Shown here: one piece after another, positions 1 through 64,000 of the stretch | Numbering within the stretch: the stretch's first letter is position 1 | Layout of the letters: each line of letters begins with the position of its first letter | Virus record (IMG/VR): IMGVR_UViG_3300031998_000037 | DNA: 64,000 nt | Direction: 5' to 3' (one strand) | Source: a virus | Taxonomy: Duplodnaviria > Heunggongvirae > Uroviricota > Caudoviricetes | Position numbers and translations under genes: made by a program | The notes under the pieces: generated by a model | The model's database searches: none | What the model saw: only the letters and a program-made list of their open reading frames with translations | Told to the model about the DNA's origin: nothing

Positions 1-119
1 TAGGTAAGAAGGGCAATGAACTAAAAACCTATAAGATACATGATTGCAAGGCTATACTCCGCGAATGTTTTGATGCGATACGTCAGCTCGGTCTTACTGA
101 TCTTGACGATAAGTTAAAA

Positions 120-413
120 ATGGAGGCACAAAAAGAATATCTTGGTTATGTTGATTTGACTACAGGCAAGGAAGAAGATAGGCGTAAGCTGCTTATTGAA
201 AACATTTATCCTTTACGAAAAGCTGGAGAAGAACCGTGGGGATATGCAGCATTCACTCGGTCAATAGGTTCAGGCAAATCCGCAAGGCTTACAGTACGGG
301 CAAGAGTTTATGACAGTGATCCTATAGAAAAAATGAATATTATATACGCAAAATCTGTAGAAAAAAACAGGTCAGGATATTGGTACTTACAGGACTATGA
401 TATTCTGTCCTGA
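120..413 (+). CDS. hypothetical protein
   Basis: ORF track; no recognisable motif. Confidence 0.3.
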   Translation: MEAQKEYLGYVDLTTGKEEDRRKLLIENIYPLRKAGEEPWGYAAFTRSIGSGKSARLTVRARVYDSDPIEKMNIIYAKSVEKNRSGYWYLQDYDILS

Positions 414-1704
414 GAAAGAGGTGAATATGAGTCTATTTGATATTGGTCAAGAGGTCTATATTAGAAAAGGTAAATTTGACCGTCCAGAAAAAGGCAGAAT
501 TATTGGCTGCACTATAGGCAGCGTACAACAGTATCAAGTTAAAACAGAACTTATATGTGATTTTTTAAGTCAAGATGATATCTATGCTATTCCTTCATTG
601 CAAGAAATTCGTGATAAGAAGATGACTTGCTTTGTTGAAGCCAGATGCCGTGACGATGTTATGAAAATGCAAAAGAGTTTACCTACATTTGATAACATAC
701 CTAATTATGCGGTAGATATATGGGATATGAATATTGGTTGTAAGAAATATGAAACAGCCATTTGTTTTATAATCCGTGAAGGCATAATTAATGGTTGGTG
801 TTATTGGGAGTTTTATGCAAAAGACCATGAGGAATATGGCAATGGCTATTTTCTGAGAGATGTTTTAAAGGCAAGCGGAGAATATGCAACTGGAGGAGTA
901 GTTTCCTATACAATAAAAGCAGAGGACTTTCCTGATGGACTACCTCACGATCTTAGCATTAAAGTTGGTCACTCTATATCATCAAAAGATATATGTGACT
1001 TTATAGCACGTACAAGTCAAGTATCAATACAAAATTTACAGGAGGATAACAAAATGAAATTTAAAGTTGGAGATAAGGTTATAGGTAATATAGAAGCAAA
1101 TTTATATTATGGCATTACAAGAGAAGGCTGGATTGGCGAAGTTACTAAAACTTATGATAACGGCAATATAAAGGTACGTGGAACAGATCGTTTTGATAAT
1201 ATCGCTGACTATGAGGTTAAAGAAGAATGCTTTGACCTTTATACAGGCAAAATACAAAAATCTCACAAGCTTCGCTTTGAAACAACCGAAGGTGAGCGTT
1301 ACGTATCTCATGGCAAGCATAAGGGTGAAACAATTCCTACAATAACAACTACAGCTTATGATGACACAATGGGTAATTCAGGTTCAGCAACTTGCGATAA
1401 GGCAGACTACAATAAACGTCAGGGTATTATTGAAGCTGTTGCAAACATGACTTATGGCAATTTTGACCGCGAGTACAATAAGTTCCTTAATCACCAGAAA
1501 GAAGTTGAAAATGCTCTTTGCAAGTGTTCAACTTGCGGCAAGACCTATAAGACTAAGGAAGAGGCAAGAGCTTGCGAACAGGCACACATTGACCGCAAGA
1601 AGGCAAAACGCGAAAACTATCTGATGCGTAAGGCTGCAAAGAAACGTGCTCGTGAAATGCAGATTGAACAGATGGCAAAGGATATGCTGAAAGGCGCAAA
1701 ATGA
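397..1704 (+). CDS. hypothetical protein with C-terminal CxxC...C..H zinc-ribbon-like motif and Lys/Arg-rich tail
   Basis: ORF; 'KCSTCGKTYKTKEEARACEQAH' followed by a basic tail; two internal SH3/KOW-like repeats by eye. Confidence 0.35.
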   Translation: MIFCPEKEVNMSLFDIGQEVYIRKGKFDRPEKGRIIGCTIGSVQQYQVKTELICDFLSQDDIYAIPSLQEIRDKKMTCFVEARCRDDVMKMQKSLPTFDNIPNYAVDIWDMNIGCKKYETAICFIIREGIINGWCYWEFYAKDHEEYGNGYFLRDVLKASGEYATGGVVSYTIKAEDFPDGLPHDLSIKVGHSISSKDICDFIARTSQVSIQNLQEDNKMKFKVGDKVIGNIEANLYYGITREGWIGEVTKTYDNGNIKVRGTDRFDNIADYEVKEECFDLYTGKIQKSHKLRFETTEGERYVSHGKHKGETIPTITTTAYDDTMGNSGSATCDKADYNKRQGIIEAVANMTYGNFDREYNKFLNHQKEVENALCKCSTCGKTYKTKEEARACEQAHIDRKKAKRENYLMRKAAKKRAREMQIEQMAKDMLKGAK

Positions 1705-1907
1705 GAAGTGCTGAAAGATTAGACAAGTTCTACGAAGAACTTAAAGAGATACACGCAAAATCTTTTCAGGACTGGCGTTTTGGGCAGCTCATGTTCAACT
1801 TTATTTGTGAGTACGGTGATCCGTTCTTTTTAGAAGAAGATGCCTTTATAGTTGAAATGAAAAAGTATGCAAATAAATACAGCCCGTACTATCATTGGGA
1901 GGTTTAG
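1701..1907 (+). CDS. hypothetical small protein
   Basis: ORF track. Confidence 0.3.
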   Translation: MRSAERLDKFYEELKEIHAKSFQDWRFGQLMFNFICEYGDPFFLEEDAFIVEMKKYANKYSPYYHWEV

Positions 1908-1946
1908 TATATCCTCACAAATAATATGTAGTGGGATTTTTAAAAA

Positions 1947-1959
1947 GGAACTCAGTTCC
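1947..1959. promoter_or_regulatory. GGAACTCAGTTCC 13-bp palindromic intergenic motif (copy 1), followed by CCAAAAAAAAA and the RBS of the SPFH gene
   Basis: exact palindrome seen; recurs at 16058, 16972, 20740, 20776, 20812 (AGAAC variant) and 54694. Confidence 0.6.
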
Positions 1960-1984
1960 AATTCCAAAAAAAAAGGAGAATACA

Positions 1985-2920
1985 ATGGGATTTTTTTACA
2001 ACACAGAAAAGGAAACAGTTCGTGCAGGTCGTATTGTCGGCACAGTAATAGCAGGTGTTGCAGCATTTCTATTACTTACAGGTTCAATCACAAGAGTTCC
2101 CGTAGGCTCAGTAGGCGTACAGACTAACATGGCTAAGGTTACAGGTAACACATATAGTTCTGGTTGGTATTTCAAGATACCGTTTGCCGAGCACATGATA
2201 GATATGTCGATTCAGCAGCAGTCAATTGAATATCCTTCTATTCAGGGCGAACTCTCAGGCAAAGAGCTTATTAACATGACGCTTAAACTTACATATTCCC
2301 TTAATGGTGATAAGGCAGCAAGTGTTTATGAAAACTATGGTGAGAACTATATAACCACACTCATGCCGCAAGAAGAAGTGTTTGATGTTGTAAAGGGTAT
2401 TGTAGCAACATATGACATAGAAGATATCAGAACAAACCGTGCCGCTATAATGCAGCAAGCCGCTGACGGTTTACGCGAAAGATTTGGTTCAAGAGGTATC
2501 ACTATCACTTCACTGGCACTTGCAAATTATGATTTTGGTGATCTTGAAGCCTCTATTGATGCTGAGGTCAAGGCAAAGCAAGAACGCAAAACAGTTGCGG
2601 AACAGAATGAACTTGCAATTGAGGTAGCTGAAAACGCAAAGAAAGTCGCTGAAATTGAAGCTGAAAAAGCAGCGGAGGTCAAGCGTACACAAGCACAGGC
2701 TGATGCGGACGCGGCTAAAATCAAAGCCGAGGGTGAAGCTAATGCCATTAAGATAAGGGGAGAAGCTGAGGCTGAGGCAAATGAAAAGCTTGCAGCGTCT
2801 TTAACCCCTGAACTTATAAAGGCTAAAGAAATTGAACAATGGAACGGATCAAAGGCAACTGTAATTCTTGGTGAAAGCACACAACCTATAGTTCCTATTC
2901 CCGAAACAACACAAGAATAA
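1985..2920 (+). CDS. SPFH/band-7 (HflK/C, prohibitin-like) domain membrane protein
   Basis: N-terminal TM helix, SPFH-like core, then Ala/Glu/Lys-rich coiled coil; start moved to the ATG at 1985 after AGGAG, because the track start at 1931 would run through the palindromic motif. Confidence 0.6.
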   Translation: MGFFYNTEKETVRAGRIVGTVIAGVAAFLLLTGSITRVPVGSVGVQTNMAKVTGNTYSSGWYFKIPFAEHMIDMSIQQQSIEYPSIQGELSGKELINMTLKLTYSLNGDKAASVYENYGENYITTLMPQEEVFDVVKGIVATYDIEDIRTNRAAIMQQAADGLRERFGSRGITITSLALANYDFGDLEASIDAEVKAKQERKTVAEQNELAIEVAENAKKVAEIEAEKAAEVKRTQAQADADAAKIKAEGEANAIKIRGEAEAEANEKLAASLTPELIKAKEIEQWNGSKATVILGESTQPIVPIPETTQE

Positions 2921-2931
2921 AGGAGGACGTT

Positions 2932-3285
2932 ATGAGTAAGTTTATACGTACAGAAACTTATACATATCTGAATGAAGAATATTTTGAAAAGGGCGGCATC
3001 TATTATATCTACAACACTTTTGGCATGGAGTATATCGCTGTATGCACTGGCAAGAAGCCTGATGGTATACATCTTGTAAAAGTTTATAATTTGCCTATAG
3101 AGCAAAAGGACGAGACAGTTATTATACCAGACGATGAGATTATAATGAATGACAGCAATGTTTCATCATTTAAGACCTGTGAGAGAATTGAGCTTAAAGA
3201 AGATACCGACAAGTATGATCGCACAATTTCTTTCTTCTTTAAATTCTCTGCAAAGAAAGACGAGAAAAAGTCTGATGATGAATAA
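2932..3285 (+). CDS. hypothetical protein
   Basis: ORF with RBS AGGAGG. Confidence 0.35.
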   Translation: MSKFIRTETYTYLNEEYFEKGGIYYIYNTFGMEYIAVCTGKKPDGIHLVKVYNLPIEQKDETVIIPDDEIIMNDSNVSSFKTCERIELKEDTDKYDRTISFFFKFSAKKDEKKSDDE

Positions 3286-3884
3286 GAAAGATTGGACAGG
3301 CAATAAGACTTCTGTATTCTCTACATTAGCTGCAAGTAGTCATTCAAAAGATGATAGAGCAAATGACGACTATTATTGTACCCCCCCCCTATGCGGTTGA
3401 GGAACTTCTAAAACGTGAGACATTCAGCACTTATGTTTTAGAGCCTTCCGTTGGCGGAGGGCATATTGCAGAAGTCCTTGAAAGAAACGGTCATAAGATA
3501 CAAGCCTTTGATATTGTAGATCGTGGATATAACAAAACAGAAGTAAGGGACTTCTTAAATGTATCAAAAGAAGATGTCAAGTTTTCCCCTGATATCATCA
3601 CAAATCCTCCATATGCTTTGGCAAAAGAATTTGTTGAACACGCACTTGATATTTCTATGGACAGCACAAAGGTTGCAATGTTTCTTAAAATACAGTTCCT
3701 TGAAAGCAAGAAGCGGTATGAATTATTTAAGAAATATCCACCACGAAAAATATACGTGTTTGTTAACCGCGTTAATTGTGGTAAGAATGGTGTTTTTGGC
3801 AAAGAGTCAAGTGCTGTATGCTATGCATGGTTTGTATGGGTAAAGGGTTATAAAGGCTGTCCACAGGTAGATTGGATAGCATAA
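3275..3884 (+). CDS. phage Dam-family N6-adenine DNA methyltransferase, interrupted by a frameshift at a C9 tract (3381-3389); C8 would give the intact protein
   Basis: N-part 'DDYYCTPP' is in frame 2 and the C-part '...DIITNPPYALAKEF...' in frame 0, joined only across the poly-C; close paralog of the intact ORF 14571-15167. Confidence 0.7.
3381..3389. repeat. poly-C homopolymer (9 nt) inside a methyltransferase gene; candidate slipped-strand phase-variation tract
   Basis: seen in sequence; GC homopolymers this long are otherwise very rare in this AT-rich window. Confidence 0.8.
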
Positions 3885-3895
3885 GGAGATATAAG

Positions 3896-4318
3896 ATGAA
3901 AGTTTATAGAGTTGAAAACCCAAGTGAAGAACATGGACTTTGGCGCAACTTTGACGGTTCTCCATGTGATGTTTTTGAAAAACTTAAAGTTGGCAAATGT
4001 CGTGAAATGCCGATGCCCGATAATGATTTTTATAGGCGAGAGGGAAAGCGTTGGTTTTCCGCAACTGATGCTCCTGAAAAATTAAAGGCATGGTTTGATG
4101 TCTTTGACGTTATACAACTTTGTGAATTAGGGTATAAGGTTTATGAATTTGAGGTTGAATATGCTAAACCTGTAAATGAGTTTGAAGTTGTTTTCACGCG
4201 AGATTTAATTACTTCGTCAACTGCCATTGAACCATCTACTATTTGGAATGATTATGATACGGCAAAAAAATTTTTGACTTGTTGTTGCTGTGACTGTGAG
4301 GATTGTTATGCAAATTAA
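3896..4318 (+). CDS. hypothetical protein (C-terminal Cys cluster CCCCDCEDC)
   Basis: ORF; start placed at the ATG after AGGAG. Confidence 0.35.
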   Translation: MKVYRVENPSEEHGLWRNFDGSPCDVFEKLKVGKCREMPMPDNDFYRREGKRWFSATDAPEKLKAWFDVFDVIQLCELGYKVYEFEVEYAKPVNEFEVVFTRDLITSSTAIEPSTIWNDYDTAKKFLTCCCCDCEDCYAN

Positions 4319-5453
4319 TTGTGATAATGCTGCACAAAAGCCTTTAACCGAATCAGTAAAGCGAACCATAGTTAACTTTATTGATAATGAATTTGGCAAT
4401 CCTTCATCTATATATTCTAAAGGGCGCAACGCTAAACGTGCTCTTGAAGAAGCAAGAAGTCAGATTGCAGAATCAATAGGGGCTGACACAGACGAAATTT
4501 ATTTTACAAGTGGTAGCACCGAGGCAATCAACTGGCTTTATCATTCAACCAACAAACATATTCTGATTTCACCTATAGAGCACAAAGCTATTCTAAAAGG
4601 GAATGAAAATTATGATGGTATCTCTTACGGTTTGGACGTTAAACAAAATGGCGTTATAGATATTGAAAAACTTAAATATCTTTGTAATTGGGTACATGAC
4701 GATGGGGTTGCTATCATAGGTTGGGTAAATAATGAGATCGGTACAATTCAGCCTATAAAAGAAATAGCTAATATTTGCCACGCAAAAGGCGTTGAACTAT
4801 TCGTTGATGCTTCACAAGCTATCGGGCATATACCAATTAATGTGCATGAAATCGGGATGGATTATATGTGCGGTTCATTTCAGAAAATAGGCGGTTTGGC
4901 TGGTAGCGGTTTCCTTTATATAAAAAAAGGCAAAGGGTTCAATCCTATGTTATCTGGCGGATCACAAGAACGCGGCATGAGAGCTGGGACTGAAAACCTT
5001 TTAGGGGTAATGTGTGGTGCAACCGCGATATCCGAAGCAACTAAAAATCTAAGTGATAAAGTCTCCAGACAAAAAGAAATTCAAAGCAAAATTATCTCTG
5101 AACTTCTGAAACTCCCCAAAACACATTTGAATGGCGACTTATGTAATAGAGTTGCAAGCAATGTGAATATATGCTTTGAGGGTATTGAGGCTGAAAGTCT
5201 TGTGCTTCTGCTTGATTTAGATAATATTTGTGTTAGCAGTGGCTCTGCCTGTAACTCAGGTGATGTTAAGCCCAGCCATGTTTTGAAGGCGATAGGTCTT
5301 AGTGATGATAATGCTAAAGCAAGTATACGTATCACCTTTGATGACATGACGGATGATGAAATTGATTATCTTGTAGAGCGAATAAAGGCAAGAGTTAGTC
5401 AGTTAAGAGATATGTCCCCTAAATGGAAGGAGATATTCAATGCAAGTAATTGA
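4308..5453 (+). CDS. cysteine desulfurase (IscS/NifS family, class V aminotransferase)
   Basis: aligns along its whole length with IscS as recalled from memory: 'FTSGSTEAINW', 'NNEIGTIQPI', PLP lysine in 'SFQKIGG', 'SGGSQERGMRAGTEN', catalytic Cys in 'SSGSACNSGDVKPSHVLKAIGL', 'SIRITFDD..EIDYLVERI'. Confidence 0.8.
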   Translation: MQINCDNAAQKPLTESVKRTIVNFIDNEFGNPSSIYSKGRNAKRALEEARSQIAESIGADTDEIYFTSGSTEAINWLYHSTNKHILISPIEHKAILKGNENYDGISYGLDVKQNGVIDIEKLKYLCNWVHDDGVAIIGWVNNEIGTIQPIKEIANICHAKGVELFVDASQAIGHIPINVHEIGMDYMCGSFQKIGGLAGSGFLYIKKGKGFNPMLSGGSQERGMRAGTENLLGVMCGATAISEATKNLSDKVSRQKEIQSKIISELLKLPKTHLNGDLCNRVASNVNICFEGIEAESLVLLLDLDNICVSSGSACNSGDVKPSHVLKAIGLSDDNAKASIRITFDDMTDDEIDYLVERIKARVSQLRDMSPKWKEIFNASN

Positions 5454-5871
5454 AAATAAATATAACTCTGAGTCGCAAAAGGTAAAGTGTGAAGGATGCT
5501 CCAGCACATTTATAATTGATGAGTCAGATTTGAATATAGGCACATACGGCTGCAAGTTCTGGTCTTGTCCATATTGCGGTCAACAAAACTTGATTGACGA
5601 CAGTATTGAACTTACAGAAAGCAACTTTCAATTCCCTCAACACTTTGCAAGTTATAAAAATGGCAAACAGATAAGTAAAGATACTTTGCAAAAATGGGCG
5701 CAAGAAGCTTTATCCTTGCTTGACAAAGATCACAGTTTTGCTCTTCATGCCAGTGGTAATAGTCTTGTGTTTGCCTTTAAATCAGATTATGACGCACATG
5801 AGGCATCTGTGATAGTTTGTGATAACGGCTATTACGAAACCTATGTTAGTTTGCCAGAGGATAGGTTTTAA
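5440..5871 (+). CDS. hypothetical zinc-ribbon protein
   Basis: CEGC...CPYCG motif. Confidence 0.35.
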   Translation: MQVIENKYNSESQKVKCEGCSSTFIIDESDLNIGTYGCKFWSCPYCGQQNLIDDSIELTESNFQFPQHFASYKNGKQISKDTLQKWAQEALSLLDKDHSFALHASGNSLVFAFKSDYDAHEASVIVCDNGYYETYVSLPEDRF

Positions 5872-5971
5872 TACACAAATTCCAGTTTATAATATGGCAA
5901 ACGCCATGTTATATAGGCGTGTGATATTCACACAAAACACAATTTCCATAGAAAGGGTATGGTGATACACA

Positions 5972-6634
5972 ATGAAGAACTATTCTTCTAAAATCCGAAG
6001 TCTCCTCGCAAGAGGGACGAAAGCATTAGCATTAACATCTGTCTTACTCGCTACTGTAAGCTGCTCTCACGGTAAGACGGACACAGACACTTCCAGCAGC
6101 AGAAATGAGGTGACAACGACTTGTACAACTTCTACAACGACATCTACCTCTACAACATCAACAACGTCCTCTACGACAACAAGCACCGAGACAACGACGG
6201 CTGCGACGACGATGCCGACAACAACAATGATGACTGTGCAGGAGAATATTCAAGTGACTGAGTCTGTATATGTTGCTCCTGTTCAAGAGTATATTGAACC
6301 TGTGAACAGCAATCTTCCTATTACTGAGCGTGAAAGGGTTTTACTTTGTAATATTGTTGCAAATGAATATGGCTCAGACTGGGTAAGCGTCTATGACAAA
6401 GCTTGTGTTGTGGCAACTGTTATGAACCGTGTAAATAGCTCGCAATTCCCAAATGATATAGAAAGTGTCCTGACACAACCTCGTCAATTTACTGGCTATT
6501 GGGCAAGCGATAGTTATTATAGCACTGTTACAGACAGTTGCATAGAGGCAGTTGATTATTACTTTGCTCATCAAAATGAATTTGGTAATTACTTATATTT
6601 TGAAGGCGATGGGCGAGTGAATTATTTTCATTAA
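5972..6634 (+). CDS. secreted/lipoprotein cell-wall hydrolase (SleB/Hydrolase_2-like) with a Thr/Ser-rich linker
   Basis: signal peptide with a lipobox-like 'LATVSC', ~60-aa T/S low-complexity stretch, and C-terminal 'VVATVMNRVNSSQFPNDIESVLTQPRQFTGYW' that resembles the SleB family. Confidence 0.5.
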   Translation: MKNYSSKIRSLLARGTKALALTSVLLATVSCSHGKTDTDTSSSRNEVTTTCTTSTTTSTSTTSTTSSTTTSTETTTAATTMPTTTMMTVQENIQVTESVYVAPVQEYIEPVNSNLPITERERVLLCNIVANEYGSDWVSVYDKACVVATVMNRVNSSQFPNDIESVLTQPRQFTGYWASDSYYSTVTDSCIEAVDYYFAHQNEFGNYLYFEGDGRVNYFH

Positions 6635-6680
6635 ACAAAAATCCCCGACTTATGTCGGGGAGAAAGGAACACAAAGATGC

Positions 6681-6899
6681 ATGACAGCTAAACGAATGTA
6701 TTTATGGTCTGTGCATTACAGGGACGAAGTTGAACGCAGCATTGAATACTATAACTACATAAATTTGAAACAACCTGTATGGACAAGACCTTTAACAGAG
6801 ATAGAAAAGAAAGAGATTTTCGGTGGCAATCCGAATTACATAAAGAACATAGGCAGAAATGACGGACACGAATGGAGGCTATTGAATGATAATAATTGA
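6681..6899 (+). CDS. hypothetical small protein
   Basis: ORF. Confidence 0.3.
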   Translation: MTAKRMYLWSVHYRDEVERSIEYYNYINLKQPVWTRPLTEIEKKEIFGGNPNYIKNIGRNDGHEWRLLNDNN

Positions 6900-7560
6900 C
6901 AAAGCAGACGTATGCGGCTGGCAATCCGCTATTCGTGGCATGAGAAATCCTATGAATAGTTGGGATAAGTCTGACAGCCTTTATATGACGGTAAATGATA
7001 TTGTAGGGCATCCATGTGATGATGGCATGAAAGAAGAATTTGTTGTTGGCAATGATGACTTAAATTTAATGAAACGTCTTGTTAAAGCTGGCTCAGATCA
7101 CAGCAAGTTTATGCGAATGATAAATGTAACTTGCGATATTACAGCTCCTTTGTATTGGTGGAAGGAATTTGATACTTATAAGGTAGGCACTGTCAGAAAT
7201 AGCTGCTCGACCATGCATAAGATACACGCAAAACAATTTGAAATTGATGATTTTTCTTGTGATAAGCTTGACTCAAAATCATTAAAAGTTCTTCATTATA
7301 TTATTAACTATCTTAATGGCATGAGAGAATGGCACAACAATACTGAACCAAGTTTAAAAAAAGATGCATGGTGGCAAATGATACAACTCCTTCCGAGTTC
7401 CTATAATCAAAAGGCTACAGTTCAGATAAATTATGCTGTGCTTAGAAATATGTATCATAGTCGTCGTACACATAAGCTTGACGAATGGCATACATTTTGC
7501 AAATGGGTTGAAGATTTACCATACAGTGAATTAATTACAATGGAGGATAAGAATGGCTAA
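6886..7560 (+). CDS. divergent ThyX-fold (flavin-dependent thymidylate synthase-like) protein lacking the canonical RHR motif
   Basis: by-eye alignment to ThyX: 'LMKRLVKAGSDHSKFMRMINVTCDITAPLYWWKEF' versus 'L..L.KHGHETPFEH..FTF.V.APIFVARQWFRHR', and C-terminal 'LRNMYHSRRTHKLDEWHTF' versus 'NLRADSHAQWEI'; the RHR position reads DTY/TYK. Confidence 0.4.
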   Translation: MIIIDKADVCGWQSAIRGMRNPMNSWDKSDSLYMTVNDIVGHPCDDGMKEEFVVGNDDLNLMKRLVKAGSDHSKFMRMINVTCDITAPLYWWKEFDTYKVGTVRNSCSTMHKIHAKQFEIDDFSCDKLDSKSLKVLHYIINYLNGMREWHNNTEPSLKKDAWWQMIQLLPSSYNQKATVQINYAVLRNMYHSRRTHKLDEWHTFCKWVEDLPYSELITMEDKNG

Positions 7561-8104
7561 ACCACTAATAGCAATACTTGGTGTTTCAGGCAGCGGCAAG
7601 ACCTCTCTCGTAAATAAGATTAGTAAGAAATATGGGCGCACTGTTTTGAAGTCTTATACAACACGTAAGCCGCGAGAGGGTGACGATACCGATTTAACAT
7701 CGCATGAGTTTATTACAATGCAAGAAGCTGCATTTATTGCAGAAAACGATAAGATTATAGCAAGCAATTGGTTTGATGGTAACTTTTATTTTGCCACTAA
7801 GAGTCAGCTTGATAAGGCAGACCTGTATGTGGTAGATGTTGCAGGATTAAAAGCTCTGTATCGTAACTATTTTGAGCGTCCAATTTTAAGTGTACTTCTT
7901 AGCGTTGACAGTTCTATTGTTGCTGAAAGAATGGCAAAGCGCGGCGATACAAACGAAGCCATTTTTAAACGCTTGCAGCACGACAGCGAAGCCTTTAAAG
8001 ACGCAACAGATTATGTTGATTTTGTATGCACTAACTTTAATCAAGATCAGTGCAATGACAATGTGGAGTTTATAGAGTTTTTATTTCGCAATTATAAGGG
8101 GTAA
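7553..8104 (+). CDS. P-loop nucleoside/deoxynucleoside monophosphate kinase-like protein
   Basis: Walker A 'GVSGSGKTS'; size 183 aa; sits among nucleotide-metabolism genes. Confidence 0.5.
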   Translation: MAKPLIAILGVSGSGKTSLVNKISKKYGRTVLKSYTTRKPREGDDTDLTSHEFITMQEAAFIAENDKIIASNWFDGNFYFATKSQLDKADLYVVDVAGLKALYRNYFERPILSVLLSVDSSIVAERMAKRGDTNEAIFKRLQHDSEAFKDATDYVDFVCTNFNQDQCNDNVEFIEFLFRNYKG

Positions 8105-8107
8105 GAG

Positions 8108-8311
8108 ATGGTAATAGGTTATTTTGACGGCTCATATGAGAGTTTTAATTTGGTACATCAATTAGATGATAGAGAGATACCCTATGAAGCCAAGAACCAG
8201 CAAGACGCACATGAGTTTGGCTTTTATGATTTGCCAATGCTGGTTGTCGGCAATAAGGTTTTGAATTATAAGAGAGCCTTGAAATGGTTAAAGAAACAAA
8301 AGGGGGATTGA
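8108..8311 (+). CDS. hypothetical small protein
   Basis: ORF. Confidence 0.3.
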   Translation: MVIGYFDGSYESFNLVHQLDDREIPYEAKNQQDAHEFGFYDLPMLVVGNKVLNYKRALKWLKKQKGD

Positions 8312-8312
8312 C

Positions 8313-8513
8313 ATGGTTACATTATATACAATAGACTGCCCTAAATGTAAAATTCTTGAAAAAAAACTTAACAATGCAAATATAAACTATCTTATAGTTA
8401 AGGACAGGGATGAAATAAAAGCAAAGGGTATGGACTTAATGCCAGTCTTAGAGGTCGATGATATTAGAATGAATTTTAAGCAAGCTTGCGATTGGGTTAA
8501 CGAGAGGAGCTAA
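8313..8513 (+). CDS. glutaredoxin-like protein (NrdH-like redoxin)
   Basis: 66 aa; CPKC active-site motif near the N-terminus; immediately upstream of nrdD. Confidence 0.55.
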   Translation: MVTLYTIDCPKCKILEKKLNNANINYLIVKDRDEIKAKGMDLMPVLEVDDIRMNFKQACDWVNERS

Positions 8514-8517
8514 GACT

Positions 8518-10479
8518 ATGGCAAAAAAACAAACATCTACTATAAACGTTGGTATTACTTTAGATAAAGATTTTATTACCCAATACAATAAACTTCAAGC
8601 TGAGTACGGCACAGACATAGCAAGACTTAATGGCTTCGGTGACGATCAGCTTTCATATACAGATTTTATTGATAATTTTATTGATGATGATACAATTGCA
8701 GACGTAAGTATTGACGGCAATAGTAATGTCAGAAGAAAAGATATCGTGACACTGATAACAGAAATGCCAAAACCACACAGAAAGCTTCTTGCCTATAATA
8801 AGATTTACTATGAGTTCAAGAAAAAGTATGGCTTTAAGGCAGCAAATACGTGGCTTGAATATGAATGGTCTGGCAAGCTTTATCTCCATGACGCTGACAC
8901 TTCTTCTATGAAGCCTTACTGTTTTGCCTATGACCTTAAAGACCTTGCTGAAAGAGGGTTGTATTTCTTAGGCATAAACAATACTCAGCCAGCACAGCAC
9001 CTTACTACATTTGTTGATTTTGTAAAGGAGTTTATCTCTTTTGCAAGCAACAGAAGTAGCGGTGCGGTAGGCTTACCAAATATAATCCCGTATATGTTCT
9101 ATTATTGGCGCAAAGATGTCAAGTCTGATTATCTCGGAGTAAGAACAAGCGGCAATGAAAAGAAGTATGCTATTCAGAATTTCCAGAGATTTATCTACGC
9201 TGTCAATCAGCCGTGTGTACGTGATGGTCAGCAGTCAGCCTTTACCAATACAACTGTCTTTGATCGTCCTTACTTTGAAGCTCTTTTCGGCGGAACTGAG
9301 TTTCCTGACGGATCGTTTATGATTGATGCCGAAGAAGAAATAATTGAGTTTCAGAAATGGTATATGGAGACAATGGCTGAAATACGCAGCGAGAATATGT
9401 TTACATTCCCCGTATCAACTATTTCTCTTATTCGCAAGAACGGTAAGTTTGAGGATGAGGAATTTGCACATTGGGCAATTCGCCACAATATGAAGTGGTG
9501 CGATAGCAATATGTTTATTGACAAGGACGTAACTTCACTGTCAAATTGTTGTCGCCTTAAATCTCAGATTGATAACCTCGGCTACTTTAACAGTATCGGT
9601 GGAACAGCTTTAAAGGTTGGTTCAGTCAAAGTTGGCACAATCAATCTGGCTCGTATTGCACTTGATACTGAAAATGAAACTGAGTATCTTACAGAACTTA
9701 AAAAGCGTACCCTTATTGACTTAAAGGTACTTGATATAATCAGAGGCATTATAAAGAGAAATGTTGACAAGGGGCTTCTGCCTAACTTTACTTATGGGCT
9801 AATTGACTTTAAACATTTATATAATACAGTGGGCTTTACTGGTGTATATGAGAGCATGAAAAAGTTTGGCTATATCTCACGCGACTTATTCAATAATGTT
9901 TCCTATACAGAACAAGCCGAAAAGTTTGGTAAGAAGATATTCGATACCATACGCAAGACCGCCGATAAGTTCCTTGAAGATAACACTTGCGATTATCTTG
10001 TTTCACTTGAACAATCACCTGTAGAACAAGCGGCAAGCAAACTGATTCGTAAGGACAAGTTCTTCTATCCTGAGTCTGACATCTACGATTTGCCCGTATA
10101 TGGTAATCAGTTTATGCCACTCGGCATCAAGTCAATCTTACAAGAGAGAATAAGGGTTCAGGCTTTATTTGATGGTTTCTGTTCTGGCGGCAGCATACTT
10201 CATGCCAACATTGAAACGCCTTTTGACAGTTATGAAAAGGCATTGGCAATGACAGAGTATGTCGCAGATCAGGGGGTAACATACTTTGCATGGAACACAA
10301 AGATTTCTGCCTGTGAACATAATCACGCATTTCATGGCAAGATTTGCCCAAAGTGTGGTAAGCCTGTAAAAACAGAGTATACCCGTGTAGTCGGTTTTTA
10401 TACGCCGATTGAAAGCTGGTCAAGTGACCGTAAGGCGGAATATAAATTAAGACAATGGGAGGTAGTGAATGAAACTTAA
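8518..10479 (+). CDS. nrdD: anaerobic ribonucleoside-triphosphate reductase (class III RNR)
   Basis: 653 aa; C-terminal Zn-ribbon 'CPKCGKP' followed by the glycyl-radical motif 'TRVVGFYTP'. Confidence 0.75.
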   Translation: MAKKQTSTINVGITLDKDFITQYNKLQAEYGTDIARLNGFGDDQLSYTDFIDNFIDDDTIADVSIDGNSNVRRKDIVTLITEMPKPHRKLLAYNKIYYEFKKKYGFKAANTWLEYEWSGKLYLHDADTSSMKPYCFAYDLKDLAERGLYFLGINNTQPAQHLTTFVDFVKEFISFASNRSSGAVGLPNIIPYMFYYWRKDVKSDYLGVRTSGNEKKYAIQNFQRFIYAVNQPCVRDGQQSAFTNTTVFDRPYFEALFGGTEFPDGSFMIDAEEEIIEFQKWYMETMAEIRSENMFTFPVSTISLIRKNGKFEDEEFAHWAIRHNMKWCDSNMFIDKDVTSLSNCCRLKSQIDNLGYFNSIGGTALKVGSVKVGTINLARIALDTENETEYLTELKKRTLIDLKVLDIIRGIIKRNVDKGLLPNFTYGLIDFKHLYNTVGFTGVYESMKKFGYISRDLFNNVSYTEQAEKFGKKIFDTIRKTADKFLEDNTCDYLVSLEQSPVEQAASKLIRKDKFFYPESDIYDLPVYGNQFMPLGIKSILQERIRVQALFDGFCSGGSILHANIETPFDSYEKALAMTEYVADQGVTYFAWNTKISACEHNHAFHGKICPKCGKPVKTEYTRVVGFYTPIESWSSDRKAEYKLRQWEVVNET

Positions 10480-10942
10480 AGGTTTGATTGACGAGGATTT
10501 TGTGAATTATAAAAAGCCCTCTATGTTTATATCAACCTATACTTGTTCATTCAAATGTTGCGAGGAATGTGGTCAAGCGGTATGCCAAAACTTACCGCTT
10601 GTATCACAGCCTACAATTGAGGTTGATAATGCAGATTTGGCTGTGCGCTACCTTAATAATGATATAACCCATGCTGTTGTTATCGGCGGACTTGAACCAT
10701 TTGACGACTTTGCAGATTTAAACCGTTTTGTCACTTGTTTTCGTTCTTTCTGCAATGACGATATAGTGATCTATACTGGCTACAATGAAGATGAAATAAA
10801 GCATTATGTTGATAAGCTTAGATGGGTTCACAACCTTTACATTAAATATGGCAGATATATCCCTAATCAGCAGCCGCATTATGATGCCGCCCTCGGTGTT
10901 AAGCTTGCAAGCGACAACCAGAAAGGAGTTAAGGTATGCTGA
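10469..10942 (+). CDS. nrdG: anaerobic RNR activating protein (radical SAM)
   Basis: 157 aa directly downstream of nrdD, overlapping it; Cys cluster 'CSFKCCEEC' and 'GGLEP' motif. Confidence 0.6.
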   Translation: MKLKGLIDEDFVNYKKPSMFISTYTCSFKCCEECGQAVCQNLPLVSQPTIEVDNADLAVRYLNNDITHAVVIGGLEPFDDFADLNRFVTCFRSFCNDDIVIYTGYNEDEIKHYVDKLRWVHNLYIKYGRYIPNQQPHYDAALGVKLASDNQKGVKVC

Positions 10943-11133
10943 GAATAATAAAGAACCCCGATGAAGAAATGTTCAAAGAAGTTCTGACAGCAGTTAAGGC
11001 TAACGATTTATACTGTCCGTGCCGTTTGGAGCGCACACCAGATACTAAATGTCCGTGCAAAGAGTTTCGCGATCAGCGAACAGAAGGGGAGTGCAACTGC
11101 GGGCTTTATGTAAAGGTGCAAGAAGATGATTGA
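10936..11133 (+). CDS. small Cys-rich protein
   Basis: CPC...CPC...CNC. Confidence 0.3.
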   Translation: MLRIIKNPDEEMFKEVLTAVKANDLYCPCRLERTPDTKCPCKEFRDQRTEGECNCGLYVKVQEDD

Positions 11134-11329
11134 TGATACTGTTGCAAACTATTTCCCAATAAACAATAACTTCTTGCTTTGGGTAACACATAAAACAACC
11201 GATGGTCAGTTGTGGTATGTCGTTTCAGATTTGTTTCGGAATGAGTATTACTTATTTAAAGGTAAGCGGCAGTTAAGATATAAAAGTGAAAATCCATTAG
11301 ACCTATACAAATATATAAAGGAGAAATGA
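11126..11329 (+). CDS. hypothetical small protein
   Basis: ORF. Confidence 0.3.
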   Translation: MIDDTVANYFPINNNFLLWVTHKTTDGQLWYVVSDLFRNEYYLFKGKRQLRYKSENPLDLYKYIKEK

Positions 11330-11330
11330 T

Positions 11331-11570
11331 ATGAGCTATTACTGCGAAGTTTGCGGTCATATAGGTGGTCACGCTTACGGCTGCCCAGAAGCACCATCGC
11401 CCAAACCTGTAACATATTGTACCTACTGCGATGAGCCTTTATATATCGGTGATGAAGCTTATCAAGCTGGTAATGATATTTATTGTGCTCAGTGCTGCGG
11501 TAGGATTGAAATAGAAGAGCCTGAAAGAGACTGGGATTTTGAGATAGATAAAAGGAGAGAGAATGAGTAA
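11331..11570 (+). CDS. small zinc-binding protein (multiple CxxC)
   Basis: CEVCGH, CTYCDE, CAQCCG. Confidence 0.35.
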   Translation: MSYYCEVCGHIGGHAYGCPEAPSPKPVTYCTYCDEPLYIGDEAYQAGNDIYCAQCCGRIEIEEPERDWDFEIDKRRENE

Positions 11571-12515
11571 CGAAAATCTAAGAATGGCACGAAAGATTAA
11601 GAATGATGAGTTCTATAGCCGCTATGAAGATATAGAAAAAGAGCTTGTCCATTACAAAGATCAGCTACGCGGCAAGATTGTTTATTGCAACTGTGATATT
11701 CCTGAGAGCAACTTTGTCAAGTTCTTGAATGATGTCAAAGACGAATGGGGCATTCAAGATGTATGGCATACCTCGCTTGACGAGGGTATAAGCTTTGATA
11801 GTGATTATGCGAAAGACTTACTAAGCAAATGTGATGTGGTCATAACAAATCCTCCATTTTCAATCACAAGAGAAAGGTTCGTTCCTATGCTTGAAGAAAG
11901 CGGCAAACAGTTTCTCTTTATAGGCAATCTAAATATGGCAACTATGCGAGAAATATTTCCGCTGATCCGTGACGGCAAACTATGGACAGGCTATACGCAC
12001 CCTAAAGAGTTCCTACAGCCAGATGGCACATACAAAAAGTTTGGTAATTGTTTATGGTGGACTAATATGCCTGTAGAAAAAGAGTTTAGGCTTGACACAT
12101 CAAAAAAGTATTATGGTAATGAAAGTAAATATCCTCACTATGATAATTATGATGCCATTAATGTTGATAGAGTTGCTGATATTCCTTCAGATTATTCAGG
12201 CGTGATTGGCGTACCCGTTACGTTCATTGAACATTATACCCCCACCCCGACAAGATAGGAGGGGACTTCGGCTCAGTATTGTCGGATTTAGAAAGGGAGC
12301 AGACGGCAAAGACCTTCACGCCAACGGAAGATATTATTACGGCAGATACCTTATCGTTATTGGATCATAGATGTGATCTATATAACGAAGTAGGTAGGGG
12401 GGGGTACGACATACATACTTCCATCGCTTGCTCATTAAGAGTCGTTGACGCATTGAACTGTCCAAGTTTAAATAATGAAAAGATATTTAAAAGATTAATG
12501 ATAAGGAGATTATAA
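11563..12515 (+). CDS. N6-adenine DNA methyltransferase (NPPF motif), split by a frameshift at a C5AC4 tract (12239-12248); also carries an in-frame G8 tract (12397-12404)
   Basis: 'CDVVITNPPFS' motif IV. The frame-1 ORF stops at 12258, but frame 0 is open from 12231 to 12515, so a +1 C would fuse them to ~317 aa. Confidence 0.55.
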
Positions 12516-12517
12516 GA

Positions 12518-13044
12518 TTGAGCTTTTCAGAGTCGATAAAGACAAGCTTAGGAGGAGATGAATATTATACTCCTTCTAATGCGGTAGAAATGATTTTACC
12601 TGTGCTGCGCAAGCATAATTTTTCAAAAGTCTGGTGTCCATTTGATACTGCCGAAAGTAATTTTGTTGTAAAACTCAGCAAAGAATTTGAAGTAGTATAC
12701 GGTCATATTTATACTGGACAAGATTTCTTTGAATATGATACCCCCCCGAAGGTGTGGAATGTGTAGTAAGCAATCCGCCATTTAGTAAAAGAAATGATAT
12801 ATTTAAGAGGCTGTTTGAATGGGATATACCTTTTGCTCTTATTATGAATATGAACGGCATCTTTGATAGCAAAGAAAGATATGATTTGTTTAAAGATAAA
12901 CAGGTTGAGTTCTTTATACCAAAGGGTAGAATGAAATTCTTTACGCCTGATGGTGTTACAAAAAACTCGCCTAATTTTCAGAGTATTTATATTTGCAGTA
13001 AATTATTAGATAAACAACTTGAATTTTCTGAAAGTGAATTTTAA
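12518..13044 (+). CDS. phage Dam-family N6-adenine DNA methyltransferase, interrupted at a C7 tract (12741-12747); C8 would restore the frame
   Basis: N-part 'EYYTPSNAVE...YDTPP' (frame 2) and C-part 'ECVVSNPPFSKRNDIF' (frame 1) meet only across the poly-C. Confidence 0.65.
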
Positions 13045-13769
13045 AGGAGATGTAATGAGTAATATACAACTTTTTCAAGGGGACTGCTTGGAACTTATGA
13101 AAGATATACCAGACAAAAGTGTGGATTTAATTTTGACAGATTTACCTTACGGAACAACAGCTTGTAAGTGGGACAGCATAATTCCATTTGATTTACTATG
13201 GGGGGGGGTACGACCGTATCATAAAAGACGATGGTTGCATTGCTTTGTTTGGTAGCGAACCATTTTCTACGATGTTAAGATATAGCAATCTGAAGCATTT
13301 TAAATATGATTGGATATGGGAGAAAGAACAGGGTGCTAATTTTATGCTTTGTAAATATCAGCCCTATAAAGTACATGAAGTCATTTCTATCTTTGGCAAT
13401 AAGAAGATGCGTTATTATCCGCAAATGACCGCTGGCAAACCTTATATATCAGGCAAGGGTACAAGTGGTGATATTACAAACAATGTACCAAAGATACAGA
13501 CAGTTAATTCGGGTACAAGATATCCGCGAAGCATTCAAAAATTTAACACTCAAAAAAATCACTCGGTTCATCCAACTCAGAAGCCAGTGCCACTACTTGA
13601 ATACCTTATTAAGACCTATACAATTGAGGGTGACACAGTATTAGATAGTTGCATGGGCAGTGGCAGCACGGGCGTAGCTGCCGTCAATACAAATCGCAAC
13701 TTTATTGGCATGGAACTTGATGAGAAATATTTTCAGATTGCACAAACCAGAATTAAGGAGGCAACATAA
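13019..13769 (+). CDS. beta-class N6A/N4C DNA methyltransferase, interrupted at a G9 tract (13200-13208); G8 would restore the frame
   Basis: 'LILTDLPYG' motif IV first, then 'HPTQKP', then 'CMGSGSTG' motif I at the C-terminus. N-part 'FDLLWGG' is in frame 2 and C-part 'GGGYDRIIKDDG' in frame 0. Confidence 0.7.
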
Positions 13770-14011
13770 TGAAAGACTATTTCGGGCATAAGATAAATAT
13801 AGGCGACATTGTTCTATACAACGAACGCGGCTCAAAAGGATATCGCTCTTCCTTTAGTGAAGGAACTGTGATTGAATTTGTTGGCAAAACAAAAGTAAAA
13901 ATTAAAAACGATTCAAGCTTTTGGGCAGCAACTAAATATCCAGAAAACACAGTTGATCTTACAGCTCTTGATATAAGACAAAAGGTAACACTTAATGAAG
14001 ATAGCGTTTGA
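13769..14011 (+). CDS. hypothetical protein
   Basis: ORF. Confidence 0.3.
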   Translation: MKDYFGHKINIGDIVLYNERGSKGYRSSFSEGTVIEFVGKTKVKIKNDSSFWAATKYPENTVDLTALDIRQKVTLNEDSV

Positions 14012-14570
14012 TTTAGATAGTGTTTGCGTAAATACAGTTGACGCGATTATAGAGTACATAAATGAGCGAGTGCCTGTAAATCTGAAAGTTGATGATATCA
14101 CTTCCTACAATATTGAATCAGCTTTACCAGAGCAATTTCAATGGATTGTAGACGCAGGTTTCCGTGACTCAAAAATGTGGAAGAAAGTAAAACTGTTGCC
14201 GCGATGTGCCGAAATCATGGAGAAGCTTTACAAAGAGGGCTATGAGATTTGGTTTGCCACATCATCGCTGCCTGAGAATATGCGCAAGAAGATAAAACAC
14301 TTGGCTCGTAATATGCAATTCTTTCCTGAGCATTATGTGTGGCAGCACACTATCAATATTCAGGACAAGTATTTGCTTAATGTTGATGTGCTTGTAGACG
14401 ATTGCCTGAAACACGCAATTCACCCTGATAGATTGTATTGGTCTATTATCATGGACTACCCGTGGAATAGATTATCTGAGCCTGTAGAACGCACAGTACG
14501 AGCATATGATTGGGATTGGATATATGAAAAGATACATATGATAGACAACATACTAAAGGAGGATAAGTAA
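13995..14570 (+). CDS. HAD-family 5'(3')-deoxyribonucleotidase-like (NT5C-type)
   Basis: N-terminal 'IAFDLDSVC' (DxD nucleophile motif) and a later 'LVDDC'. Confidence 0.45.
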   Translation: MKIAFDLDSVCVNTVDAIIEYINERVPVNLKVDDITSYNIESALPEQFQWIVDAGFRDSKMWKKVKLLPRCAEIMEKLYKEGYEIWFATSSLPENMRKKIKHLARNMQFFPEHYVWQHTINIQDKYLLNVDVLVDDCLKHAIHPDRLYWSIIMDYPWNRLSEPVERTVRAYDWDWIYEKIHMIDNILKEDK

Positions 14571-15167
14571 ATGGGCTTAACCGCAGCGAAGCTTGCTGGC
14601 AGTGATCCGACAAGAGGCAGAATGAAGAACGATTATTATGCTACCCCTCCCATTGCGACTGAACTTCTTTTGAAAGAAGTGAAACTATATGATGATACTA
14701 TTTTAGAACCAGCAGCAGGTGAAGGTCATATTGTTAAAGTGCTGAAAGAATTTTACCCTTATAATGAGATAACAGCTAATGATTTAGTTTACCGCAGTAG
14801 TCGTATAGGCATTGATGTGAACGGCGGCATAGATTTCCTTACATATGAACCACACCGCAAATTTGATACTATCATTACAAACCCACCTTTTAATCAGGCA
14901 AAAGAGTTTATTGAGAAAGCATTGACGCTTGCAAATCATTACGTCATTATATTTGCCAAGCTTCAATTTCTGGAGACTGTTGAACGCCGCAAGCTGTTTG
15001 ACGAATATCCACCTAAGTATGTTTATGTACATAGCCGTCGTGTTAGCCCGTATATAAATGGTGATCCTGTAGATGAAAAGGGTAAGCCGTGGGCAAGTCC
15101 TATGGCGTTTGCTTGGTTTGTGTGGGAGATAGATTATGAAGGAGAGACAACATTAAGATGGTTATAA
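14571..15167 (+). CDS. phage Dam-family N6-adenine DNA methyltransferase (intact)
   Basis: 'DYYATPP' and 'TIITNPPFNQAKEF'; paralog of the 3275-3884 gene. Confidence 0.7.
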   Translation: MGLTAAKLAGSDPTRGRMKNDYYATPPIATELLLKEVKLYDDTILEPAAGEGHIVKVLKEFYPYNEITANDLVYRSSRIGIDVNGGIDFLTYEPHRKFDTIITNPPFNQAKEFIEKALTLANHYVIIFAKLQFLETVERRKLFDEYPPKYVYVHSRRVSPYINGDPVDEKGKPWASPMAFAWFVWEIDYEGETTLRWL

Positions 15168-15439
15168 AAGGATTTAGCCCATATATAAAAGAAATTCCTG
15201 AGTTTGCTGATCCCGAAGGCTCTATAAGATATTGCAATGTTGATATTATGCATGAACAGATTGAGTGTAAACATAATGAGGTCACGTTCTATGATAATAT
15301 TTGCAAAGACAATACCTTTATAATTGAGGACAAGTCCCCTGATTATTCAGGATATCAATGCCGTTACTTTAAAGGTTACGTTCTTAAAGAAAAGGATGGT
15401 GATTATTCATGGTGGATGAAGCCGATACAAAAACAGTAA
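15158..15439 (+). CDS. hypothetical Cys-rich protein
   Basis: ORF. Confidence 0.3.
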   Translation: MVIKGFSPYIKEIPEFADPEGSIRYCNVDIMHEQIECKHNEVTFYDNICKDNTFIIEDKSPDYSGYQCRYFKGYVLKEKDGDYSWWMKPIQKQ

Positions 15440-15550
15440 TATGTACTAACGAGGATTGTAAATATAATAGCTCTTGCATCTGTACCGCAGATGTTATTTG
15501 GATAAGCAAAACTGGGAATTGTCGCACATTTAAAACAAAGGAGAACAATA

Positions 15551-16045
15551 ATGAATAAGTTTGAGAAAGTAAGTTACGATCAGTTTGAAAAGGATTTAAG
15601 TGGCGACGCTTGGGTTGAGCCTATAATAAACATTATGTATGAGCAAATCAAATTGCCACAGAGAGCCACAAAGTTCTCTGCTGGCTATGATATATACGCT
15701 CCATATGATTTAGTAATACCGCCTAAAGGCACGGTCAAAGTTCCTACAGGTATTAGGGTTCAGCTTGATGATGATAAGTTCCTCGCTGTTTATCCGCGTT
15801 CAGGATTAGGCTTTAAGTTTAAGATGCAGTTATATAATAGTGTCGGCATTATTGACAGCGACTATTACAATTCAGATAATGAGGGGCATATCTGGTGTAA
15901 GTTCTATAATGACAGTCCTGACGGTAAGACGATTACTATTAAGCAAGGCGAAGCAATGTGTCAAGGTATTATTCAGCAATATTTTAAGATAAATGGTGAT
16001 GAGACAGACGGTGTACGCAATGGGGGCTTTGGCAGCACAACGTAA
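15551..16045 (+). CDS. dut: dUTP diphosphatase (trimeric dUTPase)
   Basis: motifs 'ATKFSAGYDIYA', 'YPRSGLG', 'GIIDSDY', 'RNGGFGST'. Confidence 0.85.
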   Translation: MNKFEKVSYDQFEKDLSGDAWVEPIINIMYEQIKLPQRATKFSAGYDIYAPYDLVIPPKGTVKVPTGIRVQLDDDKFLAVYPRSGLGFKFKMQLYNSVGIIDSDYYNSDNEGHIWCKFYNDSPDGKTITIKQGEAMCQGIIQQYFKINGDETDGVRNGGFGSTT

Positions 16046-16057
16046 AATTTTGGTCTG

Positions 16058-16070
16058 GGAACTCAGTTCC
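16058..16070. promoter_or_regulatory. GGAACTCAGTTCC palindromic motif (copy 2), between dut and the HNH gene
   Basis: exact match, followed by TTTTCCAAAAAAA. Confidence 0.6.
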
Positions 16071-16111
16071 TTTTCCAAAAAAATGATATAGGAGGGATAT
16101 GTAAAAACAAA

Positions 16112-16699
16112 ATGAGTTATAGATTAAACGAAGAACAGACAAGGAAATACACAGCTAAGTTTACGGTTAATGAATGGCTCGCGTTTAGAGAACGTCTTAA
16201 TAAATTAATTGAACTTAATTTAATTTCAGAAAGAGACAGAAAACTTTTAACTGAAATAATAATAAATAATAAGTCTACTGAACAACTTGCGTATTTGGCA
16301 AAAACTGATGAAGAGTACAATTGGCTGGTATCTAACCAGAATAAACCTATGAGTTCTCGAAGAATACTTCAAATACTCACTCAGTATTTTCCAGAGTTTC
16401 ATATACAAAAATCGCACAAGCAAAACCGTAAAAACCAAAAAATCAGAACTGAGCAAACCAGATTGCGCAAAGTAATGATAACTCCTGATTCGTGTTGTGG
16501 CAAATGTGGCTCTAAGGATAATTTAGAAATACATCATATGCTGCCAGTTATTCTTGGCGGTGATAATATCGACGATAACTTGCTTATTCTTTGCAGAGAT
16601 TGTCACCAAAAAGTCACAACTATTTATGACGAATGGTTAAGAAAATATCCACAAATTAAGGACTTTTTCAAAAACACAGAAATTAATCCTTCTGAATAA
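16112..16699 (+). CDS. HNH endonuclease
   Basis: 'CCGKCGS...EIHHMLPVILGGDNIDDNLLILCRDCHQ'. Confidence 0.7.
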   Translation: MSYRLNEEQTRKYTAKFTVNEWLAFRERLNKLIELNLISERDRKLLTEIIINNKSTEQLAYLAKTDEEYNWLVSNQNKPMSSRRILQILTQYFPEFHIQKSHKQNRKNQKIRTEQTRLRKVMITPDSCCGKCGSKDNLEIHHMLPVILGGDNIDDNLLILCRDCHQKVTTIYDEWLRKYPQIKDFFKNTEINPSE

Positions 16700-16971
16700 A
16701 GTTTCGCAAAAGGTTCTCCAAATTTCCTCAAATATGAATTTGGTGCAACTTTGGTGCAACTCTTGACAAACCGCTTTCCCCGTACTATAATATACATAAG
16801 GTCACAGGTTTGTCGGACTTCTGTGACTGTCAAGCCACTTGCAAATGTAGTAACCAACTGCGTTTGCATAAAGGAACCCCAAGAGATCACGGCTCTTGGG
16901 GTTTTATCTATAACTCATAATAATACAAAAGTCAACTAATTTATTAGCCATAGCTTTCATTTTTTTGGCTT

Positions 16972-16984
16972 AGGAACTCAGTTC
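16972..16984. promoter_or_regulatory. GGAACTCAGTTCC palindromic motif (copy 3), at the convergent junction between the + module and rep
   Basis: exact match, flanked by TTTTTTT and AATTCAAAAATTTT. Confidence 0.6.
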
Positions 16985-16988
16985 CAAT

Positions 16989-18062
16989 TCAAAAATTTTC
17001 TCTTTGTTTATCACGTTCAGCCTTTAACATAGCCCTAAAATAACTGTAACGGTTAGCGATATTTTGCTGTTCAGATATAGCATTAAAGTGAGTATATTGT
17101 TCCTGTAAATAATGATACCTTGCAAACCCAATGCCAAGAGGATGTTCAGGCATATCCGTAGAAAATACAATTGCAAGCAGACTTTCCATTTCTTTTACTG
17201 AAAATTCATTATTACAAGCACCTGAGAAAAAGTCAAGTTCAACATCTTGTGTCTCTATTTCTTCTTTAATCTTGTCAACATCAATTAAATCTGAAAATCC
17301 CTCAAAGATAGGAATTTGTTTTTGAGCTGGTTCATTTTTAGTGATAGTAAACACAATAGATATCCACCTACCACCTGCACCTGTCTTGCCGCGCTCATAG
17401 GTATAGCTAATGTCTGTAAGTTCCTTTAAAGCCTTTTGACAGCTATCGAGTACATACTTTTTAAATAAAGACCAACCATTTTTATTTGAATATTCAGTTT
17501 CGGCAATACCGAGCAATTCTCTAAGTTCTTTTACAGGTATCTCTCTCTTCCCTATATTCTCGTATTGTTTTAAAATTTCATACATTCTAATTTGATTTGC
17601 TGATTTAAGGATCAGTGCATTCCAAAGTTCGTACTTAAAATATCTCTCTTTAAAATCAAACATTAAAGGCAATGCTTTATCGTGGGCATCTATCTGAACA
17701 TACCATTCGCCGTCCTCATTCTTATCAACTTCACATTCTTTAAAAAGCTGAAATCCAGAATATCCGCCACTCTCTTTTGGTATATTGACAACCTTACAAA
17801 GTAAGCTATTAGTGCTTGATTTAAGTTGCTGAATATTCATTCTACTAAACCCCATGATCTTCTGGAAGTCAGACAGTGGGAATCGAACAATTCTTGTTGA
17901 CTCATCTCTGGGGTTTATCTTAGATAGATAAATCGAAAAAAAGCGTAACTCTTGTAAGGATAGATTATTGGCTCTAATCTCGTTAAGGATATTTCTTTTT
18001 TCTACTATAGCTCCCTCATAAATAGTAGACATATATATCACCTCAATATTATTATAACACAC
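16989..18062 (-). CDS. rep: plasmid-type replication initiator (RepA_N-like)
   Basis: 357 aa whose N-terminal region resembles Firmicute theta-plasmid RepA_N; iterons lie immediately upstream. Confidence 0.6.
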   Translation of the reverse strand: MCYNNIEVIYMSTIYEGAIVEKRNILNEIRANNLSLQELRFFSIYLSKINPRDESTRIVRFPLSDFQKIMGFSRMNIQQLKSSTNSLLCKVVNIPKESGGYSGFQLFKECEVDKNEDGEWYVQIDAHDKALPLMFDFKERYFKYELWNALILKSANQIRMYEILKQYENIGKREIPVKELRELLGIAETEYSNKNGWSLFKKYVLDSCQKALKELTDISYTYERGKTGAGGRWISIVFTITKNEPAQKQIPIFEGFSDLIDVDKIKEEIETQDVELDFFSGACNNEFSVKEMESLLAIVFSTDMPEHPLGIGFARYHYLQEQYTHFNAISEQQNIANRYSYFRAMLKAERDKQRENF

Positions 18063-18063
18063 A

Positions 18064-18215
18064 TTCTATAGATTGTCAATGCTATCTATAGTATTATGCA
18101 ATGAAATCTATAGAATCGTGCAATACAATCTATAGTATCTTGCAATGAAATCTATAGAATTGTGCAATACAATCTATAGAATTGTGCAATACAATCTATA
18201 GAATCGATTCCGCAA
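18064..18215. repeat. iteron array: ~7 tandem 22-bp repeats (consensus AATCTATAGAATYGTGCAATAC)
   Basis: counted by eye at 22-bp periodicity, directly upstream of rep; 2 further copies at 18411-18448. Confidence 0.8.
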
Positions 18216-18410
18216 AGGTGCTATTTTAGGTCGTTTACGATAACCGAAAATATATATAAAATAAATAAAATACTTCTAAAACATCTTTCAAACTATCATG
18301 GAGCAAAAACTGATATTAATTTAAGACTTAAAGAAATAAAATTGGCAAAACAACCAAAACATAAATATAAAATTCATTATCAAACGAATTATAAAGTACA
18401 ATTCAATCAT
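18216..18410. other. AT-rich spacer between iteron groups (putative DNA unwinding element/origin)
   Basis: extreme AT content between the two iteron sets. Confidence 0.5.
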
Positions 18411-18448
18411 CTATAGAATTGTGCAATCAAATCTATAGAATTGAAAAT
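18411..18448. repeat. two additional iterons (ATCTATAGAATTG...)
   Basis: same repeat family as 18064-18215. Confidence 0.7.
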
Positions 18449-18652
18449 TAATGTCCGTAATTTAGAAAATCAATGTCCGTAATTAAAACTTTATGTTAAA
18501 ATTAAATGGCATTATTTGATGACTAAATTTGTCTTTTGCAGATAAATGTCCTATTTTATTATACGCAAAATAGGCAAGAAAAACACTTTGCAGAAATCTG
18601 TCCTATTTAGAAAATCAATGTCCGTAATTAAGAAAATTTATGTCCGTAATTA
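18447..18652. repeat. parS-like repeats: 4 copies of ATGTCCGTAATTA plus 2 degenerate TGTCCTATTT copies, downstream of parB
   Basis: copies at 18447, 18469, 18617 and 18639; the pairs are spaced 22 bp apart. Confidence 0.6.
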
Positions 18653-18664
18653 ATCTTGTTTAAC

Positions 18665-19867
18665 TTACGAGCAATGATTATTCCTATAACTATCCATCAA
18701 TTCCTGAATAGTTTTAAGTTCCTCAGCAGGGTTCATATCCAGCAATCTTTTGATTGCGGTATCAACGGCTTGAACTTCCTTGATAATCTTTTTGCTTTGA
18801 GCGATCTTGCCAGACTTATCCTTCTGAGCATCGTCAAGTCCCTTTTCGGCAGAGAAGATAGTATTCGTAAATATCTTCTTTACCTCACTATTTTGCTTTT
18901 GAGTTTTGAGATCAATGTCGCGGTCAAGCTGTTCAAGAGCTGCATTGTACTTAGCAACACTCTTTTCAATACTTGCCTTACGGGATTCAAGCTCAGGCGA
19001 TTGTTCTATATCAAGCTCCTTGTTGATATTTGCAAGCTCCTCATTTGCTTGTAAAAGCCTTCCATTATAATACATACGCGAGGTTTTATCTTTTGAAAGA
19101 GAAGTGTTTGTCTTTGAAATAATATTCTTAGCCTGTTTTGCAAAAGCGAGTGTGTGCTCGATAGCATATTTCTTAGTCTCAGGATCAGCGTTGTCCGCAG
19201 CCTTTAGAATATCATTGGCATAGTTCTGATATTCTTCTGGGAGCTGCGCAAGTGAAGCAGCCGTGTTGATATCAATAGCATCCGCATAGAGCAATTCCTT
19301 TAAAGGATTGATAAGCTCAGACGTAATGGCGATAAGCTTATTAGCCTGACGTTCACTGACATTAAAAGCCTGTGAAACATACTCTTTAAATTTTTGAGCC
19401 GCCTCTCGTTCAGCGGTTTCATCAAACTGCTTTATCTTAGCGAGAAAGCCTTCAATGATTTGAACCTTTTCTTCAATGCTATATTCTCTTGTTTCACTAT
19501 TGGCAAAGAAAAGCATTTTGAGAATTTCGAGCTGAGAAAGATTGCTTCTTACAGTCGCCTTAATCTTATCGCGTCCGAGGTACTTGACAGCCTTTGTGCG
19601 GCGTTCTCCAGATATGAGCAAGTATTTCGTAGGCTCTATCTTTGCAACCACAATATTATGCAGCAAGCCGTTCTCTTTGATATTCTCAGCAAGTTCTGCA
19701 ATGCCCTCGTCAGAGTCGCCCATATTGAAAATGTTATCCTGATTAAAAACGATTTGATCTATGGGGATAATATCAGTTGTCTCGATAGACTCCTGTTCCT
19801 TTTTGACGCTATCAGCAAGCTCATTAAAGCGGCTCAACGCCTTGTCGGTGTTTAACTTCTTAGCCAT
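18665..19867 (-). CDS. parB: ParB-family partition protein
   Basis: N-terminal ParB/Srx-like box ending in 'GERRTKA'; long helical C-terminus; translationally coupled to parA. Confidence 0.7.
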   Translation of the reverse strand: MAKKLNTDKALSRFNELADSVKKEQESIETTDIIPIDQIVFNQDNIFNMGDSDEGIAELAENIKENGLLHNIVVAKIEPTKYLLISGERRTKAVKYLGRDKIKATVRSNLSQLEILKMLFFANSETREYSIEEKVQIIEGFLAKIKQFDETAEREAAQKFKEYVSQAFNVSERQANKLIAITSELINPLKELLYADAIDINTAASLAQLPEEYQNYANDILKAADNADPETKKYAIEHTLAFAKQAKNIISKTNTSLSKDKTSRMYYNGRLLQANEELANINKELDIEQSPELESRKASIEKSVAKYNAALEQLDRDIDLKTQKQNSEVKKIFTNTIFSAEKGLDDAQKDKSGKIAQSKKIIKEVQAVDTAIKRLLDMNPAEELKTIQELMDSYRNNHCS

Positions 19868-20664
19868 TAATTAACGCCCCCTAAAATGATATTTTCAAGC
19901 TCCTCAGCGACAGCCAGATAATCAGCCGTGACTTTTTCATTCTTGGCATAATTTATCAATGGGTTGTGATCCGTAAGGCTCTTCTCTACAATGGTCGTCT
20001 TTCTGATCTCGGTATTAAAGAAATGGTATGATGTAAGATTAGCCTTGAATTGTTCAAGGTAAAAGTTCTGAGCTGCCGTGTTCTCCTTCTTTGTAAAAAG
20101 CAGCCCAGCGATTTTGAGATTTGGGTTGACATATTGCTGAATGTTTGTGATAAATTCATTCATGGCGAAGATACTGTCAATGCCGTACTCAGTCGCCTCG
20201 CAAGGCAGCACGGTATAGTTACTTGCTGTGAGGGCGTTTGTGGTTAAATTATTACGTGCAGGTGGGCAGTCGATAAAAACATATTCATATTCATCCTGTA
20301 TCTCTGTAAGCTTATTCTTTAAAATAAACTCTCTTGCTATTGGCAAAGCTGATAATTCAGTATCAGCCTTATCCAGATTGACGTTAGACGGCAGCAAATC
20401 AAGCCCGTCAATGTCAGTACCTATGGTAGCTTTACGGACGCTTAAATCGCCACATATGACATTGTAGACGCTTACCTCGTCTTTGCTGAGAAACTTTCCG
20501 AGGTAAGTTGTGGCATTTGCTTGCGGATCAAGGTCAACAAGTAGCACCTTTTTGTTTTTAATTTTAGCAAATATTGCAGCAAGGTTTACACTCGCCGTGG
20601 TTTTGCCAGCACCACCTTTACGGTTCAATAAAGAAATCGTAATCATTAATTTTGCTCCTTTCAC
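19867..20664 (-). CDS. parA: ParA/Soj-family partition ATPase
   Basis: deviant Walker A 'NRKGGAGKTT', 'VLLVDLDPQ'. Confidence 0.85.
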   Translation of the reverse strand: MKGAKLMITISLLNRKGGAGKTTASVNLAAIFAKIKNKKVLLVDLDPQANATTYLGKFLSKDEVSVYNVICGDLSVRKATIGTDIDGLDLLPSNVNLDKADTELSALPIAREFILKNKLTEIQDEYEYVFIDCPPARNNLTTNALTASNYTVLPCEATEYGIDSIFAMNEFITNIQQYVNPNLKIAGLLFTKKENTAAQNFYLEQFKANLTSYHFFNTEIRKTTIVEKSLTDHNPLINYAKNEKVTADYLAVAEELENIILGGVN

Positions 20665-20739
20665 TGTTTGAGTGTTTGACTGTTTGCTTCTTTCATTATA
20701 TCACACTTTATTTTAAAATGCAAGAGTTTTTTTGAAAAA

Positions 20740-20824
20740 GGAACTCAGTTCCTAAGCCAAAATTTTTTTGAAAAAGGAACTCAGTTCCCAGAGCAAAATT
20801 TTTTTGAGAAAAGAACTCAGTTCC
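20740..20824. promoter_or_regulatory. three tandem copies of the palindromic motif (GGAACTCAGTTCC x2, AGAACTCAGTTCC x1), each between T- and A-runs; upstream of parAB and downstream of the lysis genes
   Basis: copies at 20740, 20776 and 20812, ~36 bp apart. Confidence 0.65.
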
Positions 20825-20880
20825 TAAGCCAAAAAAATAGGGTACAGCAAGTCCATAATAAGACCTGTTGTACCCTAAGT

Positions 20881-21237
20881 TTACTTAGCAAGTGCAAGTA
20901 TGACCGCACCTGCAATACCAGTGGCGACCATAGTAACTACCGCCGTAATTGCAGCTATTTTTATCTTTTTAAAGTTTGCGAGTGTTTCTTGTGCTGGAGC
21001 GTTTTCAAGTTCAGACACTTTTCTTGAAAGTGACTTTTGATTTTCCTTAACCTCAACCACATCGTTCTCAACGTGCTTTAGCGACTGAGCCATCAAGGAT
21101 AAGCTTTTACTTATATCGTAGAGAGCTTCTTGTCTGTGTTCAATATCATTTACTCGCACGGCAAGATTATCAATTGACTTGCCATGCGACAATACATTCG
21201 CTTTTACTTCATAAAATTCCTTGTCAGATATTGGCAT
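20881..21237 (-). CDS. coiled-coil protein with C-terminal transmembrane helix
   Basis: hydrophobic C-terminus 'IAAITAVVTMVATGIAGAVILALAK'. Confidence 0.35.
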   Translation of the reverse strand: MPISDKEFYEVKANVLSHGKSIDNLAVRVNDIEHRQEALYDISKSLSLMAQSLKHVENDVVEVKENQKSLSRKVSELENAPAQETLANFKKIKIAAITAVVTMVATGIAGAVILALAK

Positions 21238-21251
21238 GGCTGTCCTCCTCT

Positions 21252-22034
21252 CTACAGATTATATATATCGCAAAGTGCCATGAACATTGATTTTGTAAAG
21301 GCACTATCATTCTTGCCATTAACCTCACAGTTATATCCTTTATCTTTAAGGGTATTCTGTAAAGTCTTGATATCATTTTCATTATCTATACTTAAAGTCG
21401 CCAGTTTTAAATCTGACATTTTTATAGGCGACTGAATATTTCGTGTCTTTGTTTTGTTCTGACCAAGCACAACTCTATCCCCTGAGACAGACGACACGTA
21501 CCATTTATCTTCTTTTACCCAATCGGGAATAGTTTGACCATCGTAATACTTAGCATCGGCACTGATCTTTACGAGGTCGCCAACTGCAACTTTAACAGTT
21601 TGCTTTGGTCTGTAGCCGTCGTCATAAGTTCCTCCCTGATTATTTGGAATGCCTGAAAGAGAGCAAACATTGACGACCTCAGCACCTTTATAAAATGCCT
21701 TACGCACTTCATAATGGCAATGGCTGCCTGTAGAATAACCTGTTGAACCTTCTACGCCAATAACATCTGTGATCTTTACAGAGTCGCCAGTCTTAACTTT
21801 AAGCTGGCTCATATGACCAAAATAATAAAACAGATTATCAACGCCTTTAATACAAACGTAAAGTCCAAAACCTTGTGAATGATTTGCTGGATTTTCCCAG
21901 CCAGCATAATGCACTACACCTTTTTGGGTTGCATGAATATTCTTGCTATCTTTTCCAACAAGGTCAAGTCCGTCATGGCGTTTCGGATAATAACCTTGTG
22001 AGATATAGAAATTTCCTTCATATGGGCTATTCAT
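21252..22034 (-). CDS. endolysin: M23 (LytM-type) peptidase plus SH3-like binding domain
   Basis: 'HDGLD' and 'GSTGYSTGSHCHYEV' zinc-peptidase motifs; follows the holin. Confidence 0.7.
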   Translation of the reverse strand: MNSPYEGNFYISQGYYPKRHDGLDLVGKDSKNIHATQKGVVHYAGWENPANHSQGFGLYVCIKGVDNLFYYFGHMSQLKVKTGDSVKITDVIGVEGSTGYSTGSHCHYEVRKAFYKGAEVVNVCSLSGIPNNQGGTYDDGYRPKQTVKVAVGDLVKISADAKYYDGQTIPDWVKEDKWYVSSVSGDRVVLGQNKTKTRNIQSPIKMSDLKLATLSIDNENDIKTLQNTLKDKGYNCEVNGKNDSAFTKSMFMALCDIYNL

Positions 22035-22038
22035 AATA

Positions 22039-22248
22039 TCACTCCTTTCTTATTTCATCTTCCGATTCTGTGCGCTTGTCGCGCTGAAAACTAAAGTAAA
22101 ATGTAAATGCCATAGTGCAGACTGTCAGATAATCCTTTACATCTACACGACCATCAAGAAAACCTATAGACAAGCATACCGCAAACAATAGTGATATGAT
22201 ACTTTTTACGTCTATAAGCTTTGCAATTTTCTGCCAAAACATTTTCAT
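22039..22248 (-). CDS. holin-like small membrane protein
   Basis: 69 aa, two TM segments, charged C-terminus, immediately upstream of the endolysin. Confidence 0.55.
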   Translation of the reverse strand: MKMFWQKIAKLIDVKSIISLLFAVCLSIGFLDGRVDVKDYLTVCTMAFTFYFSFQRDKRTESEDEIRKE

Positions 22249-22336
22249 AAAACCACCTCGTCATTAAAAAAGAGGCGGCAGTCGCTAAACCGCCGCCGTA
22301 TCTATCTGATATATCAGACGAAGGTCGTCACAACAA

Positions 22337-22774
22337 TTATCTCATTTCTGAGAGCATACGCTCAAATTTCTTGCGTGTGTGCTCGTCTGGAGCTTTCTCC
22401 ATAAGCTCTTCTATCTCTTCAATAAAATCCTCTTTAGACTCATCTCTGCTATAGCGTCTGTTAGCATATGAATTGCGTCCGCGATAGGAGTTTCCGCCGC
22501 GATTGATACCGCGACCTCCTCTGCCATCCATAGCCATACTTCCGTCATAGTAGTATCTGCCATCCCAGTAATATCCTGAGTAGCCTTCTTCCTCGGCTTC
22601 AATCATGCCGATTGTCATTTTAATATTTTTCATTGTAGAGGATAACTTCTGTAAGTATTCTACGTCGCCTTGTGAAAGTTCTCCACCACTCATTTTGATT
22701 TTCTCATTTGCCGACTCTATGTCGTGATATACAAGATCACAAAGTTCATAGAGTGTATTGAGCTTGTTATTCAT
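22337..22774 (-). CDS. hypothetical protein with Gly/Arg/Tyr-rich (RGG-like) region
   Basis: 'GRGGRGINRGGNSYRGRNSYANRRYSRD'. Confidence 0.35.
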   Translation of the reverse strand: MNNKLNTLYELCDLVYHDIESANEKIKMSGGELSQGDVEYLQKLSSTMKNIKMTIGMIEAEEEGYSGYYWDGRYYYDGSMAMDGRGGRGINRGGNSYRGRNSYANRRYSRDESKEDFIEEIEELMEKAPDEHTRKKFERMLSEMR

Positions 22775-22790
22775 CGCTTATCATCACTCC

Positions 22791-23252
22791 TTATGCAATG
22801 CGGTTTATTACGAGATTTGCGTTTTGCACATCAATTACAGGTGCAGGATCAACAGTAGGATCGGTTGAAGCTGGCACTGCCTCTATAGCAAGTGAGAAGC
22901 AACAACCACGAGGCACTTTGATTATTGCCGTGCTCGTTACATTACCAAGTTCCTCAACAGCCGCAGGACTAAAGATAGCCTTGCTTGTTGGGCGTTCTTC
23001 ACCGTTAACCCCTATTGCAATTGCTATAGGGGTTACAGTGCCACCAGTAGGAATTTGGATATTGCCATTGAATGTTACCTGATATGTTGCAAAATTAGCG
23101 CATGGGTTGTTTACGATACCACGGAGAATAAAAATCCCAGTGCCGTCCTCGTGATAAACATATCCTTTAGTGCATGGGATAGAAGCTGTAAAAACAATTG
23201 CAGAGTTGTTATTAACAGACTGCAATGCATTTGCTAAATATTCTGCTGCCAT
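22791..23252 (-). CDS. hypothetical protein
   Basis: ORF. Confidence 0.3.
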   Translation of the reverse strand: MAAEYLANALQSVNNNSAIVFTASIPCTKGYVYHEDGTGIFILRGIVNNPCANFATYQVTFNGNIQIPTGGTVTPIAIAIGVNGEERPTSKAIFSPAAVEELGNVTSTAIIKVPRGCCFSLAIEAVPASTDPTVDPAPVIDVQNANLVINRIA

Positions 23253-23264
23253 GATATCACCACC

Positions 23265-24140
23265 TTAGAATGAGCCGCATCCGCAAGATGTTACGTTGCT
23301 GCAACAATTAGGGTTCTGAACTACATAAGCTGGCATTGCCTTTGGAGCAACATACTGCTCAACTTCATTTGCAAGTGCTCTTTGACCTGCCTGAATAGCG
23401 GCTGTCTGAACATCTTGTGAAGCCTGTCCACGAGCAAACATAAGCTCTGAACGAAGCTGTGCAATGATGTCATTCTTGCTTTCAATTTTGTCTGCACAAA
23501 GCTGATCCTTGATTGACTGAATGCCATTGTTTACAGCATTGAGAAGTGCGGTTGTGTTCTGAGTGTCAGTTGCTCTTGTTGCGCAAGCCTCTGTTGCAAG
23601 AGTATACTTTACATCTGCTGTGTTAGCAGACTGATTACAACAGCACTGTGCAAGTTGAGCCTGTAATGAATTTAAGCCCTGAGTGTTAGCTGTTTGTGCT
23701 GCAAAGCTTCTTTCAAGGTCTGCAAGCTGATTGGTATAGAGTTGCTGTGAGAGTGCGTTCTGTGCGCTGTTTACAGTTGCATTTACACCTGCGAAACCGC
23801 CGCAAAGTGATGTCTGTACATCGCCAAAGCCGCTTGTGATAGCGTTCTGAATACCGCCTATTTGAGTTGAGAGCTGCTGGTCGCGGAAACCATCATTAAT
23901 GTTCTGGCTATTGTTGAGCCACGGATAGAGATAATCCATGCCCATCATACCTGCGCCCATCATAGCACCGTAACCGCCGCCGAAGCCGCCAAAGCCAAAG
24001 CCGCCGTTGCAGAGTGCGATAAGGAATAAGATACCGAGCCATGAGTCGCCGTTGTTGCCGAACAGACCGCCGCCATTAGCAAGTCCGTTAGCTGGAGATA
24101 AGAGCATTGTTGTGTTTATTCCTTCTTCTGTAAGAGCCAT
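23265..24140 (-). CDS. low-complexity Gly-rich then Gln/Ala/Asn-rich protein with N-terminal TM segment and C-terminal Cys cluster
   Basis: 'GGFGFGGFGGGYGAMMGAGMMG', long Q/A/N tract, ends 'NPNCCSNVTSCGCGSF'; start placed at 'MALTEEG' after AGGAGAG. Confidence 0.35.
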   Translation of the reverse strand: MALTEEGINTTMLLSPANGLANGGGLFGNNGDSWLGILFLIALCNGGFGFGGFGGGYGAMMGAGMMGMDYLYPWLNNSQNINDGFRDQQLSTQIGGIQNAITSGFGDVQTSLCGGFAGVNATVNSAQNALSQQLYTNQLADLERSFAAQTANTQGLNSLQAQLAQCCCNQSANTADVKYTLATEACATRATDTQNTTALLNAVNNGIQSIKDQLCADKIESKNDIIAQLRSELMFARGQASQDVQTAAIQAGQRALANEVEQYVAPKAMPAYVVQNPNCCSNVTSCGCGSF

Positions 24141-24244
24141 AATAACTCTCCTTTCTCCCCATAATTGGTAGGGGTGAGCGTTTACATCCATTATGTGTAA
24201 ACGGGGTTTATAACTATTTATATCAAGGCGTAAGCCTCAATATC

Positions 24245-24463
24245 TTACTTATTGCCGAGCATTGCAGCCACACGATCACGTAACATCGGAGGCACTTTGC
24301 CCATAGTGTAGTAATATTGTAATGCCTGTTGAGGCGTAGTTATATTAGAAGGTAAGTTAAGATATTTATTAGGGTTCTGTTTGAATTGCTCAAACAAAGC
24401 GTTCAAATCGGGTTGCTGCTGTTGCTGACGCATCCCGACATTTAAAGGATTACCCATTGCCAT
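24245..24463 (-). CDS. small Gln-rich protein
   Basis: QQQQQ tract. Confidence 0.3.
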   Translation of the reverse strand: MAMGNPLNVGMRQQQQQPDLNALFEQFKQNPNKYLNLPSNITTPQQALQYYYTMGKVPPMLRDRVAAMLGNK

Positions 24464-24869
24464 TCAGCTCCTTTGCTATCTTTTGCATTTCATTTATGAT
24501 ATCTTTATATGGTTCAAACTCAGCTTTTGTCATATAGTCGTCAAGATTAACCTGCGACTTTTCTTCTGGCTGAGATTGGGGAGTCTGCGATATATCCTCT
24601 TCTTCAAGACGAAACCTTTTGAAAACAGGAGGTTCAAGCATTGAGCCGCCCATAGTTTTTGTGTAGCAATAAGGCGCATTGTCATCTATAAAGGTCATTG
24701 ATGTATTAGGAGCAACCGCCCATTCACGAGCTTGTGCTTCTGATTGTACATGAATGAATACGCTGCTTTGAGTTTGTGTTGGCTGCTGCATAGGTATACT
24801 TTGTTGATACTGTTGCATTGCCATTTGTGGATATGAAGAATATCCTTGCGGATAGTAAGGGTAGCCCAT
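24450..24869 (-). CDS. Gln/Tyr/Pro-rich low-complexity protein
   Basis: 'YPYYPQGYSSYPQMAMQQYQQSIPMQQPTQTQ'; start placed at the ATG after AGGAG. Confidence 0.35.
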   Translation of the reverse strand: MGYPYYPQGYSSYPQMAMQQYQQSIPMQQPTQTQSSVFIHVQSEAQAREWAVAPNTSMTFIDDNAPYCYTKTMGGSMLEPPVFKRFRLEEEDISQTPQSQPEEKSQVNLDDYMTKAEFEPYKDIINEMQKIAKELNGNG

Positions 24870-24873
24870 TAAA

Positions 24874-25251
24874 TCACTCCTTTGTGTAATAATAGATTGG
24901 ACGTTCCGAGCCGCTATCCCAAGAGTCGTAGTAGTCGCCTGAAATGACAGCAACCACATGAGAGCCAGTTGCGGCTATGTATTTTCCTGTTTGATGATCT
25001 TCTGCAAAGTCTGCTATCGAATAGCAGTAAGGACAGTCATTCGGGCAGATATAACGCTTGAATCCACGACTGCGCAAGTATGCATCCCAGACTGCATTAT
25101 TGTTGCCCCAATCACCGTAAGCAAAACCTTCTGCGCAAAGGTCTGTATAAATCTTTTCCCACGGATCGTCTGTAACAACTGAGATTGCCCTGATAACACA
25201 ATCGCCAGCACGATAGTTTCTTTGTGGGTTTTCGTTATAGTTTACATACAT
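24874..25251 (-). CDS. putative papain-like/transglutaminase-like Cys-His-Asp fold protein
   Basis: 'GDCVIRAIS' ... 'TGSHVVAVISGDYYDSWDSG'; assignment is tentative. Confidence 0.3.
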   Translation of the reverse strand: MYVNYNENPQRNYRAGDCVIRAISVVTDDPWEKIYTDLCAEGFAYGDWGNNNAVWDAYLRSRGFKRYICPNDCPYCYSIADFAEDHQTGKYIAATGSHVVAVISGDYYDSWDSGSERPIYYYTKE

Positions 25252-25307
25252 ATTAGCTCCCTTCGGATATAATTAAAGCGCGACCATTAGGTTGATCGCG
25301 CTGTTTT

Positions 25308-25745
25308 TTATTCAATTAACGTTCCGCCCGTGACTTGACAGTTAGACGGGAATGATGTTGAGTAGTAAGTCGTTGCATTATTGGGAATATTAACTTTTTT
25401 AAGTGCCGACTCAGCAAACGCATATGCTCCGATACTTTCAAGAGACATTGGCAGTGTGATTTCTCTCAATCGCTTTGCACGAACAAACGCACCCATTTTC
25501 ATATAGTCAAGTTCTCCACCATGAACAACATCATTATTATCTACGTACCAAAAGGCAGAAGGATAGGGGAGATCAAAACAAGGCGAAATATAATTAAGCT
25601 CACCTAAATGAATAACATCATCATTTGTTTGGTTCACGTACCAGAAAGCAGAAGGGTAAGGAGCTTCAAAGCAAGTATGAAGATTGCCCTGTACTGTATC
25701 TTCTGTATAGATATCTGGTATTGTAGTATCAAGTACCCATCCCAT
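25308..25745 (-). CDS. tail-fibre-associated protein with an internal tandem duplication and BspA-like LRR segment
   Basis: 'CFEAPYPSAFWYVNQTNDDVIHLGELNYI' is repeated as 'CFDLPYPSAFWYVDNNDVVHGGELDYM'. Confidence 0.4.
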   Translation of the reverse strand: MGWVLDTTIPDIYTEDTVQGNLHTCFEAPYPSAFWYVNQTNDDVIHLGELNYISPCFDLPYPSAFWYVDNNDVVHGGELDYMKMGAFVRAKRLREITLPMSLESIGAYAFAESALKKVNIPNNATTYYSTSFPSNCQVTGGTLIE

Positions 25746-26764
25746 TATGGTATCACCTGACCTACTAAGAAACCAGCATTAGACAGGTTTTCAGCATTGT
25801 AAATATAATTAGTTTGTGTTGAGTCAGTCTCTTGCATTGGTATACCATTAGTTATGTATTGAATACCTGTAATTCTGCTTGTATTAACAAGAATATGATT
25901 GTTACCTACATCAACTGTTCCTTCTTGAATACTTCCAGTTATATACATCTTAAAATAATTATAAGTGGTTGAATATTTACTTCCACTTGATGCTACAGTC
26001 ATAACAAGTTTAGGTCTTGGTGTTCCATTTCCAAGTGCTAATGGATTTGTAGAGGAATTGGTAAACACGCAATTATCCAAAACTACACTCTTACATAAAT
26101 ATGCAGCATAGTTATACTCTGTTGGAATTTTTCCTGAAATACAAATAGTGCAATTAGACATCTCTACAGGATAACTACCGCTACCTTGGAATATAACCAA
26201 CTCAGTATTATTAGCTACAACAGTTGTATTAAAATTAAGATTGAAAGTGCAATCTTTAAATGCTAAACTGTTCCATGCATCACCGCCTATTATACAAGTG
26301 CTGTTGCCACGAGGACGACCCTTAAATATACCAGTAAAATTACAATTTTTAAAGAACTTAGTGTGTCCTTGATAATTACTACCTGCATCGGCTATAAATT
26401 TAGCGAGATGCCATGCGTCAGAAGTTAAGATACACATATTATAAAAATTTATGTTATATACATCTATTGTATAACCTGATGAGGTAGTTTGAAAATATAT
26501 TAGAATTGAATTTGAATTTTGAGTGAACAGATTTCTTATATTAGTTCCTTTTCCATCTATGTATTTGCATCGGAATACTACTCTTGTAATAACCCCATTA
26601 TTAGCATCAAAATTTAAATTTGGCTCACCAGCTTCTATGTATGACTCAGTAACCGCAATCGCTTCTACGAATCCTTCTTCTGTAGTATAAATATAAGGGT
26701 CAGCTTGTGTGCCTGTACCAGTACAATGTGGTAATGTATCTCCTACATTTGCCATAAACCTCAC
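25745..26764 (-). CDS. putative receptor-binding/tail fibre protein (beta-helix-like, N/T/S-rich)
   Basis: composition and position in the tail-tip module. Confidence 0.4.
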   Translation of the reverse strand: MRFMANVGDTLPHCTGTGTQADPYIYTTEEGFVEAIAVTESYIEAGEPNLNFDANNGVITRVVFRCKYIDGKGTNIRNLFTQNSNSILIYFQTTSSGYTIDVYNINFYNMCILTSDAWHLAKFIADAGSNYQGHTKFFKNCNFTGIFKGRPRGNSTCIIGGDAWNSLAFKDCTFNLNFNTTVVANNTELVIFQGSGSYPVEMSNCTICISGKIPTEYNYAAYLCKSVVLDNCVFTNSSTNPLALGNGTPRPKLVMTVASSGSKYSTTYNYFKMYITGSIQEGTVDVGNNHILVNTSRITGIQYITNGIPMQETDSTQTNYIYNAENLSNAGFLVGQVIP

Positions 26765-26890
26765 TCCTTTCGTTCATAGTAAAAGGCGCGACCATTAATC
26801 AGACCGCGCCTTGTAAAAAATATAATTTTGTTAAGTTACTGTCATTCTGAAAAGTCATCTCTAACCAGATAAAATTACCTTTTTATTGGG

Positions 26891-27193
26891 TTAGTCCCAA
26901 ATTCCTAATTTAGCATAAAAAGAAATTTTCTGTTGTCTTTCCTCTATTATGCTATCTTTGATTTGTTCGTCTTTAACTTCTGTGATAATCATAGGATAAA
27001 AAGCACCGATATCTGATGTACCTTTTTTCGATAAATCGTGCGCCCACAAAACAGATGCTATATCCATTAAATTACCATATCCTATGGTTTCACCAAGTTT
27101 TTTTACTTGCTGTATCTGTATCTTGTAAAGTTCATCATTCATGAATAATTCCTCCTTAATCCCACTGACCGTTTTCACGCTCATGAACTCCAC
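26891..27193 (-). CDS. hypothetical protein
   Basis: ORF. Confidence 0.3.
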   Translation of the reverse strand: MEFMSVKTVSGIKEELFMNDELYKIQIQQVKKLGETIGYGNLMDIASVLWAHDLSKKGTSDIGAFYPMIITEVKDEQIKDSIIEERQQKISFYAKLGIWD

Positions 27194-28001
27194 TCACAGG
27201 ATGCCACCCACTAAACCCTGCCGTAACCTCAGACGGTGCAACCGTAGTGTCAACATCAAAGCTATTTTCTCCTGCTGTTACTGTAAATGTCGGCATTGTT
27301 ATCTGTGTCACAACAGGAGTTGCAAGCACAGAGCCGTCACTGTCAACACGCTGAGTAAGTGTGCCGTCAGCGTCAAGCGTATCATAAGCAGTACCGTCAA
27401 GGGACTTGCGCAAAGGGTTTTCTCCGATATAAATATTGGTTGTATTACCATTTATTAAAATTGGGATTTTATAGCCGTATGGTTCGACTGGTAGAGATGT
27501 TTCACCGACATTAAGCATAGGCATAGTAGCACCAGAATTAACTCGAAATGTTACGTATCCTGTAATTGGTGCTGTGAAAGTTTGTGCAGCAAAAGCCATA
27601 CGCTGTCCGTTATAGCTGCGTGAACCAATTACAGGTTTGCTTGTAAAAAAACCGCCTGTGATACTTGCTGACGCGGTGTATGTTACCCCTTGCTCAATTT
27701 TAGCAATGTACATATCAAATGAAGAATTGCTTATAAGATAGCCGTTTGCATCTATACTGCAATTAGCGATTTTATCCTCAAAAAGCTGTGCTGTCCTCTC
27801 CCCTGTACCATTCACATCAACAGGATTACTCGGTGTCGGCGTACCCGACTGCGTAGTGTTGCCCTTGATGCCGACTGTCACTGACGTATCATTGGGATAT
27901 ATCGTTGTCGGGAGCTGAGAGAGTGTGTCGGTATCTGTACCCATGATATAGTGACTATCAGTCCATGAATTATCACTCTCGTTGTATCGTTTAAAATTCA
28001 T
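27156..28001 (-). CDS. putative tail fibre protein
   Basis: T/S/G-rich composition; position. Confidence 0.4.
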   Translation of the reverse strand: MNFKRYNESDNSWTDSHYIMGTDTDTLSQLPTTIYPNDTSVTVGIKGNTTQSGTPTPSNPVDVNGTGERTAQLFEDKIANCSIDANGYLISNSSFDMYIAKIEQGVTYTASASITGGFFTSKPVIGSRSYNGQRMAFAAQTFTAPITGYVTFRVNSGATMPMLNVGETSLPVEPYGYKIPILINGNTTNIYIGENPLRKSLDGTAYDTLDADGTLTQRVDSDGSVLATPVVTQITMPTFTVTAGENSFDVDTTVAPSEVTAGFSGWHPVSGVHERENGQWD

Positions 28002-28016
28002 GTTTCATCAACTCCT

Positions 28017-28790
28017 TTACCAGCCTACCCCGACACTTCCATCGGGAATATTGCCTGTAGGAGCTGTGCTGCTGACGTATAATCTTATACCGTTAATGAG
28101 AGCGTAGCCGTTGCCACCAGAAGCCGTAGTATTCTGCTGACCGTCAATGTTATTCTGGTTTACATCAACACGCTTTTCTACTTTGCCTATAGCCTGATTG
28201 AGTGTATCAGATGTCGTAATTGCAGAACCAGTTGAAGCCTTTTCATAACCAGTCATTGCAGTGACTTTATTTGAGGCGTGGTCTACAGGAGTACGAGCGT
28301 CAGTAAGTCTTGTATCATTACCCATAACGACCTGAGATGAACTTGCGTTACCACTTGTAGGAACATCTTTATATGCGGCAGTACCAAGACCACTCATATC
28401 ACCAAATTCATGCCATTTTGTGCCATCAAATAAAAATTCCTTATTACCATAAAGCACCGCATCATTAGGTTGCGCGGTATAAGACTGACCGTCAATCGTA
28501 ATAGGATTTGTAGTCGCACCATCTGTAAGAGTAGTAGTAGTTTCACCGACAAGCTTTATGCCGCCTCCACCACCGCCGCCAAGTGAGACTTCATACCAAG
28601 TCGCATTTGCAGCGTCAAACATATATGTCTTGCCAGTGTCAATTTCTGTATACACTGAGCCATTTGGTATTCCCATACCATCTATAGTTATAGTGGGCTT
28701 ACTGTCTCTGCTGAGTCCGTCAATATACATTTGATTGACATTATACTTTTCTCCGCCAGACAATGCCCCGTATTTAATAAGCGTTACCAT
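28017..28790 (-). CDS. putative tail fibre protein (poly-Gly hinge)
   Basis: GGGGGGG hinge; its N-terminal domain is shared with the 28800-29018 ORF. Confidence 0.4.
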   Translation of the reverse strand: MVTLIKYGALSGGEKYNVNQMYIDGLSRDSKPTITIDGMGIPNGSVYTEIDTGKTYMFDAANATWYEVSLGGGGGGGIKLVGETTTTLTDGATTNPITIDGQSYTAQPNDAVLYGNKEFLFDGTKWHEFGDMSGLGTAAYKDVPTSGNASSSQVVMGNDTRLTDARTPVDHASNKVTAMTGYEKASTGSAITTSDTLNQAIGKVEKRVDVNQNNIDGQQNTTASGGNGYALINGIRLYVSSTAPTGNIPDGSVGVGW

Positions 28791-28799
28791 TCAATCACC

Positions 28800-29018
28800 T
28801 CACACTTCATTCCAAGTTTGATTTTCCTCGTCATAAAGGTATTTCTTATCCGTGTTCATTTCTATGTAAAGAGAGCCGTTTGCGATACCAATACCATCAT
28901 ACTGAATGATAGGTTTAGTGTCAGTTGATAAACCGCAAAGCTCGCAGTAAGTTGTGTTATATTTCGCGCCGTACTTTCGCAATGTTTCTGCCATACTCTC
29001 GCTCCTTTCTTTATTCAA
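28800..29018 (-). CDS. short paralog of the tail-fibre N-terminal anchor domain
   Basis: 'KYGAKYNTTYCELCGLSTDTKPIIQYDGIGIANGSLYIEMNTDKKYLYDEENQTWNEV' against 'KYGALSGGEKYNVNQMYIDGLSRDSKPTITIDGMGIPNGSVYTEIDTGKTYMFDAANATWYEV'. Confidence 0.4.
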   Translation of the reverse strand: MNKERSESMAETLRKYGAKYNTTYCELCGLSTDTKPIIQYDGIGIANGSLYIEMNTDKKYLYDEENQTWNEV

Positions 29019-29847
29019 TTACAGTTACACCTTCTGGGATTATAACGCCTTCAATGTCAGTGTCAGCAAATGTAGTCATGCCTATAACGTTTAATGGCAA
29101 ATCCTCAAAAGTTGTAGGCATTAAGATGTATTTGTAAGCACTCTTATAGTAGATCGTATCAGAATTTGTGCTATTCAATTTATATACATAGTCATCTTCA
29201 TTAGTAACAAGATAAGCTGAACTCTGCAAATCTTGTCCAAAAATATATGCTTTACTCTGAATAACAGTGCAATCTCCTACACCAGCAATTCTAATAAGAT
29301 GCATTCCTGAATCATATATTTCAATAGGAATAGTGAAAGAACAATTATCGTAGCCTTCTGCTGCAACTGTACCGATTATTGAAAAATCCTGTAGAACATT
29401 ATCTACATATATTGTAAAGGTATAATTACTACCTTCTTCCGAAGAAAGTACTGCATTAAAAACCAGATTTATAGTTGTCTCATCTTTATTCTCAAACAAT
29501 ATTTCTGAAACCGATGATACAGTCTCAATTGAAATATTTGATTTGTCAGTTCCATAAAAATACCTAATCTTATTGCCGTCACTCTTGTTAAGCGAAGCCC
29601 CTATGAATGCACTCTTAGACGATACGCCACCACCGCGATAGAACACCTGCACATTCTCATCAACATTAAGGGACGATCCGCTAAAGTTTACAAGATTAAA
29701 TTTGCTCTTACTTGTTATTAACTCAACTGTATAAAACTCATTTCCTAAGTTTTCAATGACTTTAGCTGGTAAAGAGGAAATGAGAACTGAGTTTGCTATT
29801 TCTTTTTCAAATTCATTTTGTATAATCTGTTCTAATGCATCCATCAA
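29011..29847 (-). CDS. tail/baseplate protein
   Basis: position. Confidence 0.35.
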   Translation of the reverse strand: MMDALEQIIQNEFEKEIANSVLISSLPAKVIENLGNEFYTVELITSKSKFNLVNFSGSSLNVDENVQVFYRGGGVSSKSAFIGASLNKSDGNKIRYFYGTDKSNISIETVSSVSEILFENKDETTINLVFNAVLSSEEGSNYTFTIYVDNVLQDFSIIGTVAAEGYDNCSFTIPIEIYDSGMHLIRIAGVGDCTVIQSKAYIFGQDLQSSAYLVTNEDDYVYKLNSTNSDTIYYKSAYKYILMPTTFEDLPLNVIGMTTFADTDIEGVIIPEGVTVIE

Positions 29848-31655
29848 TCCTCACTCTCCTCTCCAAGTAATTCCGAAGTTCCTTCGTATTGCATATCATT
29901 TGGCAGCCAGTTTATATTTGTTGCCGACACGTTCATCGCATTTGAACTTAGTGGTATTGTAATGCTCTGTAAAACAAAAATGCCGTTTGCAATATCTGCA
30001 TATTTATCTGTAATCTCAATAGTTTTATTTACATCTAAGTGGGGGATAATAGGACAACTAAAAGTAAGTTGCATACCAAGCATAGAGTTTCTTTTAAGAT
30101 AATAGGTTGCCGCAGAACGACAGTCTTTAATTTGTTGTATCTCATTTGCGTGCTCTGCATCATAAAGATTTTGTTGTGCTATAGCCAAAGCACCGTCTTT
30201 ACCTACATAATGCATTGCTATGCCAGTATGTATAGCAGTTTCGCCAGCATCGGCAATAAGGTCTTTAACCAATACTCCATCAATTTCAAGTCCTACAACA
30301 TCTGCTGCAAGTAAATCTTCTTTTGTCCAATCTTCATCAAGAGCCGAAATTAATGTTTCTATGTAACTATAAACTACATCTGATATAAGTAAAACCGCAC
30401 CATTAGCAGTTTGTAGCATTGGGGAGAAAGCGATTTCAACACCATCAAATTCTGTTGACATACCAATGATTGTAGAAAAAGAGCCTTCTTCTGGTTCTTC
30501 ATCCCATGATGCAAGTTCATCTGCATACAATGTAAGATTATCCTGAGTCCAAACAAGCTTTTGCCTATTGTTGGTATCAATATTTCCATAAACAGTTTGG
30601 TTAATATCAATATTATATTGTATAATATCATATTCAACCTTTTTTAAATCTTCTTGACACTGTTTAATTTCTTCCGAATTATCTTTGAGATAGTATGGGA
30701 TTTCAATATCTTGCGCTCTATGAATACCAATAGATATATTAAGAGGGGACAAAGGGTTTGTGTTATATGCCGTATACGCAACATTGACTATTCCTTCACC
30801 ACTGGCATTTGTGAATGCACAAACAGCATTTTCACCCTCAAAAGAATATTGATAATTAGGATTTTCAAAAGACGAGCTTAAATCAGAAAAGCTCCATTGT
30901 GTAGGAACATAATTATATCCATAGTTATCAATTACAGGCTCGAATATAAAATTGCCATTGGCATCGTAATAAGCCTCAGCATTATACAAATCTGTAAGTT
31001 GTAAGATAAGTTCGCTCATATAAGTATTAGTATCAATCGTAAGCTCATTTTGAATGATTTCATTTTTATAAATTGTATTAATTCGCGGCGGTATTACATC
31101 CATAGGCTTGCCGCCGCCCATACGCATTGCTCCTCTTGATGTAATATCTATACTTCCTGTGCTTTCAGACAAAATTTGCTTCAATGTCTCAGGAAGATTT
31201 GAACCTTGATATATCACATACTGAGCATTTGTCATATTGACTTTAAGAGCACCGTCTAATGCACCGCCCTTATCAACAGCTTCAATATTGACAACATTAT
31301 TTGTTGAGGACGCTGATCTTGTATAGTACACGCCTTGCGACCACCAGTATACATTTTCCCTTACAACAAGACCGATCCAAAGCTTAAATTTTCTGTTAAA
31401 CCAAAATGCGCTATTTTTACTGGGGAGATACTTCTGATTAACATTAACAAGTGCAAGGCTGCATGACCTGCGAGTTATTTGCGCATAGTTAATATTTATT
31501 TGTCCGACAGTCGCATCTAAGTCCTGTACGATATCACCAATTGACTTTTCATCATCAGATAATAGTTCAAGGCGCAAAAGATACCTATTGTCATAGTTGT
31601 ATAAGGCAGCAATATACTCATTCGTATAAGTATTGAAATACTCCATACATATCAC
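29844..31655 (-). CDS. tail-associated (Tal-like) baseplate protein
   Basis: 603 aa, second gene downstream of the TMP. Confidence 0.4.
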   Translation of the reverse strand: MICMEYFNTYTNEYIAALYNYDNRYLLRLELLSDDEKSIGDIVQDLDATVGQININYAQITRRSCSLALVNVNQKYLPSKNSAFWFNRKFKLWIGLVVRENVYWWSQGVYYTRSASSTNNVVNIEAVDKGGALDGALKVNMTNAQYVIYQGSNLPETLKQILSESTGSIDITSRGAMRMGGGKPMDVIPPRINTIYKNEIIQNELTIDTNTYMSELILQLTDLYNAEAYYDANGNFIFEPVIDNYGYNYVPTQWSFSDLSSSFENPNYQYSFEGENAVCAFTNASGEGIVNVAYTAYNTNPLSPLNISIGIHRAQDIEIPYYLKDNSEEIKQCQEDLKKVEYDIIQYNIDINQTVYGNIDTNNRQKLVWTQDNLTLYADELASWDEEPEEGSFSTIIGMSTEFDGVEIAFSPMLQTANGAVLLISDVVYSYIETLISALDEDWTKEDLLAADVVGLEIDGVLVKDLIADAGETAIHTGIAMHYVGKDGALAIAQQNLYDAEHANEIQQIKDCRSAATYYLKRNSMLGMQLTFSCPIIPHLDVNKTIEITDKYADIANGIFVLQSITIPLSSNAMNVSATNINWLPNDMQYEGTSELLGEESED

Positions 31656-33442
31656 TCCCTATCACTATATCTTACAGGCAAAGAGTCACCTGTGAGAATG
31701 TCACCAACACTACAGCACTCAGCCCACGAGAAGTTAAACCTTGTAGGTATGCTTGCCGTTTTTTCATCATATTCAGTTGTAGGGTTGTCTGTAATATTGA
31801 CTATCCAAACATCACCCTTTTGTGATCTTAAAATAAATTGGCAGTTTTGAGTTATGAAATTTCTCCAAGCCTCAACTACCTTTATGTCATCATTAAACTT
31901 TTTTCCGCTACAATCCATAGTTCCAAGCATTCCTGAAACACTACCACTCATATAGTTCACATTAGTTGATGTTATTGAGCTATACCTTCCAAAACCAACA
32001 TGAAGTGTTTTGTCAGTGTTTTGAGTAACGGTTGTATTATCTATGTCAGCCATAAATATCCATGTATCACCAATCAAATAAAATGGTTTGCCGTTTACAT
32101 CTTTGCCGCTGTCTGTGATAGCTGTGATAGAATATCCAGATTTGTTTACAATTGCAACGTCAGATAAAACAGCATTGTCAATTTCTGTACTGCTTGACAC
32201 CCACCCATTATATGGGACTACCATATATTTATATCGCTTCTGTGTACTTGCGGTCAGATCAAAGAAGCCAGTAGCACTTCGTATATCCGCAACAAGAAGC
32301 TTTTGAGGATTAACGCCATAATTCTCGTCAGCATCAATTCGATAAACTCTATAATTTCGATAAACTTGTTGTGTTACAGTCCAGTCAACATAAATAGCAT
32401 TATAACTCACATTTGAATTTACACTTATGCTGTCTATGATATCAGTATCAGTTCTTTCGGGAGCTGTAATATCACTTGAAACGCCTGATATCATTACGCC
32501 GTCCTGAGATACCGTATTAACTATAAAGCGATACTTCCTTGTTGTATCATTGCCGCCAATACCTGCAAAGTCATAGTCATCAACAAAATCATATTTAATA
32601 TCAACTGAATAGATGTTTTCGGTTTGTGCGATAGTATGATAAACGCCAGAGTCAGTCTTTTTCTGCATTGTTATATTGTAATATTTGAGTGGTAAATTTT
32701 GCGGTTGAGAGTAACTTGCTGTAAAGTGAATACCATAAGCATCAAAAGTGGCGTTCATGTTTGTAACTTGTGGCAGGGGAGCAGTGCTAAAATAATATTG
32801 ACTTGTAATAAGATAATTGCAATATATTTGATACGGAGTTCCTTTTGGTATATTATTGTAAAAACCTTGCGCTAAAGTTATATCGCCCGTGTTATAATCA
32901 TAGCTTGTGATCTTTGCAGTTACACCATTTATTTTTATAAACATGACATTAAGATCATAAACGTTTCCGCTTTCAGTTACAGAAAACGGACTACGTATGT
33001 TTGTCACATTCAAATCCCATTCGTAAATGTTATTAATTTTGTCCTCTAAAGTCATAGAAGTTGAGCCAGACACGTAGTCATCTTGCAAAGTTCCCCTTAA
33101 AACGAACCTGTCTGCCTGTACGCCAGCACCGCTGTTTGTGCCAGCAATAAGCATCATTTGCATAACATAATTGCCTACGCTTGGTAAAAGAGGAATTAGA
33201 CCGCCATGTGTTACAGTGTCATTATTAAACGCTAATTTCCTGAATACTAAATTCTCGGAGTCAAAATCATAAACAGGAGCGTCATTTGTAACCACATTCC
33301 CCGTATCGTAATTTATAAATCGCACCACATAAGCCTTCAATATATCACCTTTAAATGTGTAATGTATTGAGCGATCATTGTGACTATCAGCTTTATCAAT
33401 AGTTACATTATCAGGATATACATTAATAGGATATTGAAGCAT
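31652..33442 (-). CDS. distal tail (Dit-like) protein
   Basis: 596 aa immediately downstream of the TMP. Confidence 0.4.
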   Translation of the reverse strand: MLQYPINVYPDNVTIDKADSHNDRSIHYTFKGDILKAYVVRFINYDTGNVVTNDAPVYDFDSENLVFRKLAFNNDTVTHGGLIPLLPSVGNYVMQMMLIAGTNSGAGVQADRFVLRGTLQDDYVSGSTSMTLEDKINNIYEWDLNVTNIRSPFSVTESGNVYDLNVMFIKINGVTAKITSYDYNTGDITLAQGFYNNIPKGTPYQIYCNYLITSQYYFSTAPLPQVTNMNATFDAYGIHFTASYSQPQNLPLKYYNITMQKKTDSGVYHTIAQTENIYSVDIKYDFVDDYDFAGIGGNDTTRKYRFIVNTVSQDGVMISGVSSDITAPERTDTDIIDSISVNSNVSYNAIYVDWTVTQQVYRNYRVYRIDADENYGVNPQKLLVADIRSATGFFDLTASTQKRYKYMVVPYNGWVSSSTEIDNAVLSDVAIVNKSGYSITAITDSGKDVNGKPFYLIGDTWIFMADIDNTTVTQNTDKTLHVGFGRYSSITSTNVNYMSGSVSGMLGTMDCSGKKFNDDIKVVEAWRNFITQNCQFILRSQKGDVWIVNITDNPTTEYDEKTASIPTRFNFSWAECCSVGDILTGDSLPVRYSDRE

Positions 33443-33490
33443 CTATTCACCTCCTTAAAATATTAGAGCCGCCATAAAGACGGCTCATTA

Positions 33491-36400
33491 TTATGAACGC
33501 GAAGTATAATTCTGCGTCAGTTTAGTTTGAAAATATCTGTCAAGTTCTTTATCAAGTCCTCTCGAAAGTTCAGCAGGGTTGTTAGCATAAACGTTGATGC
33601 TGTCAATATTGACGGATGATGTATTAGTAGTGCTGCCAACCTTAGCCATATTAAATTGAGACAGTTTAGTTGCCTTATCAATCATATCCGCCATTAAGTT
33701 AGGTGTGCCATGAACTAACTCATACAGTTTTGCAGAGTCGCTTGCATTAAAGATTACTTCTGGAGCATCCTTACGTCCATGCAACATCGCAAGACCTGTA
33801 TAATCAGCTACGCCACCAGACGAGTAAAGACCTATTCTGTTAAGTATATCCTTAACTGTATCAGCGATGTCATCAGCACTTTGAAAAATTGGACTATTCG
33901 CTATTGCCATAACACCACCAACGCCCACCATAGCTCCGCCTACACCTGTCATGCCAGCAGTAGTCGCAATGACAGTTGCCGCAGCCGCAGCTTGTTTTAG
34001 CTCGTCTAAACCGTTTACATGAACATCATAATTAATTTCTCCGCCATTATTATCAAGTTGATTTTGCAAATCAATAGCTGTTTGCAAAGCACCACTATAC
34101 GCATTTTTGAAATTGTTTAAGTTCTCAGTTCTTGTTTGAAGATCAGACGTTTCATTAATCGTGACAGTATCAAGAAGTTCAATATAACCCTCAGTAGCGT
34201 CTTTGATGTCCTTTGCGGCAGTTTGAACCTCGGTCTTGTACGCCTTCCATATTTTGATTTGCTCTTCCTTAGATTTGATTTCAGCATCCTTTGCTTCGAT
34301 GGCTGCCTCTTTTAATTTAATCTCCGTATTAGTGAGATTATTCAAAGCAACATTGTGATTGCGATATTCAGACCTAAACTTGTCCATAACAGCAGTGTCT
34401 TTTTGAGCAATCTTTTCGCGCCAGTCCGCACCAAGAATTTGTTCGGCAAGAAGTTCATCTTCCTCTGTTTGAATTTCTTCGGCAATCTCTTTCCATATAT
34501 CTTCATAATCTTTGTAACTGTCAATCTGGTCATCAATTCCCTTAGTAAGTTCATCACGTTCTTTTTCAAGCTTTTTGATTTCCTGAGAAGTCTGAAATTC
34601 AGCGAGTTCATTCTCGGCTTTCTTTACATCTTCCTTTACAGACTCATAACGCCAGCCACGGGTTTCGTCATAAACACGACGTTTATTTTTCTTTGCATTT
34701 TCAAGATTGGCAAGTTTTTCAGCATATTCCAGAGCATCACTACGTTCCTCGTTCTCAGCCTTTAACGCATCAATACGAGCATTGTAAGTGTCCTCGATAG
34801 CTTGCTTTTGTTCTTCAAGGGAGTCTATTTCTTTCTCAACTGTTTTCTGTACAAGCTTATTTACAGTATCATAGTTGCTAATTATATCCTCAATAGCATC
34901 CTTTTGATCGTTGAGAATATCAAGCTCATCTTGTAAAGCTTCTTTCTCTTTTTCAAGAGCTTCTTTTTCAGCCTCGTGACTATCTATGATCTGGTCAATG
35001 CGGTGCTCCTGAGCTTTAAGCAGATTGTCAGCATAATTTTCGGCTTTCTCGACCAAAGCTTTTTGCTGCTCAACCGTATAATCAAGTTGTGCATTTAACT
35101 GTTGCAACAATAACTTATCACGATAAACCTCAGCACTATATTTCTTTTGAACCTCAACGAGTTCGTTAACCTTTTTCTTAGCATCAGATAACGCTTTGAG
35201 GTTTGCTTCGTTAGGCTTTGAGTTACCCATAGTCTTAGCAATGATTTCCTGTTGCTTATCAATGATTGCATACTGTGCGCTAATTTGATTATCAAGATCG
35301 GCAATTTGAGTTTGAGCTAATTTTAAATCTGCCTCAACCTGTTCACGGCTAAGTCCAATAAGTCTTTCCTTTAAAGCGACAAGCTGTTCAGATTGCATTA
35401 TCCATTCACCGTTTGCCTCTATTACAGGCGTAAGAATACCCGTAGTATCTAATTCAAGAAGTTCCCAAGCCTCAGTTGCAGACAAGCCTTCCCCACTAAA
35501 TGCCTTAGTGATAGCATCGTTGATCTTATCAACCTTTTTAAAAACGCCATCTTCCATTTCGTCAAGAGTGTCAAAGAAATTCTTTCTAAGAAGCTCTGCG
35601 CTCTCTGAAACGTCCTCAGACTGCAAGCCGATAGTTGAAAAAATAAGCTCAAAACGCTTTTGGAGTTCAGGACTTGATTTAGCAAGTTCCTCCAGTTCGG
35701 TTCTTATTTGATTAAGCTGCCTTGAATATGTATACACATCCGCTGGCAATGCACCCTCAGCATTCATCTTACGGGACGCATCACTGGCAGCCTCAGCAAG
35801 TTCGTTGAACTTTTTTACCGTGCCGTCAATAGCAATAGCAGTATTATCAAAAAGCTCATTATTAATCTCTTCATTTTTGTGTAGGAGTCCGAGATACTTT
35901 TCCCAGTCAGAGATAGATTGGTCGAGGGAGTCTGAGTCATCCGTGCCTTTAACCCAATTGAAGTCTATATACGAATAATTATCAAGCTGCTCATATAACT
36001 CTCTAAATGACTTTAAAATATCTGGAATTATGTCTTTATCCAAACCGTCTTTAAGTTTAAAGCCATAAGACTTAACAGCATAACCTGCTTTGTCTATTGT
36101 TACTTCTTCTACAATATCTAAATAATTCCATAAATCCGCATCATTTTCATTAATCAGATGCTTCATTCGCTCAAAGTAAAATTTTGCTTCTTTAATAGCA
36201 TCACTATAATTTTCACGAGTATTAGCATAGCTGGCTGAAAAATCAGCAACAACACTTGTAGAATTATCAGCAACATATTTTGTCGCTTCATCAATATTGT
36301 CCTTATTGTCTCTCTGCCATTGTTTATCTAATTCTAATTGTTGTTCACGAATAAGTTGTATATTTTCACTTAAAGAGCCATTAACTAAATCAATCTGGGT

Positions 36401-39400
36401 TTTCTCACTACCAAGTTTTTTATTTAATTCATCAGTGATACTTGTGAGAGATTCTTTCGCATTTTCTATGTCGGAAGTTGTATTCAATAAAGCTGTATAT
36501 TTTTTGGTTATGCCGTCTATACTGTCTTGTTCATCTTCAAAACTTTTTAACTCATTTATAGTTGTTTCAAGATTTTGCTGACGTTCTTCTTCGAGCCTTT
36601 TAGCTTCGACAATAGCCTCTTGTCTTTTATTTTTTAAGTGAGATATACCTATTCCTAACAGTGTAATAGCGGTAACTATTGCACCAATTGGGTTTGCAGC
36701 TATTGCTGCACCTAATCCTTTAAGAGCACCAGCTAATGTGAACGTAGATGCTGTTGCGCCTGTCTCTGCGACAGCTAACCCATTAGTAGCAATAGTCTGA
36801 CTACGAACTGCCAACTGCGCTTGAATTTGTTCTTGGGTAAAACCACGAGCAGTCATCATTGCTTCTAATTGAGCATTGGTTAAACTTTTTGTAGATAGCA
36901 CAAGCTCAAACTGTTTATTAGTCAACGCCTTAGACGCAATAGAAAGTTGTTCTAAGGTTAAAAGTTGACCACCGCCACCGCCTGAACCAACAGTGTCCAT
37001 TATAGTGCTAAATGCCGCAAGAGAAGTACCTAATGTTTTAACTTTATTTATTAATGCAGGAATAGCTTTGAAAATAGCCAAGCTACCAAATCCAGTAAGA
37101 ATACCTTGTAAGATTCCTGTCTTGGTAATTATAAAATCTAATCCCTTTAAAACACGCGAACCGAAGTCAATGACTTCTTTTACAAATCCACTTTTTACAA
37201 CATCAGAGGCAAGCGTTTGGTATACAGCCTTAAAACTATTGATTGAGTATTGAATTGACTGTGAGAACTTTTCTTGTTCTTTTGTAGCCGAGCCGATTGA
37301 ATGTTCAGCAGTTTCATATACATTTTGTAGTAAGTCACCGTTTTCAAGAATAGCTGCACCGATATTAGCTTGACGTTTTCCAAAAAGCTGTTCAAGCAAA
37401 CTTGCTTGTGAAATATCGCTTAACTCACTCCATACTCTTGATATTTCAAGTAAGATATCATAAGACGACTTATAGGTGTTTTCGTCAAGTTGAATATCAA
37501 CTTTATTCTTAGTAAGCGCAAGAACCTGTTCTCTAAGTTTTGAAACATTTTCTGCCGCACCCTCAGCATCCTCGCCCATTTCTTCAAGCTCGGTCTTTGT
37601 AGAACGCAGACGTAAAGCCATTGTTTTCAAACCTGTACCAACAGCTTCAGGATCTTGTGCTACTGTATTTGCGGTTGTAATGATAGCAATGGTTTGCGAT
37701 AAGGTGTTGTTAGCAGATGCCATTGCCGAAGCTGATCTTAACAAGGCTTGTCCGATACCGCCTGAAGAAATTGCAAAGTTATTACCAACCTCATTTAACT
37801 TATCTACAATTTGAATAGCATCTGTAGCTTCGTCATTAAATTCTGGAAAGGCTTTAAGTGTACTTACCAGAGTTTCAGATGCAGTTGAGACATCTATGCC
37901 GTCACCGACATTCTTATATAATGTTGCTATCTCACCAAGCTTTTGAGCGTCACTCAAACTATATCCTACACGGCTGAATGTTGATGTCGCATCTACAAGG
38001 TCTGTAACACTCGAACCCAAATATTGTGCGGATTGCTTTGCTGTCTCCAGAAACTTATTAAATTCTGGTTCAGTTGCTTCAGTAACTTTTCTTAATTCTG
38101 TCATAGCAGAATCAAGATTGACAACTTCCTGTATCATATTCTGCACTTGGCGTTTAAAGATATTAAACACCATATTTGCAGTGATATATGACGAAAACGT
38201 TTTAAATGTTCCTAAGAATTTTTCCCATGCAGTCTTACCTTTAAGACCAGCCGCCTCAGCTTCTTTACCAAATATAGTAAAGCGTTCCTGTAAATGTCTG
38301 AGTTCATCAGGGGAGAGGTTGCCCTTTGTAAGAGCATTAGATATTTCTTGCCATTCCTGAGCGAACGTCTTACCAGTTGACATTAACTGAACCGATCTTA
38401 CAGCACGTTCATTTTTTTCAGCAAATACAGACATTGTAGCTGAAAGCTTTTCAATTCTGCTTTTTAAGGTCTTTTCAAATGACACCTTCTTAGCCGCTGA
38501 GTCAAGAGAGGTAAACTCACCTCTAAGTTTATTTAGCTCATCCCTTGCGGTTTTGATACCTTTAGAGTCGCCAACTTTATCAAGAGATTTTTTAATTTTC
38601 TCCGCGCTCTTGATTATACTGTCTGGATCATCTATACTCGATTTTGAAACCTGAGTGACAAATTTGGTAATCTGTCCACTTAATGCAGACTTGGCAGATG
38701 CGATATCATTTGAAGCCAAACTTGTTGCCGTATTTTCAGCATCCCTTAGAGACTTGCCAAGCGTATCATAAGCTGTTATAGCTTTATTAGCATCAGATAC
38801 TACTTTGTCAAATGTCTCAGAAGAAGAAGTTTTAATTCTTTTAATTATCTTGTCCGTTTCATCAAATTTAGAATTAAGCTGTTTAATGTTATCCTCATCA
38901 AGAATAGGACGAGGAGCATTTTTATTTTCAAAGCCAGCTCTAAGTTTTTCTAATTTCTGAGTAAGCTTTTCAACCTCTGAAGCTTGTTTGTTTACGAGCT
39001 GAATTGCACCCTTATCATTAGTACGACTTCCGATAGCCTTAATTTCAAAATAATCGTCTTTAGTATTTTTGTTTTTCTTCTGATTGACTTTATAGTTATA
39101 AGTCTCGACTTGACCTTGTAACCTTGTAACTTCAAGACTAAAGTTTTTGATTTGACCTTTTGCATTTTCAATTGTTCGGGTGATTATTTTAGAAGCGTCT
39201 ACCCCAAGCTTTTTAGCCAGATTGTTTTTGATTTCGTCTATCTTATCATCAACAGTCTCAGCAATATGAGTGACGTTACTCACCACTGCATTATTCTTGC
39301 CAATACCATTTGATAAATCTATGCCGCCCTCAGTAAGTTTAGCCAAACCTTCTAATACGTGTTTGATATTATTTATACAATCATTATCTAAGCTGCACTT

Positions 39401-39514
39401 TATTGTAAGCCCCTTGATTTTATCTTGCAGTATAGGAATATCAGTATTATTAATTTGATTTGCACTATCGTCTACATTTAGCGATGCGACCAACTCTATC
39501 ATATTATCTGCCAT
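33491..39514 (-). CDS. tail tape measure protein
   Basis: 2007 aa, long coiled-coil regions and hydrophobic glycine-rich segments, downstream of the G/T chaperone pair. Confidence 0.8.
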   Translation of the reverse strand: MADNMIELVASLNVDDSANQINNTDIPILQDKIKGLTIKCSLDNDCINNIKHVLEGLAKLTEGGIDLSNGIGKNNAVVSNVTHIAETVDDKIDEIKNNLAKKLGVDASKIITRTIENAKGQIKNFSLEVTRLQGQVETYNYKVNQKKNKNTKDDYFEIKAIGSRTNDKGAIQLVNKQASEVEKLTQKLEKLRAGFENKNAPRPILDEDNIKQLNSKFDETDKIIKRIKTSSSETFDKVVSDANKAITAYDTLGKSLRDAENTATSLASNDIASAKSALSGQITKFVTQVSKSSIDDPDSIIKSAEKIKKSLDKVGDSKGIKTARDELNKLRGEFTSLDSAAKKVSFEKTLKSRIEKLSATMSVFAEKNERAVRSVQLMSTGKTFAQEWQEISNALTKGNLSPDELRHLQERFTIFGKEAEAAGLKGKTAWEKFLGTFKTFSSYITANMVFNIFKRQVQNMIQEVVNLDSAMTELRKVTEATEPEFNKFLETAKQSAQYLGSSVTDLVDATSTFSRVGYSLSDAQKLGEIATLYKNVGDGIDVSTASETLVSTLKAFPEFNDEATDAIQIVDKLNEVGNNFAISSGGIGQALLRSASAMASANNTLSQTIAIITTANTVAQDPEAVGTGLKTMALRLRSTKTELEEMGEDAEGAAENVSKLREQVLALTKNKVDIQLDENTYKSSYDILLEISRVWSELSDISQASLLEQLFGKRQANIGAAILENGDLLQNVYETAEHSIGSATKEQEKFSQSIQYSINSFKAVYQTLASDVVKSGFVKEVIDFGSRVLKGLDFIITKTGILQGILTGFGSLAIFKAIPALINKVKTLGTSLAAFSTIMDTVGSGGGGGQLLTLEQLSIASKALTNKQFELVLSTKSLTNAQLEAMMTARGFTQEQIQAQLAVRSQTIATNGLAVAETGATASTFTLAGALKGLGAAIAANPIGAIVTAITLLGIGISHLKNKRQEAIVEAKRLEEERQQNLETTINELKSFEDEQDSIDGITKKYTALLNTTSDIENAKESLTSITDELNKKLGSEKTQIDLVNGSLSENIQLIREQQLELDKQWQRDNKDNIDEATKYVADNSTSVVADFSASYANTRENYSDAIKEAKFYFERMKHLINENDADLWNYLDIVEEVTIDKAGYAVKSYGFKLKDGLDKDIIPDILKSFRELYEQLDNYSYIDFNWVKGTDDSDSLDQSISDWEKYLGLLHKNEEINNELFDNTAIAIDGTVKKFNELAEAASDASRKMNAEGALPADVYTYSRQLNQIRTELEELAKSSPELQKRFELIFSTIGLQSEDVSESAELLRKNFFDTLDEMEDGVFKKVDKINDAITKAFSGEGLSATEAWELLELDTTGILTPVIEANGEWIMQSEQLVALKERLIGLSREQVEADLKLAQTQIADLDNQISAQYAIIDKQQEIIAKTMGNSKPNEANLKALSDAKKKVNELVEVQKKYSAEVYRDKLLLQQLNAQLDYTVEQQKALVEKAENYADNLLKAQEHRIDQIIDSHEAEKEALEKEKEALQDELDILNDQKDAIEDIISNYDTVNKLVQKTVEKEIDSLEEQKQAIEDTYNARIDALKAENEERSDALEYAEKLANLENAKKNKRRVYDETRGWRYESVKEDVKKAENELAEFQTSQEIKKLEKERDELTKGIDDQIDSYKDYEDIWKEIAEEIQTEEDELLAEQILGADWREKIAQKDTAVMDKFRSEYRNHNVALNNLTNTEIKLKEAAIEAKDAEIKSKEEQIKIWKAYKTEVQTAAKDIKDATEGYIELLDTVTINETSDLQTRTENLNNFKNAYSGALQTAIDLQNQLDNNGGEINYDVHVNGLDELKQAAAAATVIATTAGMTGVGGAMVGVGGVMAIANSPIFQSADDIADTVKDILNRIGLYSSGGVADYTGLAMLHGRKDAPEVIFNASDSAKLYELVHGTPNLMADMIDKATKLSQFNMAKVGSTTNTSSVNIDSINVYANNPAELSRGLDKELDRYFQTKLTQNYTSRS

Positions 39515-39528
39515 TTAATCACCCTCTT

Positions 39529-40149
39529 TCATTTATAAGCTTTTCCATTAAAGAAATCATCGGCATTAATTTTGATACCGAGTTTATTGTTTTTATTAAA
39601 ATCTGCTATGCCGCGTTCGACAGCATGAATACCTTCAAAGTATGTCAAACGATATACACTTCTACCAATCATCGAAGCAAGGTTAGGGGACTCCCATCCA
39701 AGTTCCATCATCAAAGGAACAAAAGTCTCATGCTTTCCCTTTATAGGAATCCAACCTTCGGTGTATTCGTCAGCCCAATATACATTTGTAAGATTAGGAT
39801 GCATAGAAAGGTCGTTATTAAAAACCACCCCTATGCGTAAAGTATTTCCAACAACCCGAATAGCTGCAATATCCTCTGCAAATAAAGCACCCTGAAATCT
39901 ATATGTACGATCATAGACTTTAGGATTATAGCTCTTATAATACTCATCTATATATTTCTGAATGCAGTCATAAAGCCTTCGGGCTTCGTTTGCCATTGTT
40001 TCAGCAAGCGTTTCACCGTTTGAAAGTTTAACCCTCTTCAGGGCTATCTTGCTTAGTTGTTCTCTTAGACTTTTTACCATTTTTATCACCGCCCTTATTC
40101 TTAGCGATGTTCTGGTCAATAACCTCCTTAACAAACGCCTTCTGGTCAA
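39529..40149 (-). CDS. tail assembly chaperone T-extension, presumably made as a G-T fusion by -1 frameshift
   Basis: overlaps the 3' 122 nt of the upstream ORF in the -1 frame; classic position before the TMP. Confidence 0.55.
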   Translation of the reverse strand: MTRRRLLRRLLTRTSLRIRAVIKMVKSLREQLSKIALKRVKLSNGETLAETMANEARRLYDCIQKYIDEYYKSYNPKVYDRTYRFQGALFAEDIAAIRVVGNTLRIGVVFNNDLSMHPNLTNVYWADEYTEGWIPIKGKHETFVPLMMELGWESPNLASMIGRSVYRLTYFEGIHAVERGIADFNKNNKLGIKINADDFFNGKAYK

Positions 40150-40630
40150 CCTTACTCAAAGCATCAAAAATTTCTTTAAGCTCATTAAAGTTACCTGAAT
40201 TACCAACCTTGATTATATCCGACAAATCAGAACATAGATTGTCAAATGCTGTAGGTCTTGTGGATATAACATATTCAACCTGTTTGTCTATGGCAAGATC
40301 AATCTCACCCCAAAGAGGAGACTTAGTTACCTCACGGTAAATATCCGCGTACCAGTTACCGCATTGAGTTGCAACAAATATATCTGCAATTTTATCTTCC
40401 TCAACCTCTATATCAGTCAGGTACTTTAAGATAGCAAAACGACTTGCAATCTCCCTGTTTTCAGCACGATACTCGCTACCCTGAAAGCACGATTTTGCGA
40501 CTGTCTGTACTATATTACCAAAAGTATCAATGTCAATACAAAGTTTTATTTCAACAGGCACTCCATTAATTCTTTTTGTCATAGACTTTATAGACGGATT
40601 TCTTTCAGTGATTTCGCTAAATGTACTCAT
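40028..40630 (-). CDS. tail assembly chaperone (G-like)
   Basis: 200 aa directly upstream of, and overlapping, the T ORF; A-rich candidate slip sites near its 3' end, none a perfect X_XXY_YYZ heptamer. Confidence 0.55.
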   Translation of the reverse strand: MSTFSEITERNPSIKSMTKRINGVPVEIKLCIDIDTFGNIVQTVAKSCFQGSEYRAENREIASRFAILKYLTDIEVEEDKIADIFVATQCGNWYADIYREVTKSPLWGEIDLAIDKQVEYVISTRPTAFDNLCSDLSDIIKVGNSGNFNELKEIFDALSKVDQKAFVKEVIDQNIAKNKGGDKNGKKSKRTTKQDSPEEG

Positions 40631-41178
40631 TGTTCATTCTCCTTTTCTTTAATACAGGCGTATGTGCCTATGGCTATTGCATCAGTTATATCGTCCTTTT
40701 TTATATCAAGACCATAGCGGTCATTCATTTTCTTCATAATATCTGCTTTGCGTTCTGGGCGCGATATCTTAAAACTATAATTGCCCAATGCGTTAATCCA
40801 TTTGTTTTCTTCAACTATCACATAGCGTATTTTCAGCTTATGACAAAGATGTGCGATAAATCCTTGAAGTCTTGCTAAACTACGAAACCCTGCAATATTA
40901 CGTGCAGCATATATCTCTTCAAAGTAAACCACATCTGGTTTTTCTTTTTGCAATATAGTTTCAAGAACATCAACTGTTTCGGTAATGCGCAGCAACGTTG
41001 TGCCGTAATCATCTTCCGTCATCTTAATTTCATAATGATGTGGGGAGTATTCAATAGTAGTGTAACCCACCTTTTTGCTAACCTTTGGTTCTATAAGCAT
41101 ATAATTTAAAAGTTCTTCATCATCAAAGACACTAACCCCTGTAGATGTAGAACTTTGATCTATTCCGATTATTCTCAT
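40627..41178 (-). CDS. RuvC-like Holliday junction resolvase
   Basis: 'MRIIGIDQSSTSTGVSVFDD' N-terminal catalytic Asp motif and acidic residues later. Confidence 0.5.
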   Translation of the reverse strand: MRIIGIDQSSTSTGVSVFDDEELLNYMLIEPKVSKKVGYTTIEYSPHHYEIKMTEDDYGTTLLRITETVDVLETILQKEKPDVVYFEEIYAARNIAGFRSLARLQGFIAHLCHKLKIRYVIVEENKWINALGNYSFKISRPERKADIMKKMNDRYGLDIKKDDITDAIAIGTYACIKEKENEQ

Positions 41179-41240
41179 TATTCCTCCTCATAAAATAAAA
41201 TAAGGGCAAGCCTGTTATTACAAATGACTTGCCCCTTTCT

Positions 41241-41561
41241 TTATTCAAATAATTTAGATTTAATATTCGTTTTCTTTGTGGTTTTAGTGGTCTTTTCTTT
41301 ATCTCCAATTATTTCACGGACTTGCTTTTCTATATGAGGGCGAAGCCATGAAAGATCATTTTCTGGGTAAACATCAAGATTAGCCAATGTTTCAACTGCA
41401 TCTTTTTGTTCCTTTACACCAGATTGAAATTCATTTATAGTTATGTAAATCTGATAACACTTAGGAGTGTCAGCTACATATCTCCACCCATTAGTCTGTC
41501 CGCAAGTAGGGCAATAGTCATGCTCCTTACCACAAACCCAACATTTTAACATTTTACTCAT
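41241..41561 (-). CDS. small zinc-ribbon protein
   Basis: 'CWVCGKEHDYCPTCG'. Confidence 0.35.
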   Translation of the reverse strand: MSKMLKCWVCGKEHDYCPTCGQTNGWRYVADTPKCYQIYITINEFQSGVKEQKDAVETLANLDVYPENDLSWLRPHIEKQVREIIGDKEKTTKTTKKTNIKSKLFE

Positions 41562-41563
41562 AA

Positions 41564-42418
41564 TTAGTTATTCCAAGTAAAGTCCTCATCAGCAACAGTA
41601 ATCTCGTAGAAGCTCTTATCAGTATCGCAGTAAGAGTATGCAAGATCAAGAGTTACACTAATAGTATCTTCAAGATTGAAACCTATTGTATTACCAGTTT
41701 CAGGTTTTGCATTCTTTGCGGTAATCCAAAGAGCACGAACCTTAGACTGGTCGCAAAGGTCTACTGCAAGAACAAGGAAACGAACCTTTGCAGCGTCAGG
41801 GAACTTATCAGCAGCATTAACAACCTTAACACCAGCAGTTACTTCATATTCATAAATAACTTCAACTCTTGTGCCAACGGCAAGGATTACGTCACCTGCT
41901 GCTGCACCAGATACATTATTAGTAGGGAGCATAACTTTAGTACCAGTTGCCTCATACTTAAATGTAGTCTTAGTTGTTTCTGAATCTTGTGCATAGTTAG
42001 TATCAAGTGAACCGTCTGTAGTAAGCACATGGAAAGAAATTTTAGCACTTGCACCGCCAGTAGGTGTCTTTGTCAATGTTACATACTTATTTGTATTTAC
42101 ATCAGTAGAGTTAAGAGTAAATCTTTCAATATAAGGTACTTTGATTGTAGAAAGAGTTGTTGCATCAATTCTTTCAGTACCATTAAGTGCAGCAATAAGT
42201 GAAAGATCAAGAACAGATGAGTCAAAGCTTATCTGACAGGACTTATTTCTATCAATTGAGAAGATAGTTGAACCGTTAGCATCTTGCTTTTCGGTTGTCT
42301 CTCCGTCCTGTGTAATCTGGAGATTTTCAACCTGTGAACACATCCACTTGATTTCTTCCGAACTATCAAATGCCCATGCGCCTATAATCTGCTTAATAGC
42401 AATAGAATTTATAGCCAT
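41564..42418 (-). CDS. putative major tail protein
   Basis: 284 aa, upstream of chaperones/TMP; T/S-rich beta-type composition. Confidence 0.45.
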   Translation of the reverse strand: MAINSIAIKQIIGAWAFDSSEEIKWMCSQVENLQITQDGETTEKQDANGSTIFSIDRNKSCQISFDSSVLDLSLIAALNGTERIDATTLSTIKVPYIERFTLNSTDVNTNKYVTLTKTPTGGASAKISFHVLTTDGSLDTNYAQDSETTKTTFKYEATGTKVMLPTNNVSGAAAGDVILAVGTRVEVIYEYEVTAGVKVVNAADKFPDAAKVRFLVLAVDLCDQSKVRALWITAKNAKPETGNTIGFNLEDTISVTLDLAYSYCDTDKSFYEITVADEDFTWNN

Positions 42419-42434
42419 ATACTACCACCTTTCT

Positions 42435-43175
42435 TTATAATGTTTTTGTTTTTATTGGTCGCATCCAATCTAAATCTGATTTATGTATATTCTTTATGGA
42501 GACAGTGCCAGCATAAAGACCACGATAAAGATTGTTTGCATTTTGCTTATAGCCCATACGTAAGATAGCATCAAAGAACTGACCTACCCGTAGACTAAAT
42601 ACTTTGTCATAATCGTGCCATTCACAAGCAAGCGAGGATATTAGTGATGCGTAATGCGAGTTGTCACCAAACAACTCTTTCTTGCGTTGTGCTCTATCAA
42701 TTTCCTTTTTCTGTTGTCTTATCATTAAATCATGCGTAAACTTATTTTCGCATGACGTTAATATATTTTTAGGTAAACAGTGCATACGCCGCACATTATC
42801 TGCTATTCTTTCACGAGTCATTGAGTCTATAATAACTCCTTGTTGATTTATCATTATAAGTTCATCGCCCTTTATTACAACTTTAAACTTTGTAAAGTCA
42901 AGATCACCAAACAAGAGTCTTGAAGTTGACTGAGGTATTCCCGAAACTAATATACAAAATAATTCAAAAGGTTTAATTTCTTCAAAATCAATACCCATCT
43001 GGTCAAGATAATACGGCATATCAAAAGGTTCAGATGTTAATGCACTTACCAAACTTAAATATTCGCCCTCGCCAAACTGAGCTATTTCAGATATCGTTGG
43101 TTGACGTAGAGTTATGCCAACCCCAATATCAAATGGTTGCCCTGTAAGTAATCGAATTTCATCTACAGCAAACAT
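42435..43175 (-). CDS. hypothetical structural (head-tail joining region) protein
   Basis: position. Confidence 0.3.
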   Translation of the reverse strand: MFAVDEIRLLTGQPFDIGVGITLRQPTISEIAQFGEGEYLSLVSALTSEPFDMPYYLDQMGIDFEEIKPFELFCILVSGIPQSTSRLLFGDLDFTKFKVVIKGDELIMINQQGVIIDSMTRERIADNVRRMHCLPKNILTSCENKFTHDLMIRQQKKEIDRAQRKKELFGDNSHYASLISSLACEWHDYDKVFSLRVGQFFDAILRMGYKQNANNLYRGLYAGTVSIKNIHKSDLDWMRPIKTKTL

Positions 43176-43179
43176 TCAA

Positions 43180-43671
43180 TCACCCACAAACTCCGTTTAT
43201 ATCCACCGCCTCAAATATCAGTTGTCTAAATCTGTATGTTGTGTTTACACTTCCAGCGATATCGGACTTTAATAATAAAGTTCCTACGCCAAAATCTTGT
43301 CTGCCTTGATACTTGTCCTCTATAAGCTCTGCAAGATAATCCATGCGAGTACCACTTTCACCAACTAAATTCATACGCATATCCTCTTGATGAGTCAATA
43401 CATAAAATATAATAGTAGGGTGTACCCATATCGGACTTTCAGTTGTACCATAACGCAATCTACGTTCTGGGATATCAATTTCAACAAGTATATACGTCTT
43501 GACATCTTCTTCGGTTTGTGGAATATAATAGTGTGGATATAGTCTTACCCACACCAAATCGTCAGGAGACTCGTCGGGATTAAGACCAAGTGCATTTACA
43601 ATAATATCGTCTTGTGAAAGCTCAGACATTATCTTATCTTTCCATTGACGTATACAATCACTTTTTGCCAT
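43180..43671 (-). CDS. putative tail terminator/completion protein
   Basis: position and size. Confidence 0.3.
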   Translation of the reverse strand: MAKSDCIRQWKDKIMSELSQDDIIVNALGLNPDESPDDLVWVRLYPHYYIPQTEEDVKTYILVEIDIPERRLRYGTTESPIWVHPTIIFYVLTHQEDMRMNLVGESGTRMDYLAELIEDKYQGRQDFGVGTLLLKSDIAGSVNTTYRFRQLIFEAVDINGVCG

Positions 43672-43683
43672 CCTGACACCTCC

Positions 43684-44670
43684 TTATACTGCACCTATAA
43701 TATTGACAAGCAACTCACTACTTTGTCCGCCGCCAGTCGCTACGACTTTAAAGCTTGCACCGACCATTGCTGGCTCATTTGCACATTTGACTACACACTT
43801 ATTTCCAGTCTGCGTCTTTGTTATCTTGCCTTCCCACATCGCAGCATACACTAAAGTAAACACTAAGTCGTCTGCTTCTGTCGCTGCTGTAAAGGTCTTA
43901 CGTCCGCCTATTCTAATTTCGGGACTGCCAGCATATGTTATGAGGATGGGGGATGTAGGCTGAGGAACGCTGTTAGGATCAACATAGTCACATAACATTA
44001 AGTCAGGTCTGTCAACATCAGGATTATATTCTGTTTCGGTCAAAATCAAAAGTATGCAACCCTTACCGTCGTATCTCGGTTCAGCAACGCCGTCATAACC
44101 CATAGTTACAGTATCAACACGGGTTACATCATAGCACTTAGGGCTTGTGGTATTGAAGTCAACCATCAATCTCATATTAGCTCTAAGTTGTAACGTGTCA
44201 GTATCAATGGGCAAATAAACCATTAATTGGTTAGAGCCGACAACAATAATGTTGTTATATTTTTCACCATTGTTATACTTTGATGCTGAAAGGATTACAG
44301 ACCATCGTTCAATGGTAGTAGCATTTTTATCTTGCCATTTGAGAACGTAATTACATTGTTGCATTTTGCCGTATGTATATACTTCCTTATCCCAGTCGCA
44401 CGAAACGACAATCCACATACTATCAGCATATTCAACATAATTGCCAGCCTCAAAATATTCATCGGGTAAGCTTTTGACCTCTTTATAGTAAGGGAGTGTA
44501 CCATCGTCTATAATTAGAAGCTGATCCACTCCATTAACCTTACAGCTTTTGCAACTGAGGGAGTTTACAGCAAGTTCTTTAACATATTGTTTCTCATAAA
44601 ACAAGGTGCGATCTCTCATAGTGTTTCCACGTTGATGCACCCTTGCTTTATATAAATCAAAGGTTGCCAT
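43684..44670 (-). CDS. hypothetical structural protein
   Basis: position. Confidence 0.3.
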   Translation of the reverse strand: MATFDLYKARVHQRGNTMRDRTLFYEKQYVKELAVNSLSCKSCKVNGVDQLLIIDDGTLPYYKEVKSLPDEYFEAGNYVEYADSMWIVVSCDWDKEVYTYGKMQQCNYVLKWQDKNATTIERWSVILSASKYNNGEKYNNIIVVGSNQLMVYLPIDTDTLQLRANMRLMVDFNTTSPKCYDVTRVDTVTMGYDGVAEPRYDGKGCILLILTETEYNPDVDRPDLMLCDYVDPNSVPQPTSPILITYAGSPEIRIGGRKTFTAATEADDLVFTLVYAAMWEGKITKTQTGNKCVVKCANEPAMVGASFKVVATGGGQSSELLVNIIGAV

Positions 44671-44671
44671 A

Positions 44672-44992
44672 TTATCCCTCCTTTACAATATCTTTATTTA
44701 TTCTTTCAATAAGGTGTATAGCCTTAAATACTTCACGCTTGCAAGTAGATATATCATATTCTTCCGAGGACAGATATTTAACGATATGTATTACTGCTAC
44801 AAACTGAGAATTGTCATTTAAAATATCCCATAATTTATAACAACCTATAAGTTCATTTTCCAAGCTAAGAAGATAAGATGTAAGTGTTTCGCACTGTTCT
44901 TCACGCATTGGTAAAATCTTATACACCTTATTTATCAAATTTCGCAAATAGCTTTTCAACGCCCTATATGGCAGTCTGCATTCATTGCTCAT
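44672..44992 (-). CDS. hypothetical protein
   Basis: ORF. Confidence 0.3.
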   Translation of the reverse strand: MSNECRLPYRALKSYLRNLINKVYKILPMREEQCETLTSYLLSLENELIGCYKLWDILNDNSQFVAVIHIVKYLSSEEYDISTCKREVFKAIHLIERINKDIVKEG

Positions 44993-45414
44993 TTCAATTC
45001 TCCTATATTGTTATATCTGTAAGAATATTCATTTATCATTGAACGTGCTCTTTTATGAGCCGCCTCATACGATTCACGATTTTCTTTGTGCAGATTAGCA
45101 GGGGAGAATGTTGTAAAATCTTTTGTGCTAAGTTGATTTCGCAAAAGCTCATTAAAGTTGACGCGCGGTTTGAACCACGCCTCAACCATAAGCTCCGCTA
45201 AAATTTCAATCTCATAATCGGTAAGGTCATCTTCCCAACCTGTAGATGTAACCACAGATAAATCTTTTTTACAAGACTCACTAAAGATTACAACACCATA
45301 TTTGAGCAAGTCAGATAAAACGCTATTTGCTTCTTCTTGTGTCATATCTGATAAATCGGTATCAGTTACTTTACCCAGAAAGCAATTATATACAGCGTCA
45401 AATTCTGTTGCCAT
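44989..45414 (-). CDS. putative head-tail connector/adaptor
   Basis: position and size. Confidence 0.3.
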   Translation of the reverse strand: MATEFDAVYNCFLGKVTDTDLSDMTQEEANSVLSDLLKYGVVIFSESCKKDLSVVTSTGWEDDLTDYEIEILAELMVEAWFKPRVNFNELLRNQLSTKDFTTFSPANLHKENRESYEAAHKRARSMINEYSYRYNNIGELK

Positions 45415-45416
45415 GA

Positions 45417-45890
45417 TTACACCTCATCAAAATCAATATCAAGCATTTTTTCAAGTGCGGCGACCTTTGTCTTGGAATCCATACGCGGATCGCCGTCCTG
45501 ATACAATCTCTTAGCATAAGAAGCAAAAGTTTCACGATAATCCGTACTCATTCCTTTAAGATAGTCAGCAATCTCTTTGGGCTTCATTGATATAAGAACA
45601 CTTACATCCTTAAATTTATCAGCATCGGGATAATATTCTTTTACGCCAAGTGCAGTATAAAGTTGCGCAGCAGTATATTCTTTTGTAGGTTCAAGAACAA
45701 TCCAGTTCCTTTCAAAAGTTTTTCTGCCATACTTTCTGATATCCTTTATGCCACTCCACGGCATCTCAACAATGTCACCTATGCCATACCATGTTTCGTT
45801 CCAACCATTGTCGTTGAATGAAAGTGTACCATCGAAATTTGACTTTACAGGAACAATATAATTATCGTCTATCATAACTCTTTCTTCCAT
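45417..45890 (-). CDS. hypothetical head-associated protein
   Basis: position. Confidence 0.3.
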   Translation of the reverse strand: MEERVMIDDNYIVPVKSNFDGTLSFNDNGWNETWYGIGDIVEMPWSGIKDIRKYGRKTFERNWIVLEPTKEYTAAQLYTALGVKEYYPDADKFKDVSVLISMKPKEIADYLKGMSTDYRETFASYAKRLYQDGDPRMDSKTKVAALEKMLDIDFDEV

Positions 45891-45917
45891 TTGTTTTACT
45901 CCTTTTATTCATATAAA

Positions 45918-46895
45918 TTAAAGCTGATAAATACCAACCTTGCCAGCCATTACAACTGATACACCATATGTGCGCTCAACCTGAAGCTCTTGTGTCTTGT
46001 CAGCAGTCTCAGTAAAGTTGTGTGCGATTGTAAGTGTATCGCCTTCATCAAACATCTTGATGAACTTTTCATCAGAACCGATTACAAAGAGCTTGTCTGT
46101 AGGTACATTCTTGCCTGAGATACGGAATGTATCATAACCGTTGAACTTGCCCATATAACCGAAGTTATAATAGTCGTCCTTTACCTTTTCACCAGCCATT
46201 CCGCTTGTGGTCATGTTAAGACCGCGAAGTGCCTGAAGTGAACCAAATATCTTAGGTGTATTACCATCATTCTCAACAGTTGTAAGAAGGTCAATCATAT
46301 CCTTTTCGCTAAGTGCCTGACCAGCGATACCCTTTGAGTAATCTGCACCAGAAGAAGGAATGTTAGCAAATGCAGAAGCAACGGCATTAAATCTGTCGTT
46401 GTCAAATGACTTACCAACCTTCTCAACAAACTTAGCCCAGTTAAGTCTACCAGCAGCAAGTCTAACCATTTCTTCATAAATCTTGATTGCCTTTGTTGTT
46501 GTTTCAACAGAGATTTCTCTGCCCAGCATACGCTGTCTGTGTACACCCTGAGTACCATGTGTTATAACATCAACATGAAGCAGATCGTTACCCTCTACAA
46601 TAAACTTGTTCTTGTCGCCAAGTGCAGCTGACTTAAACTCAACAAAATTCCAAACTTCTGAATTTTCGTTTGCTGACAGGTCAATAGCCACATCAATGAT
46701 CTCATTGATTATCTCAAAGTCAACCTTGTTATAAGCAATTGCATTTCTAATTGCTTTGCCGTCTGTCAGGCTAATGCCATTAAATGCTTTATTAAGAGCG
46801 TTGCGAATCATATCTTCGCCAGTTTCGCCGTTTTCAAACTTTACATCAACGCCATTGTAAACGTCAATTGCAAGCTGTCTTAATTCCTTACTCAT
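45918..46895 (-). CDS. putative major capsid protein
   Basis: 325 aa, downstream of the portal/scaffold genes. Confidence 0.45.
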   Translation of the reverse strand: MSKELRQLAIDVYNGVDVKFENGETGEDMIRNALNKAFNGISLTDGKAIRNAIAYNKVDFEIINEIIDVAIDLSANENSEVWNFVEFKSAALGDKNKFIVEGNDLLHVDVITHGTQGVHRQRMLGREISVETTTKAIKIYEEMVRLAAGRLNWAKFVEKVGKSFDNDRFNAVASAFANIPSSGADYSKGIAGQALSEKDMIDLLTTVENDGNTPKIFGSLQALRGLNMTTSGMAGEKVKDDYYNFGYMGKFNGYDTFRISGKNVPTDKLFVIGSDEKFIKMFDEGDTLTIAHNFTETADKTQELQVERTYGVSVVMAGKVGIYQL

Positions 46896-46918
46896 ATTAT
46901 TACCTCACTTTCCTAAAA

Positions 46919-47395
46919 TTAAAGAACCTGAAATCTGTAGAATGTTACGCCATCCTGTACATCAGAACCAAGATATGTAGCAAATGCCTTTGTAGAGGAG
47001 CTTGATACTGTCCACTGAGCTGTGCCAGCGGCAATATACTTATCGTTTGCGTCAGGAGTTGCAGAAAGAACTTCAGATGTTACTGAGAAAATATCATACT
47101 TTTCCATAGCAACTGCTCTGCCGATTGCACCACTTGCATTTGTGAAATCACTAAGAGTATACTTCTCATAATCAAGTTCAGGGGTTGTTACTACCCATAC
47201 ATCAGCAGCATTTGCGCCTGTTGCAGCGGCTGTTGTGAATACCTCTCTTTCACCAGCATACTTGCCAGTTGAAGCAAGTGCGCCAAGAGTAATTGGTGCT
47301 CCGTTATCTATATTTGCATAAGTCTGAATTGTTCTGATCTTTGCAGGATCATGTGTATAAGTGCAATTATCACTTCTAAAAATTCCGTGTGCCAT
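46919..47395 (-). CDS. putative head decoration/Ig-like protein
   Basis: position between scaffold and capsid genes; Ala/Thr-rich. Confidence 0.3.
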   Translation of the reverse strand: MAHGIFRSDNCTYTHDPAKIRTIQTYANIDNGAPITLGALASTGKYAGEREVFTTAAATGANAADVWVVTTPELDYEKYTLSDFTNASGAIGRAVAMEKYDIFSVTSEVLSATPDANDKYIAAGTAQWTVSSSSTKAFATYLGSDVQDGVTFYRFQVL

Positions 47396-47414
47396 ACCTT
47401 TACCTTCCTTTCAT

Positions 47415-48851
47415 TTATTTGGTTTTGTAAGTTTCATATACTTCGCCGTAGCGATTTACTGTTTGTTCAAATGTGTTGTCAAGTGCAAATGTGATTGTAG
47501 GCTCTACTTCAGGCTCTACAGGTTCATCGTTTGATACGTTCATTGCGAACTTACCAACAAGAATAAGACATTCTCTTTCAAGTTCCTCAATGCTATATTC
47601 GCCTGACTTTGATTTAAGCTCTAAATATTCTTGCATTGTTCCAATGCGCGAATTATATTTTGAGAATACCTCGTTTTCAGCTTTTTCTCTTTCGGCTTTT
47701 TCAGCCGCAAGTTTGTAAGGACGGAGTGTCTCCACTTCATTCTTAACTTCCTCATAGTTGTCTCTTGCTTCTTCTAAAGATGATGCTTCATCAAGTGTAA
47801 GCCACATAAGTCTCATTTCTTCAAATTCTGTATTGATAGCCACATTGTTGTCAACGAAACCATAACCAAATCTGCCATACTGTCTTGTCATATTGCCGTC
47901 ATTGTAGGTATAAGTATACTTTTCAACATAAGCAAAGCTATCATCAAAATCTGAAAGATAAAACCAAGTGTCGGTTTCGTTTGTTACCAAACCCATTGCC
48001 TTTACAGCCGAACCTATCTTATCCCACTTTTCATTAGCTGTAAGCTGAAATTCTGAAACCGTTAGCTCAGGTTCAGGATCAGCAGGTGTTTCAACAATAG
48101 GCTCTGTCTGCTCAATAGTTTCATCTGTAAATTCTGTTGTTACAGGCTCAGTTATTTCTTTGTTGTTATCCAATTCTCCACCCTCTTTCTGTAAATTAAA
48201 GCATTCGTTCATAGCGGTTTTTAACTCTTCAAGTTTAGCTGTAAAGTCATCAGCACTAAAATTGATCGGCTCAACATGAGCAGATATAAAACAAGGTTCT
48301 ACATTTTCCTCTGGCTTATCTGACTTATTGAGTAAACAAAGTGCATCAAACGAAAAGTCAAGCAATTCAACAAAGTTTGAATCTTCTTCTAAAACGCGGT
48401 ATTGCGAAACATTAAGCTCCATAGACTGATTGAAATAGATTTCATCTGAATATATTGCCTCTTTCAATTCAGGATAACGCCCTGTCCAAAGAACAGCATT
48501 TGCAGTTAAATACTCAACTTCAGTGCCGTATTCATTAACTGTTTCCCAATCAAAAGAGTTTTCCATTACCACGCCAAAAGGAACGCAAAGTGAAACAAAT
48601 TTGTAATTATCATCAAGAACAACATCATGTCCGCCTAAGCGATAATTGCCTTCTTCATCTTTAAATAGATGTCCAACTACTGGTGCATAGTTTAAAGAAT
48701 TTAAGTTTGCTTCAACTCTGTCTTTCCCGATATATGACATATTTCGATTTTTACCACAAGCCATTACATAAACCTTTGTCAGAGTAAACTCGCTATTAAG
48801 TTCCTTTATTACAGAAAACTTTGTGCAAGCATTTACGTTAAATTTCTCCAT
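47415..48851 (-). CDS. putative scaffolding protein (acidic C-terminal half)
   Basis: 478 aa between portal and capsid genes; Glu-rich helical C-terminal segments. Confidence 0.35.
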   Translation of the reverse strand: MEKFNVNACTKFSVIKELNSEFTLTKVYVMACGKNRNMSYIGKDRVEANLNSLNYAPVVGHLFKDEEGNYRLGGHDVVLDDNYKFVSLCVPFGVVMENSFDWETVNEYGTEVEYLTANAVLWTGRYPELKEAIYSDEIYFNQSMELNVSQYRVLEEDSNFVELLDFSFDALCLLNKSDKPEENVEPCFISAHVEPINFSADDFTAKLEELKTAMNECFNLQKEGGELDNNKEITEPVTTEFTDETIEQTEPIVETPADPEPELTVSEFQLTANEKWDKIGSAVKAMGLVTNETDTWFYLSDFDDSFAYVEKYTYTYNDGNMTRQYGRFGYGFVDNNVAINTEFEEMRLMWLTLDEASSLEEARDNYEEVKNEVETLRPYKLAAEKAEREKAENEVFSKYNSRIGTMQEYLELKSKSGEYSIEELERECLILVGKFAMNVSNDEPVEPEVEPTITFALDNTFEQTVNRYGEVYETYKTK

Positions 48852-48886
48852 TTGCCTTACCTCCTTTCTTATGATTTCTCAAAAAC

Positions 48887-49093
48887 TCAGAAGAACAGAC
48901 GATTACTTTTTATGTAATACCATTCCTCGTCACTATAACGTTGAGAAAGATATTTCTGAAGCTCGTCTGTATCGGCAAAGGCGTAAACAGTCTTGCCATT
49001 GATTTCTGTTTTAGTATAAGTAAAGCCTAAAGCTAACAGTTCTTCCTGTGCTTTAGGCTCAACTACCTTTATAAAATTAGTCACAACTCCCAC
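48887..49093 (-). CDS. hypothetical small protein
   Basis: ORF. Confidence 0.3.
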   Translation of the reverse strand: MGVVTNFIKVVEPKAQEELLALGFTYTKTEINGKTVYAFADTDELQKYLSQRYSDEEWYYIKSNRLFF

Positions 49094-49094
49094 C

Positions 49095-50621
49095 TCACTT
49101 ATAATCTGAATTTGAATTAGGGTTGTCTACAGTGTTTTCAGAAGGTGAGTCCGTTTGTGGTCTGCCTCCCTCGTTACCGACTTCGCCGTTACTAAGCGTA
49201 TTACTACTTATAAGTGGGCGGTTGTATATATCAACGCCGCATTTGAGAATTGTGTTCTCCAGATAGCTTGCCGTATATGCATCTATCGGTTCTTGACCAA
49301 GTGCGGCAGCGTACCATAATTTCGACGGCAGCCCATACATTGCTGATTTCTGTAGTCTGTTTGCAACCTCATCTTTATTGAAACTATATTGTTCAAGAAA
49401 ATAGATTTCAAATAAATAATCATCATGTATCGACATTTCTCTTTGATATTTTACATTAAATACTCTTTCAATTTGACGTAGCAACTTCATCATCATAGTC
49501 GCATCAACTATGAGTGACAATTCAATTACCTTATAAGTAGGATTTGCACCTACGCCAAACAAAAGAGGGGATATACCAACATTATTGAATAAGTCTTTAG
49601 TCGCATCTTCCGTATAGTCTTTTTGAGCGTTAGTTGTATCTTTGAGAGTAATGCCTTGTGCCTTAAATGGATTGACGGCAATTCCAATTCCTTCTGGAAC
49701 TGCGCCAGCTATCTGCGTCCAATACTTTTGAATTTGTTCAAATGAAAGGGCTGGGTTGCCGTCGCTATCAGTCTCAACAGTATAATTGATAAGTTTATAG
49801 TTATCAAGAATAGCACCGTCCTTCTGAATTTCTTCATAAGTCTGAAGGTCTATGATAGCCTTGAAACAACCAGCAAGAGGTGGAATGATAAAGGGATATT
49901 CCTCATCAAACTTTACACAAATTTGTTTCTTAGGAATAAACCACCGCAGCGTTCTATCACCAGTAATACCCTTTTCTTCATCACCTTTATATAATGAATA
50001 TGCTTTTATAAATTCTCTACCATAAGAGGGGAGCAGTGCCTTAGTCTTTTTAGTGTCAAAATAACTAAGATCAAATGCAAATCGCCACACTCCGTTTTCA
50101 ACAGCCGCTAACTTACAGAACTTATGCAATAGAGGTTTTAAAAAGAAGCTGCGCTTATCCTCAATCATAAGACCATAATACACGCCATCTACAAGTGTGC
50201 GCAACATAACTTGTGGGTTAATATCCTTAAACTTAAAACGACTGCATTGTAAAGCATAGTTGATATATTCTTGCTCAAAATCATCTTTATCAATATTCTT
50301 TATATTTGCAATGGGGCGAATAACATAATTGTTAGTTAGGATTGTTGCAAGCATTATAATTGCTCTGCGGTAATGCGGCGAGATAGCAAAATAAAAACGG
50401 CTTACCTCTCGCAATACTTCTTCTGATCTGGGATTTGTAGGATCAGCTAATGCACCAAGAATAATCTTGCGTGGGTATTTTTTAAGGAACACGCACACTT
50501 CATCCATACTTTGTTTCAGATCAAGAAGCACATCTGAACGTAGCTTTGCAAATCTTTTGAGACTATATATCTCTTTTAATTCATCTCTTTCTTCCAAATA
50601 ATTCACCCCTTTCTTAATCAT
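49095..50621 (-). CDS. putative portal protein
   Basis: 508 aa immediately downstream of the large terminase. Confidence 0.45.
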   Translation of the reverse strand: MIKKGVNYLEERDELKEIYSLKRFAKLRSDVLLDLKQSMDEVCVFLKKYPRKIILGALADPTNPRSEEVLREVSRFYFAISPHYRRAIIMLATILTNNYVIRPIANIKNIDKDDFEQEYINYALQCSRFKFKDINPQVMLRTLVDGVYYGLMIEDKRSFFLKPLLHKFCKLAAVENGVWRFAFDLSYFDTKKTKALLPSYGREFIKAYSLYKGDEEKGITGDRTLRWFIPKKQICVKFDEEYPFIIPPLAGCFKAIIDLQTYEEIQKDGAILDNYKLINYTVETDSDGNPALSFEQIQKYWTQIAGAVPEGIGIAVNPFKAQGITLKDTTNAQKDYTEDATKDLFNNVGISPLLFGVGANPTYKVIELSLIVDATMMMKLLRQIERVFNVKYQREMSIHDDYLFEIYFLEQYSFNKDEVANRLQKSAMYGLPSKLWYAAALGQEPIDAYTASYLENTILKCGVDIYNRPLISSNTLSNGEVGNEGGRPQTDSPSENTVDNPNSNSDYK

Positions 50622-52470
50622 AACGTTTGGCTGGTCGAGCCATAAATAGTGTTGTTATATCCTGAACAGGCTGTTGTTTAACAACACTGCCTCTTCTTAA
50701 TTCATATAACCTATGTGCTAAAAGTATCAACACATAAAATCTATCATCGTGCATACGTGTTTCTTTTTCCTTAGATAGAGCATAATTTACAGTTGTCTTT
50801 TCAGCGTTTTGTGTTTTATGAATTGATGTTACTTCTGTTTTCATTAGGTCAATTTGAACTAATGCCATTTTTTCATCATCCGATAGCTCATGGTTTTCCC
50901 ATGTCTCATTACCATCTTTATCAACGCCAGTTATAACCTTTAATGAATCTTGCCCTGAGTATTCATAAGGGAATCTGATTACACCCAAATCCATTAACTC
51001 AATCATTTCTTCAACCATTTGAGTTCTGTATTTCTTTGGGCTAATAACTCTTAATTTATCACAAGCATTAGGGTAACGGTTGACAAAGCTTTGATACAAC
51101 TCATTGGTCTTATCAATAAAGCCTCGATGCTTCTTTCCAAATTTATCTGTATAATCATTCAGCAAGCCGTCAGCATATGTACTTACGCCGCCGCCAGCCG
51201 CACCAGCATCAACATTCAAAACATCTATATATTCATAATCTGGGTTTTGACCGTTATAGCATATTATCAATTTGCGCAGCTCTTCTAATTGCCTATTGGA
51301 GTCCAGCTTGTATTTTTGCTTTGTGAAAGTATCTACCATATTAACGCAATTTATTATATCTCCGCACCATCCAAGCTCTTTATCCTTATATATATTCATA
51401 ACACCCACAATTGAATTATCGTTTGTTCGCGCTGGATCAAACGCCAAAGCTATTCTGCTATTGGGCTGCCATTTAAGTGTAGGCAAATAGAACTTTTCAT
51501 TTCTGCGAATTACGTCCCACTTTATTATCTGACTACTTCCGCCGTCAGCAGTAGGCTGGTTGAAATACTCTCTAAGGGCTTTTTCTTTATTGCTCTTCAA
51601 AGCTGTCTCAACCTTGCTTCTTGTAAGCAGAGGAATATATGGCTCACCATTCATGTATGTCTGAATTGCAACATCGCATATCATATCACATACAAAATAG
51701 TCCCTATCTCCAGCAAGCATTCTCTTAGCATAATATTTGTAATGCTTATAGAATGTCTTATCCATCTGATCTTGCGATGATGCATATACCAGTTGTGTAG
51801 GTACTCTTCTCTTTTCAGTCTCAGGGTTAAAGTCATCTTCGGTAGAAGTTATAAAGTCTGTATTTTGCATAGCAAATGCTTCACAAACACTTATAAGCTC
51901 GTCAGAACAGAATGCGGCTTCATCAAAGAAAACAAGAGTTGCACGGCGGCTTCTTGCGGAGTCTGGTTTACTGTTCAGGGTATGAATTGTACTGCCATTA
52001 TAAAACTCTACTGAATAACCTGCTGGGTTGTGGCTAAAGCCTGTTTTATTCGTTGCAGATTTTGTTGTTTCCTTTTCAACAATATCCTTTAATGAACGAA
52101 TAGAGGCAGCCGTCTTTCCCATGCGTGTAACAATTTCTTCTATCTTTGTAAAGGTTTCCTTAGACTGATCTCCGACAGACGATATGATATATATAGCCTG
52201 ATTTTCATAAAGGACTGCTTTGAGTATCATAAATATTGCGCCCAAAAATGATTTACCAAAGTTACGACTACAGCACCATACACTATGTTGGGCATTCCAT
52301 GTACTTTGCAATATCCATTTCTGCGCATCAATCAAACGAATGCCGAGTAAGTCCTCACACGCAATACAAGGATTTCGCCTATAAAAAGCTATAGACTCAG
52401 CATCTAATTCATATATTCTTTTTTTTATCGGTGTGAGAATGATTTTACGCCTCTTCATCACTATCACCAT
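50614..52470 (-). CDS. terL: terminase large subunit
   Basis: 618 aa; Walker-B-like 'TLVFFDEAAF'; position in front of the portal. Confidence 0.65.
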   Translation of the reverse strand: MVIVMKRRKIILTPIKKRIYELDAESIAFYRRNPCIACEDLLGIRLIDAQKWILQSTWNAQHSVWCCSRNFGKSFLGAIFMILKAVLYENQAIYIISSVGDQSKETFTKIEEIVTRMGKTAASIRSLKDIVEKETTKSATNKTGFSHNPAGYSVEFYNGSTIHTLNSKPDSARSRRATLVFFDEAAFCSDELISVCEAFAMQNTDFITSTEDDFNPETEKRRVPTQLVYASSQDQMDKTFYKHYKYYAKRMLAGDRDYFVCDMICDVAIQTYMNGEPYIPLLTRSKVETALKSNKEKALREYFNQPTADGGSSQIIKWDVIRRNEKFYLPTLKWQPNSRIALAFDPARTNDNSIVGVMNIYKDKELGWCGDIINCVNMVDTFTKQKYKLDSNRQLEELRKLIICYNGQNPDYEYIDVLNVDAGAAGGGVSTYADGLLNDYTDKFGKKHRGFIDKTNELYQSFVNRYPNACDKLRVISPKKYRTQMVEEMIELMDLGVIRFPYEYSGQDSLKVITGVDKDGNETWENHELSDDEKMALVQIDLMKTEVTSIHKTQNAEKTTVNYALSKEKETRMHDDRFYVLILLAHRLYELRRGSVVKQQPVQDITTLFMARPAKRYD

Positions 52471-53572
52471 TCTTTAATTTTTGAATTTCCAAAAGCAGTT
52501 GCCTTTTTTCCTCTTGTAAATCATCTACCTTTTCCTGAAGTTTAGTAACCATTTCTCTTTTTATTCCATCAATTTCACGCAAGTCATTTTCATCAAAGAA
52601 TGTATTTTTCTGTATTGCATTCATTGATACTTCTGCCGCCCATCTTGTGCCAGCAGATTTAAGTTGATCGTAATAATCTGCCTCAGCTCTATCAAAATTC
52701 TTCTCGCGCAGATTTCGCATGAGATAAGTAAGAGTTGATTTGCCAGCATCTTTATTTGACCTGTTCTTTACAGATATCTCATTTTCCTTTGCAATCTTAT
52801 CATTTGACATAACAAGCCTGCTTTTTAATTCATTAAGGGCTTGGATATCTTTGCTATCACTTAAAGGTTTAAGTTGTGCAATCAGCAAGTCATACTGTCT
52901 GATCTGATTATTATTATTTACTATCTGAATTATCTGAGACATCTTATAGTTATCTTCTACGACCTCATCATCATCAAGATACTTAACAAGCTCGCTAAAC
53001 AGATAACGCCTGTCCGACGATTGATAACCTGCAAACGGATCATAGCCTATAACCTCAATTACTGTTTGCATATTATTCTGTTCTTCCTCAGTCCAGTTTG
53101 CCTCAAACATTTCGTCAGTTTCTTGCTTTGACCTCAAAAACTTTTCATTATTAATTGACGACATAATATAGTCAACAAAAGTTTTATTTTTGTTTTGCGA
53201 TAGGTTAAGCCGCTTTATATATTCCCCAAGTCGTATATCCTCACGGCTTTTCTCTTTCATTTGCAGATATGTTTTTTCTGAGAAGAACCAACCCATTTCA
53301 CAACAAGTTACCAATAAAGCAACTTCTTCGTCCTGATATTTCTCTTTCATTCTGCCAAAGAAATCATCACAGCAGCAAGCACATATTGTACTGTAATTTT
53401 CATTTCCATTATATAGTGCATTCTGTGCAACCTTGAAAAACTTGCCTTCAGGATCTTGGACAAGCTTGCCGCAGCAAGAGCACTTATATAATGGCGGCAA
53501 TGTCTCCAAATCTACCTTTGCATATTTAGGCTGCTTTTTTCTTGTTGAAGTTTGTTTTGTACTTCTTGCCAA
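52445..53572 (-). CDS. putative terminase small subunit/DNA-binding protein with zinc ribbon and C-terminal coiled coil
   Basis: position upstream of terL; 'CSCCGK...' motif; larger than a typical TerS. Confidence 0.3.
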   Translation of the reverse strand: MARSTKQTSTRKKQPKYAKVDLETLPPLYKCSCCGKLVQDPEGKFFKVAQNALYNGNENYSTICACCCDDFFGRMKEKYQDEEVALLVTCCEMGWFFSEKTYLQMKEKSREDIRLGEYIKRLNLSQNKNKTFVDYIMSSINNEKFLRSKQETDEMFEANWTEEEQNNMQTVIEVIGYDPFAGYQSSDRRYLFSELVKYLDDDEVVEDNYKMSQIIQIVNNNNQIRQYDLLIAQLKPLSDSKDIQALNELKSRLVMSNDKIAKENEISVKNRSNKDAGKSTLTYLMRNLREKNFDRAEADYYDQLKSAGTRWAAEVSMNAIQKNTFFDENDLREIDGIKREMVTKLQEKVDDLQEEKRQLLLEIQKLKNGDSDEEA

Positions 53573-54534
53573 ACTGAACTCACTCCTTTAACTCGATCAC
53601 GCAATAAATTTAAAAAATCCACAAAAGTTATATTAGGAATATAAGAAAAATCTTTCATTATACGACAATAGATTGTGGTAATTAAATCATCTGAAACATT
53701 TTGAACAAACGGTTCGCAGTAATTCCAGTATTGTTTACATACTTGCAGATAGTCATTTTTGTTCTCAGGGCAATCGTCAAGCACTATATTAAAGTATTGA
53801 TAAATAACCACAAGATTTTGTAATGCACGAAAAGTAATTTTATCACCTGACATATTTCTGGCAAGACATTCTTCTAAATAATACATTATTGCAAGAACGT
53901 ATGTTCGCTTATTTTCGTATAATGATTGATGCGTCACAGACTTAGGATTGTCCCTCCACATTAATGTTGTTATCGGTTCTTCAATTATCTTAGCCCCTAA
54001 ATCAATAAGAATTTGATGGAACTTAACATCTTCATTAATGCGCAATCTTTCATCAAAATATAGGTTGTTGTCCAACAAATATTGACGTTTATAAACTCGA
54101 CCATGACACCATGTAGGTGATTTACTAATCTTTCTAATCGCAATACCATTAGGCTGTCTTATCTCACTTTCAAATCCGCTGACAAGCATATCCGCATCTT
54201 CTAACTTAATTCGATTGTACAATATCTCTAATGCAAGACAATTTGTAAAACAATCATCAGCATCCAAAAACATTATATAATCAGATGTAGAGTTTTTAAT
54301 TCCTGTATTCCTTGAAGCACCGCAGCCACCATTTTTATCTCGCACTATATATTTAATGTGCAGTTCACCAAAACTTGCCGTGTCAATAATAGCATCATAA
54401 TTTATACCATCACAATCATTAACAATTATGACCTCTATCTCGTTAGAAATACTTTGCATTGCGATTGAATGAAGTGACTTTGCAATAGTGTCTTTAGCTT
54501 TATAGCAAGGTATTACAACACTTAATTTATACAT
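53512..54534 (-). CDS. family 2 glycosyltransferase
   Basis: 'LSVVIPCYKA', 'IIVNDCDG', DxD 'FLDADD'. Confidence 0.7.
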   Translation of the reverse strand: MYKLSVVIPCYKAKDTIAKSLHSIAMQSISNEIEVIIVNDCDGINYDAIIDTASFGELHIKYIVRDKNGGCGASRNTGIKNSTSDYIMFLDADDCFTNCLALEILYNRIKLEDADMLVSGFESEIRQPNGIAIRKISKSPTWCHGRVYKRQYLLDNNLYFDERLRINEDVKFHQILIDLGAKIIEEPITTLMWRDNPKSVTHQSLYENKRTYVLAIMYYLEECLARNMSGDKITFRALQNLVVIYQYFNIVLDDCPENKNDYLQVCKQYWNYCEPFVQNVSDDLITTIYCRIMKDFSYIPNITFVDFLNLLRDRVKGVSSVWQEVQNKLQQEKSSLNMQR

Positions 54535-54596
54535 AATATCAATCCTTTAATTCAAAATGGTGCAGCCCTTGTCTCGTGCAACTCAGGCTACATAAT

Positions 54597-54616
54597 GGGG
54601 GAGTGCGACACTCCCC
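54597..54616. other. GC-rich hairpin GGGGAGTG-CGAC-CACTCCCC upstream of the late operon
   Basis: perfect 8-bp stem, seen in sequence. Confidence 0.5.
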
Positions 54617-54693
54617 AGTAGGAGGAAATAAAAAAGTAAATGTGCAGAGTTTAAGGGAAGTTTATTAATTCCATCCCTTAAAATTTTGCGAAA

Positions 54694-54706
54694 GGAACTG
54701 AGTTCC
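54694..54706. promoter_or_regulatory. GGAACTGAGTTCC palindromic motif (reverse-orientation copy) followed by AATTCAAAAAAAA, upstream of the GT2-terminase operon
   Basis: exact reverse complement of the other copies. Confidence 0.6.
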
Positions 54707-54934
54707 AATTCAAAAAAAACGGTGTAGGGGTTCGCACACCGCAAAGCGAAAATTGTATCATTCGCTCATGCCCACGTACTTTGCATACGTTTAGACGTAA
54801 ATCGGGGTTATGAGCTATACAGCAGTTTTATGTCCTCTGCAAGACATGGTGACGATTGCGAGACTTGAACTCAGCATTGCGCCCGTGAAAGGGGCGTGTC
54901 CTACCTTTAGACGAAACCGCCACAATAATGCGCA

Positions 54935-54956
54935 CGTTTGCATTGTCCTGCAAACG
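54935..54956. repeat. inverted repeat CGTTTGCA-N6-TGCAAACG, flanked by direct repeats ATAATGCGCA (54925-54934 and 54959-54968)
   Basis: seen in sequence. Confidence 0.6.
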
Positions 54957-54986
54957 GTATAATGCGCATTGTTGCAAGCCGAAAAT

Positions 54987-55020
54987 CAAAGTATCGTTTG
55001 TGCGCACAAACGATACTTTG
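54987..55020. repeat. 34-bp perfect palindrome CAAAGTATCGTTTGTGC|GCACAAACGATACTTTG
   Basis: seen in sequence; both halves are exact reverse complements. Confidence 0.85.
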
Positions 55021-55284
55021 CAAGAGGTGCTTACAAAGCTCTTTTCATGGTTATTAAAGTAAACCTCAATAACCTTTCAACAATATCTTCCTTGAACTGG
55101 CAAGGACACCAATCTAAATGCTCGTAAAGAGCTGAGTATTAAAGACCTTGCGTGGGACACTTCTACGAGAGGTGTGCAAGGTTCTTCTCAGTGAGCTTTT
55201 TTATTTTTATAAGGACGTGGCTCTACGTCCTTATCTTCTGAGAAAACATAGCTTTTGCAATATAACGTGTTCGATGTTATACTA

Positions 55285-55358
55285 TTGGTTGCAGCTCTTA
55301 GAATCGAACTAAGAACATAAGGGTATGAACCTTATATGATACCATTTCACCAAACTGC
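55285..55358 (-). tRNA. tRNA-Met/fMet-like (anticodon CAT) with a C1-A72 mismatch
   Basis: manual fold: acceptor CGCAGTT/AGCTGCA, D-arm GTGA-AATGGTA-TCAT, anticodon arm TAAGG-TTCATAC-CCTTA, 4-nt variable loop, T-arm CTTAG-TTCGATT-CTAAG, then ACCA. Confidence 0.6.
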
Positions 55359-55416
55359 GGCATGACAGGTTAGTTATAGTCCAACCTTCACGAATGACTT
55401 CTCCCGTCAGGAGGAG

Positions 55417-55492
55417 TGGTGTCAAAAGCAGGGGTTGAACCTGCGACCTTCGCCTTATCAAGACGCTGCTCTGCCAACTGAGCTATTCTGAC
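55417..55492 (-). tRNA. tRNA-Ile (anticodon GAT)
   Basis: manual fold: acceptor GTCAGAA/TTTTGAC, D-arm GCTC-AGTTGGCA-GAGC, anticodon loop TTGATAA, T-arm GCAGG-TTCAACC-CCTGC, then ACCA; 76 nt. Confidence 0.75.
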
Positions 55493-55545
55493 ATCGCCTC
55501 TTTCGAGGCGTTTGCTATTTGTAAAGCGCGGCACATTTCGCGCAT

Positions 55546-55965
55546 TTATTTGCATTCAATCCGAAAAGGGATTTTATTGCCTGAAATATCATAATCCATA
55601 GCAGATATTGCATCATATTCAATATAAAACGCTCCGCTATAATCATACATAGGTTTTTTCATAAAGATCGGAGCTACACATATAATTGCTCCAGTCTCAA
55701 AAACAGTTATCATCATATTGTCATCATTCATCCGAGCAGTGTTTATTTCATCATCAAAGGAATATCCACTCTCAGTATCAAGAGCAAAACTCTCACCGTT
55801 AATCGTTCTTTCAAACAAAGATGAGAGAATACCTTGTGTATCTTGCCAATGACATATAATTGAAGCATAACCGTCTGACATCACTACAAATATAAAGTCT
55901 CTCACAAAATCCTCAAAAGACTTATACTTCCGAATAATATTATTCATCTCCGCCACCGCCAACAA
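55546..55965 (-). CDS. hypothetical protein
   Basis: ORF. Confidence 0.3.
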   Translation of the reverse strand: MLAVAEMNNIIRKYKSFEDFVRDFIFVVMSDGYASIICHWQDTQGILSSLFERTINGESFALDTESGYSFDDEINTARMNDDNMMITVFETGAIICVAPIFMKKPMYDYSGAFYIEYDAISAMDYDISGNKIPFRIECK

Positions 55966-56311
55966 GCTTTATTGTGCTGCCAGCGAACACAAAGCTTTCT
56001 GGATCGCAGTCACCAATAGCATCTTTGTCTATGATATAATAACCGTCACCACAGAATGGCATACCATCACCTTCGATGTTGATTGCTTTTTGACAATAGA
56101 TTTTTTTATCCTCACATATATCAATAAGCCAAGCTTCATCATAGTCATCCAAATCTGGAGGGCTAAGTTCTATACTACGAATTTTAGTATCTGGCAGACT
56201 TATAAACTGTTTAAGTATTTTCTTTGCCTTGTTATAACTGGTAACTATACTAACAGGTTCACCAGTATAAAATTGTTCAAGAGCTAATGCAAAAATATTT
56301 TTAGCCTTCAT
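55940..56311 (-). CDS. hypothetical protein
   Basis: ORF. Confidence 0.3.
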   Translation of the reverse strand: MKAKNIFALALEQFYTGEPVSIVTSYNKAKKILKQFISLPDTKIRSIELSPPDLDDYDEAWLIDICEDKKIYCQKAINIEGDGMPFCGDGYYIIDKDAIGDCDPESFVFAGSTIKLVGGGGDE

Positions 56312-56323
56312 AATTACTCTCCT

Positions 56324-57394
56324 TTAATTCAGAACTATATTATAGAATTGACAAAGTTCATCGTCCTCAGCAATTGCCATGAGCTGAGTGGGCTTACCCT
56401 TTAATCGCTTTTCAATTGTGTAGTCATTTCCGCTGCCACACAGACTTCCACCGCGACATATCTTTACATCATAACAATCATCAACTGCAAAACTATGAAG
56501 ATGTCCCATAAAAATAGCAGTAGGTTTATATCCCTTAGCGAGAACAAGGTTAGATAATCCCGACTTGCTGAAAGAATCATTGTCGCCATGTACAAACCAG
56601 TAACCGCCAATTTCAGCAAATGTAGTGTCATTTGGTTTTACATAAGTGAAGTTAGAATAACCATCTAAATGAGTTGAGACAAACCAACCTATAAGGTTGT
56701 CCATACGCTCATCTTTAATAGCTTCATCTTTCTTATCCATACGAGAATGATTTCCGCAGATATTTGTAAAGGTAACAAAGAAGCCCTTAGTTAAAAATGC
56801 CTTTACAAATCCAAGCATCAGTTCACTTGCAAGCATAATCTGTTGAATAACATTTTCTCTGTTTGTAACAGCTATGCTTCTATGTATGTTCCCACTAACC
56901 AGATCACCTAAGCCAGCTATAATTACATTAGTTACACCCTCTGAATGACATCTTTGAATAGCCTTACTTGCATATTCACTTATGCGATCACGGGCTATTT
57001 CTGAGCTATAGTTTCCCCATTCATTATTAAAGCATTCGCCTATATGCCAGTCAGAACAAGTAATGATTGCAGTCTTTTGGGTATTATTCTTTCGGACTGT
57101 AATCTGTAAATCTGTCGGGTTGTTTTTTTTGATTACCCCTTCAAGATAGTCAAGCTTCTGTTCAACTCTTGCGGTGTTATAATTCTGCTTTTGCCAAGCG
57201 TTACGCTCATCACGGAACTGTATTTTTGCTCTTTCAAGTTCACGCTTCTGCAAGTCAATTTCCTTACAGGCATCAGTGCTTGTAGCAAAGATATCTTTGC
57301 AAGCTGAATACATACGATCAAAATATTGCCAAGTTTTTCTGAAACAGCTTTCAGAATATGATGTGCCAAATCTCTTATTAAGTAAATCCGCCAC
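56324..57394 (-). CDS. calcineurin-like metallophosphoesterase
   Basis: 'IIAGLGDLVSGNIHR', 'GNHSRMD', 'FMGHLHSF' metal-ligand motifs. Confidence 0.6.
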   Translation of the reverse strand: MADLLNKRFGTSYSESCFRKTWQYFDRMYSACKDIFATSTDACKEIDLQKRELERAKIQFRDERNAWQKQNYNTARVEQKLDYLEGVIKKNNPTDLQITVRKNNTQKTAIITCSDWHIGECFNNEWGNYSSEIARDRISEYASKAIQRCHSEGVTNVIIAGLGDLVSGNIHRSIAVTNRENVIQQIMLASELMLGFVKAFLTKGFFVTFTNICGNHSRMDKKDEAIKDERMDNLIGWFVSTHLDGYSNFTYVKPNDTTFAEIGGYWFVHGDNDSFSKSGLSNLVLAKGYKPTAIFMGHLHSFAVDDCYDVKICRGGSLCGSGNDYTIEKRLKGKPTQLMAIAEDDELCQFYNIVLN

Positions 57395-57523
57395 CTCATT
57401 CCAGTCCTTATATAATTCTTTTCTGGAACATACTTCATATATTGTACGTAACTGCTCTGTAGTAAATTTAGCCTTAATAGCCCATTCCTCCCTTTTACTG
57501 AATCTTGATTCACTAAATCATAA

Positions 57524-57712
57524 TTAGGCAAGATCAAGCGATTCAGTTATGCTCATTGAAACTTCAGCACCATCAAACTCAGCCAGCACTTCACCAAGCT
57601 CTCTTGCCTCGTCATCCTCTAATTCAACAAGTATAGCATTATTGCTTTTATCAACATTTAGAATGCCAACAATACTAACGCTACGCTTGTGTTTAATTCC
57701 TAATTTTCCCAT
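57524..57712 (-). CDS. small acidic protein
   Basis: ORF. Confidence 0.3.
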   Translation of the reverse strand: MGKLGIKHKRSVSIVGILNVDKSNNAILVELEDDEARELGEVLAEFDGAEVSMSITESLDLA

Positions 57713-57721
57713 ATTATCTCC

Positions 57722-59146
57722 TTATATTTCAAACCTATCTCCCATTACAGGTGTGTGTACTTTTGAACTTCTATCCGCAAAACTTAAACTTTTGCGGAGC
57801 ATTTTTGAAAACTCTATCTTACCAGCCTTTTCCCCATGAACAAGATATATTTTGTCATATGGCATATCTGTATATCTTTGCAATAATTCCTTTTGGCAAG
57901 CATGACTTGAAAAGGAGTTGAGACAAACTACATTTGCATTGTTCTTAACCTTTACGCCGTCAATCTCTACATAGCGTTTATTATGTTGTATTTGATATGC
58001 TACAGATTTTTCATCACCAGCATAACCGCAAAAACATAATCTGTTTTCACTATCTGGTAGAATAGATTTAAGCCATCCAATAATACGACCTGCCTTTAAA
58101 AAGTTAGAAGTCGATATTACAACCTGACTTGTTTTGAGCTGCTGCCATGCGATGCTATCCTCAGATGTGTCAACCCATTCTATATTTTTCCATGATATTA
58201 CTTTTTTCCAAAGGTCATAATCCTTTTCAATAACCCTATCCCAAACATTGCTTACCTTTTTTGCAAGCGGTGCATCTATGACAATAGGTGTGCTGAAAGT
58301 TTCATCATGCCCATATATCTTATAAAGCTCGGTCAAAATTTCCTGAGTACGCTGTAAGCTGAATGCACCAAACACAACCTTTTTTGTGTTTTGTTGACAG
58401 CATTGATCTATAACCGTTTTTATCTTTTCAATATCTTTATCTCTATCCTTTTGCTTGTGTGACTTTGTGCTGCCACCATATGTACATTCAGCTATGACGG
58501 CATTTGCATAAGGCATAGGTTCATAAGGCAGAATATAGTCTTTATTAATATCACTGCCAATGTCGCCTGTATAATTCAGATACTTTATTGTTTCACCAAG
58601 CTTAAAGGTAAGCCTGATTTGTGCCGCATTGACGATATGTGCGGCGTGATAAAAACGTAAAGTGAGATCATCAAAAAGAACTATCTCCTCATTAAATGGC
58701 AGCTCGGTAAGATGCTCATATGCCATATCTATATCAGATTGCTCATATAAAGGCGTTGCTTTTATACCATGACGCTTTTCAAGCTTTACACAATCAGATT
58801 GAAATATCTTTGCGCTATCCTCCCACATGATTTTAGCAAGCGGCTTTGAATTTTGAGGCACGTAAACGTTGCCTCTATATCCACGCTTGAACAGATAGGG
58901 GACAAGCCCCCAGTGGTCAAGATGTTGATGCCCTATAATAACGGCATCTAAATCTGCAAAGGGGACTTTATAGTTTCGCTTATTCACTGTATATTGGGTA
59001 AGGACATCATCACCAGAAGTCTGGTACAAGCCAGCATCAAGCAAAATCTGCTTATCATTAAAGGTAATGTAATACATTGAACCTGTAACGCCATCGCCAG
59101 ATTTGCCAACGATTTCAACCCTTACCTTGTTTTTGCTTTTGCTCAT
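57722..59146 (-). CDS. MBL-fold beta-CASP-type nuclease/hydrolase
   Basis: 'IIGHQHLDHWG' HxHxDH motif; 474 aa. Confidence 0.6.
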   Translation of the reverse strand: MSKSKNKVRVEIVGKSGDGVTGSMYYITFNDKQILLDAGLYQTSGDDVLTQYTVNKRNYKVPFADLDAVIIGHQHLDHWGLVPYLFKRGYRGNVYVPQNSKPLAKIMWEDSAKIFQSDCVKLEKRHGIKATPLYEQSDIDMAYEHLTELPFNEEIVLFDDLTLRFYHAAHIVNAAQIRLTFKLGETIKYLNYTGDIGSDINKDYILPYEPMPYANAVIAECTYGGSTKSHKQKDRDKDIEKIKTVIDQCCQQNTKKVVFGAFSLQRTQEILTELYKIYGHDETFSTPIVIDAPLAKKVSNVWDRVIEKDYDLWKKVISWKNIEWVDTSEDSIAWQQLKTSQVVISTSNFLKAGRIIGWLKSILPDSENRLCFCGYAGDEKSVAYQIQHNKRYVEIDGVKVKNNANVVCLNSFSSHACQKELLQRYTDMPYDKIYLVHGEKAGKIEFSKMLRKSLSFADRSSKVHTPVMGDRFEI

Positions 59147-59775
59147 ATTATCAAATCCAAATCTGTAAGTATTTCATCAACACAGCCAAGTTCAAGCTGT
59201 TGATCCACAGACAAATACCAGTCGCGGCTCTGGTTCTTTTTCATAAGGTTCTTATCAATCTTTGTCTTACTGATAATAAGCTCACGCATTTCCTCAACCA
59301 TTTTCTTATACGATTTAGCGTTTTCCTGAACTTCTTCAAAAGTTCCTGATATACCACTTGCACTACCACTATGAATAAGTACCTGAGAACGCGGCATACA
59401 ATATCTCTTATGTCCTGCAATAAGCAGAAGTCCAGCCGCACTATAAGCGCAATTTGTATTGACTGTGTAAACTGGTGTCTTTGAAGCCTCTATAATTGCA
59501 ACAGTTGCATATGTAGAGTCAAGGCATCCGCCGCATGAGTTTATAAGAATTACTACAGGTTTTCTCTTTTCTACAGGCAAGCCCTTGTCCTTACGGTTGT
59601 ACTCTATAATCTGTCTGCCGACATCACGCATAAGCTCTTCGTCAATATCATAGTCAATATAAATGACGCGATTTTGTCTGTCCTCATAGACATCTAAAAG
59701 TTCAGGGGAGGGGAGCTTTAAATCCCCAATATCCTTTGGTATGATAATATCTAATAACTGTAAGCTTTCTCCCAT
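59143..59775 (-). CDS. ClpP-family (S14) serine protease
   Basis: 'VILINSCGG', 'CAYSAAGLLLIAG', 'LIHSG' and a later Asp match ClpP's INSPGG / GxAASMG / MIHQP; the Ser-His-Asp positions align. Confidence 0.7.
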   Translation of the reverse strand: MGESLQLLDIIIPKDIGDLKLPSPELLDVYEDRQNRVIYIDYDIDEELMRDVGRQIIEYNRKDKGLPVEKRKPVVILINSCGGCLDSTYATVAIIEASKTPVYTVNTNCAYSAAGLLLIAGHKRYCMPRSQVLIHSGSASGISGTFEEVQENAKSYKKMVEEMRELIISKTKIDKNLMKKNQSRDWYLSVDQQLELGCVDEILTDLDLII

Positions 59776-59840
59776 TTTTAATTTCCTCGCTTATTTAAAA
59801 TTACAGTCGTCCGACTGCCCCCTATATTTCATAGAGGATA

Positions 59841-60059
59841 TTAGTTGTTAGGGTATGTCTCAACAACCTTAATAGTCTTGCGGTAGCTTTCCAGCAAGTC
59901 TAAGATGTGCTTATCGTCGGGGCAGTAATACTTGCCGCGTGACTTCCCCTTACGCTTTAATCTGCAAGTCCGAGTGCATATAATGCCGTGGTCTGCTAAG
60001 AACTTTGCTTCATCGCGTGTAATTTGATTCATTATTTTTTCACTACTTTCTCTTGACAA
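59841..60059 (-). CDS. small basic protein
   Basis: ORF. Confidence 0.3.
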   Translation of the reverse strand: MSRESSEKIMNQITRDEAKFLADHGIICTRTCRLKRKGKSRGKYYCPDDKHILDLLESYRKTIKVVETYPNN

Positions 60060-60264
60060 ATATATGTCTTTTATGATATGATAAAAAGAGAAGTTTACGC
60101 ATTTATATAATTAAATAAAATAATAAAAACAAGGAGTATAAGTTGAACGTGTCTTATACTCCCTTCGTTTTTATTGAGTTGCTAATGCGGTGATAGCCTC
60201 TCCTTCATATTGCCCCAACTTTTTATAGAACAGATGTTCTTTTACGGCGAGTTATAGGCAATAA

Positions 60265-62904
60265 TTAAATGTTTTCGGTTGCAATCATTTGGCTTCTTCT
60301 AATTCTGTTTCCTTGAACATTGTATTTTATTCTGTATTTTCTTTGACATTCAGCACACCTGCACTTGCCATTAACCTTGTTTATTTCTACGCCACAATCG
60401 ACACACACATACCCATACTTGGGTTTGTTTGCCAGAATGTTCTCATAAACAATATCCCCATAAACGTTAAAAAAGAACTCTTTAAATCTTCTGTCCTTAA
60501 AAACCGTATGCTCTTTAAACATATCCTTTACCAGCATATCACAAATCTCATACTGAGCATAGTCAAGCTTCTGCATCGCCACAATGATCTCACTGATAGC
60601 AGGGGAGTTATAATTCTCTTCCTTGCCTATTTTCAGTTTAACCTTTGATACCACATCACTATATGCCTTTAAAACAGTCTCGTCAACTTCAATGTCGGGA
60701 TTGTTCATCAACATTCTATAATCAAAGCGTTTCCTGTCCTCAAAAGTAAGTTTGAAGTCTGATTCAGGATAAAGCTTATATATGCGATTTACGATACAAT
60801 CATTTACAGGCTCAACCTGATCCGCCGTCTTATCCTTTGCATAAACAAAGAAGGCTGGCAGTTTTTTGTTGACATACTTTGATATAAGTTCCTTAATATC
60901 ATTTGGCGGAACAGACTTATATAATGTCTTAGCATAATCAATGACCTCATTATTTACCATACATAGATACTTCAAACAATCCATAGCCTCTTGCTTAGTG
61001 TCGGGATTTATTATCTCGGTACTATTTTTTATCTTGCTGATATTGTTTGAAACAATACCTATATTGCCGCCCGTGAACGCATTTGATAGTCCGCGATATC
61101 TACTGTCCGCCGTAATAGCTTCTTTTGCAGCCTTACGCATATTGTAATATAGCGGCACAACTCCGACCTGATTACGCTTGGCAAGATCAATTATATTTTG
61201 ATCCTGTATAATTAAAGTCTTATCTCCGTCAACATCATACATGAGGATTTTACTTATAACATCATGCGTACTTGCATAGCAGCCGTCAGTAATAAACCAT
61301 CTTTCAAGTTCCTGACTTGTGACGTTGTTGCGTATAGCGTGTTCAAAGTAGAGGTGTGGACTACGCAGACAATCAACCTCTTTGCCAAATTCATGTAACC
61401 TACAATAAACCTCACCGTCAGCAAGGAGTCCCGTAGGTACTTTATCCCCCAAAAAGAGCCATTGACAAAAAGCGTAATAGTCTGGCAGCAAGAATGTATA
61501 ATAGCCGTTAACTCTGAACTTTGCTGAATATAAATCCTTGACCGATTTTTTATAGAAGTCTTTTAGCTGCTCTCTGAAATAACTATCCTTTAACAGACCA
61601 TTGTATTCTATGAGGCATTTCTGCATACCATTATATTTACTCTTGGGCTTATTTGGCTTAATCCCAAAAGTTTCAAGCTGTACATTTTTATCTGAGCAGA
61701 TGCCGTTAATAAAATTCACGCTATCCGAGCACATCTGTTTAAGCTCCGCGTCTTTGTAATCAATGAAGCTCTGGAGCATCTGATAGTTCAGATGAGACTT
61801 TTTGAAATAGTCCTCCTCCACATTACACGTTCCAGCACAGCAGCCGTTTTTCTTAAAGCGTTCCTTATAGTCGTCCCAACTATCAAAGTAGGCATACATT
61901 TTGAGCTGACTTTTTGTAAAGATGATTTGAATATTATCCTCGAATATATCCCATTCTTTGCCCCATATATCTTTTATTTTAGAGGAACAACCATACTCAC
62001 GCACAAAGCCTTTAAAGTCAAATACACCAAGTAATCCCTTTGTCCACGGCATACGTACCATGAAATTCTTTTTGCTCAGTTCAGGGCTTATCATACCTGC
62101 GCCGTCTGTATGAGGAATAGTAACGGGCATAGTCTGACGAGTAATGCTATAGTCTCTGTCATCTACATAGTCAACCTCGGTCACAACATTTGTCTCAAAG
62201 TCATCAACCACTATGCACCGATCTATGTCAAAGTCTTTCCATTCTTCGGTTGCAGAGTTGCAAAGAGCCAGATATGCATTATATTTATTTAGGTTCATAC
62301 CGCCCTTTGCGTTTACCTCATCAACTGTAAGACCACAGGTAAGCTTGCCCCAACACTTGTCTAATAAATCCTCACGCACAAACACAGCCTTCTTAGTTCG
62401 GATTTGACCAGCACTACTTGCAAAATATACATAACGACAGCCATTGTGACAAAAGCCTTTGTGTATAAGATTTTCAAGCACTTCAAAGTAAAAGACCGAA
62501 ACAACCATCATTTGTTCATTTACTGTAGTATTCTCGGCTGTTTGTCGCACGTTCAGATTTAACGGGATCATATCAAGGCTACGAGTAAGCTCACTGCTGA
62601 ATACGGATATTCTGCTGCGCTCAGTAAGTTTTCTTTCATTAATGTGCCTGTATCGTTGCATATTGCCCTTCATCATTGAAAGAAGAGTTTCTTTTAAAGA
62701 AGTAAGTTCCTTAGAGACAGCCTTATATTTTTCTTCTATAACGAAACTTACAGCCGCACTCATTCCATTATCTTTTAAGATAGCCTTATATGCTGACTTT
62801 AAGCCGCGAAGCGTATACATCTTACGCTCGACCTCGCGCTCATCATCAAAGTAGAAAGCCGAAGTATCAATCCCATAAATGCAATATTGTTTATCTAACG
62901 CCAA
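60265..62904 (-). CDS. large hypothetical protein (879 aa) with C-terminal Cys4 zinc ribbon; no P-loop or polymerase motif recognised
   Basis: 'CVDCGVEINKVNGKCRCAEC' at the C-terminus. Confidence 0.35.
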   Translation of the reverse strand: MALDKQYCIYGIDTSAFYFDDEREVERKMYTLRGLKSAYKAILKDNGMSAAVSFVIEEKYKAVSKELTSLKETLLSMMKGNMQRYRHINERKLTERSRISVFSSELTRSLDMIPLNLNVRQTAENTTVNEQMMVVSVFYFEVLENLIHKGFCHNGCRYVYFASSAGQIRTKKAVFVREDLLDKCWGKLTCGLTVDEVNAKGGMNLNKYNAYLALCNSATEEWKDFDIDRCIVVDDFETNVVTEVDYVDDRDYSITRQTMPVTIPHTDGAGMISPELSKKNFMVRMPWTKGLLGVFDFKGFVREYGCSSKIKDIWGKEWDIFEDNIQIIFTKSQLKMYAYFDSWDDYKERFKKNGCCAGTCNVEEDYFKKSHLNYQMLQSFIDYKDAELKQMCSDSVNFINGICSDKNVQLETFGIKPNKPKSKYNGMQKCLIEYNGLLKDSYFREQLKDFYKKSVKDLYSAKFRVNGYYTFLLPDYYAFCQWLFLGDKVPTGLLADGEVYCRLHEFGKEVDCLRSPHLYFEHAIRNNVTSQELERWFITDGCYASTHDVISKILMYDVDGDKTLIIQDQNIIDLAKRNQVGVVPLYYNMRKAAKEAITADSRYRGLSNAFTGGNIGIVSNNISKIKNSTEIINPDTKQEAMDCLKYLCMVNNEVIDYAKTLYKSVPPNDIKELISKYVNKKLPAFFVYAKDKTADQVEPVNDCIVNRIYKLYPESDFKLTFEDRKRFDYRMLMNNPDIEVDETVLKAYSDVVSKVKLKIGKEENYNSPAISEIIVAMQKLDYAQYEICDMLVKDMFKEHTVFKDRRFKEFFFNVYGDIVYENILANKPKYGYVCVDCGVEINKVNGKCRCAECQRKYRIKYNVQGNRIRRSQMIATENI

Positions 62905-63249
62905 TCAAAATCCCCCTTTTATAGCATCTTGTTCTTTAATCTTTTGGCGGTACTGGTAATGGCACCAAAAATGTATTAATTCTTTTCCCCACCAATGCCC
63001 TGAACTACTCCACGGCATAGTGTCTGCAAAATCACTATTATATTTTGCGATGTAAAACTGATTATCAAAATATATCAATACCGTTTGACCGTTATCTGGT
63101 AACGCTTTGTCAACGCTTATCCACCTATCAACAGGCTGTACGTTTGTGACTTTATCTGCACAAAAGGTCAACGCTTCATCTAAATGCCCTTCTAATCCAC
63201 ATACACCATCATGTATACAGTTACCGCATATCATCATATCACTCCCCAT
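62905..63249 (-). CDS. DUF551-like phage protein
   Basis: 'DRWISVDKALPDNGQTVLIYF' is the typical DUF551 signature. Confidence 0.4.
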   Translation of the reverse strand: MGSDMMICGNCIHDGVCGLEGHLDEALTFCADKVTNVQPVDRWISVDKALPDNGQTVLIYFDNQFYIAKYNSDFADTMPWSSSGHWWGKELIHFWCHYQYRQKIKEQDAIKGGF

Positions 63250-63279
63250 CTAATAAAATTTCATTTTGCAATCTAAATT

Positions 63280-63645
63280 TTAATCATTCCAATCAGACAG
63301 CATTTCATCAGTTGATTTGAATGATTTTATAAGATACTCCCACCATTCTTTATCTATTCCACCGTCAAGCCTACTTGCATTAAGTAAATAGAATAAACAT
63401 ATTCTTTGTTCAAATGTCAGTTGCAAAAGCAATTCGCAAATTGTTCTGCTAAGTTCTTTGTCTATATGGTCGTTATCATCTTTTTGACAATATTCTATTA
63501 CCCATTTCAAATCATCGTCATCTATATTGTCATCATCTGTAACAATATGACAACAACCGCCAGCCCCACACTCAGGCAAATCGTATAAAATATGTATTAA
63601 TTCTACTATTATTTGCATTTTGGGGTGATATTGCACATCATTCAT
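63280..63645 (-). CDS. hypothetical acidic protein
   Basis: ORF. Confidence 0.3.
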   Translation of the reverse strand: MNDVQYHPKMQIIVELIHILYDLPECGAGGCCHIVTDDDNIDDDDLKWVIEYCQKDDNDHIDKELSRTICELLLQLTFEQRICLFYLLNASRLDGGIDKEWWEYLIKSFKSTDEMLSDWND

Positions 63646-63647
63646 TT

Positions 63648-63857
63648 TCAGTCCTCCTTTAACAACTTCTCAGCTTCATCGGCAAAACGCCACCTAAACT
63701 CTATGCCGTAGCAGCCCTCGTCTTTGCCAGCTACATATAATGTTTCCATATCTTCCACAGCGGCTTTCAATAGCTTTTTAGCTTTTTCATACTTTTTTAG
63801 TATTCTTATGCTATCAGCAATGTACTGTTCTTGAATGTATTCAAATGGTACTGGCAT
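63648..63857 (-). CDS. hypothetical small protein
   Basis: ORF. Confidence 0.3.
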   Translation of the reverse strand: MPVPFEYIQEQYIADSIRILKKYEKAKKLLKAAVEDMETLYVAGKDEGCYGIEFRWRFADEAEKLLKED

Positions 63858-64000
63858 TTATATCACTCCAATCAATAAAATTTCTTTTTTCAAAATCCAA
63901 CATTACATTTGATCCAGTGTTGCCCAAGATATTTCATTGCAGCCTTGCTGTCATAGTAGTCCAGCACATCAGAAAGCGACATATCTACTCTCTGATATGT

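Follow-up and report, generated by a model that had tools for sequence, protein, structure and literature searches.

We found that a 13-bp palindrome, GGAACTSAGTTCC, is most likely the core of parS, the predicted binding site of this element's own ParB partition protein. The window, that is, the whole 64-kb stretch of DNA that was analysed from an element of about 100 kb, combines phage genes (terminase, portal, tape measure) with a plasmid module in which ParA and a CTPase-type ParB accompany Rep3 and iterons. The element is a rumen/gut phage-plasmid, a tailed phage probably kept as a low-copy plasmid, since it has a parA-parB operon as well as iterons and a Rep3 initiator. The palindrome most likely represents a new example of a well-known plasmid-segregation system and not a new kind of phage signal.

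The window carries seven sites, six exact copies and one variant, where essentially none would be expected by chance (100 dinucleotide-preserving shuffles of the window sequence gave an expectation of zero exact core copies). The exact core, GGAACTCAGTTCC, lies on the + strand at 1947, 16058, 16973, 20740 and 20776 and on the - strand at 54694, and the variant AGAACTCAGTTCC is present at 20812. An earlier sequence-only reading had located all of these copies, one of them a base away (16972 for 16973), and had put the total at eight or more, which for the window comes down to seven. The other near-match, at 9292 (GAAACTCAGTTCC), was rejected as an eighth site: it falls within the nrdD coding sequence and is devoid of T/A flanks. 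We regard it as a coding coincidence, since the same coding stretch is conserved in a relative, L102, whose true sites have the core TGCACT. A scan with a degenerate 33-bp profile, TT-N8-NGNACTSAGTNCN-N8-AA, built from 45 sites of the family, returned the same seven places in the window and nothing else. All seven are intergenic and flanked by T-runs and A-runs, as had been noted before. The flanks are symmetric: each core, a 13-bp palindrome of 6-1-6 format, sits centrally in a symmetric site of about 33 bp, TTTTG-N5-core-N5-CAAAA.

The genes surrounding the sites are likewise those named by the earlier reading. Site 1 (1937-1969, core 1947-1959; no strand is assigned to any of the sites) falls within the 77 bp that separate a 68-aa ORF from the SPFH gene (ATG 1985). 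Site 2 (16048-16080, core 16058-16070) follows the dut stop (16045) and precedes the HNH start (16112), a position kept in ten related loci, each with its own genome's core. Both lie inside operons, 25-41 bp upstream of start codons. Site 3 (16963-16995, core 16973-16985) directly follows the stop codon of rep on the 3' side, where rep and HNH converge, and a site just 3' of rep is also present in L005, L009, L012, L013 and L102. Sites 4 (20730-20762, core 20740-20752), 5 (20766-20798, core 20776-20788) and 6 (20802-20834, core AGAACTCAGTTCC at 20812-20824) form an array with a period of 36 bp between the lysis and parAB operons. Site 4 is the promoter-proximal copy, with its centre about 58 bp upstream of where parA transcription is inferred to start; site 5 is the middle copy, and site 6, the distal one, abuts the T-run of the lysis-operon terminator. 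Site 7 (54684-54716, core 54694-54706, with G as the central base on the + strand) is found between the terminator of a tRNA/6A-RNA cluster (54712-54742) and the GT2-terminase operon (GT2 ATG 54534).

The proposed reader of the palindrome is the product of parB (18665-19867, - strand, 400 aa), a predicted CTPase-type ParB. This gene adjoins parA (19867-20646, - strand, ATG 20646), which encodes a small Walker-type ATPase of 259 aa, in a single operon that is kept in the 11 relatives with gene tables. ParA matches Pfam AAA_31/CbiA and ParB matches ParB_N, their PHROG families being ParA-like and ParB-like; ParA consists of the ATPase domain alone, with no N-terminal HTH domain. The parA promoter (20695-20723, - strand), read directly from the sequence, is of sigma-70 type, with a -35 element TTGCAT (20718-20723) and, after a 17-bp spacer, an extended -10, TGTGATATAAT, whose hexamer lies at 20695-20700. 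It is conserved in all relatives examined, and a consensus promoter scan missed it because the -35 rule of that scan demands four of six matches. The intrinsic terminator of the lysis operon (20831-20877, - strand; -23.9 kcal/mol, z = -5.8) is immediately upstream of the triple array, which is thus placed between this terminator and the parA promoter.

Two further copies flank the origin. The replicon bracketed by sites comprises rep (16989-18032, - strand), encoding a Rep3 initiator of 347 aa, and an origin region (18055-18653, no strand assigned) with eight 22-bp TCTATAGA-type iterons at 18055-18227 and 18402-18440 and a second family of 22-bp repeats, of ATTACGGAC type, at 18443-18653. The 22-bp repeats beside parB were considered as a rival centromere and rejected: they track the rep lineages and are absent from the locus L103, which identifies them as iterons and not as parS. 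The origin has five of the seven sites within 2.7 kb: the three upstream of parA, the one that follows rep and the one between dut and HNH. The previous proposal that the palindrome marks module boundaries fits the position of the sites around the par-ori-rep module, which they bracket, as a description and not as a demonstrated function.

ParB is of the CTPase type, as predicted from its N-terminal CTP-binding fold with a GERR arginine box. Its ParB_N domain contains this box and N123/R127, and the residues S86-G87-E88-R89-R90 and N123/R127 are invariant across 52 homologues. Its closest relatives of known structure, by sequence as well as by fold, are Noc, Spo0J/ParB and KorB. In the AlphaFold model (mean pLDDT 85, rising to 93-96 in the HTH region), about 220 residues superpose on the ParB-parS structure 6T1F (TM 0.71) and on the KorB-DNA structure 8QA9 (TM ~0.6). 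The predicted HTH consists of a helix (160-167), a turn (168-171) and a recognition helix (172-184), and the model ends in a long helical C-terminal region of about 190 residues.

We compared the window with 14 related loci (12 distinct elements), for which about 10 kb to either side was covered. They retain the palindrome in its 6-1-6 format, together with its flanks and positions, and the core differs between genomes (GGAACT, TGAACT, AGAACT, TGCACT, TGTACT and TGTCTT across the family). Within one genome, all copies share one core, save for occasional single-base variants in one arm. These concerted changes covary with ParB. Ser171 pairs with A and Asn171 with C/T at position 3 of the half-site in 15 of 15 loci, and residue 171 is the sole column among 318 variable ParB columns that splits cleanly, with one residue per position-3 class. 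Position 1 tracks residue 176 (N versus H/Y/L/S), the only one of the 318 columns with a single residue in the position-1 purine class. Both residues map to the predicted recognition helix or its N-cap, with 171 at the helix start. A ParB tree built without the HTH region (by neighbour-joining, without support values) mixes both site types, so that at least three independent switches are needed. Furthermore, core predictions made before DNA retrieval were correct in four of four cases (P0022, P0032, P0075 and P0119). In L103, where parAB is found in a non-phage neighbourhood, we observed a perfect site with the ParB-predicted core and the same flanks.

Considering these findings, we propose that a ParB dimer reads each ~33-bp site through its helix-turn-helix: residue 171, which caps the recognition helix at its N-terminus, would read position 3 of the half-site, and residue 176 would read position 1. 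By analogy with CTPase-type ParBs, the bound dimer would close as a CTP clamp and spread to adjacent DNA, building a partition complex, and ParA would move such complexes apart at cell division. The complex would form around the origin, given that most sites cluster there. The three array copies, located at roughly -58, -94 and -130 of the parA promoter, probably also confer ParB-dependent autoregulation, since the small ParA itself lacks a DNA-binding domain; the dispersed parS sites would then probably act as parAB operator as well.

Some observations were counted against parS. A pure centromere has no obvious need for the placement of the copies at 1947 and 16058 so close to start codons, and in L103 the site is not found ahead of parA but 1.9 kb downstream of parB. 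Beside the 13-mers, several relatives carry a parS-like sequence of host-chromosome type, TGTTTCATGTGAAAC, so that ParB-type sites of more than one kind can share this region. The same 13-mer core is also present, in tandem pairs, in unrelated fragments of aquatic phages in which no ParAB was seen.

The palindrome could instead be the operator of a separate dimeric transcription factor of the phage (a lysogeny repressor, for example, or a late activator) that controls several operons without ParB. We consider this unlikely. A symmetric, intergenic 13-bp site preceding the SPFH, HNH, parA and GT2-terminase genes would suit such a factor, and its gene, if located elsewhere on the ~100-kb elements (about 35 kb lie outside the window), could covary with the core too. 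However, no recognisable core promoter overlaps any of the seven sites, one of them is 3' of rep at a convergent junction, and the parA array is upstream of the -35 element, an unusual place for repressor action. Moreover, parAB are the only shared genes in L103, whose core is still the one predicted from ParB, and both the recognition-helix covariation and the four correct predictions would have to be due to coincidence or linkage. Of the three options of the sequence-only reading, the operator of a dimeric regulator comes nearest, as the site has the appearance of a target for a dimeric HTH protein, but the regulator, which that reading left unnamed, would be ParB, and the evidence from sequence comparison points to a centromere (parS) first and an operator only secondarily.

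The arrangement of the sites, which bracket parA-parB-ori-rep and still end this block in the rearranged neighbourhood of L013, would also fit a part of the replication system, namely an operator for a Rep dimer, or a recombination site that exchanges the par-ori-rep module, and Rep lineages have indeed been swapped between otherwise syntenic elements. Nevertheless, we hold this to be very improbable. The half-site has no similarity to either family of origin repeats, and the core does not follow Rep: L012 and L014 have Reps that are 17% identical and yet share TGAACT sites, whereas the cores of L015 and L106 differ despite Reps that are 92% identical. A Rep3 iteron or Rep operator was rejected on both grounds. 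The cores of L102 and L014 also differ although their ParAs are 92.6% identical, and we exclude Rep and ParA as linked specificity determinants because neither lineage tracks the core. In addition, no rep is found in the 17 kb covered for L103, which still carries the site, no recombinase is consistently nearby, and a triple tandem array upstream of a promoter would be unexpected for a crossover site.

It is similarly doubtful in the extreme that the motif acts as an RNA hairpin, be it a factor-dependent terminator or an anti-terminator target, as had been suggested before, or a processing site. Each copy can form a stem of 5-6 bp with a 3-nt loop and a weak outer stem of the T/A flanks, the copy at 16058 outfolds 200 of 200 shuffles (z = -3.3), and in some relatives a longer inverted repeat surrounds the copy after rep. 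On the other hand, the folds reach only -7 to -12 kcal/mol, compared with about -24 kcal/mol for the real terminators of this genome, and five of seven have z values between -1.2 and -1.9, mostly within the range of the shuffles. Without a stable GC-rich stem, and with 9-10 nt between the stem and any T-run instead of a U-tract directly after it, an intrinsic (Rho-independent) terminator was rejected. A terminator scan flagged the 1947 copy on the minus strand, but this is the non-coding strand, and it found none at the parA and rep/HNH copies. The parA array, situated between a terminator and the next promoter, is probably little transcribed. Finally, the exact sequence and not merely its pairing is identical at all copies of a genome, the arm mismatches that occur in relatives would often not allow wobble pairing, and the most conserved flanks (TT/AA at +/-15-16) are outside any stable stem.

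Least probable is the phage-specific promoter element, for a phage sigma factor or RNA polymerase, that the earlier reading had also offered: the motif is conserved and repeated and precedes several operons, among them the late GT2-terminase operon with no obvious sigma-70 promoter (the scan found none of sigma-70 type at 1947, 16058 or 54694), but it is symmetric with C or G as its central base whatever the gene direction, one copy, 3' of rep, has no downstream gene either way within its intergenic gap, the start codons are just 25-41 bp away at 1947 and 16058, the array is upstream of an ordinary sigma-70-type promoter, and changes in specificity follow ParB.

As a set of probable parS sites, the palindromes have their closest known analogues in RK2 KorB/OB and in N15. 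In RK2 (IncP-1), the CTPase KorB, a member of the ParB family, has the small ParA IncC as its partner, and OB has a 13-bp palindromic 6-1-6 core, TTTAGCGGCTAAA; its twelve copies are dispersed, either adjacent to promoters or far from them, and serve both partition and transcriptional control (PMC11790492, PMC3597684). The core format and the dispersal are the same here, and our ParB model superposes on KorB-DNA structures. However, the site sequence is unrelated, ParB is nearer to Noc and Spo0J by sequence and fold, OB measures 16 bp against ~33 bp for the site described here with its conserved outer TT/AA, only the parA site has a recognisable target promoter, and the replicon is that of a phage in a Gram-positive anaerobe host.

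N15 is a temperate linear phage maintained as a plasmid, and its ParB-type protein reportedly binds short inverted repeats scattered round the genome (Ravin & Lane 1999 and Grigoriev & Lobocka 2001, as cited in PMC5016525, which describes SopC/OB-type sites as "scattered across the genome"). It is likewise a phage-plasmid with dispersed ParB-type sites instead of one centromere locus, but it has no tandem array at its parA promoter, and its proteins and sites are not detectably related to ours beyond the family fold. The type Ia Sop/Par systems (F, P1, N15) have a large ParA of about 390 aa whose N-terminal HTH autoregulates the operon, unlike the ParA of 259 aa found here. In F, sopC consists of 12 tandem 43-bp repeats, each with a 16-bp inverted repeat (PMC3597684). 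Such tandem single-site repeats resemble the three 36-bp repeats upstream of parA, although sopC is a single locus downstream of sopB and not in a promoter. SopB also requires contact outside its HTH, a possible parallel to the conserved outer flanks of our sites.

The nearest solved relatives, chromosomal ParB (Spo0J)-parS and Noc-NBS of Firmicutes, have palindromic sites clustered round the origin. Chromosomal parS differs in being a 16-bp 8+8 palindrome, TGTTNCACGTGAAACA, of which there is no copy in the window, and chromosomal ParB has a short canonical dimerisation domain in place of the long helical C-terminal region seen here. The specificity of ParB and Noc is set by four interface residues (PMC7383237), and this control by few residues parallels the S171/N176 covariation that we observed.

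We found that the 13-bp palindrome GGAACTCAGTTCC occurs six times exactly in the 64-kb window, at 1947, 16058, 16973, 20740 and 20776 on the plus strand and at 54694 on the minus strand, against none expected from dinucleotide-preserving shuffles. The sequence-only reading had already located these exact copies, placing one of them a base too early (16972 instead of 16973), and its estimate of at least eight copies has to be lowered to seven. A degenerate 33-bp profile built from 45 family sites indeed has exactly seven matches in the window, i.e. the six exact copies and the variant at 20812 (AGAACTCAGTTCC). When one mismatch is allowed in the 13-mer, the extra matches are 20812 and 9292; the latter lies inside nrdD without the flanks, in a coding sequence also kept in the relative locus L102, whose true core differs, and it was therefore rejected as a member. 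The symmetry of the sites, flanks included, reaches far past 13 bp (TTTTG-N5-core-N5-CAAAA). The seven sites are distributed over five loci and, as previously noticed, all of them are intergenic. Judging from sequence, the best-supported reading is that these sites are the parS of the ParB encoded by the same element.

Composition and ORFs place genes on the plus strand up to ~16.9 kb and on the minus strand after it. Profile searches identified SPFH, dUTPase, HNH, a Rep3 initiator, ParB (ParB_N), a small ParA, an XhlA-like lysis protein and a GT2 glycosyltransferase as neighbours of the sites, and a large terminase, a portal and a 2007-aa tape measure elsewhere in the window. The rep-parB gap holds eight 22-bp iterons of the TCTATAGA type and a second 22-bp repeat family. 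Considering the phage genes together with Rep3, its iterons and parAB, we conclude that the element is a phage-plasmid, a tailed phage that also carries a theta-type plasmid replicon and a partition operon. A megablast of 10 kb returned no close DNA relative in phage or plasmid collections, and no ParB relative above 30% identity was found in IMG/VR. Gut and rumen metagenomes yielded more than 200 ParB homologues; their contigs measure ~60-150 kb, and a few carry the label Ruminococcus sp. or Eubacteriales. A metagenome scan with the ParB alignment returned mostly a distant clade (~30% identity), and a comparable recurrent perfect palindrome was absent from ten of its loci.

Within 18055-18653, the TCTATAGA iterons adjoin rep and ATTACGGAC repeats are also present, the latter being the rep-adjacent iterons in L009, L012 and L013. 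Rep and its iterons are exchanged among otherwise syntenic elements (parB-rep gaps of L009, L012, L013, L014, L015 and L106), and the two Rep clades share just 16-20% identity. In L005, a near-identical element with a 100% identical ParB, the gap is 22 bp shorter than in the window (L005 11203-11814 vs window 18055-18227), which corresponds to one iteron copy and indicates that iteron number varies among strains.

As relatives we took the loci surrounding ParB homologues of 55-100% identity, and compared them within ~10 kb of parB. Those in a phage context share the order lysin, terminator, sites, promoter, parA, parB, iterons, rep and then convergent HNH and dut, the exceptions to synteny being L013, which is rearranged locally, and L103, whose context is not that of a phage. 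Upstream of the parA promoter, all relatives but L103 carry 6-1-6 13-bp palindromes that share the T-run/A-run flanks, and in most of them further copies lie in the HNH-dut gap, immediately 3' of rep, or at both places; L103 has one site, 1.9 kb downstream of parB. The core varies between genomes and is uniform inside a genome, save for occasional single-base variants in one arm. The half-site is GGAACT in the window and L005, TGAACT in L009, L012, L014, L019 and L020, AGAACT in L013 and L016, TGTACT in L010, TGCACT in L017, L102, L103 and L106, and GGCACT in L101; GGAACT and TGAACT are mixed in L007, and L015 has TGTCTT and TGACTT. In the 45-site profile, G(-5) never varies, A(-3), C(-2), T(-1) and the central S hardly do, the variable positions are -6 and -4, and the TT at -16/-15 is as conserved as the core (97-99%). 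Since all copies in a genome change in concert, a single sequence-specific reader encoded by the element is implied.

Several observations point to ParB as this reader. The protein contains the GERR box, and the solved structures most closely related to it are those of Noc, Spo0J/ParB and KorB. The sequence alignment to solved ParB structures covers the N-terminal domain only, and the HTH was mapped instead by an AlphaFold model (mean pLDDT 85), which puts the turn at 168-171, between a helix at 160-167 and the recognition helix at 172-184; ParB-parS and KorB-DNA structures can be superposed on this model. Across 15 loci, an A at half-site position 3 always goes with Ser at residue 171, and a C or T with Asn, whereas residue 176 is Asn with a purine at half-site position 1 and H, Y, L or S with T. 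Among ~318 variable ParB columns no others are clean in this way, the rest of those with non-overlapping residue sets mixing several residues per class. On a ParB tree without support values, from which the HTH region was left out, the two site types are intermingled, implying at least three independent switches. Moreover, once the first eight pairs were known, the core class of four further ParBs was predicted from the HTH alone, correctly in every case: the turn is IN in P0022 (observed core GGCACT) and in P0032 and P0075 (both TGCACT), and VN in P0119 (TGCACT), the last assigning the switch to residue 171 and not to residue 170. In HTH proteins, helix positions 1-2 and 6 usually contact bases, which fits with residues 171 and 176, and we infer from the protein-only model that these two residues would do so in ParB.

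A first test for disjoint residue sets had returned many Rep columns, owing to the hypervariability of Rep and to n = 10, and the Rep tree and pairwise identities settled the point: L012 and L014 both have TGAACT with Reps 17% identical, and L015 and L106 differ in core with Reps 92% identical. ParA gave no clean column in the same test, and L102 and L014 differ in core with ParA 92.6% identical. In L103, the neighbours of parAB are HD-GYP, GGDEF and RtcB genes; the 17 kb examined contain neither rep nor phage genes, and tttttttgaattTGCACTCAGTGCAaatccaaaaa is still present.

Canonical ParB proteins have a short C-terminal dimerisation domain. In the model of this ParB, residues ~229-400 fold instead into a pair of very long helices (229-287 and 291-349) and then two shorter ones, which looks like a distinct ParB subfamily architecture.

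Regarding their surroundings, the 1947 site is 25 bp upstream of the SPFH start codon, the 16058 site has the dut stop on one side and the HNH start on the other, the 16973 site begins four bases past the rep stop codon, and the 54694 site comes after a cluster (three tRNAs and a 6A RNA) and its terminator. No recognisable sigma-70 promoter stands beside the 1947, 16058 or 54694 copies. The triple array (20740, 20776 and 20812; 36-bp period) lies between the intrinsic terminator of the lysis operon (-23.9 kcal/mol, z = -5.8) and the parA promoter, TTGCAT-N17-TGTGATATAAT, which is kept in all relatives and was missed by the consensus promoter scan owing to its -35 rule. The array sites are centred at ~-58, -94 and -130 relative to the inferred parA transcription start.

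Other features were observed in these intergenic regions. The three tRNA genes (54850-54921, 55289-55359 and 55420-55492, minus strand) occupy an 840-bp "gap" upstream of the 54694 site, together with the Rfam 6A RNA match (55186-55236, minus strand), and a terminator at 54712-54742 closes the cluster. The GT2-terminase leader (54534-54690, minus strand) contains two hairpins, AAGGGA...TCCCTT and GGGGAGTG-TCG-CACTCCCC, and no recognisable sigma-70 promoter; the late promoter may be non-standard, or the leader structured. Between HNH and the post-rep palindrome, 16740-16912 (plus strand) looks like a small RNA gene, with two direct repeats (TTTGGTGCAAC) before a perfect sigma-70 consensus promoter (TTGACA-17-TATAAT, 16763-16791) and a strong hairpin with a T-run (CCCCAAGAG...CTCTTGGGGTTTT) ~110 nt downstream; it has no Rfam match at the gathering threshold.

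We propose that a ParB dimer would bind each ~33-bp site via its HTH and, by analogy with CTPase-type ParB proteins, close as a clamp and then spread.PMC11790492,PMC7383237 A partition complex would thereby be built around the origin, five of the seven sites being at most 2.7 kb from the iterons, and ParA would carry out segregation. With a small ParA that lacks an HTH, autoregulation is probably exerted by ParB via the promoter-adjacent array. The conserved outer TT/AA may represent a second contact outside the HTH, like that of SopB R219,PMC3597684 or a DNA-shape requirement.

It is possible, if rather unlikely, that ParB is KorB-like and acts as a CTP-dependent sliding clamp from dispersed sites, serving both partition and the silencing or gating of phage operons in the plasmid-prophage state; candidate targets would be the site ahead of the late GT2-terminase operon and those immediately preceding the SPFH and HNH starts. 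If so, plasmid maintenance would be coupled to the lysis-lysogeny programme in a Gram-positive phage.

The folding of the motif as RNA speaks against a terminator role, as it is weak (-7 to -12 kcal/mol), within the shuffle range for five of the seven motif folds and without a U-tract adjoining the stem. As for the 22-bp repeats beside parB, a rival centromere, they follow rep lineages and are missing in L103, and we therefore consider them iterons. Chromosomal parS was rejected as the identity of the sites, since no canonical copy is present in the 64-kb window.

Several relatives, unlike the window, do contain a near-consensus host-chromosome-type parS, TGTT(T/C)CA(T/C)(G/A)TGAAAC (L007 ~9085, L009 ~9093, L012 ~7198, L014 ~7950, L019/L020 ~5093, L102 ~7908), located next to the 13-bp palindromes that precede parA or in between them. 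This parS might serve as a second centromere or bring in the Spo0J/SMC machinery of the host. Also upstream of parA, L013 (8466-9100) and L016 (~4400-5100) have ~650 bp of GC-rich, apparently non-coding sequence, perhaps a degraded gene or a structured RNA. Four small genes, one encoding a 153-aa HTH_3 (XRE-type) protein, separate parA from parB in L014 and L102 (8864-9999 in both).

In IMG/VR motif scans, the 13-mer core was shared only by an element of aquatic phages, with different, symmetric flanks (TAAAYM...KRTTTA). Six fragments (L001-L004, L104 and L105; GC 42-46%) carry the GGAACTSAGTTCC core as tandem pairs 34-57 bp apart, ending ~20 nt upstream of a structural-module gene in four of them. 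Neither ParA nor ParB was detected in these fragments and the aquatic element has no similarity to the window; the common core is probably a convergence.

If the sites are parS, a function can be given to the most prominent repeat of a so far uncharacterised phage-plasmid family (~100 kb; rumen and gut Clostridia), and its centromere is defined together with a likely basis of incompatibility between members. ParABS is an already known kind of system and no new kind of mechanism is revealed; the site family was previously undescribed, and its ParB/parS pairs, matched in specificity over six half-site variants, form an unusually clear natural series. The resulting simple rule, in which Ser171 goes with A and Asn171 with C/T at position 3, and Asn176 with a purine at position 1, could serve orthogonal DNA-labelling tools or studies on the evolution of ParB specificity.

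Among known systems, type Ia Sop/Par was rejected because ParA is small here, and a KorB orthologue because Noc and Spo0J are nearer to this ParB. The closest system in biology is N15, a phage-plasmid whose centromere repeats are scattered.PMC5016525 and references therein The closest in working principle is KorB/OB of RK2, with a 13-bp palindromic core, twelve dispersed sites and both partition and regulatory roles.PMC11790492,PMC3597684

What the first reader, a model, noticed from the sequence alone, without database searches (positions are those of the whole stretch)
3275..15167. Five-methyltransferase arsenal with four genes switched OFF at G/C homopolymer tracts: a candidate phage-borne phase-variable methylome
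Within 12 kb there are five DNA MTase genes: four Dam-family (DYYxTP...NPP[YF]) and one beta-class (DLPY...HPTQKP...FxGxG). Four of them are interrupted exactly at long G/C homopolymers (C9, C5AC4, C7, G9), and a fifth G8 tract sits in-frame. These are the only G/C runs of 7 or more that I found in this AT-rich 64-kb window. Each gene is restored by a single-unit tract change, and the required direction is mixed (-1, +1, +1, -1), which argues against a systematic homopolymer under- or over-call. The pattern matches slipped-strand phase variation as used by Campylobacter, Helicobacter, Neisseria and Haemophilus phasevarions. Here it would let a phage population hedge its methylation pattern against host R-M systems, or tune its own epigenetic regulation.
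Basis: partly seen in the sequence, partly recalled or inferred. Interest (0 to 1): 0.9.

Follow-up and report, generated by a model that had tools for sequence, protein, structure and literature searches.

The report
Phage-plasmid methyltransferases switched by homopolymer tracts
A rumen phage that also replicates as a plasmid carries five DNA-methylating enzymes, four of which are turned on or off by one-base length changes in runs of C or G, so the virus population can probably gamble on different DNA-methylation patterns.

Summary
The window's only G/C runs of 7 or more lie in a five-gene DNA methyltransferase (MTase) arsenal. C9, C5AC4, C7 and G9 each break one MTase reading frame. The element is a roughly 100-kb phage-plasmid from ruminant metagenomes.

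Comparative evidence supports evolved hypermutable tracts rather than sequencing error or gene decay:
- Four assemblies of the identical strain show identical tract lengths.
- Sister strains (95-97% identity) carry other lengths (g1 C7/C8/C9; g3 C7/C8/C9; g4 G7/G9/interrupted 8), including intact genes of exactly the predicted sizes.
- No coding-region indel between strains lies outside these tracts. Coding A7/A8 runs never vary.
- The tracts use the genome's rarest codons. More distant tract-free homologues spell the same or neighbouring residues differently.
- The broken genes show pN/pS of 0.03-0.21 and no other lesions.

- The genes are not Dam-family.
- g2 regains its canonical C-terminus by -1, not +1.
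- The G8 lies in an alternative-frame extension of g2.

Relatives show g2-type genes carry two or three alternative C-terminal modules in different frames, separated by repeats.

Within-population switching and methylation changes remain untested. This is a new variant of a known kind.

The parts
3275..3884 (+). g1: orphan N6-adenine-type DNA MTase (DDYYCTPP ... LEPSVGGGHI ... TNPPY). It is OFF in the window. C8 would give 202 aa.
   Evidence: PHROG 799 at E = 1e-64. Frames read. Intact 202-aa alleles P0001 and P0134 are 96% identical.
3381..3389 (+). C9 tract in g1, spelling T-P-P as ACC CCC CCC plus one extra C.
   Evidence: Allelic series in relatives: C7 (OFF), C8 (ON), C9 (OFF), C8+AT (OFF), C9+AT (ON), interrupted ACCCCTCCC (ON). 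Tract-free relatives read ACTCCGCCC or ACACCGCCG. None of about 85 more distant homologues has a C run longer than 4 here.
11563..12370 (+). g2: EcoRI-like adenine MTase (PF13651), short-form reading. As sequenced it stops at 12258 (231 aa, truncated). A -1 change gives 268 aa with the family's C-terminal module.
   Evidence: Pfam 216 bits. The homologue in L170 aligns through the C-terminus only in the -1 reading. 268/269-aa genes are called in L184, L186 and L181.
12239..12248 (+). Composite tract C5AC4 at the point where the g2 frames branch.
   Evidence: Alleles: C5AC4 (truncated; window), C4AC4 (short form ON; L184, L186), C4AC7 (short form ON; L181), C8 (long form in frame, 344 aa; L359).
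12231..12515 (+). Alternative-frame (+1) open reading frame. It overlaps the 3' end of g2 and runs to the ribosome-binding site of g3. It would be the C-terminal part of a 'long form' of g2. In the window clade, 114 nt of its canonical module are missing in frame.
   Evidence: In relatives its non-overlapping part has pN/pS of 0.03-0.16 in this frame, against about 1 in another frame and no synonymous changes in the third. That part equals the canonical PF13651 C-terminus. Long-form proteins exist in several diverged clusters.
12397..12404 (+). G8 tract inside the long-form-specific part of g2. It is in frame in that reading.
   Evidence: G8 in most strains. G9 through an A>G change in L181. 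G4 (-5 nt, breaks the frame) in L184. G8 in L360, a relative about 80% identical in these genes, and G9 in L376.
12257..12264 (+). AGGAGGGG just after the branch tract. In the short frame it reads as the tandem rare codons AGG-AGG, and it also resembles a Shine-Dalgarno sequence. It is a possible +1 ribosomal frameshift site. In other lineages a G7/G8 tract occupies this spot.
   Evidence: AGG is 10% of Arg codons, and there are 0 AGG-AGG pairs in 45 other genes. L374 has G7 here (long form) and L274 has G8 (short form). The frameshift role is inference only.
12518..13044 (+). g3: small MTase (DEYYTP ... SNPPFS). It is OFF in the window. C8 would give 175 aa.
   Evidence: PHROG 799 at E = 1e-27, with a borderline PF13651 hit. 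175-aa genes are called in L184 and L186.
12741..12747 (+). C7 tract in g3 (T-P-P).
   Evidence: C7 OFF (window, L359); C8 ON (L184, L186, L360); C9 OFF (L181). The tract-free homologue in L277 reads TTT CCT CCA. Homologues at 56% identity have no tract.
13055..13769 (+). g4: beta-class N6A/N4C DNA MTase (DLPY ... TQKP ... GSGSTG). It is OFF in the window. G8 would give 237 aa.
   Evidence: PF01555 at E = 6e-29 and PHROG 67 at E = 3e-78. Solved relatives are DpnA, CcrM, M.RsrI and M.MboIIA. A 237-aa gene is called in L184.
13200..13208 (+). G9 tract in g4. It replaces the conserved W-E-Q-Y with W-G-G-Y.
   Evidence: G9 OFF (window), G7 OFF (L181), GGGAGGGG ON (L184). About 95 homologues read TGGGAACAATAT or a similar tract-free sequence at this site. 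Only L016 also has a tract here (G7, also frameshifted).
14571..15167 (+). g5: intact MTase of the g1 type without any tract. It is presumably always ON.
   Evidence: PHROG 799 at E = 7e-59. The identical protein occurs on 23 contigs. There are 0 non-synonymous against 4-11 synonymous differences between strains.
16989..20664 (-). Plasmid maintenance module: Rep3 initiator 16989-18062, ParB 18665-19867 and ParA 19867-20664. Together with the virion genes it makes the element a phage-plasmid.
   Evidence: Pfam. Portal, large terminase and tape-measure genes lie elsewhere in the window.

Best explanation
The window is part of a roughly 100-kb phage-plasmid from the ruminant gut. The host is probably a Clostridia/Eubacteriales anaerobe.

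Its replication and nucleotide-metabolism region holds an arsenal of five orphan DNA MTases. Four of them contain evolved, hypermutable G/C homopolymer tracts placed on Pro-Pro or Gly-Gly codons.

Proposed mechanism:
- Slipped-strand mispairing during replication changes a tract by one or two bases.
- This moves the downstream catalytic or C-terminal part in or out of frame.
- Each MTase therefore switches ON or OFF independently and reversibly.
- For g2, the switch is among a short form, a long form and a truncated form.

In the sequenced strain all four are OFF and only the tract-free g5 is ON.

What is shown:
- The tracts are present, and they are derived relative to tract-free homologues.
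- Tract length varies among close strains, and ON alleles exist.
- The genes are under purifying selection.
- There is no other coding indel between strains.

What is inferred:
- Switching is frequent within a population.
- It changes the methylation of phage and host DNA.
- The benefit is bet-hedging. Methylation protects against restriction-modification systems in one host but exposes the DNA to methylation-dependent restriction, or carries a cost, in another.
For: 1. Co-localisation. All four G/C runs of 7 or more lie in the MTase cluster, each at a frame break or in the g2 extension.

2. Reproducibility. The same strain is 100% identical over 3.7 kb in ERZ27257204, JGI 3300028914, SRR9008937 and SRR9008936, and all four have identical tract lengths.

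3. Length polymorphism at the same sites in strains 95.5-96.4% identical, including ON alleles of the predicted sizes.

4. Indel census. Against L181 there are 6 indels in 12 kb, 3 of them at tracts. Against L184 there are 5, 4 of them at tracts. Against L179 there are 3, 1 at a tract. None of the rest interrupts a gene: they lie between genes, one at the junction of two adjacent genes. Coding A7/A8 and G5/C5 runs keep their length.

5. Codon choice. CCC is 9.5% of Pro codons and GGG is 7.4% of Gly codons. None of 10 Pro-Pro pairs and none of 70 Gly-Gly pairs elsewhere uses CCC-CCC or GGG-GGG.

6. Derived state. The L277 relative (about 76-77% nucleotide identity in these genes) has intact, tract-free g1, g2 and g3 and a more divergent g4-type gene, and spells the same Pro-Pro at the g1 and g3 sites with other codons. 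Wider homologues lack tracts at these sites, and in g4 the tract overwrites a conserved Glu-Gln.

7. Purifying selection. pN/pS is 0.03-0.21 for g1-g4, similar to neighbouring genes (0.00-0.26). There are no internal stops. This holds even between two OFF alleles of g1 (33 synonymous against 5 non-synonymous changes).

8. Rate. L367 and L368 differ at 2 positions in 16,972 bp, and one is a G9/G8 change in an MTase gene. Contigs L369 and L370 end at another G9 tract.

9. Generality. G/C runs of 7 or more are enriched in homologues of these MTases. In loci chosen through NrdD, 3 of 10 runs fall in 0.58% of the sequence (P = 2e-5). In close-family loci, 18 of 34 fall in 12.5% (P = 2e-8).
Against: - No read-level data were available, so heterogeneity within one population is not shown.
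- The four assemblies of the window strain all carry the same all-OFF lengths. Switching is therefore not fast enough, or not selected, to change the consensus. The four samples may also not be independent.
- The g2 tract is interrupted (C5AC4) and should slip less often.
- L184 carries an interrupted, probably locked-ON g4 tract. L184 also has a collapsed G4 in the g2 extension, which shows that some tracts decay.
- No methylation data exist, and no restriction genes were identified that would define the selective pressure.
Confidence: 0.8

Rival explanations
1. Homopolymer miscalls in sequencing or assembly: the genes are really intact and the frameshifts are artefacts.
For: The breaks lie exactly at homopolymers, the classic site of such errors. 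All the data are metagenome assemblies.
Against: - Identical lengths were recovered in four assemblies made with different pipelines (ENA megahit-style, JGI, Logan).
- Longer A/T runs (A8, A9, T8) do not break genes, and coding A7/A8 runs do not vary.
- The required corrections go in both directions.
- Error cannot explain why the tracts exist only in MTases and are built from rare codons.
Confidence: 0.03
2. Gene decay: the MTases are dispensable cargo being lost, and G/C runs are simply where inactivating mutations hit first. There is no selected reversibility.
For: - All four genes are OFF in the window strain.
- The MTase cassette is gained, lost or replaced among strains. L177 and L183 lack g2-g4. 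L179 and L182 carry a different MTase in its place. L186 lacks g4.
- Some tracts are interrupted or collapsed.
Against: - pN/pS is 0.03-0.21 with no second lesion in any OFF gene, including an OFF-versus-OFF comparison.
- Each OFF allele is one slip away from ON.
- ON alleles with tracts exist.
- The tracts are derived, and were created against codon bias. In g4 the tract was created against a conserved Glu-Gln.
- The same design recurs in several gene families and lineages.
Confidence: 0.1
3. Recoding rather than switching: ribosomal +1 slippage at CCC-C or AGG-AGG, or transcriptional slippage on the runs, yields full-length enzyme from the 'OFF' alleles. The genes would then be expressed constitutively at a tuned low level, or as two products.
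For: - Tandem rare AGG-AGG codons, which also resemble a Shine-Dalgarno sequence, sit exactly at the g2 branch, and the long frame is +1 from the short frame.
- L360 and L277 keep the long-form module under selection without a branch tract.
- From established knowledge: CCC-N sites and tandem AGG codons are prone to +1 frameshifting in bacteria.
Against: - Recoding needs one fixed tract length. Instead, lengths of all three frame classes occur among close strains.
- The window needs -1 at some sites and +1 at others.
- Recoding may well add leakiness, but it does not explain the polymorphism.
Confidence: 0.07

Closest known systems
Phasevarions and other phase-variable bacterial MTases with simple sequence repeats (Type III mod genes of Haemophilus, Neisseria, Helicobacter and Moraxella; Type I hsdS/hsdM repeats such as NgoAV; Type IIG cj0031 of Campylobacter)
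   Same: A repeat tract inside an MTase gene changes length by slippage and switches the enzyme on or off. In NgoAV it changes the form of the specificity subunit. The result is alternative methylomes in one population (reviews read; the list of examples is from my own knowledge).
   Different: - The genes here are solitary Type II-like MTases with no restriction or specificity partners nearby.
- They are carried by a phage-plasmid rather than a chromosome.
- Four sit in one element, each with its own tract.
- No regulon effect has been shown.
Hypermutable polyG tracts in Campylobacter Fletchervirus phages (Sorensen et al. 2021, Cell Rep 35:109214) and contingency loci in T2/T4 (bioRxiv 10.1101/2025.10.21.683753)
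   Same: Homopolymer tracts in phage genes create reversible frameshift variants as a bet-hedging device.
   Different: - The genes reported there are receptor-binding proteins and, in T-even phages, genes in other functional categories. The preprint's main text never uses the word 'methyltransferase'.
- Here the targets are DNA-modification enzymes.
- The T-even tracts counted are runs of 6 or more. Here the runs are G/C 7-9 in a 38% G+C genome, and they are confined to one functional class.
PolyG tract in a methylase gene of Bordetella phage BPP-1 (Liu et al. 2004, J Bacteriol 186:1503, as cited in the 2025 preprint)
   Same: A phage methylase gene carries a polyG tract.
   Different: That was a single gene, mentioned in passing and 'not studied further' according to the preprint. 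There was no arsenal, no allelic series and no alternative C-termini. I did not read the 2004 paper itself.
Multispecific phage C5-cytosine MTases of Bacillus phages (SPR, phi3T, rho11s)
   Same: Phage MTases that hold several target-recognition modules in one gene (my own knowledge). PF13651 homologues with 2-3 tandem C-terminal modules in one frame exist. A relative, L367, has a C5-MTase with repeated TRD-like units.
   Different: In the classical enzymes all modules are in one frame and act together. In g2-type genes the modules lie in different frames separated by repeats, so only one can be joined to the catalytic domain at a time.

Membership tests
Simple-sequence-repeat contingency (phase-variable) locus | A homopolymer or short repeat of mutable length (G/C of 7 or more) lies inside the coding region or promoter | tested here: met
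   C9, C7 and G9 lie in the coding sequence of g1, g3 and g4. C5AC4 and G8 lie in g2 and its extension.
Simple-sequence-repeat contingency (phase-variable) locus | Tract length is polymorphic among closely related genomes while the flanks are conserved, and the length sets the reading frame | tested here: met
   Three or more lengths occur at the g1, g3 and g4 sites, and three alleles at the composite g2 tract, among strains 95-97% identical. Called gene lengths follow the frame.
Simple-sequence-repeat contingency (phase-variable) locus | High-frequency, reversible switching occurs within a clonal population | not testable with these tools
   No reads were available. Indirect evidence: L367 and L368 differ at 2 positions in 17 kb, one of them a G9/G8 change, and two contigs end at a G9 tract. 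Against this, four assemblies of the window strain share one state.
Phasevarion (phase-variable MTase controlling a regulon) | The MTase belongs to a Type III (mod) or Type I (hsd) restriction-modification system | tested here: not met
   Pfam and PHROG give PF13651, PF01555 and PHROG 799. No res or hsd genes lie among the neighbours, which are NrdD/NrdG, NT5C, dUTPase and HNH.
Phasevarion (phase-variable MTase controlling a regulon) | Switching changes genome-wide methylation and the expression of a gene set | not testable with these tools
   This needs methylome and transcriptome data from ON and OFF variants.
   No hit to either model at E <= 0.01 for g1, g2, g3 or g5. NCBIfam gives no hit for them either.
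PF13651 EcoRI-like adenine MTase (g2) | Profile match above the gathering score, an NPPF catalytic motif and the C-terminal module F.I.G...NGK..Y.RI.I | tested here: met
   216 bits against a cut-off of 26.4. NPPFS is present. The -1 reading ends RLSIVGFRKGADGKDLHANGRYYYGRYLIVI and aligns to L170. The adenine target is inferred from the family name.
PF01555 beta-class N6A/N4C MTase (g4) | Profile match, with motif IV (D/S-P-P-Y type) lying before motif I (FxGxG) | tested here: met
   101.9 bits against a cut-off of 26.7. DLPY is at residue 29 and GSGSTG near residue 200. Solved relatives are DpnA, CcrM, RsrI and MboIIA.
Phage-plasmid | Virion and packaging genes together with a plasmid replication initiator and a partition system on one replicon | tested here: met
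   Portal, large terminase and tape measure, together with Rep3, ParA and ParB. No integrase was seen in the strains closest to the window. Extrachromosomal replication itself has not been shown.

The most novel reading that the evidence does not exclude
In g2-type EcoRI-like MTases the repeats do more than switch on and off. The catalytic domain is followed by two or three alternative C-terminal modules, probably for target recognition, written in different reading frames and separated by poly-C, poly-G or (AG)n tracts. Tract length would then choose which module is fused: a frame-coded specificity switch.

Combined with independent ON/OFF tracts in three other MTases, this would give a phage-plasmid a combinatorial, reversible methylome of about 24 states. 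In relatives, similar tracts occur in each repeat unit of a multi-TRD C5-MTase and in a PAPS-reductase-like gene.

Support:
- All three g2 states are seen in nature.
- The dual-frame layout is conserved down to about 60% protein identity, with different tracts at the same branch point.
- Module 2 is under strong selection only in its own frame and has no start codon of its own.

Not shown: that the modules set sequence specificity, or that the long forms are made and active.
Probability: 0.35. Interest if true: 0.85.

Novelty: new variant of a known kind. Interest (0 to 1): 0.72.

Why it matters
Phage MTases are usually treated as fixed anti-restriction cargo. Phase-variable MTases are treated as a speciality of a few host-adapted bacterial pathogens.

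If this reading holds, a common family of ruminant-gut phage-plasmids keeps a whole set of MTases under stochastic, heritable but reversible control. That would have several consequences:
- It extends contingency-locus bet-hedging from phage receptor-binding proteins to the phage epigenome.
- It offers a testable way for a mobile element to cope both with restriction-modification systems and with methylation-dependent defence across changing hosts.
- Because the element also lives as a plasmid, it could impose variable methylation on the host chromosome.

There are practical consequences too:
- Annotation pipelines will call these genes pseudogenes.
- Methylation-based host-linking of phage contigs may be unstable for such elements.
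- The frame-coded alternative C-termini of g2 would be a new way to diversify MTase specificity.

Tried and rejected
- A megablast of the 12.5-kb region against 50,697 GenBank phage records found nothing. The closest cultured relatives of the portal are Bacillus and Brevibacillus siphoviruses at about 28-31% identity.
- I first treated the G8 at 12397 as a promoter-spacer tract for g3. The consensus scan found no convincing promoter around it.
- I then asked whether the G8 region was a relic of a g4-like gene, because both tracts are followed by TACGAC. The alignment showed no homology beyond the tract. Both ideas were dropped in favour of the alternative-frame extension of g2.
- C7 runs in L028, L070 and L071 looked like g2-type sites but lie in an unrelated, in-frame gene.
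- Pattern-based searches for g2 and g3 in IMG/VR returned few relatives. Exact-protein look-ups were what recovered the sister strains.
- NCBIfam gave no names for g1, g2, g3 or g5. PDB sequence searches gave nothing for g1 or g2.
- The AlphaFold2 model of a long form (P0154) was confident only for the catalytic domain. The linker had pLDDT 26-38 and module 2 about 50-57. It therefore neither proves nor disproves that module 2 docks like module 1.
- Host assignment is weak. The portal matches one Eubacteriales MAG contig of 122 kb and one short contig binned as Bacteroidota, probably mis-binned.
- Literature searches found no description of repeat-switched MTase arsenals in phages. The library lacks most subscription journals, so absence is not proof.

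Full report
**1. What is in the sequence**

The window has 37.7% G+C. Its only G or C runs of 7 or more are C9 (3381-3389), G8 (12397-12404), C7 (12741-12747) and G9 (13200-13208). There is also a composite C5AC4 at 12239-12248. From base composition I expect about 0.9 runs of 7 or more and about 0.18 runs of 8 or more (my arithmetic).

Three-frame translation and profile searches confirm five DNA methyltransferase (MTase) genes:

| Gene | Coordinates | Family match |
|---|---|---|
| g1 | 3275-3884 | PHROG 799 |
| g2 | 11563-12370 | Pfam PF13651 EcoRI-like, 216 bits |
| g3 | 12518-13044 | PHROG 799, borderline PF13651 |
| g4 | 13055-13769 | PF01555 beta-class; PDB relatives DpnA, CcrM, RsrI, MboIIA |
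| g5 | 14571-15167 | PHROG 799, intact |

g1, g3 and g4 change frame exactly at C9, C7 and G9. They are restored by -1, +1 and -1 to 202, 175 and 237 aa. g2 stops shortly after C5AC4.

**2. What the element is**

The window encodes a portal, a large terminase and a 2007-aa tape measure. It also encodes NrdD, and a Rep3 initiator with ParA and ParB. It is therefore a phage-plasmid.

Close relatives come from cattle and other ruminant metagenomes. A portal 87% identical lies on a 122-kb contig binned to a Eubacteriales MAG. No similar GenBank phage exists.

**3. Error, decay or switch?**

*Exact-protein look-ups recovered sister genomes.*
- The identical strain (100% over 3.7 kb) appears in four assemblies, with the same tract lengths in each. 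This argues against random miscalls.
- Strains 95.5-96.4% identical carry other lengths:

| Site | Alleles seen |
|---|---|
| g1 | C7 OFF, C8 ON, C9 OFF, C8+AT OFF, C9+AT ON, plus interrupted or tract-free ON alleles |
| g3 | C7 OFF, C8 ON, C9 OFF |
| g4 | G9 OFF, G7 OFF, GGGAGGGG ON |
| g2 | C5AC4 truncated, C4AC4 and C4AC7 short form ON, C8 long form |

- Gene callers report 202-, 268/269-, 175- and 237-aa products in those strains, exactly as predicted.

*Indels are confined to the tracts.*
- Against L181 there are 6 indels in 12 kb, and 3 are at the tracts.
- Against L184 there are 5 indels, and 4 are at the tracts.
- Against L179 there are 3 indels, and 1 is at a tract.
- None of the others interrupts a gene: they lie between genes, one at the junction of two adjacent genes.
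- Coding A7/A8 and G5/C5 runs never change length.

*The tracts go against codon usage.*
- CCC is 9.5% of Pro codons and GGG is 7.4% of Gly codons.
- None of 10 Pro-Pro pairs and none of 70 Gly-Gly pairs in 45 other genes uses CCC-CCC or GGG-GGG.

*More distant homologues lack the tracts.*
- The L277 relative (about 76-77% nucleotide identity in these genes) has intact g1, g2 and g3 and a more divergent g4-type gene, and has no tract. It spells the same Pro-Pro as CCG CCG or CCT CCA.
- About 85 g1 homologues and about 95 g4 homologues lack tracts at these sites. In g4 the tract overwrites a conserved Trp-Glu-Gln-Tyr.

*The broken genes are still under selection.*
- pN/pS is 0.03-0.21, similar to NrdD, NT5C and dUTPase, with no second lesion.
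- This holds even between two OFF alleles of g1 (33 synonymous against 5 non-synonymous changes).

*Evidence on rate, from a related phage-plasmid.*
- Two genomes differ at only two positions in 16,972 bp. One of the two is a G9/G8 change in a C5-MTase gene.
- Two further contigs end at another G9 tract.

These results fit evolved contingency loci. They speak against both artefact and simple pseudogenisation.

**4. Gene 2 and the G8**

The homologue in L170 aligns through the C-terminus only in the -1 reading, which gives 268 aa.

The +1 frame is nevertheless open from 12231 to 12515 and contains the G8 in frame.
- In L186, L359, L360 and L277 this frame continues into FNLYGITEENGKGLS...VNGKRIYTRLFI.
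- That sequence is the canonical C-terminus of PF13651 proteins.
- It has no start codon of its own.
- Its pN/pS is 0.03-0.16 in that frame, against about 1 in another frame and no synonymous changes in the third.
- In L359 a C8 tract puts the catalytic domain in frame with it, giving a 344-aa gene.
- Long forms occur in several diverged protein clusters.

At about 60% protein identity the same layout persists, with other repeats at the same branch point.
- L374 has G7 at the branch (long form). L274 has G8 at the same spot (short form).
- L376 has C8 and L377 has C11.
- L374 adds an (AG)n repeat followed by a third module in another frame. That third module is the in-frame end of P0165-type proteins.

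So g2-type genes look like three-state, or richer, frame switches among alternative C-terminal modules. In the window clade, 114 nt of module 2 are deleted in frame. L184 has lost most of the G tract there. The long form may therefore be decaying in this clade.

Tandem rare AGG-AGG codons at the branch could also allow +1 ribosomal frameshifting. This is inference only.

An AlphaFold2 model of a long form was confident only for the catalytic domain.

**5. Generality**

- G/C runs of 7 or more are enriched in homologues of these MTases, including in loci chosen through an unrelated gene (NrdD). There, 3 of 10 runs fall in 0.58% of the sequence (P = 2e-5).
- In-frame G9 and C8 tracts recur at fixed sites of g1 homologues in unrelated IMG/VR phages.
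- L367 carries eight G7-G9 tracts in 2.3 kb of a multi-TRD C5-MTase region. It also has two C8 tracts in a PAPS-reductase-like gene.
- The MTase cassette itself is gained, lost and replaced among strains.

**6. Comparison with what is known**

- Repeat-driven MTase switching is classical in bacteria, as phasevarions.
- PolyG phase variation in phages is known for Campylobacter phage receptor-binding proteins.
- A 2025 preprint reports contingency loci in T2 and T4. It mentions in passing a polyG tract in a Bordetella phage methylase.
- I found no description of a multi-gene, repeat-switched MTase arsenal on a phage or phage-plasmid. I also found none of frame-coded alternative MTase C-termini.
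- The library is incomplete, so this absence is not proof.

**7. Verdict**

Direct proof of within-population switching and of methylome change is missing. I rate it a new variant of a known kind.

Noticed in passing
window 12231-12515; L186:3260-3702; L359:19690-20084; L374:1501-2577; L376:1501-2577: g2-type EcoRI-like MTases carry two or three alternative C-terminal modules in different reading frames. The modules are separated by poly-C, poly-G or (AG)n repeats. All three frame states occur in natural contigs.
   Followed up: partly
L367:15399-17712 and L367:7371-8063: A related phage-plasmid has eight G7-G9 tracts within 2.3 kb of a C5-cytosine MTase region. The repeated TRD-like units (..IYS..GG..PTL..) each hold a tract. 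It also has two C8 tracts in a PAPS-reductase-like gene.
   Followed up: partly
L367 vs L368 (L367:16850); L369 and L370 ends at L367:16547: Two genomes 99.99% identical, from different samples, differ by one substitution and one G9/G8 tract change in 17 kb. Two other contigs stop at a neighbouring G9 tract, which hints at within-sample heterogeneity.
   Followed up: partly
window 11563-13769 versus L177, L179, L183, L186: The g2-g3-g4 cassette is a hot spot of gene-content change. It is absent in L177 and L183. In L179 and L182 it is replaced by a different 259-aa PF01555 MTase. In L186 g4 is missing.
   Followed up: partly
window 12257-12262: Tandem rare AGG-AGG codons, which also form a perfect Shine-Dalgarno-like AGGAGG, lie at the junction of the g2 short and long frames. 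They could promote +1 ribosomal frameshifting. No other AGG-AGG pair occurs in 45 genes.
   Followed up: no
L136:7587, L141:10163 (G9); L142:10287, L153:10275, L156:2613, L167:10284 (C8); L360:3534 (G8): g1 homologues in unrelated IMG/VR phages carry in-frame G8/G9 tracts in the SAM-binding motif (LEPxxGGG). They also carry C8 tracts at a fixed Pro-Pro site shortly before the NPPY motif.
   Followed up: partly
L016:10146-10152: A g4 homologue (75% identity) in a different 65-kb phage contig has a G7 tract at the same Trp-Gly-Gly-Tyr site and is also frameshifted. Closer homologues lack the tract, so this is either convergence or allele transfer.
   Followed up: no
window 60265-62904 (-): An 879-aa protein matches the Pfam RdRP family (PF05183). 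It is probably a YonO-like single-subunit RNA polymerase of the phage.
   Followed up: no
L165:10200-10215 versus L119: A g1 homologue in another phage is frameshifted at an A6 run, where near-identical contigs have A7. This may be an A-tract switch or an error.
   Followed up: no
window 4290-5453, 8518-10942, 13995-14570, 15551-16045, 16112-16699: The MTases sit among nucleotide-metabolism and modification-type genes: a class-V aminotransferase, NrdD with its activase, an NT5C-like nucleotidase, dUTPase and an HNH endonuclease. I did not examine whether any of these contributes to DNA modification.
   Followed up: no

What the first reader, a model, noticed from the sequence alone, without database searches (positions are those of the whole stretch)
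3381..3389. C9 tract splits a Dam-like MTase (3275-3884); C8 would be ON
Frame 2 reads 'DDYYCTPP' then a stop. Frame 0 continues 'PPYAVEELL...NPPYALAKEF', the same order of motifs as the intact paralog 14571-15167 ('DYYATPPIATELL...NPPFNQAKEF'). One fewer C gives a contiguous protein.
Basis: seen in the sequence. Interest (0 to 1): 0.75.

Follow-up and report, generated by a model that had tools for sequence, protein, structure and literature searches.

The report
Switchable DNA methylase genes, gut phage
A run of nine C's puts a phage DNA-methylase gene out of frame; sister phages carry 7, 8 or 9 C's at the same spot, so this gene and three neighbouring methylase genes look like reversible on/off switches that let the phage vary how its DNA is marked.

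Summary
C9 at 3381-3389 splits a 202-aa DNA methyltransferase gene (3275-3884), and C8 restores it. The window is part of a ~100-kb uncultivated phage, probably of gut Clostridia.

The tract is not chance or a one-off error.
- CCC is only 10% of Pro codons here.
- All four G/C runs of 7 or more in the 64 kb lie in the methylase cluster (0.42 expected).
- The same C9 recurs in three other assemblies.

Near-identical sister phages carry C8 (intact gene), C7 or C9 at this site. In a sister genome 95.5% identical, all four uncompensated frameshifting indels fall in the tracts of four methylase genes: MT_A, MT_B (11563-12370), MT_C (12518-13044, C7) and MT_D (13055-13769, G9). All four are OFF in this window; the tract-free paralogue 14571-15167 is intact.

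dN/dS of 0.03-0.18, including OFF/OFF pairs, argues against pseudogene decay. Other sublineages placed a G-tract in motif I of the same gene.

Best reading: slipped-strand contingency loci giving combinatorial methylation states. The enzyme is M.TaqI-like (gamma class), not Dam. This is a new variant of a known kind. Read-level heterogeneity and methylase activity remain untested.

The parts
3275..3400 (+). MT_A, 5' part: start codon to the premature stop in the C9 (OFF) frame. It encodes residues 1-38, including motif X (DDYYCTPP), then LCG and a stop.
   Evidence: Residues R28, D32, Y33, Y34 and T36 are invariant in a 31-sequence alignment.
3381..3389 (+). C9 homopolymer (codons Thr36-Pro37-Pro38). 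It is the switch: C8 is in frame, C9 is +1 and C7 is -1.
   Evidence: Lengths 7, 8 and 9 are seen at this site in sister contigs.
3390..3884 (+). MT_A, 3' part: motif I (EPSVGGG), motif IV (NPPY) and the C-terminal region, out of frame with the 5' part.
   Evidence: phrog_799 'DNA methyltransferase' E 1e-64. M.TaqI-like fold.
11563..12370 (+). MT_B, an EcoRI-methylase-family gene. The frame breaks at the composite tract C5-A-C4 (12239-12248) with a stop at 12256-12258. The canonical C-terminus continues in the +1 frame to 12370.
   Evidence: Pfam PF13651 E 4e-63. The orthologues in L086 and L184 (272 aa) are intact, and L183 (G-C4-A-C7) is intact at 269 aa.
12397..12404 (+). G8 tract inside a small conserved ORF (12279-12515) that overlaps the 3' end of MT_B in a third frame. 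It is in frame here.
   Evidence: Role unknown.
12518..13044 (+). MT_C, a short EcoRI-methylase-like gene split at C7 (12741-12747, '..YDTPP|EGVECVVSNPPFS'). C8 is in frame.
   Evidence: (PF13651 E 4e-6). L179, L180 and L184 have C8 and intact 175-177-aa ORFs. L183 has C9 and is split.
13055..13769 (+). MT_D, an N6/N4 (beta-class, PF01555) methylase gene split at G9 (13200-13208, '..DLLWGG|YDRI..'). G8 is in frame.
   Evidence: Pfam E 6e-29. L179-L181 have G8 and intact 236-aa ORFs. L183 has G7 and is split. L182 has TGGGAAGGG, with no tract.
14571..15167 (+). MT_E, the intact paralogue of MT_A. It has no tract (TPP = ACC CCT CCC) and is presumably always expressed.
   Evidence: (phrog_799 E 7e-59).

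Best explanation
The C9 run is a hypermutable simple-sequence repeat (a contingency locus) inside a phage orphan DNA methyltransferase gene.

Shown:
- The gene (3275-3884) encodes a small M.TaqI-like (gamma-class) amino-methyltransferase.
- The run occupies codons Thr36-Pro37-Pro38 of motif X.
- Only C8 keeps the frame. This genome has C9.
- Sister genomes have C7, C8 or C9 at the same site.
- Three further methylase genes in the same genome carry their own G/C tracts whose lengths also differ between sister genomes.

Inferred:
- During replication by the phage's own PolIII-alpha-type replicase the run gains or loses a base by slipped-strand mispairing. Every phage population would then contain ON and OFF variants of each methylase.
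- The OFF state is probably inactive, because the C-terminal fragment lacks the invariant R28/D32/Y33/Y34/T36 of motif X.
- With four switchable genes plus one constitutive paralogue, the phage could produce up to 16 methylation patterns.
- The likely pay-off is bet-hedging. Methylation protects against a host's restriction-modification systems but exposes the DNA to methylation-dependent (Type IV) restriction. The best pattern would differ between host strains.
For: - Tract and frames.
- Enrichment: G/C runs of 7 or more are 4 observed against 0.42 expected, all in the methylase cluster, although CCC and GGG are rare codons at 10% and 7.6%.
- Length polymorphism at the same site: the window strain has C9 (OFF); L183 has C8 (ON, 202 aa); L091-L097 have C7 (OFF); L191 has the L091 backbone at 99.1% identity and its only gap is C9 against C7. 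In the His-codon sublineage C9 is ON (L081) and C8 is OFF (L082-L084). L098 has an interrupted tract (ACCCCTCCC) and is ON.
- Window against L183 (95.5% identity over 13.9 kb): all four uncompensated frameshifting indels fall in the tracts of MT_A, MT_B, MT_C and MT_D. A8 and A9 runs are unchanged.
- L091 against L092 (99.988% identity over 17 kb): the single gap is a G9/G8 tract in a C5-methylase gene.
- Purifying selection: dN/dS is 0.03-0.18 for MT_A, including pairs that are both OFF.
- Convergence: other sublineages of the same orthologue have a G7/G8/G9 tract in motif I (VGGG) instead.
- Family-wide: among 160 loci with homologues, G/C runs of 7 or more are 13-fold denser inside the gene than in the flanks. 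In all 9 homologues split into two frames the junction is a homopolymer; 5 are G/C runs of 7 or more.
- ON and OFF forms are about equally common among distinct database sequences.
- Precedent: the phage T2 agt A9 repeat switches a DNA-modification gene under opposing Type IV restriction systems (PMC12633550).
Against: - No read-level data, so within-population heterogeneity, switching rate and reversibility are not shown. All evidence comes from consensus assemblies.
- Several contigs may be re-assemblies of the same samples. L091, L093 and L094 are 100% identical, so the number of independent observations is smaller than the number of contigs.
- All four switchable genes are OFF in this genome, and the C7 state is uniform in the L091 group. 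That would also fit recent inactivation.
- The MT_B tract is interrupted here (C5-A-C4) and should switch slowly.
- Methylase activity, target motifs and any fitness trade-off are untested.
Confidence: 0.75

Rival explanations
1. Decaying pseudogenes. Homopolymers are just mutational weak points. These accessory methylases have been lost irreversibly in this strain, and the tracts have no switching role.
For: All four tract-bearing methylase genes are out of frame at once in the window. The C7 state is uniform in seven L091-type contigs. The MT_B tract is already interrupted.
Against: - No second lesion occurs in any of the four genes.
- dN/dS is 0.03-0.09 even between alleles that are both OFF.
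- The perfect tract is kept at rare codons.
- In-frame alleles occur on near-identical backbones (L183, L081).
- Both +1 and -1 states occur on one backbone (L191 against L091).
- Tracts arose independently at two motifs of the same gene.
Confidence: 0.12
2. Programmed recoding. The C9 gene is expressed as it stands, either by +1 ribosomal frameshifting of peptidyl-tRNA-Pro on CCC_C or by RNA-polymerase slippage on the run. The frame break would then set the expression level rather than act as a heritable switch.
For: The C9 state needs exactly a +1 shift on CCC_CCC_C, followed by CUA. Rare CCC codons are used +1 shift sites in low-GC Listeria phages PSA, A118 and A500 (PMC5009743). Runs of about 9 identical bases are known to promote transcriptional slippage (my knowledge; not tested here).
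Against: - The required shift is not conserved. Sister alleles need -1 (C7; C8 in the His lineage) or none (C8, L183; C9, L081).
- L098 and more distant orthologues have no slippery run at all.
- There is no Shine-Dalgarno-like stimulator just upstream.
- Recoding may still add leaky expression on top of DNA-level switching.
Confidence: 0.08
3. Sequencing or assembly error. The real tract is C8 and the gene is intact.
For: Homopolymers are the classic site of indel errors. Raw reads could not be checked.
Against: - The same C9 appears in four assemblies from at least two runs and two pipelines (MEGAHIT k141 and Logan).
- Between the 99.988%-identical L091 and L092, 10 of 11 tracts agree in length.
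- A8 and A9 runs show no discrepancies.
- Long genes elsewhere in the window, such as the 2007-aa ORF, are intact.
Confidence: 0.05

Closest known systems
Phase-variable methyltransferases of bacterial restriction-modification systems (phasevarions; for example the Campylobacter jejuni cj0031 polyG Type IIG enzyme, PMC4889913, and Haemophilus/Neisseria/Helicobacter mod genes)
   Same: A homopolymer or short repeat inside a DNA methyltransferase ORF. Length changes toggle the frame and give ON/OFF methylation variants in one population.
   Different: Here the genes are orphan methylases with no nuclease partner nearby. They are carried by a phage, not a bacterial chromosome. Four lie in one genome. 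The presumed target of methylation is the phage's own DNA for counter-defence rather than a host regulon.
Phage contingency loci: T2 agt (alpha-glucosyltransferase) A9 repeat (Gomez, Barrick and Waters 2025 preprint, PMC12633550)
   Same: A homopolymer in a phage DNA-modification gene. There, +/-1 frameshifts were shown to revert about 1000-fold faster than a point mutant, and to trade off between defences that attack modified DNA (TgvAB) and unmodified DNA (McrA/BC).
   Different: - T2 uses A runs, which are common in an AT-rich genome. Here rare G/C runs are concentrated specifically in methylase genes.
- The modification is methylation, not glucosylation.
- Several independent switches are present.
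- The evidence here is comparative, not experimental.
PolyG tracts in Campylobacter Fletchervirus receptor-binding genes (Sorensen et al. 2021) and the polyG tract noted in a methylase gene of Bordetella phage BPP-1 (Liu et al. 2004); both as cited in PMC12633550
   Same: Phage-encoded G/C homopolymers that shift reading frames. BPP-1 is a single earlier sighting in a phage methylase gene.
   Different: The Fletchervirus tracts control host-range proteins. According to the citing preprint, the BPP-1 tract was not studied further. Neither shows a multi-gene methylase set.
M.TaqI / M.BseCI / CamA (gamma-class N6-adenine DNA methyltransferases)
   Same: Motif order X, I, IV (NPPY). The best structural matches of the AlphaFold model are 1aqi (E 3e-8, TM 0.63 over the query), M.BseCI and CamA.
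   Different: MT_A is only about 200 aa and lacks the large separate target-recognition domain. Sequence identity is 15-18%. It has no Pfam model of its own and falls in phrog_799.

Membership tests
Simple-sequence-repeat contingency locus (slipped-strand phase variation) | Uninterrupted repeat tract inside the ORF, long enough to be hypermutable (7 or more G/C) | tested here: met
   C9 at 3381-3389. Also C7 at 12741-12747 and G9 at 13200-13208.
Simple-sequence-repeat contingency locus (slipped-strand phase variation) | Tract length differs between otherwise near-identical genomes, and those differences are the main or only frameshifting indels | tested here: met
   C7, C8 and C9 occur at the same site. 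Window against L183: all 4 uncompensated frameshifts lie in tracts. L091 against L092: the only gap in 17 kb is a G tract.
Simple-sequence-repeat contingency locus (slipped-strand phase variation) | The gene is otherwise intact and under purifying selection, so OFF is not decay | tested here: met
   dN/dS is 0.03-0.18, including OFF/OFF pairs. There are no secondary lesions.
Simple-sequence-repeat contingency locus (slipped-strand phase variation) | High-frequency, reversible switching within a clonal population | not testable with these tools
   Needs read-level data or culture.
Phasevarion | The switching methyltransferase belongs to a Type I/III restriction-modification system of a bacterial chromosome | tested here: not met
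   Phage genome with a replication, nucleotide-metabolism and structural gene context. No nuclease or specificity subunit lies next to the gene.
Phasevarion | ON/OFF state changes expression of a set of host genes | not testable with these tools
   No expression data.
Dam family (alpha-class, GATC; Pfam PF02086 / PF05869) | Match to a Dam family profile | tested here: not met
   No Pfam family at E <= 0.01 for the restored protein. No NCBIfam methylase hit.
Dam family (alpha-class, GATC; Pfam PF02086 / PF05869) | Alpha-class architecture (motif I, target-recognition domain, DPPY) and a Dam-like fold | tested here: not met
   The order is TPP (X), GGG (I), NPPY (IV), then the C-terminal region. 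The top 50 PDB matches contain no Dam.
Gamma-class N6-adenine DNA methyltransferase (M.TaqI-like) | Motif order X, I, IV with NPPY, and a Rossmann fold matching gamma-class enzymes | tested here: met
   (invariant N110, P111). Model pLDDT is 85.9. M.TaqI, M.BseCI and CamA are the top hits.
Gamma-class N6-adenine DNA methyltransferase (M.TaqI-like) | Methylates adenine N6 in a defined DNA motif | not testable with these tools
   Needs an enzyme assay or a SMRT/ONT methylome.
Programmed ribosomal frameshift or transcriptional slippage gene | The same frameshift requirement and slippery site are conserved among orthologues | tested here: not met
   Orthologues are in frame, +1 or -1, or lack the run altogether.
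Programmed ribosomal frameshift or transcriptional slippage gene | The site itself is shift-prone | tested here: inconclusive
   CCC_C is a known +1-prone context (PMC5009743). No stimulator is seen, and the efficiency is unknown.

The most novel reading that the evidence does not exclude
Gut phages may routinely put each of their DNA-modification genes under an independent G/C-repeat switch. That would cover orphan adenine methylases, the individual target-recognition modules of multispecific C5-cytosine methylases, and DndC-like PAPS-reductase genes in relatives. One burst would then release a combinatorial library of epigenomes (2^n patterns). This would be a viral counterpart of the bacterial phasevarion, used to probe the restriction and anti-modification defences of unknown host strains.
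Probability: 0.45. Interest if true: 0.8.

Novelty: new variant of a known kind. Interest (0 to 1): 0.66.

Why it matters
Phage-encoded methylases are usually treated as fixed armour against restriction enzymes. If they are stochastic switches, phage host range in the gut becomes a population property set by repeat-tract states.

Practical consequences:
- 'Frameshifted' methylase genes in viromes should not be annotated as pseudogenes or corrected as errors.
- Methylation-based virus-host linking could mislead.

The idea of phage contingency loci was proposed experimentally only recently, for T-even phages. This case supplies a natural, multi-locus, metagenome-wide example. It is directly testable with existing read data and long-read methylomes.

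Tried and rejected
- DNA searches of GenBank phages found nothing: distant mode for 2900-4400 and near mode for 40000-64000. The phage has no cultured close relative. Its terminase is only 25-31% identical to those of Thomasclavelia, Bacillus and Clostridium phages.
- Pattern scans for the tract with flanks found nothing in IMG/VR or JGI metagenome contigs. All close relatives came from exact-protein look-ups in ENA and Logan.
- Pfam, NCBIfam and a PDB sequence search gave no family for MT_A. Classification needed PHROGs and a structure model.
- 'Dam-like' was rejected as a family assignment.
- Pseudogene decay, programmed recoding and assembly error were considered and down-weighted (see rivals).
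- I considered whether the third frame after the MT_B tract is an alternative C-terminus selected by tract length. That frame is a 344-aa ORF in L098. It is also open in L086, which has no tract, so it may simply be an overlapping small gene. This is left unresolved.
- Literature searches found no description of multi-methylase G/C-tract switching in phages.

Full report
**1. The observation**

Bases 3381-3389 are nine C's. From ATG 3275 the frame reads MMNKKDW...DDYYCTPP, then LCG, then a stop at 3398-3400. The next frame reads PPPYAVEELL...EPSVGGG...NPPYALAKEF... to 3884. Removing one C gives a 202-aa ORF. That protein has thousands of full-length relatives of about 200 aa, the best at 96% identity. 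It matches phrog_799 'DNA methyltransferase' at E 1e-64. It is colinear with the intact paralogue 14571-15167 at 39% identity, E 3e-35.

**2. Is it more than chance or error?**

- The window is 37.7% G+C. In its genes CCC is 10% of Pro codons, GGG 7.6% of Gly codons and ACC 11% of Thr codons. ACC-CCC-CCC is therefore an improbable way to write Thr-Pro-Pro.
- An order-2 Markov model expects 0.42 G/C runs of 7 or more, where 4 are seen (0 of 200 simulations reach 4). It expects 0.015 runs of 9 or more, where 2 are seen. There is no run of exactly six.
- Eighty homologues of 47-71% identity from IMG/VR write the same positions with mixed codons, with a longest C run of 2-4. The paralogue in the window uses ACC CCT CCC.
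- The C9 length recurs in three other assemblies of the same strain: ENA ERZ27257204, Logan SRR9008937 and Logan SRR9008936. One is 99.986% identical to the window over 13.9 kb without a gap.
- Raw reads could not be examined.

**3. What surrounds it**

The window is part of a phage genome of about 100 kb. It holds structural genes, a terminase distantly related to those of Firmicutes phages, three tRNAs and a replication and nucleotide-metabolism block. It has no close relative among GenBank phages. Relatives appear in human-gut metagenome assemblies and in MAG bins labelled Eubacteriales or Clostridia.

All four G/C runs of 7 or more in the 64 kb lie in or beside methyltransferase genes:
- MT_A: 3275-3884, C9.
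- MT_C: 12518-13044, split at C7 (12741-12747). C8 would read YDTPPEGVECVVSNPPFS.
- MT_D: 13055-13769, PF01555, split at G9 (13200-13208). G8 would read DLLWGGYDRI.
- A G8 (12397-12404) in a small ORF overlapping the end of MT_B.

MT_B (11563-12370, PF13651, E 4e-63) is itself out of frame at a composite C5-A-C4 tract at 12239-12248. Only MT_E (14571-15167), which has no tract, is intact.

**4. Comparative evidence for switching**

Exact-protein look-ups gave many sister contigs. The tract states, all unless noted:

| Gene | Allele or contig | Tract | State |
|---|---|---|---|
| MT_A | window strain | C9 | OFF |
| MT_A | L183 | C8 | ON, 202 aa |
| MT_A | L091-L097 | C7 | OFF |
| MT_A | L191 (99.1% identical to L091; only gap is the tract) | C9 | OFF |
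| MT_A, sublineage where the next codon is CAT not TAT | L081 | C9 | ON |
| MT_A, same sublineage | L082-L084 | C8 | OFF |
| MT_A | L098 | ACC CCT CCC | ON, tract interrupted |
| MT_B | window | C5-A-C4 | OFF |
| MT_B | L183 | G-C4-A-C7 | ON |
| MT_B | L098 | C8 | out of frame |
| MT_B | L086, L184 | no tract | ON |
| MT_C | window, L098 | C7 | OFF |
| MT_C | L179, L180, L184 | C8 | ON |
| MT_C | L183 | C9 | OFF |
| MT_D | window | G9 | OFF |
| MT_D | L179-L181 | G8 | ON |
| MT_D | L183 | G7 | OFF |
| MT_D | L182, L184 | no tract | ON |

Three further comparisons point the same way.
- Between the window and L183 (95.5% identity over 13.9 kb) there are 11 small indels. The only four that shift a reading frame without a nearby compensating indel are the four methylase tracts. 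The A8 and A9 runs are unchanged.
- Between L091 and L092 (99.988% identity over 17 kb) the single gap is a G9/G8 tract in a C5-methylase gene. It turns two ORFs into one.
- Among distinct database sequences at 90% identity or more, full-length and truncated forms are about equally frequent.

**5. Selection**

Nei-Gojobori dN/dS for MT_A is 0.03-0.18 across alleles. That includes pairs in which both assemblies are OFF: window against L082 gives 0.09, window against L091 gives 0.03 and L082 against L091 gives 0.03. A gene that had simply died would not stay under such constraint.

The same orthologue in other sublineages has no C tract. It has a G tract in motif I (VGGG) instead: G9 in L099 (ON), G8 in L184-L190 (ON) and G7 in L085 (OFF). 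So tracts arose at least twice in one gene.

Across 160 diverse loci with homologues, G/C runs of 7 or more are 13 times denser inside the gene (0.39 per kb) than in the flanks (0.030 per kb). They recur at Pro-Pro and Gly-Gly(-Gly) codons. In all 9 homologues that are split into two frames the junction is a homopolymer, and 5 of these are G/C runs of 7 or more.

**6. Mechanism**

Shown:
- the tracts and their positions in conserved motifs;
- the frame consequences;
- length polymorphism on near-identical backbones;
- constraint on the coding sequence.

Inferred:
- slipped-strand mispairing during phage replication changes tract length at high rate and reversibly;
- OFF alleles are inactive, because the fragment downstream of the tract lacks motif X residues that are invariant in the family;
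- the phage population is therefore a mixture of up to 16 methylation patterns on top of the constitutive MT_E;
- this hedges between hosts whose restriction systems require the methyl mark for protection and hosts whose Type IV systems attack it.

The last point rests on analogy with T2 agt. There an A9 repeat in a DNA-modification gene reverts about 1000-fold faster than a point mutation and mediates exactly such a trade-off (PMC12633550).

**7. Rivals**

- Pseudogene decay fits the all-OFF state of this genome. It does not fit the constraint, the intact remainder of each gene, the in-frame sisters or the convergent tracts.
- Programmed +1 frameshifting on CCC_C is mechanistically possible for C9 and has precedent in low-GC Listeria phages (PMC5009743). 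The required shift differs between alleles (+1, -1 or none), and the run is absent in most orthologues. At most it adds leakiness.
- Assembly error is unlikely given reproducibility across assemblies and the agreement of 10 of 11 tracts between L091 and L092. Only reads can exclude it.

**8. What it is like, and what it is a member of**

The enzyme is not a Dam-family protein. It has no Dam profile hit, its motif order is X, I, IV, and its AlphaFold model (pLDDT 85.9) best matches M.TaqI, M.BseCI and CamA. It is a minimal gamma-class amino-methyltransferase.

The switch works like the repeat-controlled mod and hsd genes of bacterial phasevarions. It is not a member of that class, because the genes are orphan and phage-borne.

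It fits the recently proposed class of phage contingency loci, with three differences:
- rare G/C runs are targeted to DNA-modification genes;
- several independent switches sit in one genome;
- the device recurs across a whole methylase family.

Searches of the paper library found no description of this. A single polyG tract in a BPP-1 methylase gene is mentioned in passing in PMC12633550.

**9. Verdict**

The finding is real and is best explained as one of four slipped-strand ON/OFF switches on phage methylase genes. It is a new variant of a known kind. The main gaps are read-level heterogeneity and enzymology, both addressable with public data and simple cloning.

Noticed in passing
window 12228-12515 (G8 at 12397-12404): After the MT_B tract a third reading frame stays open for about 96 codons and is conserved as an ORF in relatives (L086, L098: '..GITEENGKGLS..HAYVNGKRIYTRLF..VDALNCPSLNDEKIFKRLMIRRL'). 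In L098 the gene caller fuses it to MT_B as a 344-aa protein. The window has a deletion of about 57 nt there and a G8 tract (G9 in L183, same total length). It could be an overlapping small gene or an alternative C-terminus chosen by tract length.
   Followed up: partly
L091 15399-17712; L085 12774-14913 (related phages, not in the window): A C5-cytosine methylase (PF00145) is followed by six to eight short units resembling target-recognition modules ('RIYS..GGG..PTL'). Each carries its own G8/G9 tract, spaced roughly 140-400 bp apart. L091 and L092 differ only by one of these tracts. This looks like a multispecific methylase with a switch per specificity module, which would be more unusual than the finding itself.
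   Followed up: partly
L091-L095 7371-8724; L085 7671-8867: A PAPS-reductase-family (DndC-like) gene carries C8 tracts. It is one 398-aa ORF in L085 but split in L091-L095. A NifS-like cysteine desulfurase (window 4290-5453) sits two genes downstream of MT_A, hinting at a second, sulfur-based DNA modification in this phage group.
   Followed up: partly
L001-L080 and L099-L178: G/C runs of 7 or more are 13-fold enriched inside homologues of this methylase across very diverse phage and MAG contigs. Recurrent sites are G9 in 'CGGG' of motif I and C8 at 'xPPV' near residue 98. Some neighbourhoods hold arrays of G8-G11 tracts (L115 3954-5464; L139 15508-17743).
   Followed up: partly
window 1966-1974: An A9 run lies just upstream of the Shine-Dalgarno sequence and start of the Band_7 (SPFH) gene (ATG 1985). 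L098 has A6 there. This may be a spacing variant affecting expression, or it may be neutral.
   Followed up: no
window 54847-55492 (- strand): Three phage tRNA genes: Glu-TTC, Met-CAT and Ile-GAT.
   Followed up: no
L091-L097, downstream of MT_A (e.g. L091 10523-11476): The L091-type relatives carry a tyrosine integrase immediately after MT_A that the window lacks at this position. Lifestyle may therefore differ within the group.
   Followed up: no
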